Assembly: GCA_003990765.1 (NCBI GenBank)
Contig: RBNJ01000133.1
Span: forward strand, 1-39,847
Length of the DNA: 39,847 bases
Direction of reading: 5' to 3'
Source of the DNA: Jimgerdemannia flammicorona
Taxonomy: Eukaryota
Below, one piece after another: positions 1 to 39,847 of the stretch. The translations under genes were made by a program, and so were the position numbers. Each line of letters starts with the position of its first letter. Within the stretch, counting starts at the first letter, position 1. The notes under the pieces were generated by a model. The model was given only the letters and a program-made list of their open reading frames with translations. It did not search any database and was not told the origin of the DNA.

Positions 1-32
1 GAACCAACACATACGACAAGGCAAGAAGAACC

Positions 33-1034
33 ATGTGGTGGCCCAAGATGGAAGAAGACCTGTGCCAATTTGTCAAAGGGTGTGACAAGTGCCAAAAACA
101 GAAACAAGATCAGCAAGACCAGGCACCCGGGTCATCAAGAATTGAGCCTATCTCCTTCCACCACATCGCAATGGATATCATTGGGCCACTACCAGTAACA
201 CTATCAGGAAACCACTATATTATAGTTATTGTAGACCTCTTCACCAAATGGATAGAGGCAGGAGCATTACAAGAAGCCAATGTCCTCTCTATAGCCGACT
301 TCCTGCACCGAGAAATCATCTGCCGCTACAAGACACCAAAGCAAATCACAACAGACCACAGAACAGAATTTGTCCATAGATTCCATGAGATAATATATCA
401 GAAATATAAGATCCAGCACATCAAGACCACCGCGTACCACCCTCAAGAAAATGGACAGACAGAGATAACCAACAAGACCCTCAAGAACATCCTAGCAAAG
501 ATCTCAGAGACATATGAGAATTGGGATAACTATCTCCCAACTGCCCTCTCTGTCCTACGAGACATACAGTCACAGAGCACACATTTTACCCCAAGAGAGC
601 TGCTCTTCGGAGAAGAAGATTCTGATGGAACCTCAGCCACAAATCTAGACCTAACTTGGAGACGGGTCAATGCAGAAATCCGGAGACTACACCAAATCAG
701 GAAAAAGGCTGAAGATTACATCACCAAGTCACAAGTGCTGACAAGGAAGAATGCGGAAAAGAATCACAAGGCCCTAGAACCCATCCGAATTGGAGAAAAG
801 GTTCTACTGTATCAAAATATGGTAGAAGCCTTATGGTCACGAAAACTGGAGCCCAAATGGGAAGGACCCTTCTACATGCAAGATATCAAGGGAACTACCT
901 TCTGGCTTAGAAAAATCTCAGGGACCATACTGCCTACTACAGTACACAGGAACAGACTCAAGAAGTACCACGAACCTATACAAGAGAAGCAAAACGTGAT
1001 GACTGCCCATGAGGTTCTAGTCCACAAATCGTAA
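33..1034 (+). CDS. Retrotransposon integrase (end of HHCC zinc finger, DDE core, GPY/F motif); probably 5' partial
   Basis: WWPKM..CDKCQ, MDIIGPLP, VDLFTKW, ITTDHRTEF, YHPQENGQTE, KWEGPF; open for 333 aa. Confidence 0.95.
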   Translation: MWWPKMEEDLCQFVKGCDKCQKQKQDQQDQAPGSSRIEPISFHHIAMDIIGPLPVTLSGNHYIIVIVDLFTKWIEAGALQEANVLSIADFLHREIICRYKTPKQITTDHRTEFVHRFHEIIYQKYKIQHIKTTAYHPQENGQTEITNKTLKNILAKISETYENWDNYLPTALSVLRDIQSQSTHFTPRELLFGEEDSDGTSATNLDLTWRRVNAEIRRLHQIRKKAEDYITKSQVLTRKNAEKNHKALEPIRIGEKVLLYQNMVEALWSRKLEPKWEGPFYMQDIKGTTFWLRKISGTILPTTVHRNRLKKYHEPIQEKQNVMTAHEVLVHKS

Positions 1035-1502
1035 CAGCATGTCCCGTGACCAGCAGGCTATCTGTCTGGACCATTCTCTAAGGGATATGGTACTGGCAAC
1101 TACTCATCCATGAGACTTTCGCAGTCAGAGGAGTTCAAACCATCAACTGATTGGTCAAGATCAGAATCAGGCCCTTGCTCTATATGAAGGGAGCGACCCT
1201 TCACCATCACACCAAAATACAAAGGGAAGATGCCAGCCCATAAACACTAGTTTTTGACCCCTTGCCAGAGTTTATGGGATCAGCAAATTTTTCAGGACTG
1301 GACTAATGAATAAGGACACTCAGGAAGATCCTTATTCAGGAGGAAGATGTAACGGTGACCCCAGAATGATGACATCAGTACAGGAGACAGCCTTTCCTTG
1401 CAAGCCACCAGATCGAAGCACAAGAAGATCATATGGTATATGAGATGAGCAATGATGACCAACTGTGAGTCATTGTGACCACAGCACAAGCATCCTGAAG
1501 AA

Positions 1503-1510
1503 TATAAAAG
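1503..1510 (+). promoter_or_regulatory. Candidate internal TATA box for the LTR-embedded ORF
   Basis: TATAAAAG about 140 bp upstream of ATG 1652, conserved at 12525-12532 in LTR C. Confidence 0.5.
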
Positions 1511-1651
1511 AAGGATCAAGGAACCGCAGTAGCAGCAACCAACAAGAACCACCAATCCCAAAATAGCTCAAAGACTTACCACAAACGAAATGCCTGCGCC
1601 CGCCAAACCTCAAGATCAAGGAATCACCAAGGCACCTCGGTTGAAGAAAGG

Positions 1652-2404
1652 ATGTTCCAAGACATCAGAAGAGCTATGGAAACCCGCTCAAGAAGGACTC
1701 CTAGTGTCAACCTGGGTACTGCAGACCCCTATCACTTCATCCTCTACCGCCGTGAAATGGAAACAAGGATCACCATTGTCACCGAATACCTCCAAATATG
1801 GCAGGAGTATGAAATAGGAAACCTCCTCTGCCGGGAGTTCCCACAGGCCAGCACCCAAGAGCTACAAGATGCTACTCCCATGGATATACGTGAAACGAGG
1901 ACAGCTAAGAAGATCCATCAGATCTTCAGGCATGCACCATAGTCAATTCCCAACTTGGAGTATGTTAGAGTCTCAGATTTCAGAGACCTGTCATCTCGCC
2001 GCATCAATGCACTAGAAGCCAGGGTGGCTACAGAAGCCCAGTCCACTATCACCCTCAACAGTGAAGAAGTAGAAGACTTCTGGCACCCCATCCTTCAGGA
2101 CAACCCAGACCAATTCCTGCAAGGATTGATCTCAATATTCCAAGGCCCAAGCATCCAAGTTAGATCCCCCCAAGACCCCACATTTGTCTCCTATTTTGTG
2201 GAAGAGAACCTCATAGATTGGAGAGCTCCAAATCTTGTCCCCGATTTCCCCGCCGAATGTGATGACGTCATCGGCAATGACGTCATCCCGCGCAACATAC
2301 CCGAGGTACACGAGACGCACGACCTGCACGACAAATTCGCAGACCTCATCTCCTTCAGTGATGATGATGATGAAGCCCCCATGGTCCTGAACTTTCTGCT
2401 CTAA
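1652..2404 (+). pseudogene. LTR-embedded accessory ORF (about 250 aa, one premature stop), unknown function
   Basis: ORFs 1652-1942 and 1955-2404 share a frame. The TAG at 1940 is TGG in the C copy. Acidic C-terminus. Confidence 0.8.
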
Positions 2405-2410
2405 GTTCTT

Positions 2411-2575
2411 TGTTATACTGGATAATGCCAGCACCAGTATTCTCATGTAACACCAGATAATACCAGCACTGGTATTCTGAGGTGACGCGAAATTGTTCCA
2501 GCACCGGCATTTTGATGTAACACTGGATAATGCCAGCATCCTGAACCTGTACAACCAACAATACCAGCCCTGGAA
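2411..2575. repeat. Degenerate tandem repeat of about 34 bp (4-5 units) in U3 of LTR A
   Basis: Recurring TGTAACACYRGATAATRCCAGCACYRGYATT; internal palindrome AATACCAG-CA-CTGGTATT at 2459-2476. Confidence 0.8.
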
Positions 2576-2643
2576 CTTAGTAGTTTTAGTTATTGGAATT
2601 TATATTTAGCTCTATATCTTAGCAACCATTGAATTATATTTTG

Positions 2644-2676
2644 TATAAATACCCCTCTTATTTCCTCTAAAATAAA
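2644..2676 (+). promoter_or_regulatory. LTR TATA box and poly(A) signal
   Basis: TATAAATA 2644-2651 and AATAAA 2671-2676; same arrangement from 13687 in LTR C. Confidence 0.65.
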
Positions 2677-2881
2677 GTCAGTCAAGTTCAGTGCAATACA
2701 CAATCCCTTGCAAGCAATCTAAGAGATAACAAGACAGTTAAAGATAAGAAGTTTGAGGACTATAAGACCTTGAGAAGGCACTCCAATAAGAACTTGCTTA
2801 TAACAAACTTGAGTTAGTCTAAGAGATACACCTTGAAGAGAATCTGGCGTATTTGAAGGACTCAGCGACCACTACGTGACA

Positions 2882-4158
2882 CTATGTAGGACCTGAACAC
2901 CTGTGCTAGATCTGCATACCTGTACCAAACCAGTATACTTGCCATAAGTAGCAAATCTATAATTAGCCACATAGCAACCAGATAGCAACTACAATGTATA
3001 AAATACCCCAGAGACAAGAGTGAATAAATCTCAGTTCTGAAATATAAAGCAAAAGATAAGTCTGCCTACTATACTTTGAGAGATATACCTGCCAAAGCCA
3101 CTTGATCCAGGAAGGATTGCAATACTTAGGAGAAACACCTGCTCTATAGCTACTACTAGGAGATTGTGAGCTTTGCCCCTTTCCCACTCTGGTCTACTTT
3201 CCAATATAAAGATTGATTGATACACTTGCCAGACTAAGCCTGAAGAATCTGAGTTTGCCACCAAGTTCAAAAAAGAACTTTACTGCCTTTTGAGAAATCT
3301 GCTGCTTAAGGAATAAGTCACTATATCTTAATTCACTTGCTAGGTAAGCCTGAAGAAATCCACCACCTTTTGAGTTATTTACCACCTTTTGAAGAGAAAC
3401 CTACATTCTCAGAGAGCCTTAAGAAAACTTACCATAAGCCAGTCTTCTGATACAACTTTGCAGTAAAGTCAGTCTATGATGTAACCCTATGCAAATGAAG
3501 CCAGTCTTTGATATAACTTGCCAAGAATCTGCCACCAGTTATTATTCCCAGAGAACTCCACCATTTCAGAAAAAATCTGTATCATCTGAATAATTAGTTT
3601 ATTCCCAGTGAGCTGATTCAGAAGAATCTATGTCATCTACTATTCCCAGAAGAGTCCACCACCAGTACAATTTCTAGTAAACCAAATTAAGTTATCTGCC
3701 AAATTACCAGACTACCCTACATAAGGAACTCATTCCACTATACAAGACCATTACCCAGAAATCACATAAGGAATCTGCCACACTATATAAGAGATCATTG
3801 TGCTATACAGAGATTGTCATGCAGAAATCAGAGATCATCACTCAAAAAGAAAAACAGCTAAATTGCCAGACTATTATGCATAAGGAGATCATTATGCTAT
3901 ATATGAAATTCTACCAATTCCCAGTTAACCCAAGAAGGAAACCCATTCATAAATTGCTACTATATCCAGAGAACAGTTCTGATTAGAAAATCAACATACA
4001 ATTAATTACTGTATTCTGAATTTGACTATTATACTACTAAATACCAACAAGGACCTCAGGAATATTAGAACATTTTGTTACTTTTGACAAAGTAACTGGG
4101 GGCTTAAGCCAAACTATACCAACCCTCAATTTGTCTCTATTGAGCCAGGTACATTACA
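2882..4158 (+). repeat. 5' LTR of B (first ~130 bp displaced by insertion of A)
   Basis: Homologous to 26078-27448 and 31615-33003; ends CATTACA before the PBS. Confidence 0.85.
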
Positions 4159-4160
4159 TT

Positions 4161-4178
4161 TGGGGGCTCAACTGAGAA
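4161..4178 (+). promoter_or_regulatory. Primer binding site, tRNA-Pro-like
   Basis: TGGGGGCTCAACTGAGA two bases after the LTR end resembles the tRNA-Pro PBS TGGGGGCTCGTCCGGGA; E copy TGGGGACTCAACTGGGA at 27451. Confidence 0.75.
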
Positions 4179-4710
4179 GATTTCAAAATTGATATGACTT
4201 TTTAGCTCACAAGAACCCACAGTCAAACTGGATACATTTGATATAATACCAATTTCTGCCATCACAGGAGAACCAGTTATTACTAGCATTTGGACAGGAA
4301 GAGAAGTAATCACCTCAAGACTTGTCAACTACCCAGTATCAGAAGGATCCCAGCCAGAAACCAGTACAGCCTGAAATCCTCAACTAGAGCAACTAGACAA
4401 CACAGGTGGCCCTGCTGGAGATCTTAAAGAACTTGTACAAGAACTAGAAGATCTCATTACATAAGCCCAAGATCTTACAGCCAGACACCCCATACCAGTC
4501 CCACCAATCTCACCCATTGAACCTTTACCACTAGTCCTTGCAAAATTAGAAGTAGCTCCTACAAGAATACTTAGGCTCATTCCACATCATCCAAGGTCCA
4601 GAACATCATCCTCAAGATATCCAAGCACTCCTATCTCCAGTGACAGTTCAGAAAGTGAATCTGAATCAGAATCTGGACCAGAACCAGAATTAGAAGAAAG
4701 TGACAATGAA

Positions 4711-7704
4711 ATGGCCACCTTATTACCAACCTTTGCAGGATATCCAGAGAAAGATCCCAGAGAATTTCTTGATAGAATTGAAGGAATTGCAGCCCTGAGA
4801 GATCTCTCAGATAAAAGAAAAATCACCATCTATAAGGCCCTGCTTAGAGAACCAGCCAGAGGAATTTTTCACTGAAAGGTAAATGATCTGAATTCAGAAT
4901 TGGCAAGACAAATACAAGCAGCAGTATCTTATGAGCTGGAATATGTAGCTATAGTCCACTGGCTTATCAGAAAATATGCAGAAAATGAAACCCACTATAA
5001 GGCTCAAGAATCTATCATAGAGATGAAGATGAATCTTAGAGAATTATCCAGAGCCTTCTTCACAAGAATCCAAAAGAGAATGTATGCTACTGGGTTCAAT
5101 ACCACCAACCAGAATATTATAGGTCTAATGATCTTCATAAATGGGATTCCCCCAAACATTGCTCAGTATATCTGTACCCTAGACATCAGCAGGTCCAAAG
5201 AGCAAGTAGATGCAGCCCAAGGATTCTTTAATGTCAGACAAGAAACCACCTGAAGTGATTATAATAAGAAAGAAGACAAAGAAGACATCCTGGTCAAAGC
5301 CCTACAAGAACTCCTTCAAGGACAAGAGAGATCTAAAGAAAGAAGATCAGCCAAAGAAGAAAAGAAGGACAGGAGCAAAATCCAAGACCTTAGCTCCAAG
5401 TTGGACCAATTGGTTGGATAGATTGAAAAACTCACCATATATAAAAATCGGAGTTACCAAGACAACAGAGGATACCCACCACAGAGAAGCCAAGGTTATC
5501 CACCCAGAGATAACAGGAGCTATCAGTAGGAAGAAAGAAGGTACCCTGTCCAAGACAGAACCCAAGTCCAATACTTCTACTGTGAACAATTCAGACACTA
5601 TACCACTGAATGTGATAATAAAAGAAGTGACCAAAGAGACTCAGAACAACCAAACCAAAGGAATGACACTTAGTATAAGAAGACTGAAGCCCATCCTGTC
5701 AAAGACTTTGTAGAAGTAAGCAACAGTGAAGACTACAGTGACCTAAACCTGTATCCTACCAAGGTTACTACCTGGAAAACAGTCTATCTAGTAGAAAAAA
5801 GAAAGAGACCCATAGGAAGGCCATCCAGGAATATTAGCAGAAGAATTATCTAAGAAGAAGATAAAGAACATGAAGAGAAACAAGTAGAAACACCTCCCCA
5901 GACTCCTTCACCTTTTGTCCCCAAGATAAATGAGTTGTCACCAGCTGGAGTCCAAAACAAATTACTGAGGACCACCAGATCTAGCACTGGCTGAGTTCCA
6001 ATCCCACAGCAAGAGCCAGCTCCCATACCTATCTAGGCTGCAGAGAGATATGTCAGCACCTACTTACATAGAGACATTGGAGGACAAAAGGCAAAAATCC
6101 TCATAGACATAGGAGTAGCTGTCTGTATTATTGCTAAACAATTCCTGGACACCCTTCAATGGCCCATTGATGGACCATCCAACCTCAGCTTCATAGTGGC
6201 AGATGGAGCCCAAACTCAACCTCTTGGAGAAGTATGAAATATCACTATTTCTCTTAGACACATTCAGTTCTCCATTCTGAAAGCTATCATCAATGAAGCT
6301 GTCACCTATGACATGATCCTTGGTACCAACTGGAAGAAGGAAATGAATGCAGTTGTTGATATTGGACAACAAGTACTCAAGTTTGACTACTGAGACAATA
6401 AGTACCAAGTTAAGGTGACTAGCTATGAGCAATCAAAGAAGAAGAAGGCCATAATTTAGGAGGAATATACCAGCAGTGAAGAATTTACTATAGAAGAGGA
6501 AGATGAATCTGAAGATGGAAATGATCCCAGACTCAATCCCTGAATCAATCTAGTGAATGATAGACTAGAAGACAATATATGGACTAAGAATACTATCCTC
6601 ATTACCATTGGAGCCATTGCAGGAGAAATCAAAGGATGCCCCACTTGCCTCAAGAGACACAAGTACCCCAAGCACTCTTCCAAGATAGAAAATTACCTGG
6701 TACAGCCTGCCCAGAGTGCAAAAAGAAAATAAAGAAATGCAGACATATTTCAGAAATACCTGCAGCCGAAGCTACAGAGATACAAGCAATTTGGAGTCAA
6801 GAATTATCTGGGGAAGAAGAGGCACTTGACTAAGAAGTTTCTGAACAAGAAGTACCCAAAGAAGAAGTCCCTGAACTCATTCTCTGGGATGACCCTCACT
6901 GGATACCACCTGAAGATAATGACCCTTGGAATATAGAAGAAGGACCCAGTACAATCCCCATTATTCCCAAGAAAGAGACTCATTAAGAAAGGACTTTTAG
7001 GCTAGGAAGATGTCCACATCAAATGGTCTTCCACTCTTCCTGAGACTACTGCTATCAGTGCTATCTACTAGATCAATAGGAGAGATAGAGACCCCAGAGA
7101 CCAGAACTCTCAAATACAGTTGCACAGTCAACTATCTTTCAAGAAGTTACTACCAAGTTGCAAAGTCAATTCAGAGGACAAGGTCTCTTTACCTGAATAG
7201 AAGTATATTCCTTATCTACTCTTCTCCCAACTTATGATCAAGATGGGTACCAATTCCCAAGACAATAAGAAATCAATAACCAGGAACATCATTTCCAAGC
7301 AATGGGATATTATAATCATAAAAGATACCCAGACTGCTGAGACTACAGACATCAGAAGATTCACCTCAGTCATGATATTGCAATCCACACTTTGAAGAGA
7401 GGAGACAATAGAGGCCAGATTCGAAAAAGCCAGACCAAGAAACCAGAAAGAAGAATTCTCAAGATCTATGATTTAGGAGAAGACATCCTAGCTTTCATCA
7501 GACATGTGATCCACTAAGGATGGGTAGAGGATGCTACCAACTTCATGAAAGCCCTAGACCCTATAGGAAGAAGAGGAATCAACTATCTCCAAGATCCCTC
7601 TACTGGAGCCAGGTGGCCACACCTCAACCTCAGAGCCTGGAGGCTCTCTACTAGTAGAGCTTCAGCCCTAGGACAGTTCAAACTCAGTAAGGATATTGCC
7701 CAGT
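4711..7704 (+). pseudogene. B gag, zinc knuckle, aspartic protease and Cys/His-rich insert
   Basis: LPTFAGYPEKDPREF gag start; knuckle (C)FYCEQF(G)HY(A)TEC near 5572; LID(I)GVA near 6100; CPTCLKRHK and CPECKKK motifs; many stops. Confidence 0.85.
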
Positions 7705-8103
7705 ATGCCCTACTACATCCCAAGGCCAAACTTCTGACCAAAGTTTACCCAGAAGATATAGGATATGATCTTTATAGTCTGGAGGATGAATCCATCAAGC
7801 CTGGAAAAACATTCATGATCAGAATCAAACTAGCTATGCAGCTATCTCAAGGAGCTTACATCCAACTGACCTCAAGGTCTGGGCTTGCTAGACAAGAGAT
7901 AACCATAGAAGGAGGAACTATTGATCCAGGATATATAGGTGAAATCAAGGTCATCCTATACAACAGCAGTAAAGAATAGTACTAAATCATTAGAGGATAG
8001 AAGATTGCCCAAGCAGTCTTCATGAAGGCCAAGACCCCACAATTACAAGAAGCCTTCAAACTAACTGAAGGAATAAGACAAGCTGAAGGATTTGGAAGTT
8101 CAG
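7705..8103 (+). pseudogene. dUTPase domain of element B
   Basis: IGYDL, SRSGL, GGTIDPGYIGEIKV, KIAQ, RQAEGFGSS correspond to the five trimeric dUTPase motifs. Confidence 0.92.
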
Positions 8104-8559
8104 TTAAGAAGAAAGTATATCTTCTTCAAGTCAATCACCTCAAGAGGAATGCTCCCCAGCAAGTGTACTACCAATCAGTCAAACTGCATAAGAATCTCAT
8201 CCTGGAATCTGAAGAACAAACTACTTTCGAAATCTTTGCACCACCTGATCCCAGGAATCTTTTTTTTGAACCCAATGAAGATATCCCACACTTGGATATA
8301 GAAGGACATATATTTCCTGACAAGATGAACCCAGTGCACTCCTGAGCAACCAACCAAAGTTGAGAAACCATCATCTTGCCAAAAGGAATCATCATAGGAC
8401 ACCTGGTGCCTTTACTCAACTGAACTCATAGGGAAGTTTATGAACTAAACCTATCAGGAAACAGCAAAAGGTCCTAGAAGAAAGAAAAGGCCCCTCTGTG
8501 ATCCAGGAGACAGTAAAGCCTTCCACCAACATTGGAGAAGAATTGACATCCCAACAATA

Positions 8560-9925
8560 GCAACAACTAGTAGAACTCCTCAATAAATATCAAGATATCT
8601 TCACTACTGATTATGGCAACCTGCCATACAACCCATCATATCACCACAGTATAAATACAGAAAATGCAACATCTATCTGACAGAAACCCTATAGAATACT
8701 CTAATACTTAAAAATATTTGAAAAAGAGCACATTCAAGAACTCTTAGACAATGGAGTCATCCAACCTTCTACCAGTCCCTGGGCCAGTCCTATACTTATT
8801 GTACCAAAGAAAGAAGAATGAAGACTCTGTATAGATTACAGAAAACTCAATTCAGTCACTGAAAAGGATACCTATCCTTAGCCCAGAATTGATGATCTTT
8901 TGGATCAGTTATAAGACACCAGATACTTCAGCAGTATGGACCTTTTCACAGGATTTCATGAGATCCCCATGGACCTCAAGGACATTCAAAAGACAGCCTT
9001 CCTTGCTCTAGAAAAACTGTTTAAATACCTCTGAATTCTCTTTGGACTTTGCAATACACCCCCCACCTTTCAGAGGATGATGAATTCAGTCTATGCCCCC
9101 TTGATCCACTACTACTTGATTGTATATATGGATGATTCCAACATCTATTCAGCAAATTTTGAAGAACACTTATACTACCTAGAGGAATTCTTTAAGCTCA
9201 CCTGCAAGAACCATATGAGACTCAATGTAAAGAAATGCTACTTCAGGAAACAGAAACTTGAATTTCTTAGATTTATAGTTTCAAAAGAAGAAACCCATAC
9301 AGATCCAAAGAAAACTGAGAAGATCAACAATTGGCCAGTATCCAAGACCCCAAAGGAAACACTATCATTCCTGATGCTAGTATCCTACTACAGAAGATTT
9401 ATCAAGAACTTTACCCAAATTGCAGCCCCAATCCAAGTCCTTCTTAAGAAAGAAGTACCTTATAAATAGATGGAATCATAAGAGAAAGCCTTCAAAGAAC
9501 TCAAGAACTACATGACTACAGTACCAATCCTTGTACACCCCAATATACAGAAGCCATTCATCTTGTATACAGATACTTCCAAAGATGGCCTAGGAGCAGT
9601 TCTAGCTCAAGAAGGATCTGATCAATAATACTATATTATAGATTATACAAGCTGAGCTACCAATTAGCAGCAGATGAACTAAGGCAGCACCAAACTGGAA
9701 TGCCTTGAAGTTATATGAGCAGTCACCCTGTTAAAGCATTACCTCATTGAAGAAAGGTTCACCCTGACCACAGACCATACAGCTCTCAAATGGCTATTCA
9801 ATCATAAGAAATCTACTAGAATCCTAGCCTGATGGATCCTTATTCTTCAGGACTACAAAATCACCATCATCCACAAAGCAGGGAAAGCTTACAACAATAT
9901 TGATATACTTTCCTACCAGCCCTAA
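8560..9925 (+). pseudogene. Reverse transcriptase and RNase H of B
   Basis: SPWASPILIVPKK, CIDYRKLN, PFGLCN-like, VYMDDS, LYTDTSKDGLGAVL, TDHTALKWL. Confidence 0.92.
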
Positions 9926-10960
9926 TGAACTAGAAGAAGGGTGTCCCAAGGAACTACATCATAAAAGAAGCTCTCCAGATCATTAAGGCACAAGATCTTA
10001 TCCAAAAGAACATCAGAAAGCCCACCAAGGACAGGCAAATATAGAAGAGAAGTTGTGAACAATATACCAACATTGGCTCAACCTCAGAACACAAGTCCAG
10101 GACATACTCAAGAAATGTGACATCTGTCAGAAGTATCAAGGAAAGAAGAACTATCAAGCACTATTACAATCAATTATATCATCAGACAATATCTTTCAGA
10201 GATGGAGAGTAGACATAATTGGACCTCTACTAGTTATAATAAGAAGAAACAAGTACATTCTTATATTTGTAGAACATCTGACCAAATGGCCCAAGGCTTT
10301 CTCAATGGAAATTGCAGATACCTTAACTATTATAGGTCTTCTCTATAGACTCACACTCAGATATGGACCCCCAGAAGAACTTATCTCTAACTGAGGCACA
10401 GAATTCATTAACAATATAATTATAAGTTATGCCCAAATTCACAAGATCCACCTCAAACAGACTACATCATCTACCCTCAGACCAATGGTATTATAGAAAG
10501 AATGAACTAGACCATTAAGAAAGAACTTGCCCAAGTCAATCCTATTAATTGGGACCTTTGCTTACCTGAGATCCTATGGGAAATTTGGAACACCCCTGCT
10601 ATCTCTACTAAATAAAAGCCATTTAAAATGATATTTGCCAAGAAAACCAGAACTGCTGACCATGAGAATCTTGGAGACCTCCTCAAGAAGGCAGAATAGT
10701 TATGTAATCAGACCCAAGTTCAGATTACCAAAGTCCAAGAAAGACAAAAGAAGTACTATGACCAGAAATAGAAGGACCAGAAGATCAAAATTGGAGAGTA
10801 AGTACTAGTTTGGAGAAGTATGATTGAAACAAACTTCACTGCTAAATTGGAATCCAAATGGGAAGGATCTTATCTTGTGCATAATATCAGAGAAACCAGC
10901 ATCTATTTAAGAAGCATAGATGGATGAACCCTGAGGACACCAATATTCTCAAGATATACC
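9925..10960 (+). pseudogene. Integrase of B
   Basis: HQKAH..WLNL..CDICQK, VDIIGPL, VEHLTKWP, PQTNGIIERMN, KWEGSY. Confidence 0.88.
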
Positions 10961-10972
10961 TTTTTCTACATC

Positions 10973-11488
10973 ATGAATCAGAGAGTTGACAACTATCTTC
11001 AGACTCTTGTTCTCAGCTCATTTCAATCACTGCCAGTTCCCCTACCCCAATTCTAAGAAGTCATTGGGAATACTCTCCAGAAAATTCAGATTCATCAAGA
11101 GAATCTTATCCTAGCCAGATGATTGTAACAGATCTATCAACTTCAGGCCCACTATGTAATTGGAGAGCAATTGCAGAACCTCCCAGTCCCAGAACAAACA
11201 TATATCAGAAACACCACAGAACTATTAAGAATAGATGTCACTGCTGCAGACAGGCTCTACACTCTTTATAAACCTAACCCTGTAGCCTTATTATAAGTAT
11301 AATTCCCCTGGTGTGATGTATGAAGAATGAATCTGACCACCTACCTAAGCATCATCAATGCTGTTGAAATCCTATTTCCAGAAGAAGAAGAAGAACCCTT
11401 AGAATGGAGCAACTATGGTACAGACAACAAAGATGATGGAACATGTATTAGTGCAGAAAATGCTTACCCACACTGAGATGATGACTAA
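10973..11488 (+). pseudogene. 3' accessory ORF of B (172 codons), homologous to the LTR ORF of A/C
   Basis: Single frame from ATG to TAA with only transition-type internal stops; HYVIGEQL...AADRLYTLYKPNPVALL...CDV(R)RMN; acidic tail. Confidence 0.75.
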
Positions 11489-11528
11489 AGGATAGTCTGA
11501 GGACAGACCATCCTTTAGTGGGGGCTGA

Positions 11529-11675
11529 TGTGACAAACCAAAACATACCATCTGAATTATAACTTAGCCAGATAATGTGAACATATAGCATAGTAATCAG
11601 ACACAGCAACCATTGCTGTGGAAAACTGTATAAAAAACTACCAGATAAGGTATATCTGTACAGGACCTATATACC
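11529..11675 (+). repeat. Truncated 3' LTR of B
   Basis: TGTGACAAACCAAAACATACC matches the starts of the E LTRs; ends at a poly-T tract. Confidence 0.85.
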
Positions 11676-11790
11676 TTTTTTTTTTTTTTCTATACTCATT
11701 TATTCCAAACACAGTTACATATCAAAACAGTTAAGTCATTATCAATAGTAATATAGATCACCTTGAGTATACTTACTCTTATTATTATTT
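11676..11790 (-). mobile_element. Probable 3' tail of a polyadenylated retroposed sequence (LINE-type); right boundary uncertain
   Basis: Minus strand reads AATAAA then about 9 nt then poly(A); interrupts the B LTR. Confidence 0.55.
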
Positions 11791-12354
11791 CTTGAGTGAA
11801 GAGTATTGTACAGATCATTTATCAATAGAAGGATAGAATAATTAAGTAGCTTACAGATTTATACTATAATATAGCTAATTAGTATATTTTTAAGAATATA
11901 GTTTCTAAGTATAAGATAAGGATTAATTTACTTAAAATAGATAGAAATTAGTGAAAATTATTAGTAAACTATATATTTTAGCAAACAGAATATCAAATTA
12001 TACTAATTTTTCAAATTATTTACATTATTTTTATATTATAACATCTGTATGAGGAATATATTAATTATTAAAATAATATGGATAAATTTGTTACAATATG
12101 TTCAGATATTAATACAAATAGATAAAGAATTATATAAAGTGTTAGAAAGATGATAGATAAATTAAAATAACATAACAATTATAATAAGTAAGTACAATTT
12201 AATGAGAATTAAATAAATATAAGATATATATATATATATATATTACGCTTATTAATATAATTTCAATTTATTTTATAATAGATACCAATAAATACTATAA
12301 TTAATATAGCTATCAATACATAGGTTCAATAAGATGATATCAAAGATTATATAG

Positions 12355-13971
12355 TGTAATAGTAATCTCAGAATGATGATATCATTATAGAAGATAGCCT
12401 TTTCTTATAAGCCACCAGATTAGAGTATAAGAAGATCATATGGCATGACTCACCCAAGCTATAAAATGAGTAACAATGACAAACTATAAGTCATGATAAC
12501 TACAAGATAGAAGATCTCAAGGAATATAAAAGAAGAACTAAGAAACTACAATAGCAGCAACTTAAATAAGACTCACAAAAATTCTGAAATAGTTCAAAAG
12601 ACTCACTATAAATAAAATATCTGCTGCTTATCAAACTGCAAGATCCAGAAACCACCAAGACTTCTCAGTCCAAGAAAGAATATTCTAAGATATCAGGAGA
12701 GTCATGAGGACCTATACCAGAAGGATTCCTAGTCTCAATCTGATACTGGTGACTCTTACCACTTTACTCTCTACTACTATGAAATGGAGACAAGGATTAC
12801 TACTCTTACCAAATATTTCTAGATATAATAAGAATATGAAATAGGAAATCTCCTCTATCAAGAATTCTCTCAGACCAGTCTCCAAGAGATATAAGATGAC
12901 ACTTCTATAGATATATACAAATTAAGAGTAGCTAAAAAGATCTATCAGATCTTCAGACATACATCTTGGTCAATTCTCAACTTAGAGTATACCAGAGTCT
13001 CAGACTTTAAGGAGTTATCAGTCTATTGTACAGACACACTAGAGGCTATGGTGGCCACAGAAGCCTAATCTATTATCACTCTCAAAAGTAATGAGATAGA
13101 AGAGTTCTGGAATCCCATCCTTTAAGACAATTCAGATCAATTCCTACAAGAATTGATCTTAGTATTCTAAGACCCCAGTATTCAGGTCAAACTCTCTTAA
13201 GATCCCACCTTTGTTCTCTACTTTGTGGAGAAAAATATCATAGATTAGAGAGCCCCCAATCTCCTTCCTACTGCTATTGAATATAATAACATCACTAGTA
13301 ATGATATCACTCTACTAATTGACATATGCAAAATATATGAAATAAATGAAATACTTACAGAAATTTTTACTGACCTTATTTCCTTCAAAGACATCCTGTT
13401 TCTGATCTCTAGTTTTGATGATAGTAATGAAGACAAAGCCTCCAGGATTTTGAACATTCTGCTCTAATTTATTTATATAACTATTTGTTTAAATACTTGA
13501 ATATTCTGATATTCTGACTTCATATAACTATCAGAAATTATTTTAACATTTTGATCTTATATAATCAATTATACAGGCACTTGAATTTATACCTATAATC
13601 TGAAGTTTTCTGTATTCAAATATCTTATTTGGTTATTGAATTTTATATTTAGCTTTGTATCTTAATAATTATTGAATTATATTTTGTATAAATACCCCTC
13701 TTAGTTCTTCAAAATAAAGTCAGTATTAAAACACTCAAGCATTTAAGTACTCAACTACTCAAGAGTATAAGAGTTCTAGTCCTCTACTCAATTCTATACA
13801 AGTAAATCAAGGAGTTAATAGAGCAGTTTAAAGATAAGAAGTTTGAAGACTATAAGACCTTGGGAAGGCACTCTAATAGAACTTGCTTATAAGAAGCATA
13901 TAGTTGGTCTAAGAGATATACCTTGAAGAGAATCTGATATACTTGGAGAACTTAATACTCTCCACATGATA
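12355..13971 (+). repeat. 5' LTR of C (about 1.6 kb)
   Basis: TGTAAT...CATGATA, colinear with 1348-2881, followed by ACTTGGTACCTATTGGCTGG (PBS; tRNA not assigned). Confidence 0.88.
12680..13467 (+). pseudogene. Decayed copy of the LTR-embedded accessory ORF
   Basis: EYEIGNLL, AKKIYQIFRHTSWSILNLEY, SDFKELS, EEFWNPIL and terminal LNILL* align to 1652-2404. Confidence 0.8.
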
Positions 13972-16170
13972 ACTTGGTACCTATTGGCTGGTGATACTAT
14001 TAGAATTTCTTACTTTCAAGCTGAATAATAAACAACTACCACAATAACTACCCTGACTATAAGAGTCACCCTCTATAAGAATTCAAAATAAGATAGAAAT
14101 ACATTCCTCTACATTTAATAGATTTACTACTGAAGAGTCAATCCTGACCTTTATTGAAGACTTTGAACAATTTGTCACTATACAAGCTCTCAATATTGAA
14201 GTATAATTGGCTCTCCTATCTGTCAACCTCAGAGGATCTACCAGAGACAAGTTCAATACAGTTACTATTACTGACAATAGTGCAGTCAAACTCACCAATA
14301 TAAAGAATATCTTCAGAACTATATACTATATTAAAGAGATCAAGCAAGCTCTCAAAGATCAACTTAACACTATCTACCAAGGACTCAATAAAGACCCCAA
14401 CTCATTCTATACTCAAATCTGTCACCAGATTGTCTTGGCTGACTATGATGATGCTCCCAAAGAACAGATAGCTGATTCAATCTTTCTAAAAGAAGTCTAC
14501 CTTGAAATCATCCTAGCAAACCAGTCTATCCCAGCTACTCTGACTCTTGACCAGAAAGTGGTCTTTGTATAGAGATATTAGATCATCAGATACTCTGCTA
14601 AATACTCAATAGAAAGGATAACTGGCATCAAGATAGAGTCACTAAAGCCAATCAGTATCATACCCACTATAGCTCTTAACAGACAACCATCTCTATCTAT
14701 CTCCAAGATAGCTAAAGCTGACCTAGTGGAGGAACTCATCCAGCAGTTTGTCAAGATGACTGCACACCTTGGTGTCATTGTTAGAGAAGTATAAAGTGCC
14801 AACAAGAGACTAGTATAGAGGTTTGCAGCTACTACAGAGGAATATACTATTATATACTTCAAATGTAGAGAAGAAGGCCACTATGTAAAGAATTGTATGA
14901 CCAAAACAAGATATAGAGCCCAACTAAGTAATGTTACCAAAACTAGAGAACAAACCAATACAGTAGTCATTGAGGAGATTGGTAATGCTGATGATGAAGA
15001 ATATTATGAGAAGTCTAAATTCTGTCCTGTTACTGAAGATACCAGAACCCAGTCTAAGCTCTATGACAAGAAGGACAATAGTAAGCTGATTAGAAGATCA
15101 AAAAAGATCCCAATCATCACTATTCAAAGTAAGACCCAACTTGAGAAGATTGATTAAGACATGGAGTTAGATGAAGCTACCCACCAAATTATTGAAAGTA
15201 TATACTACTCTAGTCTCAGGAGAAAGTAAAAGCAAGAAAGAACAGAAGCTGTATAAGATCAAGATCTACTAGTATGATATCTACAAAGATCTCAAGAAAT
15301 AGAAGGTCAATACTAATTTGGACAACTAGCAGAAGTCTCTGCCTTCAGATAGCAGTTAAAAGCAAGACTTACAACTACTTTCAAGAACCAAGAGTATAAG
15401 TTCATAAAAGCTCACAATATATAAGAAGATGAATAAGAAGACCAAGATAAAGAATCTGAAGATCAGTGCAAGACCTCAGCCAATATCTAATGTCAGATTG
15501 AAGATTGTATCTTTGATGCTATCATTGATACTGGTGCTAGAGAATATCTTATAAACAAGAAGACAATTGACTACCTAGGCTGGGATATTGAAGAATCTAT
15601 CAAAATAGTCTATATTATAGCAGATGGTACATGAGTTACCCTCCTAGACAAGATCAGAGGAGCTATCATTCTAGTAGATATGATCATTACAAGTGCTACC
15701 AACTATGATATTCTCATTAATAATTAATGGCTTCACAAGGTCAAGGCTATCATTGACCTCAATGTTCAGAAGATATAGATCAACTATAGAGGAAGAAAGA
15801 TATGGATCTCTATCAATGTCTACAAAGAAGTACTACCAGATATGGAGGAAAGAGATGAAGAGGATACAGAAGTCTTCATATACTTGGTGTACAAGAACAA
15901 GAGTAAGACAACCAAGCTCACAGATGAGCAGTAGTACAATAAGATCATTGATAGCTATGCCTCTCAAGGAAAATGCCCCCATAGTGCCAGGATATACTAC
16001 TCTGATATCTAAATGACTGCTGGTCCTATATCAGTGAAGTCAGAAAAATCCATCAACAAAGATATGAGCAAGAAGCAGCCAGGGCAGAAAAAGAAGCCAA
16101 AAAAGATGATTAGCCCCTAGAGCTTCAAGCTGATAGTAATGATGAGGAGGAACAAAAATCAGACATTACT

Positions 16171-16581
16171 CTCAAGGTTAAGAAGTTTTACCCCAAAGTC
16201 AAGATCTCAAAATACAAGACTAAAGAAGCTGTAGGAATGAATCTTGCCAGCATCCAAGATGCTATCCTTGAACCACAAACCACTACTCTACTTAGTACTA
16301 AAATTTGAGTCAAGTTATCAGAGAACTATACTGAAATTATCAAGACCAGGAGCAGTCTAGCTAAGAGTGAAATCTCAGTTAAAAAAGGAGTCATTAACTC
16401 TGATTATACTGGTGAGATCTTCCTTATAGTCAGGAATTACAACTCCACCACTCCATTTGAAGTTAAGAAGTATGACAGGATTGGCCAGATACTGATCCAC
16501 AAAGTCAAGAAGCCTAAGATCACTGAAGCCATTAAACTCATCAAGACTAAGAGAGAAGAACAAGGCTTTGGATCTATTGGA
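16171..16581 (+). pseudogene. dUTPase domain of element C
   Basis: AVGMNL, TRSSLA, GVINSDYTGEI, DRIGQ, REEQGFGSIG. Confidence 0.88.
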
Positions 16582-16690
16582 AGAGGAGCCTATACTGCTA
16601 CCAAGATTACCAAACTCAAGCATAAGAAAGACAAGGACCAGAACAAGTATACATAGACCATTAGAGAAAATATTCCCCTAAAAGAATAAC

Positions 16691-18640
16691 TTTTTTTTTT
16701 TAATTTTTTTATAGTTACTTGAACTCCTTTATTACAGAAACTATCTAATACAACAATGACTCCACCTGATAACTACTATAACTACAAATACAAAGAAGGG
16801 CCCATCAGCCCACACCTTCTTTCCACTGCACCCCCTTCTCACTAAGCACTAGGTGCTCCTGACTCCTCTGAACTATGTCTAGTACTTTCCTCATAGCCCC
16901 CAACTGGTGCCTCTTCCCCTGATACCACCACCCTTGCACTACTTCCAAAAGTAGCCCCTTCCACCACTCTACCAATTCACTAATTCCCATCCAAGGATCC
17001 CTCTTGAACACTCAATGCCAGTGTACTGCCATCAGGACCTAGATACCAATAATCCAACCCAGACCACCCCAAATGTCCCCAATCTTACCCACTAGTCGCT
17101 GCTTGACCACCTGACTAGTGGGGCCTCCTGCTCACTCACTCTCATCACCCCAATAGCTTTCTAATGTCTGCCAAAATCCCTCAACCCCTGGACATGCTGC
17201 CAAGACATGCTCTGGCATCTGCACCACACCCCCATCTAGCTCACAACACCACTCACATTCCCTTACACCTTCAGCCTCCATCCACCCTCTCCAGTACCCC
17301 AGCATGATATTCCTTCATAAGAATCTCCACCATATCACCCAAAACTTTGGAGGTACAACCTTAAGCAAGGAGGTCTCCCAACCCCAAATCTGATCCCACT
17401 CCCAATCTTCCCCAAACCCAGCCTTCTGCCAACTAACCAGCCACCTCTCAAGTGGACCTGTCCAGATCCATTCCATCACCCCAGACAGAGAATATTCTGC
17501 CAACTAGTGACCACTAATATGAATATCTCCAAGTCACCACAATTGCTGTTCCAGGTCCTCCTCTTTGCCCAGCTCTGGACCTGTGAGTTCCATTGCCAGC
17601 CAAGCTTCTACAATACTCTATCAGAACCCCCAGTAATGCAATCTGCTAACCCTTCCAACCTGAAGCAAGCCTCACATATCCTTCTGAACCTCACCATGTG
17701 GGCAAAACCTGACTTCCCAATTATCCATAGCCAGCTTGCCCCAACTATCCACTCCTAATTCTGTTAGTTAATAACTCCACTAGCCCTGAAGTACCTTCAG
17801 CTGCCTCCAAAAGTCCACCAGCCCCAAACTACCATTTATTGTCTACATCACTACTATCTTTTAACTAATCTGTGGCCTTCTTCCTTACCATAGCCATCCT
17901 TCCACCACCTTCTTTAGTTTCTGTACCACCCATCTAGGAAAGTCCAAATGGTACCCCAAATACTACAGCTTTGATAGCCAATACACATTCAATACTACAA
18001 TCCTCTCCACCAAAGAGAAGCCCCTCTCTGACCAGTCCACCAAAGTGCTCTCTCACTTCTGTATCATACTACATCACCACTCTTTTAGCAGCACTGTCCC
18101 ATATACCAAAAACCAGACACCCAAATATCAAACTGCCTCTCCAGTACTGACCAGTCATCCGAAATGGCCATGCTCTCCCAGACCAGCTCCAAGCTCTATA
18201 GTCTCACACTTGTCCCAATTCAGCTTTGCCCCTACCAGCCTCTCATATTGTCCTACCCCTTTCTGCAAGCTTTCCACATCTGCCATACAGCCTAACTCTA
18301 CCACCATATCATCAGTGAAGGCCCCCAGCTTCCAGATCATATCCCCCATCTTCAGTCCAGTAAGCCTCCCCTTCAGCCATACCAATAAAGGCTCCAAGGA
18401 TAAAATATAGAGCAGGGATAAAAGAGGATCCCTCTGTGGCATGCCTCTCCCCAATACAAACTCAGGGCCACTCCACCTATTTATTAGTACTATAGCCTGA
18501 TAGCCTCACACCAGGCCCATCAGTTTCTGAGCCTCCACCATACTGAATCCCACCTTCTGCAGAACTGCCTCCAAATAGTCCCACCACACTCTGTCATAAG
18601 CCTTTTCCTTATCTAGGAATACCATTCTCCCATCCACTTG
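16691..18640 (-). mobile_element. 5'-truncated L1-like LINE (RT C-terminal half, 3' UTR, poly(A))
   Basis: Minus strand FLDKEKAYDRVWW, GMPQRDPL, AFTDDM; homologous to 37930-39847; AATAAA and poly(A) at 16733-16691. Confidence 0.9.
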
Positions 18641-19048
18641 TCTATATAATTAATAAATATATTTAATAGTAAAAATAATAATAATTCTTATATATATAGT
18701 ATTCTCTTATTATAGTAATTCAATTAGTAATCAGTATATAAAAAAGAAATAAATTGATAATCTATTATTATCTATTAAAGTTAGTAGATATATATATGCA
18801 AAGTCTATATAAGTATAAGACCCAAGTAAGTAATAGTACTGAATCTATTTGAGTATTGACAAGTAATAATATAAAAGCTCTTAATATAATTTATTAAATA
18901 AAAGATACAATTAGAGCTAGATAATATGTAAATAGTTTTATTTATTTACTTAATATTAGTCAAAAATATATTATTATTAATATATTATAGTGTATTTATA
19001 TATTTATATTTCTTTATCTATTATATAAAGATAAAGTATTGCAGATAT

Positions 19049-19538
19049 TGTTATAGTTGATTTGAATTAGTAATATGAATCAGAGGAATTAGACATTTGA
19101 TTGTGGTATCTGAACCCAATTCTCAATATAGTATAATCTTATAAATAGTAGTCATTTCACAAATATTGAAGTTTTCATAAATGTTAAACTCTTCACAAAT
19201 ATTAAGAATTTATAGATGTTAAAGTTTTGATGATTATCAAAGATTTAACAGATGTCAAGGATTAAATATTTGTGAAAAGTAACTCATAATATAGTTATAA
19301 CTTAGCCACCTTATAGCTAGCAAACTTATATAAATAACTCAGTATCTTAGAGTAAATAAACCTCAGATTGAAATAGTTTAAAGTAAAGAGAAAGCAAAGG
19401 AACTAGTAAGTCTGTGGGCAGATACACTTCAAACTCACTCCTCTATACCCTGAGGACTCTGTGAAAGTCAGAACAAGTCAAGTTTTTAAGATACAAATAT
19501 CCATCATACTTCTGAGGTTAGGCATCTGCTATGTTATA
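19049..19538 (+). repeat. 5' LTR of D (490 bp)
   Basis: Direct repeat of 25193-25634; TGTTAT...GTTATA. Confidence 0.9.
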
Positions 19539-19619
19539 ACTTGGTGTCTATTGGCTGATAATTTAAGATGAATCTCTCACTTTTAAGCTAAACAATAAAT
19601 AATCACTACTATCTGAACA

Positions 19620-22600
19620 ACTATATAAATTTAATCAAGACATCCAGACAAGATAGATATAAGACCACCAGTATTCTATAGATATATCTCAGATAAATCA
19701 ATCATTACCTTTATTGATGATTTTGAGCAATATGCTACTGTAAGGACCCTGACAGAAATACAGCAAGTAGCCCTCCTGCTCTTCAGTCTCCAAGGACCAG
19801 CAAGAGCAGTATTAATAGCTGTAATATATGTGGAAATAATGACAATATAGTGCTAGCAGTACAGAAGACCTGGCTCTGAGCCACCTACTATATATATAGA
19901 TGAGATTAAGCAAGCTCTAAAGGATCAGCTCAATACAACTTACTAAGAAATAAGTGAGGATCTAAATACATTCTACACCAGAACCTGATATCAGATAATC
20001 CTTACAGATTATGCTGCTACTATTTAAGACCAAGTAGCCAAGACAACCTTTATAAAAGGAGTTTACTCAGAGATAGCCCTAGCTATCTGCTCATTATCAA
20101 TAGTCCTAGATTTATCACAAAAAGTCACCTATGCCCAGTAATACTAGATAGTTAGACATCTACAAGACAATATAATGGAAAGAGTTACCAGAGTTAGAAT
20201 TGAAGCATCCAAGATAACTAGTGTGATCTCTACCACAGTGATCAATTGAAATACACCTCAGTCAAGAGCTACTGAGCAGTAGAGGAATAGTGACTCCATA
20301 GAGGAACTTGTCAAGAAGTTTGCCAAAATGATAGCCCACCTAGGAGATATAGTAATGGAAATTAGAGAAAGAGATCACTGCTCAGTTCAGAAGTCTGCTA
20401 ATACTACAGACAAGAAGAGAGATATCTGCTACACTTGTGGAGAAGAAGACTACTACTTATATAAATATATGAGTGAAACTAAGCACAAGGTCCAGCCAAG
20501 CAATGTTACTCAAAATAAGGAATAGGTCAATACCATTATCTTCAAAGAGATTGGAGAATCAGATAAAAAAGAATAAAAAGCCTACTCTGCCAAGACTATC
20601 AAGAAAGATGTCCACAAACAACCCTATAAGAGACCACCAGAGAGACCCAAGAAGAACTCTATGGAAAAGTAGATGGAGACTGCTATATAAAGTCAAGGTG
20701 AAGAAATGAATCAAGATATGGAGCTAGAACAAGCTGTTCAAGATATCATTCAAGGAACCACTCTAGTCAGTAAAAGAGAAAAGAAGAAAAAGCTTCACAA
20801 AACCAAGACCTTTAAGTATGATATCTTCAAGGACCTCAGTCAACAAAAGATCAATACAACCTTTGGCCAGCTAGCAGAAATACCCACATTCAGACAACAA
20901 ATGAGATATGGACTTGCTGAGACAACTAAGAAGCAAGATTAGAAGATAACTGAGACCAATAATATTCAAGAAGACTCAGAAGAAGAGAGCAAAGATAATC
21001 ACAAGACCTCTGCTTATATAATCTGTCAGATTGAAGATAGAATCTTCAAAGCCATTATTGATACAAGAGTAGAAAGATGTCTCCTCAGCAAGAAAGCAGT
21101 AGACCACCTAGGTTGGAAAGTTGAAGAAGCAACTAAATTGATATTTGTCACAGTAGACAGCATAAAAGCCACACTTCTAGGAAAGATCTGAGATGTTTCC
21201 ATCAAGTTTGGAGAAGCAACCATCCCAGTAGATGTGATTATGACCAATGCTATTAATGATGATATCCTCATCAGCAATCAGTGGCTTCACAAAGTCAAGA
21301 CAATAATTGATCTGAATGCTCAGAAGATACAAATCATATACTGAGGTCAGAAGATGTGAATTCCCATCAATATCAATAAAGAAGTACTGCCTAAAATAGT
21401 GGAAGAAGAAAGTGAGCAAGAAGAAGCCTATATGGTGACTACTAAGAAAAAGAAGAAGAAAATCAGATAGATTAGTGAAGAAGACTGGTGCAAGAAGATT
21501 GCAGAAGGATATACACCACAAGAAGTCTGTCTCTATGAAATCAAGATATACTGTAGTGAGCATATTAATGGCTGCTACCAATATAGCATTGGCATCAGAA
21601 AGATCTACCAGAAAAGAAGACAGAAGGTTCTTAAAAAACAGACAAGAGAAGAGGAGAAGAAGGAAGAGAATGATGAACCACTAGCCCTTCTGGAGGACAG
21701 TGATAATGAAGAAGAAATTAAGGTTAAGATTGGAGAATCCACCCTAATGTAGTTCTACCAGAATATAAGTCAGAAAATATAGCTAGAATGGATATTTATA
21801 GTAGAATAAACCATACTGGAGCCCCAGACAACCACCCTACTTGTAACTGGTCTGGAGATGATCATTCCAAAGAACCATATCAGAATCCTTAAGACAAGAA
21901 GCAGTCTGGCTAAAAGTGAAATCACAATTTAAGGAGAAGTCATTAATTTAGATTATATTGGAGAAATACTACTTATTACTAGGAACCACTATCCTATGAT
22001 TCTATTTCCAATCAAGAAGAAGAACTAACTGGCATAGATGTTGATCTTCTCAGTTCTTCAGCCAAGGATCATGGAAGTCAAAAAGTTAGAGGAAATAAAA
22101 AGAGGAAAGAAAGGATTCAGATCCATAAGAAGAGGAGTATTTGCTAGTACCAAGATTACTGAACTGGATTACAAGAAGGAGGAAACTATGAACAAGCATA
22201 GCTACACTATTGGAAATGAATTCCCACTTAAGAAGGAACTCAAGAAGATACTCTATGAATTTGAGAATGTCCTAGCCACAGATTTCAAGGATATCAAAGA
22301 AAAGACCCCACACTATCATGATATAGATATAGGAGACACTAACCAATCTACCAAAAAGCAAGACCAATACTGCCAGCCTGCTGCAAATGGCTCAGAGAAG
22401 AAATCATGCAGATAGAAGAAGCTAGTATATATCATTAAAGAAGCTAGCAGCCCCTGGGCTTCACTAGTTGTACTAGTTCTGAAAAAAGAAAGCAAGCTAA
22501 GAGAATTTGCCCCAAGACTCTGTACTAATTACAGAAAGCTCAACTTGGTTACTAAGAAAGATTACCAACCATTACCCCTCATCAGTGACATCCTTATAAC

Positions 22601-23625
22601 CTTGAGAGATAAAGTACAGTACTACAGCACCTTGGACTTATACTCAGAATTCTATCACTGAAGCAGTAAGTAAAAAGTCAGCTTTCATCACTCCAGATAG
22701 AACCTATGTCTACCTGTGAATACTATTTGGAATGTGCAATACACTAGTAAGCTTCCAGCAAATGATGAACAAAATCTTCTACTATGACATGGAAAGATAG
22801 ATGATAGTCTATATGGATGATGTAATCATCTACAGCAAGACATCTGAGGAATATCTGCACTATATCTAGTAGATAATAGAGAAGCTAAAACAGTATGGTC
22901 TTTACATTAAGCCCAAGAAGTGCAAGTTTGCAGAAATTGAGATCATCTATCTTGGTCATATCATCAATTGAGATAAAATATACACAGACTCCCTCAAGAT
23001 TCAAGCAGTAGCAGTATACCTAAGACCCACTATAGTTACTGAAGCCCAAGCCTTTATGGGACTTATCTCTTACTATCAAAGATTTATCAGAGGATTCTCC
23101 AATATAGCAAGCCCAATCTACAAACTCAACAAAAAGAATATTAAGTTTCAATAGACTGGCAGGTAACAAAAAACATTCAATAAGCTTAAGGTCAGACTGA
23201 CCCAGATATCCATCCTCAGAAGACCTAATTGGACTCAAGAATTCATCCTGCAGATAGATATAAGTACTGAAGAACTAGAAGCAGTTCTGGCCCAAAATAA
23301 AGATAAAATAGAATATGTCATTATATACCTAAGCTGAGAAACCAGAGAAGCTGAAAAAGAATATAAATTCTACAAGTTAGAATACCTGGCAGTCATCTGG
23401 GCTGTAGAGAAGTTCCACTACTATCTGGCAAGAAGACACTTCACCATTTAGACAGACCACTCAGCCCTTACTTAGCTACTGACCACCAGACAATCCAACG
23501 AAATCTATATCAGATAGATCATAAAGTTGTAAGCCTATGATGTAACCAACATATACTACTTAGAAAAAACTAATGTCAATGTAGATACCCTCTCATGGAC
23601 ACCCTGAAGGACCCCCAACTGGTAA
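19620..23625 (+). pseudogene. D gag-PR-dUTPase-RT-RNase H
   Basis: ICYTCGEE knuckle near 20424; AIIDTR near 21051; dUTPase about 21720-22131 (TRSSLA, GVINLDYIGEI, KKGFRS); SPWASLVV, VYMDDV near 22807; TDHSAL. Confidence 0.88.
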
Positions 23626-23632
23626 ACCAATT

Positions 23633-24700
23633 ATAAATAGGAAGCTCTACTATGGAATCATCACCTATCTGAGACAGTAAAATATGCTCTAATATCTGAA
23701 AGAATGGACATAAAGTGATGGAGAAATATTGAAAAAAAGAAAGCTACTAGTAATATCTGAATACAAAAAGGAAGAAGATATCAGATAATTCATCAAAACC
23801 TATAACAAATATCAAAAATAGAAACAAGACAAATGAAACTAAACCCTGGAATCAGTATACATAGAATCAGTACCCTTTGCTCATATAGTAATAAATGTAA
23901 TTAGCCCACTACCTCTGATATTGACCAGCAACTGATATATTATTATTATTGTAGATCTCTTTACAAAATAGATAGAGGCAGGATCCCTTAAAGAAGTCAA
24001 TGTATAGTAAATTGTCAATTTCTTCTATAAAGAAATCATCTGCTGATTCAAGATTCCAATGTAAGTAACTATAGACAAAGAAATAGAATTCATGAACCAG
24101 TTCTTTGAGGTTCTCTATAAGAAGTATAAGATTCAGCATATTCAGACCACAGCCTATCACTCTCAAAGAAATGGACAAGCAGAAAGGACCAATAAGACTC
24201 TTAAGAATATTATTGCCAAGATCTGTGATAACTATAAAAATTGAGACCATTATCTATTAATAGCATTATCTACTCTCTGGAATATTTAATTATAAAGTAT
24301 CCATTTTACCCCTAGAGAAATGCTATTTGGAGAAGAAAGTTCTTAAGAAATCCTATCATCTATTAGAGATACCATATGGAAACACATGGACACAAAGATA
24401 CAGAGACTACACCAAATCAGATAAAAGGCTGAGAATTACATAAAAAAGGCATAGACACTATAATAGAATAATGCAGAGAAAATTTACAAGCCTGTAGAGA
24501 TTATCAAGATAGGAGATAAAGTCCTGGTATATCAGAATATAGTAGAAGCTTTATGGTTATAAAAACTGAAGCCTAAATGGGAAAAACCTTACCTTGTACA
24601 AGATATAAAAGAAACTACCTTTTGGCTACAAAAACTCTCAGATACAATCATCCCCACTACTATTCACTAAAACTGACTCAAGAAGTACTATAGCTAATCA
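23633..24700 (+). pseudogene. Integrase of D, homologous to A integrase
   Basis: IVDLFTK, TTAYHSQRNGQAERTNKTLKNI, KLKPKWE. Confidence 0.88.
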
Positions 24701-24749
24701 ACAAAGTACTACTTTAGCCCTCAATATTACCAGTACTATACAGTAAGCT

Positions 24750-25151
24750 ATAGAAAGACAATGGTGTTCCACTGAGCTACAAAGTATAGAGAAATCCTTT
24801 GACAGTATCCAGAGTATAGTTCAGATATACTTGTCATAAATTTTATACTTCAAGGCCTATCAGAACCAAACCAAGTATCAAGAATACTTCAAGTTAGGAT
24901 AGTTACTGAATATATAGTCAGAAATGAGAAAAGAAGACTGGATCAGAGAGTGCTACCTCTCTCATACTCAAATTACAATTACTAAATGAGTTAATAAGCT
25001 ATTTAAAGATGATGAGCCAGCCCTAGCCCATTTCTGAGGAGTAGTTTCAGGAGATTTTAGATATATCAAGAGATACTATTAAGAGAATATAATAATACAA
25101 ATTGTATAATACAAGGAGATACAAATTGTAGAAGCTTGGGAGTTTGAGTGA
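24750..25151 (+). pseudogene. 3' accessory ORF of D (134 codons), same family as the A/C and B accessory ORFs
   Basis: One frame from ATA (probably a former ATG): QEYFKLG*LL...TK*VNKLFKDDEPALAHF*GVVSGDFRYIK...EAWEFE*. Confidence 0.7.
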
Positions 25152-25192
25152 ATAGGATGTTTTAGAGACAAATCATCTATTTAGGAGAAAGT

Positions 25193-25634
25193 TGTGACAG
25201 TTGATCTGAATTAGTAATATGAATCAGAGAAATTAGATATTTGATCATAGTATCTAAACTCAATTCTTGATATAGTATAGCCTTATGAATAGTAGTTATT
25301 TCACAATCAAGAATTTACAGATGTTAAAGTTTTTATAATTATCAAAGATTTAACAGATGTCAAGGATTATGAAAAGTAACTCATAACATAGTCATAACTT
25401 AGCCACCTTATAGCTAGCAACTTATATAAATAACTTAGTATTTTAGAATAAATAAACCTCAGATTGAAATAGTTCAAAGCAAAGAGAAAGTAAAGAAACT
25501 AGTAAGCCTGCAGGCAGATACACTTTGAACTTACTCTCTTGCACTCTGAGAACTCTGCAAGAGTCAGAACAAGTCAAGTTTTTAAGATACAGAAATCTAC
25601 CATACTTCCAAGGTTAGACATCTGTTACATTATA
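25193..25634 (+). repeat. 3' LTR of D (442 bp)
   Basis: TGTGACAG start after the PPT; direct repeat of 19049-19538. Confidence 0.9.
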
Positions 25635-26077
25635 ATATATATAATAAAGATATATTAAATATATATCAGATAAAATATAAATTATCTTAATATTGAATTT
25701 TTGCAAAACTCATCAAGCTAATAATAAGTTTCATTTAATAATTTTAATTTTGATGACTTATTTAATTTGAACTAATATAATCTCTATTATATAAAAGAAT
25801 ATATCTATTTCATTTATATCATAATGATTATATAAAGTATATATATTTAGTTTATACTTATTTAAACTAGAAATACTATTATAGTAATTTATTAGATATA
25901 CTTTTTACCAAAGTTGATATGTATAATTATATCTATATATATGTATGATCTTTTGCTTTATTCTATATTTAAGGGCTAATTTGAGAGTAATTTATATAAT
26001 ATAGATTATATAAAGTGATAGCTTTATAGTATCTATTCTTTTTGAAGAGATGGATATCAGTATTGATATTATTATAT

Positions 26078-27448
26078 TATAACAAACCAAAATGTACCAC
26101 TTAAATTATAACTTAACCAGATGACACAAACAATTAGCATACTTACCCAGCATGATGTGACTTCTAGTATATCATAGTTACTTATGCCTACCACACTTAT
26201 AATTAACCAGAACACTAGATCAGAGTTGTTTATCTGTGTCCTGAGGACACACTCATATCTTGCAGACACACTCATATCCTGTGGACATACCTATATCCAG
26301 AGGATATATCTAAATATTACCAGAAGTAGTAAATCTATAGTTAGCCACATAGTAATCAGATAACAACCACAATGTATAAATTATCCAGAGACAAGAGTGA
26401 ATAAACCTCAGTCTGAAATTCAGAACACATTTCAACTCTAGTTCACTTTCCAATACAAAGAAGAGTCTGAAATTGAAGCAAAAGACAAGTCTGCCTACCA
26501 CACTTCAAGAGGAACTCTACAGTCACTGCTAGGAGATTGTGAGCTTATTTCTCCACTCTGGTCCACTTTCTGATATAAAGCTGAAGATTTGCCACCAAAG
26601 TTCAAGAAAGAACTTTACTGTCTTTTGAAGAGAAATCCTTGGTTCACTTGCCAGATAAGCCTGAAGATTTCTGCCTTTTCCACCATCTAAGAGAAAGTTG
26701 CCTTGCTCAAGCCAGTTTCTGATGCAACTTCACAGTGATCTGTCACACAAATGAAGCCAGTCTTTAACACAACTTTGCCAAGAGACTCTTTCCAAAGCTA
26801 CTGTTTCCAAGTGATTTCTAGTAAGCTGCCAATTCAGGAAGAATCTGCCACCAGTTGTTTGTATTCCCAGTTGAAGCTGCCAATTTAGGAAGAATCTGTG
26901 TCAATCACCATTTTTGAGTTATCTGTATTCCCAGAGAATCTCACCAATTCAGGAAGAATCCATGACATCTGAGTCATCTAAGTTATTCATTTATTTCCAG
27001 TGAGCCTGGTACAGGAGAATCTGCACCATCTGCTATTCCCAGAAGAGCCTGATTCACACCACCTGAGTCATTTCTCAAGAACTATGCTGATTCAGGAGGA
27101 TCTGTGCCAAATTGAGTTATCTGCCAGAAATCACATACTTTTGGAGATCACTACCATACATAAGGAAACCACTCATGCTACACATGAAATTCTACCAATT
27201 TCCAGTTGACCCAGGAAGGAAACCCATTTGCAAATCGCTGCTATATATAGAGAACTGTCCCAATTAGGAAATTGACATACAAATCACTTACAGATATCCA
27301 GATTGACTATTATACCACTAAATACCAACAAGGACCTCAGGAATCTTAGAACATTTTATTACTTTTTGACAAAGTAACTGGGGGCTCAAGCCAAACTACA
27401 TCAACCCCCAATCTTGTAATTTGCCTCTATTGAGCCAGACACATTACA
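26078..27448 (+). repeat. 5' LTR of E
   Basis: Direct repeat of 31615-33003, followed by the tRNA-Pro-like PBS. Confidence 0.92.
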
Positions 27449-28005
27449 TTTGGGGACTCAACTGGGAAGATTTCAAATCGACATGACTTTTCAGCTCACA
27501 AGAACCCACAGTCAAACTGGATACATTTGATATAACACCAATCTCTGCCACTACAGGAGAACCAGTTATCACCAGCATCTGGACAGAAAGAGAAGTAATC
27601 ATATCAAGACTTGTCAACTACCCAGCATCAGAAGGATCCCAACTAGAACCAGAAGGCAGTACAGTCTGAAATCCCCAACAAGACCAACCAGACAACACAG
27701 GTGGCTCTGCTGGAGATTTTGAAGAACTTGCACAAGAACTAAAAGATCTTACTACACAAGTCCAAGATCTTACAGCCAGATACCCCATACAAGTCCCATC
27801 AATCTCACTAATAGAATCTTTACCATGAGCTCTTACAGAGTTAGAAGTAGCTCCTACAAGAATACCTAAGCTTATTCTACTCTATCCAAGGTCCAGAACA
27901 CCATCCTTAGGATACCCAAGCACCCCCATCTCCAGTGACAGCTCAGAAAGCGAATCAGAATCTGAATCTGAACCAGAACCAGAATCTAAAGAAAATGATG
28001 ATGAA

Positions 28006-31000
28006 ATGGCCACCTCATTACCAACCTTTGCAGGATACCTAGAGGAAGACTCCAGAGAATTCCTTGATGGAATTGAAGGAATCACAGCTCTGAGGAATCT
28101 CTCAGATAAAAGAAAAATCACTATCTACAAGGCTCAGCTCAGAGAACCAGCCAGAGGAATTTTCCATTGAACAGCAAATGACCCAAATTCAGAACTGGTG
28201 AGACAGATACAAGCAACAATGTCTTATGAGCTAGAATATGTAGCCATGGTCCACTGGCTCATTGAAAAGTATGCAGGAAATGAAACCTGCCACAAGACTC
28301 AAGAATCCATTATAGGAATGAAGATGAATCTTAGAGAATCACCCAGAGCCTTCTTCACAAGAATCCAGAAGAGAATGCATGCTGCTGGGTTTAACGCCAC
28401 CAACCAGGATATCATAGGTCCAATGACCTTCATGAATGGAATTCCCCTGAATATTGCTCAGCATGTCCACACCTTAGGTATCAGAAGGTCTGAAGAGCAA
28501 GTAGATACAGCCCAAGGATTCTTTGATGTCAGACAAGGAACTACCTGGAGTGATCATGACAAGAAAGAAGATAAAGAAGACATCCTGGTCAAAGCCCTAC
28601 AAGGACTCCTTCAAGGACAAGAAATATCTGAAGAAAGAAGGCCAGTCAAGAAAGGAAAGAAGGATAGAAGTGAAATCCAAGACCTCAGCTCCAAGTTGGA
28701 CCAATTGGTTGGACAGATTGAAAAACTCACCACATGCAAAAATCAGAGCTACCAAGACAACAGAGGATATCCACCACAGAGGAGCCAAGGTTATCCACTA
28801 AGAGATAACAGGAATTACCAGTAAGAAGAAAGAAGATACCCTATCTGAGACAGAGCTCAAGTCCAATGCTTCCACTATAGATAATTTGGACACTATGCCA
28901 CTGAATGTGACAACAAAAGAAGTGACTGAAGGGACTCAGAACCATCAAACTGAAGGAATGATACTCAGTACAAGAAGACTGAAGCCCATCCTGTTGAAGA
29001 TTTCGAGAAAGTAAGCAACAGTGAAGACTACAGTGACCTAGACTTATACCCAACCAAGGTTACCATCTGAAAAACAGTTTACCCAGTAGAGAAGAGAAAG
29101 AGACCTGTAGGAAGGCCATCCAGGAATATCAGCAGAAGAATCATTCAAGAAGAAGATGAAGAACATAAAGAGGAACAAGTAGAAACATCTCCCTGGACTC
29201 CTTCACCTTTTGTCTCTGAGACAAATGAGCTATCACCAGAGGATAAAGAAATGGAACAAGAAGAATGGGAACCTGCTACTTCAAAGCCCAAGAAGAAGTA
29301 CACCCTGAAGACCATGCCTAGAGACATCTACAATGAAGCCTGGTAGAAGATTCAAGAGGCCAAGATAGAAGTCCCTCTCCTGCAGTTCCTACAACTGATA
29401 CCAGCTGGAGTTCAAAACAAATTGCTGAGAACTACCAGATCTAGTACTGGCTGAGTTCCAATCCCACAGCCAGAACCAGTTCCCATCCCTGTCCAAGCAG
29501 CTGAAAGACATGTCAGCATCTACTTACATAGAGATATTGGAGGACAAAAAGTGAAAATCCTCATCGACATAGGAGCAGCTGTCTGTATCATTATCAAATG
29601 ATTCCTGGATACCCTCCAATGGCCCATTGATGGACCATCCAACCTTAGCATCATAGTAGCAGATGGAGCCCAAACTCAATCCCTTGGAGAAGTATGAAAT
29701 ATCACCATCTGCCTTGGACACATTCAGTTCTCTATCCCAAAAGCTATTATCACCAAAGCTGTTACCTATGACATGATTCTTGGTACTAACTGGATGAAAG
29801 AGATGAATGCAGTTGTTGATATTGGTCAACAAGTACTCAAGTTTGACTACTAAGACAAGAAGTACAGAGTTAAGGTGACCAGCTATGAGCAATCAAAGAA
29901 GAAGAAGAAGGTCACTATTCAGGAAGAATATGCCAGCAGTGAAGAGTCTACCACAGAAGAGGAAGAAGAATCTGAAGATGGAAATGACCCCAGAGTCAAT
30001 CCCTAAATTAACCTGGTGGATGATAGACCAGAAGACAATGTATGGGCCAAGAACACCATCCCTATCACTATTAGAGCTATTGCAGAAGAAATCAAAGAAT
30101 GCCCTACCTGCCTGAAGAGACACAAATGTCCCAAGCATTCCTCCAAGATCATGGAAACAAGAAAATCACCTGGCACAGCCTGCCCAGAGTGCAGAAAGAA
30201 GAAGAAGAAATGCAGACATGTTCCAGAAACACCTGCAGCCAAAGCTACAGAAGTGCAAGTAATTTGGAGACAAGAATCATCTGAGGAAGAAGAAGTTCCT
30301 GATCAAGAAGTTCCTGAATAAGAAATACCTGAAGAGGAAGAAGTCCCTGAACTCATTCCCTGGGATGACCCTCACTAGATACCATCTGAAGATGATGACC
30401 CTTGGAATATGGAAGAAGGACCCAGCATAATCACCATTATTCCCAAAAAAGAAACTCACCAAGAAAAGGCTTTTAGGGTAGGAAGATGTCTACACCAAAT
30501 GGTCTTCCACTCTCCTTGAGACTACTACTATCAGTGCCATCTACTAGACCAATAAGAGAGACAGAGACCCCAGAGACTAGAACCTCTGAATACAGTTGCA
30601 CAGTCAACTACCTTCCAAGAAGTTACCACCAAGTTGCAAAGCTGATTCAGAGGACAAGGCCTCTTCACCTAGACAGAAGTATACCCCTTGTCTACTCTCT
30701 CACCAACTTATGATCAAAATGGATACTAATTCCTGAGACAACAAGAGATCAATAACTGGAAATATTATTTCTGAGCAATGGGATATTGCAACCATAGAAG
30801 ACACCCAGACTGCTGAGACTAAAGGCATCAGAAGATCAATCTCAGTCATGATGTTGCTATCTACACTTTGAAGAGAGGAGATAACCAAAGCCAGATCCAA
30901 AAAAGCCAAACCAAAAAGCCAGGAAGAAGGACCCTCAAGATCTATGATTTAGGAGAAGACATCCTAGCTCTCATCAGACATGCAACCTGCCAAGGATGGG

Positions 31001-31514
31001 CAGAGAATGCCACCAACTTCATGGAAGCCCTAGACCCAACAGGAAGAAGAGGAATCAACTACCTCCAAGACCCCTCCACTGGAGCCAGATGGTCACATCT
31101 CAACCTTAGAGCTTGGAGGCTCTCTACTAGTAGAGCTTCAGCCCAAGAACAGCCCGAGCTCAGCAAGGATGTTGCACAGTATGCCCTACTACATCCTAAG
31201 GCCAAACTTCTGACTAAAGCCTACCTGGAAGATATAGGGTACAATCTTCACAGTCTGGAGGACAAATCCATCAAGTCTGAAAAAATATTCATGATCAGAA
31301 CTGGACGGGTCATGCATCCACCTCAAGGAACTTACATACAATTGATCTCAAGGTCTGGACTTGCCAGACAAGGAATAACTGTAGAAGGAGGAACTATTGA
31401 CCCAGAATATATAGGCGAAATCAAGGTCATTCTACACAACAGTAGTACAGAATGGTACTGAATTATTAGATGACAGAAGATTGCCCAAGCAGTCTTCATG
31501 AAGATCAGGACTCC
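28006..31514 (+). pseudogene. E gag-knuckle-protease-Cys/His insert-dUTPase (lacking motif 5), all in one frame
   Basis: ORFs 28198, 30016 and 30868 and the protease LID(I)GAA (~29560) share a frame; SRSGL, GGTIDPEYIGEIKV. Confidence 0.88.
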
Positions 31515-31614
31515 TGATGATGATGGAACAGGTATAGATGTAGAAGCTACTTATACCTATTGGGATGATGACTGAAGAATAGTCTGGGACAGACTACCCT
31601 TCAGTGGGAGCTGA

Positions 31615-33003
31615 TATAATAAATCAAAACATACCATCTGAATTATAACTTAACCAGTTGATATAAACAATTAGCATACTTATCCAGCATGATGTGACTT
31701 CTAGTATATCATAGTTACTCATGTCCACCACACTTATAATTAACCAGAACACCAGATCAGGGTTATTTATCTATGTCCTGAGGATACACCTGTGTCCAGC
31801 AGACACACTCATGTCCTGCAGATACACTCATATCCTGTGGACACACCTGTACCCAGAGAATACACCCAAATATTACCAGAAGTAGTAAATCTATAGTTAG
31901 CCATGTAGCAACCAGATAGCAACCACAATGTATAAATTACCCAGAGACAAGAGTGAATAAACCTCAGTCTGAAATTCAGAACATATTTCAACTCTAGTTC
32001 ACTTTCTGATACAAAGAAAAGTCCAAAATTGAAGCAAAAGACAAGTTTGCCTACCACACTTTGAGAGGAACTCTATAGCCACTGCTAGAAGATTGTGAGC
32101 TTATTTTCCCACTCTGGTCCACTTTCCGATACAAAGCTGAAGATTTGTCACCAAAGTTCAAGGAAGAACTTTGCCACCTTTTAAAGAAAAACCCTTGGTT
32201 CACTTGCCAGATAAGTCTGAAGATTTTCACCTTTTCTACCACCTAAGAGAAAGCCACCTTGCTCAAGCCAGTTTCTGATACAACTTCATAGTGACCCATC
32301 ATGCAAACAAAGCCAGTCTTTAATGCAACTTTGCCAAGAGACCCTTTCCAAAGCTGCTATTTCTAAGTGATTCCCAGTAAGCCACCAATTCAGGAAGAAT
32401 CCGCTGCCAGTTGTTCATATTCCCAGTTGAAGCCACTGATTCAGGAAGAATCGCATCAACTACCATTTTTGAGTTATCCACATTTCCAGAGAACCTTATC
32501 GATTCAGGAAAAATCCATGATATCTAAGTCACCTGAGTTATTCATTTATTCCCAGTGAGCCTGGTACAGAAGAATCTGTACCATCCACTATTCCCAGAAG
32601 AGCCTGATTTATGCTACCTGAGTCATTTCTCAAGAACCATGCCAATTCAGGAGGATCTATGCCAAATCAAGTTATCTGCTAGAAATCACATACTTTTGGA
32701 GATCACTGCTATGTATAAGGAAACCACTCATGCTACATATAAAATTCTACCAATTCCCAGTTAACCCAAGAAGGAAATCTATTCACAAATCGCTGCTATA
32801 CCCAGAGAACTGTTCCAATTAGGAAATTGACATACAAATCACTCACAGATATCCAGATTGACTATTATACCACTAAATATCAACAAGGACCTCAGGAATC
32901 TTAGAACATTTTATTGCTTTTTGACAAAGTAACTGGGAGCTCAAGCCAAACTACATCAACCCTCAACCTTATAATTTGCCTCTATTGAGCCAGGCACATT
33001 ACA
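31615..33003 (+). repeat. 3' LTR of E
   Basis: Follows AGTGGGAGCTGA; ends CATTACA; one extra ~18-bp GACACAC unit relative to the 5' LTR. Confidence 0.92.
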
Positions 33004-34073
33004 ATATATATAACTCTAAAATGAAATATTTAACAGTTATATATATATTTAGAGAGAATAGAGTATTGAGTTTGATAGTTTAACTATTATATAGTATACT
33101 TTTAGAGATCTTTAAATAAAATCTCATAAGTTATATACTGATAATACTGAAGGATCTTCTTTTTAAATAAATATATTTATAGATTATATCAGTAAGTAAT
33201 TTGAATTTGAATTTGATAAAAATTAGCTAAATATACTAATATATAGTCAATTTAAGCTAAAGAATAGCTTATTCTATTAATTTCTATTATTAATTATATT
33301 TATTTAGATAAAATAATAAAGATCACAATATAAAATTATTATTTAGAAATATGTATTTATTATTATTTATATTTTTCATCAAGCTTTCAAAACTTAGAGA
33401 GAATCTAATTATTTATATATTATTATTTATATTTTTTATAATTTAAAGAGAATTTAATTATTTATATAAAGTTCATTTTAATAAATATAATATATAAATA
33501 TACTTACAATCCTCTTTATTTGAATATATCTCTTTTTCATTTTTAATCTTTCCTTATTTATTTATTATAATAGTCTAGATAGCATCTAGTTACTAATATA
33601 TTTCTAGTAAGCTAACTATATTAATTGTTTTGAGAATGTTATCATATTAGGATTTCTATAATAATTTCTCAAATTTGATTTTGATGATAACTATATAAAT
33701 CTAAAATAAATAAAATATAATTAAATTCTATAATATATAAGTGAAAAAAAACTCTTATTATATAAACTTACTACAGTAATAGCAAATACTAATATTCTCT
33801 GATCTAGTATCTTTAATTGACACAATTGGACCAAACTGAATAGTATCTTTAATCTATAATATAGTCTGATATTTGAATATATAAAGACTAGTTAAATAAT
33901 CTCTTTAAATACTATGTTAGTATAAATTCTATTGATTGTATAGTTTTTGACCTTAGCTTATCACACAATGTCTAAGTTTAAAGTCTTACATCATCTCTCT
34001 CCAGTATCTCTTGAGTTACACAACTTTTGGAAAGCAACTACAACATCATTTTTGGAGAAAAGAGACTAGCAAC

Positions 34074-36098
34074 ATGGTGACTAATAGGCAATATGAGGTG
34101 TGTACTGGGCAGGGCAGCCTGAGCGTATTCAACTGGCAGCACATGGAGAGAGGCCCTGGCCTGGGGGGAGGTATGAGGGGGTTGCTGGCAGGTGGACATG
34201 GAAGGGAAGGAGGTGGTAGTAGAGGACAGGGATCTGGGAGGGTGAGCTTTGCTGAGACAGTGAAGGAGAGAAGGCAGATGTCAGGGCTGGAGGGTTGGCT
34301 GAGGAAAGGCAAGGAAATGGAGAAGGTGACAGTACATGAGGGAGTAGCCCTTGGTAGAGAGGGCAGTGGGGCTGGAGGTGTAGTGGCTGGGGGGGGTGTG
34401 ACAGCTGATGGCGATGGGACTGCTAATCTGGAAAAAAATCCAGATATGACTGTAGATGGTGAGGCTGAGCAACTGGGGCTTGGAAGACAAGGAGATTTGG
34501 TAGATGGTGTAATGGACCTGGTGGTGGCACCATTACTCAAGAAATCAATCTTGGCATTCATGGTGACACTGTGCTTCTGGGGCCTAGCAGTGATGGCGAA
34601 AATAATACTGGGGCTGATTGCTAAGCAGGTGGCTGAAGCAGCATCCATAAGTTTTTGAAGGGCCTGGAGAGAGTGGAGGTGGGCTTTGAGGAGGCTGAGC
34701 CTTTGGAGGAAGTGTTGAAGATTAGATTGATAGTTGGGGAGGTATGTATTCCGATGGTACAATGCCTGAAATGGGATCCCAGAGTGGTCCAACTGCTGGT
34801 GAAAGGGGTGCTCACAGTGACGGTAATAGAGACAAGAAAGAGAGTTGAGGAGGTCATGGCAGAGTATGGAGAGGTGGTGGATATTGGATTCAGAGTCTGG
34901 GAGGGGACCTCACTCAGGACTGGGGATGTGGATGTGAGGATTCAGCTGGCAGAGAAGGAGGCCACTGGGAAGGCAAGGGACTGGCCTTCTGGTATGGTTT
35001 GGGGGGTGATCGTGTACAAGGTGATGAGGGTGAAGGGGAGTGAGGAGGAGGAAGAGGACCTATTGGAAGCACTGGAAGAGTTGAGTGGTGTAGTGGAATG
35101 GCAGGCGAAGGCTTGGAGGGCCTTTGAGGAGGTGATGCACTTGGAGGTGGTAGATGAGAAGCAGATTTGAGTGAGCAAGGAGCAGTGGGAATGAGATCAG
35201 GGACATAAGAGACAGAGGGAACTGCTGGCAAAGATGAAGGGTGGGCCTCTGAAGGATACAAGCAGGATGGTGGATATGGGGGGGGGCCAAAGTGAGTGTC
35301 TGGGCAGGTGAGGGAAGTGGGAGTGCTGAGAAGGGAACTGGTGAGAACAGGGAGGTGACTGGCAAGGACCCATATGCAGATGGTATGCTAGAGGTTTGGG
35401 ATGAGATGTGGGAGGACTCCCCTATCTCTACTCCCCTTATCAGGTGGGGCCCAGCTTCCCGAAGCAGGGTGGTGGAGGATGTGCCAATGTGGGGGGCCCA
35501 GTGAGTGCAATTTGGAGTTCCAGTGGCGGTGCAAGGGGGACAGGTGGTGGCAGTTGGTGAGGAGGAACTGGTGGACATCCCAGAGGAATGGGACAAGGCT
35601 GCAAGTGCTGGGGCTGACACCATGATACTGGATGGTGGGAGGCTGGCGACCCCTGGAGGAAAGGAGGTGGGGAACCTACTTTGGATGTACAGGATGATGA
35701 ACAACCTGGTGGCCAAGGAGCTGGGAGAGGTGGATTTGAGGGTAATGAGTAATGAGTATTGAGCAAGGATACTGCAGGGGGAGGAGATGGTGATGGTATT
35801 GAAGGCAGAAATTCTTGTGGTGTATCTGGAGGAGGAGGGCTATGAGGTAGATAAGGAGCAGGAGGCAGAGATGGTGGGAGTTGCAGAAGAGAGGGCTGAA
35901 TACTGCTAGACCAAGCGTCATGGACTACAGCTCTGGCAGGAAGCCTGCCTGGAGTACCGAGAGGAATTCGAGGAGAAGGCAGATAGAGAGATGAATGAGC
36001 TGTTAACCAGACTGGAGGCTCAGGGGGCTGAAGAGGAGGCAGTGACCACAGAATGTAATCTGGACTTGGCACAGGAGGAGATGAATATGGAGCAGTAG
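34074..36098 (+). pseudogene. LINE ORF1 (disrupted)
   Basis: Position upstream of APE; VSFAETVK and RRM-like EYGEVVDIGFRVWEGTSLRTGDVDVRI. Confidence 0.65.
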
Positions 36099-36128
36099 AG
36101 AAAGCTTGATAACACAACATTCTTTATT

Positions 36129-39100
36129 ATAAATAGTACAACCAACATTTTTTCTTTGAACATGAATAGGTTATAGGGCGCTTATCAACGTAAGAACATT
36201 TTTACTTGGCTGAAGGGATTGGAGGCTGATCTCTTCCTCTTACAGGACATCAGGTGTGAGGATGACTTGGATAGACTGAAATGGATGAAGGAGTGGGGAG
36301 GTGAGGCAGTCTGGAAGGGCAAGGTTGGGATTCTGGTGTGGAAAGGCAGAGGAGAGATAAGGTATATGTGGAGCTGGAGGGATAGATTGGTCTGGGGAGA
36401 GTGGATATGCCCAGGTTGGGAGCCAGTCATGGTGGACTCCTGTTACTGCCCTGCAGTACAGGGTGAGCATATAAATTGGGTGAAGGGCCTATAGGAGAGT
36501 GGAGTTCTTGCAGAGGTTGGGGTAGATATGCTCAGTGGGGACTTCAATATTGTCCGAGATGTATTGAGGGATAGAACTGATGGAGGATGAGGAGCTGAGG
36601 GCCAGAGTGGAGGACTGGCAGCATGGGAGGAAGTGGAAAGACTGAGTGCTCTAGTGGATATGGGTAGAGAATGTTGGGGAGATAGGAGGGTGTACATGCA
36701 CTGGGCCAGGGGCCTGGGGATAAGGATTGATTGGATTCTGACAGCCAGCTGCTGGGGCTTGGATGTTTGGAAGTCGCTGGAGGTGGAATGGTGTCCTTGG
36801 TCAGATCATTGGGGGCTTTTAGGGCAGGGGTATTTTGGGGGGAGTGGGGATGGGCCTGGACATTGGCATCTCAATTCCTCCTTACTAGATGATAAGATCC
36901 AGTGGGATAAGTGGGCTGAAGACATTCAACTGCAAGTGGAGTGCTGGAGACAGGAAGGTGCCCCAGTTGGTATTCAGTGGATGAGGATGAAGGAGATGGC
37001 CAGGACCTTCTGGAGTGAGGCTGGTAAGGAGGCTGGGAAACAGAGGAGGCAGTGGGTGCGGTGGGCATCTGGTAGACTGTCTAGACTCTTGGAGGACTGG
37101 GTGAGACTGGTGACGTTGGAGGGGGAGGAGGACTGGAGATTGATAAGGGTAAGAATGGAGGTGGTTCAACTACAACAGGTGCTGCAGAATGAGAAAGAGG
37201 CAAGGGTCCAGGGTCTGGTGGCATGGCTTTGTTGGCAGGGGTTGGAGGAAGGAGAGCGGCCCTCAAAGTTTCTTACAAGAGCCCTTTAGGCAAGAAGAGT
37301 GCAACAAAGGTGGGAGGGGGTGCTTAATGCTGATGGTATATTGGTGCATAGTGTACAAGACATTCTTGGATCGTTAAAGGAGCATTGGAGTGGATTGTGG
37401 AGTGAGGAGGAGGGTGGGGCAGATACTGAGAACATTGACTGAGCATTGGAGGATTGGTACCCTACACGAGCAGATGGGCTGGGTGACTTAGTACTGCCAG
37501 TGCAAGAGGAGGAGATCTGCCAGATTCTTGCTATAACAACCTTGGGTATAGCACCTAGAGAGGATGGTCTGCCCTGGGACTTCTGGAAAAAAATGGTGGG
37601 AGTCCCTGGAGTACTGGGAGAGATGACAGCACTGTGTAATTGGATTCTACAGATGGGGAGATGGGTGGGAGAACAGGATCTGAGGCTGGTGATGTTGCTT
37701 TATAAGAATAAAGGAAGGCGAGAGGACTGGAAGAACTAGAGGCCGATTATGCTACTGGATATGGACAGAAAGTTGGTTACCAAAGTAGTGGTCACAAGGT
37801 TGCAAAAGGTGGCCCAGCAAGTCTTGGGTGATGAGCAGAGGGGCTTTGTGAGAGGCTGGCTCATCAGTGATGGCACAGCATGGGTTTATGGAGTTATTGA
37901 AGGGGCACGAGCCAGTGGACTGGATGGGCATCTGGTCTTTCTGGACCAGGAGAAGGCTTATGACTGAGTGTGATGGGTCTGGTTGGTGAAAGTATTGGAT
38001 AGGATTGGGGTCCCACACCAGTTCAGGACAGCCATGGTCAGCCTACTGGAAGGAAGCAGGGCTGCTCTCATGTGTAATGGATACAGAGAGATAGCATTTC
38101 CCCTGTCTAGGGGGATGCCCCAGGGGGACCCACTGTCCCCCATTTTGTATGCTCTTTCTCTGGAGCCCTTCATGGACAGAATCAGGCAGAAGATAGTGGG
38201 GCTCTCTATCTTTGGCATTGGGTGGAAAGTAGGGGTATTTGCAGATAACATAGTGGTCAGCCTGGGATCGATTGCAGATGTTGAGAAGCTCAAGGAAACA
38301 GTGGAGTGGTTTGAGGCAAACTCCAGGGCTAGGCTTAATTGGCATAAGTGCGAAACAATAGTGTTTGGCAATGGTCTGGTGGGAGGGGAGATTATTGGTA
38401 CCATTGTCCCTACTGGTGAGACAGTACAGTACTTGGGTATCTATCTGTCAGTATATGGGTCAGTTCTGCCCAGACTTTGGTGAGAGCAGTGGGTTGGCAT
38501 CTGGGAGGAGGCCCTGTGGAGTTGGGGGGGCCACCAATTGTCTCTGGCAGGACACGTTTTGATTCTGAACATCTATTGGCTGCTGAGGTTATGGTATCTG
38601 GCTTATCATCTGGACTTCCCAGCTTGGGTGGTGAAGTGATTGATGAAGCTGGCCAAGGGGTGGATCTGGGCTGAAAGGCAGAGTCAGATCAGCTGGGAGG
38701 TCTTGTCCTTACCGGTGGCAAGTGGGGGACTTGGGCTGATTGACTTTCCTAAGAGGCTGCACTGCTTGAGAGTATGGTGGCTAAAGAGAGCAGTGGAGTT
38801 GAAGGGGTGGTTGGGTCCCCCTACTGCAGAAAGTCTGGGAGATGAGGTCCTCTCCCAGGGGTTCGACTGGTGATCTCCTAGCACTTGTGGGCCTTCAGAA
38901 TATCAAACAATTGCAATACAAAGGCTTCTGGTGGGGAGTGGCAGAGGGGGTGTGCTGTATTGGAATTAGGTAGCCGGGGAATGAAGGGGAGGCAGCTTGG
39001 AACCCAGTGATGTGGAGATGGGACCGAGTGTTACTGGGCGGCATTCCCTTAATTGAGTTTGACATTGGTGATGGGATTGAATACCAATGGGGACCAGGCC

Positions 39101-39783
39101 AGGACCTGTGGCCTTGCAGTTGGCAAGGAGTAGGAATCAGCAAGGAGTAGGACTGGTATAGCATTTGGGCCTGGAGTGCCGAGGTGAGGAGGTGGCTGCC
39201 ACTGAAGTACTGGGTGGTCTGGTGGCATATGCTGAGGCAGAATGTCATGCTCAACTTCCACTCAGGTCACCTTATCAAGGGAGGTTGCTTCGACTGTGAA
39301 GAGTGTTATAATGTAGAGCAGGAAGGAGGATATGTGCAGATGCCTGAACATTGGCTAGGAGAGTGTGAGGTGCTTAGTACCTTTTGGCAGAACATTGAGG
39401 ATCATTTGGGGGTAGTGTGTAGGGGAGCTGGTGTGCAGGGGTGATGGGAGGATTTAAGGGATAAATTGGAGAGAGGGGTGGAGAAGGAATGGCTGACATT
39501 AGGCTGGGCTTTGGCCATTTGGGTGGGGCTGGCCAGTTACTGGTTATTTGTCTTTGAGGATGGAAGGAGACTTGCCTCAGAGGTCAGGCTGCTGAGGTGG
39601 CATAGTCTTATGGAAGACACCTTGATGGGCTGGTGGCTTGGTTGGGGGTTGCAGGGGGGTTGAAGGCATCATTTGGTAGAGAAAATCTATAGGCAGAGTG
39701 GGGGGAGGGTTGGAGTTGTGGGTGAGAAAGTGGTCTTTGTTCATATAGGTGGGGAGAGTGGCACCCCTATGGGAATCAGGTAG
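36129..39783 (+). pseudogene. LINE ORF2: AP endonuclease, reverse transcriptase, C-terminal Cys-rich domain
   Basis: SLNMN, DLFLLQD, GDFN, RIDWIL, SDH; APREDGLP, RPIMLL, FLDQEKAYD, GMPQGDPLSP, FADN, YLGI, GGLGL; CFDCEEC..EHWLGEC. Confidence 0.93.
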
Positions 39784-39847
39784 TGGGAGGGTATACTATA
39801 AACTTATTAATAGATGAGTAATAAATGGCAGAGTTCAAGTGACTATA

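Follow-up and report, generated by a model that had tools for sequence, protein, structure and literature searches.

In retrotransposons, long terminal repeats (LTRs) count as control regions without coding function; neutral evolution is assumed for them in annotation pipelines and in age estimates. Among retroviruses, mouse mammary tumour virus (MMTV) carries the superantigen gene sag as an ORF in the U3 region of its LTR, and the gene is thus doubled in every provirus. The nef gene of HIV/SIV, which is expressed from spliced RNA, begins outside the 3′ LTR and extends into its U3. Foamy viruses use an internal promoter in env for tas/bet; their bel frames extend into the 3′ U3, the end of an accessory frame being all that overlaps. 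To our knowledge, two-promoter circuits have so far been tied to complex retroviruses. LTR retrotransposons of bdelloid rotifers reportedly carry extra ORFs. According to the title of a study cited in the review PMC7264820, gene23 of Grande is transcribed from its own promoter, and CERV of Cer1 (PMC10309623) is reportedly an accessory gene of an LTR retrotransposon. The wordings 'within the LTR', 'inside the LTR' and 'in the LTR' do not occur in PMC7264820. Ty3/gypsy elements bearing a dUTPase are described for fungi (Phanerochaete, Postia and Tuber Tmt1), rotifers and planarians in sections of PMC2864245 and PMC6431247, and these sections do not mention an LTR-borne gene. Phrase searches of the literature, with subscription journals and supplements outside their coverage, returned no description of an ORF inside a retrotransposon LTR. 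The layout is known from a few retroviruses, and we could not find it described for retrotransposons.

The locus presented here lies in a window of 39,847 nucleotides, i.e. the whole analysed stretch of contig RBNJ01000133.1 from Jimgerdemannia flammicorona, which contains several related elements, here called A to E (Table 1). Its closest analogues are sag of MMTV and the promoter of foamy-virus tas. As in the case of sag, a complete ORF of about 250-320 codons is located wholly in a long LTR (1.3-1.5 kb), in U3 and 5′ of the main TATA motif. Unlike sag, it encodes an acidic protein and has a TATA motif directly 5′ of the ORF; a sequence relation was not found (no Pfam family at E ≤ 1 for six family members), and the host element is of the Ty3/gypsy type with no env seen. 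With foamy-virus tas/bet the locus would share a candidate second promoter for a regulatory gene on the 3′ side, an acidic tail that would fit a transactivator, and a long LTR. In contrast to foamy viruses, both the promoter motif and the entire ORF are within the LTR, and no homology was found. Like nef, the accessory coding sequence shares DNA with U3, but its frame is closed upstream by a stop within the LTR. Grande gene23, the bdelloid ORFs and CERV are likewise accessory genes other than gag and pol, some of them nuclear and one with its own promoter; by our reading, those ORFs occupy the internal region, either upstream of gag or in the stretch from pol to the 3′ LTR, whereas the present one resides within the repeat itself. 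Elements B, C and D resemble the dUTPase-bearing elements in having a dUTPase domain behind gag/PR.

Positions 1348-2881 are the LTR of a Ty3/gypsy-type, dUTPase-bearing retrotransposon, as judged from borders and flanking domains. The original prediction of an LTR was borne out by the integrase and polypurine tract before copy A, the TGG site and gag after copy C, and the TG/CA borders. The stretch is a single repeat unit. Its alignment to 12355-13262 and 13628-13952 has an identity of 71.5%, which rises to 92-97% when C is equated with T and G with A. Homology between A and C begins precisely at TGTAAC/TGTAAT and stops at the CA/TA terminus, the upstream flank of the copy C LTR is unrelated to that of copy A, and loose ends of metagenome contigs fall at 1348 and 2881. 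In copy C the LTR is followed by ACT and TGGTACCTATTGG, starting at 13972. This internal junction was also read as loose ends behind 2881 in two public sequencing runs (six in X1, one in X2), where 22 of the first 24 letters are identical to copy C and both differences are transitions. The TGG stretch 3 nt after the LTR end is thus present in copy C and in metagenome contigs; the window contains no tRNA gene, and a tRNA matching the site was not found. None of the contig pieces listed has 31 letters on each of the two sides of 1347/1348, so that the junction of polypurine tract and LTR is not independently bridged.

The TG...CA repeat at both element ends is pieced together from two different elements, the 3′ copy coming from A and the 5′ copy from C and the contigs. 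The reverse transcriptase (RT) of element A, of which the integrase was found, lies beyond the window edge, and element C is incomplete; in the related element B, RT (9035-9466) is located upstream of integrase (10059-10391). With the integrase as query in a long-protein search, all matches had at most 36% identity. A third LTR copy, which would be the 3′ LTR of C, was found in the window neither by blastn nor in a purine/pyrimidine alphabet, and the ORF is therefore nowhere in the window seen in both LTRs of one element. Since the gene sits in U3, each complete element would carry it twice, an arrangement shown by joining the sequences of A, C and the contigs rather than in one complete element.

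Table 1. Features of elements A and C and of their LTRs (positions in the window)
Feature	Position	Strand	Basis and remarks
Integrase (zinc-binding and core domains) in C-terminal part of pol, element A	3..1031	+	Pfam rve E 1.5e-10, Integrase_H2C2 E 4.5e-9
Polypurine tract AGGAGGAAGA, immediately 5′ of 3′ LTR	1338..1347	+	Sequence; A/C homology begins at next base
3′ LTR of element A, TG...CA	1348..2881	+	Putative subparts: U3 ~1348-2674, short R from ~2675, U5 to 2881
Upstream TATA motif GAATATAAAAG, candidate promoter of LTR gene	1500..1510	+	2 window matches, 0.09 expected
ATG matching start of long (271-342 aa) homologues	1590..1592	+	Out of ORF frame in copy A; opens 75-codon overlapping frame
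LTR-borne ORF, 250 codons + stop	1652..2404	+	Broken in window copy by in-frame TAG 1940-1942
35-nt tandem repeat, 3.4 copies, between ORF stop and main TATA; putatively enhancer-like	2421..2538	+	Tandem Repeats Finder score 124
Main TATA motif TGTATAAATACCCCTC, TATA at 2644, putative genomic RNA promoter	2642..2657	+	Two window matches; module in B and L001
Sole AATAAA of LTR	2671..2676	+	27 nt after TATA start 2644
5′ LTR of element C, strongly transition-decayed	12355..13971	+	Homology to 1348-2881
Upstream TATA motif in copy C	12522..12532	+	Second of exactly two GAATATAAAAG matches
Decayed copy of LTR ORF in element C, many stops	12617..13464	+	tblastn with P0004: 12617-12733 and 12745-13464, E 2e-82; translation
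Main TATA motif in copy C	13685..13700	+	Second TGTATAAATACCCCTC match; AATAAA at 13713
Primer-binding-like site, TGG first	13975..13991	+	3 nt past copy C LTR end
gag remnant of element C, CCHC knuckle (weak)	14819..15154	+	zf-CCHC E 0.0036, 17.8 bits, below curated cut-off 20.8; tblastx to element B gag
dUTPase domain of element C	16309..16653	+	Pfam dUTPase E 1.1e-16

The frame of the ORF is closed upstream by a TAA at 1505-1507 within the motif GAATATAAAAG and terminated by the TAA at 2402-2404, and the ORF therefore lies wholly within the LTR. The sequence supports its placement entirely in U3, 5′ of the main TATA and the AATAAA. We take this TATA as the probable genomic promoter because a TATA/AATAAA module with a spacing of 26-27 nt is common to copy A, element B (TATA at 2997) and the diverged metagenome contig L001. 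The location in U3 and the recurrence in copy C had both been predicted and held, but the open frame of 250 codons did not. The TAG in copy A splits the ORF into 96 + 153 codons, and neither copy of the gene in the window is alive: the frame of A is interrupted by this stop and also shifted behind the ATG at 1590, while C has decayed. Stop and frame break in copy A had been overlooked originally.

Variation among copies was read from contig depth in four public runs (X1, X2, X7 and X18). At the site of the TAG, another letter gives a sense codon in most contigs; by depth units, this applies to 450 of 471 (X1), 41 of 41 (X2), 62 of 75 (X7) and 835 of 835 (X18). The homologues carry a W at this position. 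One extra letter behind 1597, which yields the long frame from the ATG at 1590, is found in all depth of X2 and X18, in 16.6 of 50.9 units in X7 and in 9.4 of 222 in X1. Going by X1, the run that matches best, this ATG, which has an A at −3, therefore opens the overlapping frame in most copies of the window's sub-lineage, and such a frame would hamper translation from a transcript started at the upstream TATA. Of 25 variant sites listed for the ORF, 13 fall on the third codon position, and the change is synonymous at 12.

About 28 homologous proteins of 89-342 aa, falling into four lineages with identities of 28-89%, were found exclusively on environmental contigs, mostly from soil, so that the family, which has no known domain, is so far confined to such data. 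All are gene calls on short contigs (that of P0029 has 4848 nt), and flanking DNA was viewed for L001. Seven homologues among 162 candidates had E ≤ 0.01, a profile search of 1.84 billion representatives gave five proteins at E ≤ 0.001, and four further, more distant homologues were found; a metagenome scan for relatives gave one locus, and viral_contigs and genome_contigs yielded no relatives. Intact frames of 247-342 codons exist in all four diverged lineages, the gene having 250-271 codons in the lineage of the window and up to 342 in relatives.

Between copy A and L001, over 214 codons, dN/dS was 0.19 (NG86; bootstrap 0.085-0.296) or 0.29 (LWL85), as compared with 1.09 and 1.66 in the shifted frames, and the differences at codon positions 1, 2 and 3 numbered 70, 47 and 100. 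A dN/dS test had been proposed along with the original prediction, and this comparison with a diverged relative turned out in favour of a coding sequence. The same applies to the earlier remark that differences between A and C other than decay transitions tend to be conservative: the pairs EEVEDFWHPIL/NEIEEFWNPIL and DFRDL/DFKEL are present in the translations, and such differences are distributed 14/9/33 over the codon positions (third position, 33 of 56). The low dN/dS, the third-position bias and intact homologues down to 28% identity indicate that the ORF evolves as a protein-coding gene. Sequence comparison thus supports a real accessory gene under purifying selection. A profile of the ORF did not match any gag or pol piece of the window, and an origin as a gag duplicate was dropped for this reason. 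The LTRs of elements B, D and E have no such ORF, and those of B and D contain neither a relative of it nor a common long frame; elements of this kind therefore do not generally need the gene.

The original prediction had also pointed to a second conserved TATA motif (at 1503 and 12525), which was recovered as two exact matches in the window. As the motif consists of A and T only, little can be concluded from its persistence in the decayed copy C. The 11-mer GAATATAAAAG also opens contig L001, where the adjoining non-coding DNA is no longer alignable; at the DNA level only the ORF can be aligned with copy A (70%). In L001 the motif is followed by an ORF of 323 codons and then by TATA and AATAAA, 26 nt apart. 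The canonical TATAAAAG at 1503 precedes the ATG by 87 nt in copy A and by 65 nt in L001. The leader between them (1511-1589) is without an ATG, whereas positions 1348-1510 contain seven.

Taken as a whole, the locus is probably best explained as a Ty3/gypsy LTR with a selected gene in U3, combined with a putative cassette mechanism and a nuclear function. According to the mechanism, to which we give about even chances, the LTR would be a self-contained transcription unit. TATAAAAG at 1503 would direct an mRNA start near 1535, followed by the ATG-free leader and the ORF, and the transcript would end at the sole AATAAA (2671). This signal is 27 nt away from the main TATA (2644), which lies upstream of it and would start the genomic RNA. 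Both LTRs of an element, and solo LTRs as well, could serve as sources of expression of such a unit.

That there is no gene at all, the ORF being a chance frame in a long U3 or an internal 3′ ORF next to misjudged repeat borders, would agree with the stops in both copies and with a protein lacking known domains. We give this hardly any credence, as it is at odds with the gap in dN/dS between the ORF (0.19) and its shifted frames (about 1.1-1.7) and with the intact frames in four diverged lineages. Misplaced borders are contradicted by copy C, where the ORF lies upstream of the TGG site behind a flank unrelated to that of A, and by the junction of LTR end and internal region repeated in metagenome contigs. 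Selection might instead have acted on a host gene, before a piece of it was captured as an LTR passenger or on a paralogue remaining in the host. The pick-up of host sequence by LTR elements is on record in sections of PMC6431247; however, the dN/dS was taken between two LTR-borne copies, none of the five proteins from the profile search has a Pfam domain or a longer architecture, and in L001, the one relative whose DNA was viewed, the promoter/terminator module of the LTR again flanks the gene. Capture of a host gene thus appears improbable.

With a real U3 gene accepted, the question is how it is expressed. A genomic transcript includes U3 at its 3′ end, and MMTV sag and HIV nef are made from spliced or subgenomic RNA of this sort. 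The gene could therefore manage without a promoter of its own, the upstream TATA being an enhancer element or incidental. It is established retroelement biology that every genomic RNA includes U3 of the 3′ LTR, and the ATG at 1590 is out of frame in most X1 copies of the window's sub-lineage, both of which fit this possibility. We nevertheless consider it the less likely possibility: the 11-mer with its canonical TATAAAAG was kept in L001 despite an unalignable non-coding flank, motif and ATG are separated by 65-87 nt with an ATG-free leader, and the seven ATGs in 1348-1510 would burden any RNA including that part. Conservation of the upstream TATA could also mean that this motif starts the genomic RNA itself, with the ORF as first cistron in a very long R (~1535-2690). 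As retroviral poly(A) occlusion leads one to expect, with an R of 1.1 kb the cap and the poly(A) signal would be so far apart that most transcripts would already terminate within the 5′ LTR. Moreover, the module of TATA and AATAAA at 26-27 nt also occurs in L001 and in element B, where it sits in an LTR without the ORF, which marks the downstream TATA as the usual genomic promoter of the lineage and makes a long R very unlikely.

As to the composition of the protein, the N-terminus has a net charge of +2 to +6 per 20 residues in five of the six members profiled, and the tail one of −4 to −8; P0032 (175 aa) has neither the basic N-terminus nor the acidic tail. The core is helical, and the tail is studded with hydrophobic residues and closes on a conserved LNF-L motif. 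A first AlphaFold model had a mean pLDDT of 35. The best model of a second run reached 58.4 and the other four 40-46, with helices up to pLDDT 92 in one of the five. PDB sequences gave no match at E ≤ 10, and the best value in the ESM Atlas (0.83) was below threshold. Fold searches returned nothing above noise (Foldseek, best E 0.77; VIA-align, best Z 4.4). Given the weak models and the lack of a Pfam family, a solved relative or a fold match, any proposal on function draws on composition. On this basis we tentatively suggest a nuclear protein that may act on the expression of its own element, either by transactivating the downstream promoter of the LTR or in the manner of a Rev-like RNA factor. 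Counteracting host silencing is a less likely function. In its boldest and rather doubtful form, the proposal would turn each LTR into a mobile gene that is complete in itself, comprising a TATA promoter, a leader, the ORF and the common poly(A) signal. It would encode a new nuclear regulator that resembles Tas, Tax or Rev in its logic, though not in sequence, and acts in trans on the main LTR promoter or the RNA. Solo LTRs would then remain live gene copies, hundreds of cassettes in the host genome could supply activator to the remaining full elements, and a Ty3/gypsy retrotransposon would independently have acquired a complex regulatory circuit of the retroviral kind.

A gene in U3 implies a dose of two per element and one per solo LTR, so that an accessory function can outlive its element. 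Because the gene is under selection, LTR divergence is not a neutral clock in this family. Should the upstream TATA be active, the LTR would be a minimal mobile gene and the element would possess a two-promoter circuit, so that ideas on how retroviral accessory genes originated could be tested in a simpler system.

Among the public runs listed, none is registered as RNA, although X18 may be. Two minor observations concern these runs. Summed depth in X1 was about 2.8-fold higher in LTR bins than in internal bins, and X18 contigs span the LTR and barely 800-1338, with contig depth being a measure that cannot rank parts of a stretch. As to the decay of copy C, CpG was struck most (54 of 72), but CpA, CpC and CpT were hit as well, and classic RIP was rejected as the process.

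Judged from its sequence, the segment carrying the ORF is an LTR. Copies A and C are 71.5% identical (92-97% after merging C/T and G/A), and their homology begins exactly at TGTAAC/TGTAAT and stops at the CA terminus (TA in copy C), with unalignable flanks. Upstream, copy A is preceded by pol and a purine tract and copy C by unrelated DNA. Downstream, copy A is followed by unrelated DNA continuing as the LTR of element B, and copy C by ACT, a stretch starting with TGG (13975 on), a weak CCHC knuckle and a dUTPase. Contigs of two soil sequencing runs stop matching at 2881 (six loose ends in run X1, one in X2), and these ends continue with the internal junction of copy C, to which they are identical in 22 of the first 24 letters, the two mismatches being transitions. 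Contigs of run X18 join 1348 and 2881 to other flanks. The differing flanks of the two copies and the contig junctions thus indicate that the unit acts as both 3′ and 5′ LTR. This status is read from two different elements and from no single complete one; a third LTR copy was not found in the window, and none of the contig pieces listed bridges 1347/1348 under a 31-letter rule. In X18, a small run the kind of which was guessed as RNA, the LTR (1339-2878) is covered by contigs with very high word depth, and 800-1338 barely at all; contig depth is flat. Matches to the window come almost exclusively from soil metagenome runs, so that the host should be a eukaryote living in soil.

Features of the LTR copies and related elements
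Feature	Position	Strand	Basis or remark
Integrase H2C2 and rve domains, end of element A pol	3-1031	+	Pfam; pol runs in from window edge
Purine tract, 10 nt	1338-1347	+	Between element A pol and LTR
LTR copy A	1348-2881	+	Directly after purine tract
LTR-borne ORF	1652-2404	+	Closed upstream by TAA in upstream TATA motif; ends 240 nt before main TATA
35-nt tandem repeat, 3.4 copies	2421-2538	+	Behind ORF
Main TATA	2644	+	Downstream of tandem repeat
Only AATAAA of LTR	2671	+	After main TATA
LTR copy C (element C)	12355-13971	+	Second copy of 1348-2881
Candidate promoter/terminator module	2644-2676, 2997-3028, 13687-13718; L001 1218-1249	+	Motif match; strand given for the window copies
dUTPase domains	7518-7976, 16309-16653, 30823-31458; also 21792-21986 by tblastx	+	Pfam map, tblastx

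The limits of its frame place the ORF entirely within the LTR, as had been proposed. The original prediction of a protein-coding gene in U3 holds in substance and is right about place and coding, whereas its own promoter and its role as a mobile cassette stay hypothetical; it missed that copy A is broken. A TAG at 1940-1942 interrupts the frame. Longer homologues begin (MPAAR...) at the equivalent of ATG 1590, but in copy A this ATG is not in the reading frame of the ORF and starts an overlapping frame of 75 codons. At the stop position, where homologous proteins carry W, another letter gives a sense codon in 450 of 471 depth units of X1, 41 of 41 of X2, 62 of 75 of X7 and 835 of 835 of X18; the stop is therefore private to copy A. 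An extra letter behind 1597, joining both frames, accounts for all depth in X2 and X18 and for 16.6 of 50.9 in X7; in X1 the share drops to 9.4 of 222. The short form from 1652 seems typical of the sub-lineage of the window, and the family protein P0003 (89% identical) likewise has its predicted start at this Met.

Conservation and the pattern of codon changes show that the ORF is a coding sequence under selection, embedded in the LTR and present twice per element. A word-indexed search yielded seven homologues out of 162 candidates, a profile search run exhaustively over 1.84 billion representatives five proteins at E <= 0.001, and a second profile search four proteins, two of them new. With cluster members included, the family has about 28 members, 89-342 aa long, all on JGI or ENA environmental contigs. 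The homologues form four lineages with 28-89% identity to the family protein P0004; they have the blocks W-x-EYEIG, HQIFRH-P, WNP-L-DNPDQ and FQGPP in common, and three lineages share a C-terminal P-x-x-LNF-x-L. The diverged metagenome contig L001 (1345 nt), the only relative whose DNA was examined, contains an intact frame of 323 codons. Across 214 aligned codons, it shares 57.5% amino-acid identity with copy A, and the differences are distributed 70/47/100 over the codon positions. With dN of 0.31 and dS of 1.61, omega was 0.19 by NG86 (bootstrap 0.085-0.296, from 300 replicates, of which 293 were usable) and 0.29 by LWL85, versus 1.09 and 1.66 in the two shifted frames of the same alignment. 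Differences between copies A and C that are not of the decay type fall 14/9/33 on codon positions 1/2/3, which supports the conservative character ascribed to them at the outset. A weak hint comes from the 25 variant sites listed for the ORF (203 further sites not shown), 13 of which are third positions and 12 synonymous. Counted against a gene are the death of both window copies and the lack of a known domain. A chance frame is less likely.

There are 504 differences between the two copies. C>T or G>A changes in copy C make up 284 of them, with CpG hit hardest (54 of 72 sites) and every context affected. This transition excess indicates that copy C decayed by cytosine deamination. Textbook RIP was considered and rejected, since these changes occur in all contexts; the loss of G+C is more like deamination of methylated cytosines. 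G+C is 28-29% in blocks 12001-14000, 24001-26000 and 32001-34000 versus approx. 40-46% elsewhere. In the family protein P0032, most departures from the closely related P0031 are replacements of R with C, H or W. These are marks of the same CpG-type decay at the protein level; part of the environmental 'proteins' in the family are thus calls on decaying copies.

The upstream TATA motif (TATA at 1503), GAATATAAAAG, matches twice in the window, once per LTR copy (0.09 expected). L001 starts with the same 11-mer; otherwise its DNA similarity to copy A is limited to the ORF (L001 51-707 versus 1571-2224, 70%). The distance from the motif to ATG is 87 nt in copy A and 65 nt in L001, and the leader 1511-1589 is free of ATG, with seven in 1348-1510. 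Further downstream, GTATAAA(A)TACCCC and an AATAAA 26-27 nt past the TATA start (27 nt in copy A; 26 nt in copy C, L001 and element B) make up a candidate compact promoter/terminator module. It is common to otherwise unalignable LTRs of three lineages. In the portion of the element B LTR that the window contains, it lies approx. 115 nt from the beginning, with more than 1 kb of LTR downstream; a search of this LTR did not find the ORF. As the module is shared with element B and L001, the downstream TATA appears to be the genomic promoter of the lineage, followed by a very short R. Consequently, the ORF and the upstream TATA would be an addition to U3 in this LTR family.

How the ORF is expressed is less firmly indicated. 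We give about even weight to an own transcription unit, in which transcription would start near 1535 from the upstream TATA, the ORF would be translated from this transcript and the 3′ end would form at the shared AATAAA. Each LTR, including solo LTRs, would then be a gene of approx. 1.15 kb. The main rival, expression via a spliced or subgenomic RNA derived from the genomic transcript, has the precedent of MMTV sag and HIV nef, both made in this way; we consider it less probable, the ORF here being preceded by a conserved TATA motif and an ATG-free leader. A long-R model, with the very short R suggested by the shared module standing against it, and a captured passenger gene are both less likely.

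In position, the ORF resembles MMTV sag, which lies wholly within a long U3, and in part HIV nef and the bel frames of foamy viruses; the candidate second promoter is reminiscent of the internal promoter of foamy viruses. That LTR retrotransposons can carry accessory ORFs is well established. In the literature searched by phrase, a coverage that leaves out most subscription journals and is no proof, we found no description of ORFs in retrotransposon LTRs. One review (PMC7264820), searched by phrase, has none of 'within the LTR', 'inside the LTR' or 'in the LTR'; among its references, an accessory gene of Grande is listed as having its own promoter and lying in the 3′ internal region.

The protein has a basic N-terminus (net charge +2 to +6 per 20 residues), a core modelled as helical and a strongly acidic tail dotted with hydrophobic residues. 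Mean pLDDT was 58.4 for the second AlphaFold model, in which some blocks reached 92, and only 40-46 for the other four. No match above noise was obtained in Pfam, PDB sequences, ESM Atlas, Foldseek or VIA-align. A nuclear regulator, i.e. a transactivator or Rev-like factor, is a tentative assignment that fits the composition only and is somewhat less likely than not; an anti-silencing role is possible.

Self-comparison, the Pfam map and tblastx revealed the window as a nest of Ty3/gypsy-type LTR retrotransposons, every one on the + strand. The B LTR aligns with the D LTR (from 26078) only from D 26317 / B 2939; thus, at 2882, directly behind the end of element A, approx. 240 nt of the B LTR start are absent. 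The 5′ LTR of B is the apparent insertion site of A. Element D (26078-33003; LTRs 26078-27448 and 31615-33003, 87% identical) is an internally deleted relative of B (2882-11600). In self-comparison it aligns with B from 3870 to 8038 (gag to dUTPase) and next with B 11432-11598, leaving out the RT, RNase H and integrase part; it looks like a non-autonomous derivative retaining gag, PR and dUTPase. At least three of the nested gypsy-type elements, and probably a fourth, contain dUTPase domains. A dUTPase between PR and RT is reported for fungal, rotifer and planarian gypsy elements in two publications (PMC2864245, PMC6431247). Element E, with approximate borders, comprises repeats at 19048-19539 and 25192-25635 and pol remnants at 19710-24688. 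Its pol shares 65-68% DNA identity with A and C, and its repeats are short, unrelated, too small for the ORF and devoid of it. The G+C-rich region 34001-39847 (50-53%) shows a strong excess of G over C on the + strand (skew +0.45 to +0.49) and is a different, unclassified retroelement, in which RVT_1 reverse-transcriptase pieces at 37740-38480 are the sole domain found.

Follow-up and report, generated by a model that had tools for sequence, protein, structure and literature searches.

The locus: a nest of Ty3/Gypsy elements

The window, by which we mean the whole stretch of 39,847 nucleotides that was analysed, appears to be a nest of fungal Ty3/Gypsy elements altered by fungal repeat-induced point mutation (RIP), every one of them lying on the + strand (Table 1). 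It opens within the pol gene of element A, whose integrase end shares 68.5% DNA identity with positions 23936-24688 of element D; the polypurine tract (PPT) and LTR start of D are likewise homologous to those of A, and the PBS too is common to the two. Element C contributes a 5' LTR with 70% identity to the LTR of A, the changes being chiefly C>T and G>A, and the gag region on its 3' side is related to D. Public contigs support the borders of the LTR of A, in that they diverge from the element before position 1348 and run past 2881 into the PBS-like ACTTGGTGCCCATTGG. Parts of this LTR are present in 20 public sequencing runs, mostly labelled soil metagenome, with no RNA run among those listed. 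A chromodomain at the integrase C-terminus, as in chromoviruses, was not detected: the Pfam model Chromo (PF00385) had no match at E<=1 in the pol end of A, in its LTR ORF or in the spacers of A, B and D, each read in all three frames.

Table 1. Features of the window, with positions counted over its full length
Feature	Position	Strand	Description
pol 3' end, element A	3..1034	+	Integrase zinc finger, core and C-terminal part; Pfam rve 1.5e-10, Integrase_H2C2 4.5e-09
PPT, element A	1338..1347	+	Abuts LTR start (TG)
3' LTR, element A	1348..2881	+	1534 bp, TG...CA; repeat of 12355-13971
TATA-like GAATATAAAAG	1500..1510	+	~80 nt 5' of ORF start; invariant in A, C (12522) and at the start of L001
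LTR (U3) ORF, copy A	1590..2404	+	ATG at 1590; 1-nt deletion after 1597; TAG at 1940-1942; stop codon at 2402-2404
Conserved TATA box (TGTATAAATACCCCTC) and AATAAA of LTR	2642..2676	+	3' of ORF; mark the U3/R border region
Spacer of element B (first-pass 'B copy')	10973..11488	+	From B pol stop (10987-10989, another frame) to B 3' LTR (about 11500); no detectable family member
5' LTR, element C	12355..13971	+	Family of A; heavy RIP mutation; followed by PBS-like ACTTGGTACC
LTR ORF, copy C	12617..13467	+	Pseudogene: ATG->ATA start, one frameshift, in-frame stops
Spacer of element D (first-pass 'D copy')	24750..25151	+	From D pol end (about 24750-24775, another frame) to PPT (25183-25191) and 3' LTR (from 25193); no detectable family member

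An orphan gene within U3

The LTRs of A and C carry an ORF of ~271 codons on the sense strand, lying entirely within the U3 of the 1.5-kb LTR, 3' of the LTR start and 5' of the element's conserved TATA box. As it lies inside U3, downstream of the PPT and the LTR start, it is copied with each LTR and is 3'-terminal in the genomic RNA. Neither copy in the window is intact; both are pseudogenes, that of C having many stops from RIP. In copy A, the TAG corresponds to a tryptophan in the C copy and in six of the eight database relatives that cover the column, and the base missing after 1597 is present in C and in other public copies, so that, with it put back, the protein begins MPA..., as do P0002, L001 and P0009. 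The family HMM matches copy A at 1.2e-119 (89% identity to its relative P0001) and copy C at 3.7e-87 over 12784-13464, which places both in one family with P0001-P0010 and L001. The motif strings quoted in the first-pass annotation were found where it had put them, the A string (1652-2404) reading exactly as given, one TAG included. Its motif reading of A from 1652 thus stands, but the true start is the ATG upstream; for C, which it had placed at 12680-13467, the end is right, whereas the motif does not read in a single frame, the homologous frame running from 12617 with one frame change.

Relatives of the LTR ORF are few. A word search of public metagenome proteins recovered 7 of them among 162 candidates, and a profile search of 1,835,955,588 proteins returned 5 cluster representatives with 30-90% identity to A. 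All are 138-342 aa long and none is fused to pol; several diverged relatives retain intact ORFs of 247-342 codons. The only match in a scan of metagenome contigs was L001, which bears an intact 323-codon ORF flanked by both TATA motifs in the TATA-ORF-TATA order of A; it is the sole relative with known DNA context, on a contig that stops short of any LTR end. At the LTR TATA box, A, C (13685) and L001 share a block of 16 nt without a single change, and the DNA around it aligns poorly. IMG/VR, scanned with profile A2 and with P0022, gave no match. By these sequence comparisons the LTR-ORF proteins constitute what appears to be a small orphan family.

Between A and L001, dN/dS is 0.21 when 248 codons are compared and 0.14 for the 191 codons of the core, at a pS of 0.67-0.70, which is near saturation; the noncoding LTR DNA around the ORF is scarcely alignable between the two. 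These values, far from 1, support purifying selection as the probable regime of the A/C ORF. Together with the relatives and the intact L001 copy, they bear out the earlier view of this ORF as a genuine accessory gene of a Ty3/Gypsy element.

The encoded protein falls into three parts. The first is an N-terminal stretch that is arginine-rich in A-like members (net charge +4 to +7, with 9-13 R+K within the first 49-71 residues) and weakly or not basic in the subgroup of P0008, P0009 and P0020 (net 0 to +1). It is followed by a mostly helical core, 142 residues long in 6 of the 7 members with both borders, which bears the motif that had first drawn attention to the locus; the near-invariant residues of the second of the motifs quoted in the first-pass annotation are H89, Q90, H94 and P96. 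The third part, a tail, varies among members and is strongly acidic; it contains aromatic residues and motifs of the DL(I/V)xF type, and close to its end P-x-(V/I/T)-L-N-F is conserved. Leucine-rich short motifs occur after the basic stretch (LNL) and near the C-terminus (LNF(L/I)).

In a simple Kyte-Doolittle scan, as distinct from a dedicated predictor, no transmembrane segment was found in any of nine members, the 19-residue maximum being 0.47-1.05. The transmembrane segment that marks env-like third ORFs is hence lacking from the family by hydropathy, and with no hydrophobic window above 1.05 in 9/9 members the protein is probably soluble. This, and largely helical models, fit the soluble, helical protein that had been envisaged, although the two models are of low confidence (pLDDT 45.3 for the full-length protein; pLDDT 59.7 and pTM 0.53 for the core alone). 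Foldseek against the PDB gave no match at E<=0.001 (best E 2.9, TM below 0.33), and a PDB sequence search with the family profile none at E<=10. The best ESM Atlas match, at 0.91, was to an unnamed cluster; no named cluster exceeded 0.80, and the model that the Atlas itself gives for P0002 has a pLDDT of 0.35. Among ten members searched against Pfam at E<=10, the only matches were ATG5_HBR (two members, best E 0.088) and NpmA (one member, E 0.026); we take these as chance-level and reject both as the identity of the ORF.

The spacers of elements B and D

The first-pass annotation had gone further, and proposed a single accessory family carried by three different element families, with further decayed copies in B and D. 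On this reading A, B and D would each carry a decayed member of one ancient 3' accessory family, of which B and D keep traces at the protein level only. The two stretches do lie 3' of pol, in spacers of ~435-510 bp that are long for a PPT alone. However, they are upstream of the PPT and LTR start, whereas the ORFs of A, C and L001 are in U3. D has an LTR 0.49 kb long that lacks the ORF: the ORF of A is downstream of a PPT and LTR start homologous to those of D, and the D stretch is across that border from it. As for B, the ending ...KIYLHKP of its intact relatives P0022 and P0023 matches frame 1 of B, and a frame change just before the pol stop rules out the stretch as an in-frame tail of the integrase. 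Searches begun from the B spacer found only integrase: two fragments in the 'near' search, both stopping at the pol end, and in the 'longer' search one weak match, P0021, covering 46% of the query.

The DNA of the A ORF, as had been remarked, is not visibly similar to either stretch, transition-tolerant local alignment giving z -0.7 for B and 1.46 for D as against 31.9 for the integrase ends of A and D, which served as the positive control. The case for a common family consequently lies at the protein level, where some signals point its way. Both HMMER and hhalign pick the originally proposed register for B and D; B ranks first of 1986 pieces outside A/C with the first profile; the nominal frequencies with which shuffled sequences reach the real profile score are low, at 0.006-0.078 (6/1000 and 15/1000 for B, 78/1000 and 26/1000 for D); the single-comparison P that hhalign gives for D is 0.018; and the 30-residue match of D, ungapped to A, is, of about 79,500 positions, the best that does not fall in the A/C LTRs.

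These signals do not survive correction for the number of places searched. When the 30-residue query was shuffled, an equally good best match arose in the window in 198/300 trials, which deprives the D-A alignment of weight as homology. Against the family profiles B attains 3.5 and 2.8 bits, with E 4 and 7 among 1986 window pieces, and D attains E 19 among the same number with profile A2; the profile check on B and D as a whole yielded scores of 1-3 bits. The broader profile, which should favour a true remote relative, ranks B only 7th and D 21st among non-A/C pieces. The hhalign probabilities are 0.36% for B and 2.6% for D, and BLASTP among the A, B and D tests was not significant, returning E 0.13, 2.5 (for B) and 44, with no alignment in the proposed register. 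Of the H, Q, H and P that are near-invariant in the family, B keeps one (the P, in the hmmsearch alignment) and D none (in the hhalign alignment), and by codon reading most replacements are not RIP-type transitions. The frame proposed for B is no more open than frame 1, and the exhaustive profile search described above gave no B-like or D-like member. The acidic, aromatic tails attributed to all copies likewise hold for A, where they are conserved in the family, but not for B and D, whose acidic runs are only compositional.

A motif common to A, B and D beyond chance is thus not upheld, and we regard the family-wide reading as improbable. Judged on the window copies, membership of B and D is not supported; they would be ordinary pol-PPT spacers in which the motif likeness arose by chance, an old and much diverged homologue in either being improbable. 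Where RIP has mutated the DNA, short spaced motifs that are read through stops may seem persuasive without exceeding chance. Taking this with the evidence on A and C, we consider it likely that the U3 of the A/C lineage holds a real sense gene of an orphan family, that its copies in the window are pseudogenes and that the resemblance of B and D is fortuitous.

Possible roles of the U3 gene

To judge by composition and position, the protein may be a nuclear factor through which the element regulates its own expression. As a candidate promoter of its own the gene has the conserved TATA-like box ~80 nt 5' of its ATG, and transcription may proceed from there. None of the results contradicts the transactivator or anti-silencing roles suggested in the first-pass annotation. 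The protein could activate the LTR in trans by means of its acidic tail, though this is at best a tentative assignment; the fuller proposal, in which the U3 gene would encode a trans-acting regulator, be it an activator via the acidic tail or an RNA adaptor, and would have its own TATA-like promoter within the LTR, is to be held slightly more loosely still.

The gene might instead be a passenger, either a captured fragment of a host gene or an ORF that arose de novo, with no role in the life cycle of the element. Long U3 regions are able to take up foreign DNA, the family is an orphan with no recognisable domain, and the sister lineage D replicated with a short LTR and without the ORF. Against this, there is no host-like homologue among 1.84 billion representatives, all five matches being short ORFs of the same kind; purifying selection is apparent across copies with near-saturated synonymous sites; and the position of the gene relative to the two conserved TATA motifs is constant in A, C and L001. 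Family members down to 30% identity further indicate long retention, and we consider a passenger unlikely.

A comparably unlikely alternative concerns the kind of regulator. The product could be an RNA-binding adaptor like Rev, Rex or CERV, which would export or stabilise the unspliced genomic RNA and would not activate transcription. HTLV Rex has an arginine-rich motif at its N-terminus, and A-like members are similarly basic there; the LNL and LNF(L/I) motifs also fit this role. A precedent exists in the nematode element Cer1, where, according to a passage of PMC10309623, an extra protein is needed for nuclear export of the genomic RNA. On the other side, members of the P0008/P0009/P0020 subgroup have little or no basic charge at the N-terminus, the element has no known splicing, and Pfam found no RNA-binding domain. 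Long acidic tails with aromatic residues are, moreover, more typical of activation domains, and we rate RNA export below transactivation.

Finally, the open frame might not be translated and might be kept open by constraint on cis-acting U3 DNA. The broken state of both window copies speaks for this, but it is very improbable, since the dN/dS of 0.14-0.21 with pS about 0.7 means that synonymous sites change freely while amino acids are kept, and the intact ORFs of diverged relatives and the fixed length of the core also stand against it.

Comparison with known systems

In mouse mammary tumour virus (MMTV), a vertebrate retrovirus, the superantigen Sag is a glycoprotein of the membrane. MMTV is also the source, in the part of PMC2118998 covered, of the term 'LTR ORF' and of its location in the 3' LTR; going by that part, the fungal gene is like sag in that a whole sense protein gene lies in U3, so that each of the two LTRs has it and the genomic RNA carries it 3'-terminally. 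Unlike sag, it specifies a fungal protein without a hydrophobic segment or Pfam match, in a retrotransposon with no env gene seen. Neither the sequence similarity nor the membrane anchor of the MMTV superantigen was found (Pfam at E<=10 and hydropathy, respectively), the position in U3 alone being common.

The Tas of foamy viruses is the transactivator of a complex retrovirus with an internal promoter. The LTR gene resembles it as a 3' accessory gene with a candidate separate TATA-like box and an acidic aromatic tail, a likeness of position and composition only; no sequence or fold similarity to transactivators of complex retroviruses was found in the PDB, Pfam or Foldseek searches.

Among fungi, PMC8365987 describes brtn, an additional gene of the Boty-like (BcGypsy1) elements of Botrytis cinerea, which is comparable as an extra ORF of unassigned function in an ascomycete Ty3/Gypsy element. 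It is antisense according to the title of Zhao et al. 2011, cited there. In contrast to brtn, the LTR ORF is on the strand of pol and inside the LTR, a distinction drawn from these descriptions only.

The extra ORFs of fungal chromoviruses and of plant, nematode and rotifer elements are, as far as is known, internal, located either 3' of pol and ahead of the 3' LTR or 5' of gag. For the former, a figure legend of PMC2864245 marks an 'add. ORF' of unassigned function, and for the latter, passages of PMC5408684 and PMC10309623 report env-like and other extra ORFs in LTR elements; as far as these sources were covered, they share with the present gene a coding capacity beyond gag-pol. The fungal ORF differs in being within the LTR, and has no match to them at the Pfam level. 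The 'LTR ORF' of PMC12037069, in the portion covered, denotes polyprotein ORFs, another sense of the term, and the passages covered of an account of truffle Gypsy clades (PMC12581995) hold nothing on extra ORFs. In the open-access papers and preprints searched, LTR-embedded ORFs were found only for MMTV, and none for fungal elements.

Biological implications

LTR retrotransposons have few accessory genes, most of them uncharacterised, and the routine masking of repeats hides these genes from annotation. A selectively maintained gene inside the LTR would be doubled in each element and would remain in every solo LTR. If it indeed encodes a regulator with its own promoter, each LTR of the lineage, solo LTRs included, would be a small gene, and the element would be a 'complex' fungal LTR retrotransposon, regulated by a circuit akin to those found in complex retroviruses. 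Whether that regulator acted on transcription or on RNA, the lineage would possess a retrovirus-like layer of control, with copies of the regulator gene scattered through the genome.

A conserved protein gene within the U3 of the A and C elements

The LTRs of two related Ty3/Gypsy elements, A and C, carry an ORF (1590-2404 and 12617-13467; hereafter the A/C ORF), which we show to be a conserved protein gene within U3, the 5' part of the LTR; the gene is duplicated with the LTR, and a transcript of full length would contain it at its 3' end. The LTR borders of A are backed by public contigs aligned over 900-3000, which cease to match the window immediately upstream of 1348 and, past 2881, run into ACTTGGTGCCCATTGG, the primer binding site (PBS) side of a 5' LTR. 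A conserved TATA box (2642) and an AATAAA (2671) lie downstream of the stop codon of the A ORF (2402-2404); therefore, the ORF is wholly within U3. A candidate TATA-like box of its own, also conserved, precedes the ATG by ~80 nt. The peptide strings quoted in the first-pass annotation are found in the window. Family proteins start with MPA..., for which A has its ATG at 1590. In copy A, a single base is missing after 1597 and a TAG replaces the W of the family; copy C has lost the start codon and contains one frameshift and in-frame stops. The base missing from A is present in C and in contigs of 4/4 sequencing runs compared, the contigs with it being the majority in only two of the four runs.

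A word-based search recovered 7 relatives of the A/C protein among 162 candidates (57-89% identity), and an exhaustive profile search 5 cluster representatives among 1,835,955,588 proteins. All relatives come from JGI or ENA assemblies, are unnamed or entered as 'hypothetical protein', and measure 138-342 aa, with none fused to pol. The metagenome contig L001 bears an intact 323-codon copy; in comparison with A and C, two identical blocks flank the ORF, namely the TATA-like GAATATAAAAG upstream and a 16-nt TATA block downstream, the other non-coding DNA being hardly alignable. When A is compared with L001, synonymous sites differ at a proportion of 0.67-0.70, and dN/dS comes to 0.21 for 248 codons and to 0.14 for the core of 191 codons, so that for the A family the proposed accessory gene holds up against the value near 1 that the first-pass annotation had set as speaking against it. 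The amino-acid sequence of this family is maintained, and its silent sites are near saturation.

Nested elements of the window

Self-comparison and a reading of the junctions show that Ty3/Gypsy elements are nested in the window, on the + strand throughout.

Ty3/Gypsy features of the window (PPT, polypurine tract)
Feature	Position	Strand	Remarks
Element A, pol end	3-1034	+	Pfam: integrase zinc finger and core
Element A, PPT	1338-1347	+	precedes 3' LTR
Element A, 3' LTR	1348-2881	+	
Element B	about 2890-12354	+	B and E belong to a third family; LTRs of 1.37 kb
Element C, 5' LTR	12355-13971	+	repeat of element A LTR; PBS-like sequence and a D-related gag-pol region come next
Element D, LTRs	about 19049-19540 and about 25193-25635	+	sister of A/C
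Element E	about 26050-33003	+	same family as B; LTRs 26078-27448 / 31615-33003

Pfam found no chromodomain in the pol end of A. The integrase DNA of A/C is 68.5% identical to that of D over 753 nt, and homology between them is visible in the PPT, the LTR start and the PBS-like sequence. Element E is related to B and has an internal deletion: position 8038 of B joins 31514 of E, and 11432 of B joins 31519 of E, such that E is without B part 8038-11432, ~3.4 kb from the 3' portion of pol. The two LTRs of E differ by 153 transitions and 2 transversions, and those of D by 52 and 3, with the transitions biased to CpA>TpA / TpG>TpA. Such divergence, almost entirely by transitions and with CpA>TpA preference, is a signature of repeat-induced point mutation (RIP), and because the LTR pairs bear it, an ascomycete capable of RIP is the most likely host of the elements.

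In the B/E family, pol includes a domain that Pfam identifies as dUTPase (PF00692, E 2.8e-14; element E 30868-31458, matching B part about 7600-8000), and read-through translations of C and D contain strings resembling dUTPase. Text in one report already describes dUTPase in fungal Gypsy elements (PMC2864245). An AT-rich block (33001-34000, GC 0.175) with a 49-bp tandem repeat (33394-33491) separates element E from the right end of the window (34001-39847), where the + strand is rich in G (GC 0.50-0.55, GC skew +0.29 to +0.51). Six ORFs from this end have no Pfam match. Inside element C, about 17000-18500, is a C-rich block (GC skew -0.50). This block and the G-rich right end match each other in inverted orientation over 66 bp (18571-18636 vs 37986-37921), and they may represent a further repeat family that occurs in either orientation.

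The B and D stretches are not supported as family members

The first-pass annotation had placed stretches of B (10973-11488) and D (24750-25151) in the same family, making it one gene carried by three element types; profile, hhalign, BLASTP and position do not support this. When the window was translated in all six frames, divided into 1986 overlapping pieces and scanned with both family profiles, strong matches came from A or C only. For the best B piece, the first, narrower profile gave 3.5 bits (E 4) and the broader one 2.8 bits (E 7; 7th of the non-A/C pieces); the D stretch scored 1.3 bits (E 19; 21st among them). A broader profile should raise a true remote relative; the B score fell and D remained in the noise. 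The hhalign probabilities are 0.36% (B) and 2.6% (D), and BLASTP on B and D gave E values of 2.5, 0.13 and 44, with the proposed register in no alignment. Outside the A/C LTRs, the 30-residue A query does find its highest-scoring ungapped match in D, which carries little weight because some position must be best; the match is at chance, as shuffled queries equal or exceed its score in 198/300 cases (mean best 26.3 vs observed 25).

Position likewise argues against membership. Intact relatives of the B integrase end in ...KIYLHKP, and because B matches this in frame 1, which reaches a stop at 10987-10989, the B stretch is spacer downstream of pol. The frame proposed for B is no more open than frame 1 there. 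The latter has 93 stop-free codons right after the pol stop (10990-11268), Ser/Pro-rich, with no Pfam match and no start codon near their beginning. The D stretch comes after pol and ahead of the PPT, and the D LTR is just 0.49 kb; in A, a close relative of D, the gene lies beyond the PPT and LTR start homologous to those of D. No other copy of either spacer was recovered for comparison, and that B and D are ancient, unrecognisable homologues of the A/C gene is improbable. In favour of membership, both HMMER and hhalign choose the proposed register for them, and shuffled peptides reach the real profile score in 6-15 per 1000 (B) and 26-78 per 1000 (D), but these nominal frequencies do not survive once the number of frames and places of choice is counted.

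Architecture and possible role of the A/C protein

The family protein consists of an N-terminal part, a core and a tail. Among the A-like members, the N-terminal part is rich in arginine (net +4 to +7). The core, whose length is exactly 142 residues for 6/7 members having both borders, contains both halves of the originally noted spaced motif and a second conserved block. The tail of 47-126 residues has aromatic residues and a net charge of -15 to -27. The tail has DL(I/V)xF-type motifs and, close to its end, a conserved P-x-(V/I/T)-L-N-F. Both recur in the otherwise variable acidic tails of the relatives P0002, P0009, P0020 and L001:69-1037, with DL(I/V)xF three times in P0009; they look like candidate docking motifs. 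No hydrophobic segment was found in the family proteins. Searches of Pfam, PDB sequences and the ESM Atlas gave no match, nor did Foldseek on a marginal model of the protein, and the family counts as an orphan.

A nuclear regulator would fit the basic N-terminus, the helical core and the long acidic tail with its aromatic residues, the tail resembling the typical look of acidic activation domains. By analogy with the transactivator Tas of foamy virus, which the first-pass annotation had also drawn, the protein might tentatively be a transactivator of the element's own LTR. The probability not taken by this role and by a rather unlikely Rev/Rex/CERV-like RNA adaptor, also conceived by analogy, lies with a passenger gene or some other role.

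Accessory genes of other LTR retroelements

The MMTV U3-ORF protein is membrane-bound and unrelated to the A/C protein; what the two ORFs have in common is the U3 position. A complete ORF within U3 is known from MMTV, and its 'LTR ORF' in the 3' LTR is named in, for example, PMC2118998. Extra ORFs of fungal Gypsy elements have been noted before and are uncharacterised: an 'add. ORF' appears in a figure legend (PMC2864245), and the title of a paper cited in PMC8365987 describes brtn, from Boty-like elements, as antisense. Because the open-access literature searched shows no LTR-embedded ORF of a fungal retrotransposon, the A/C gene is a new family in an unusual position among the known accessory genes of LTR retroelements.
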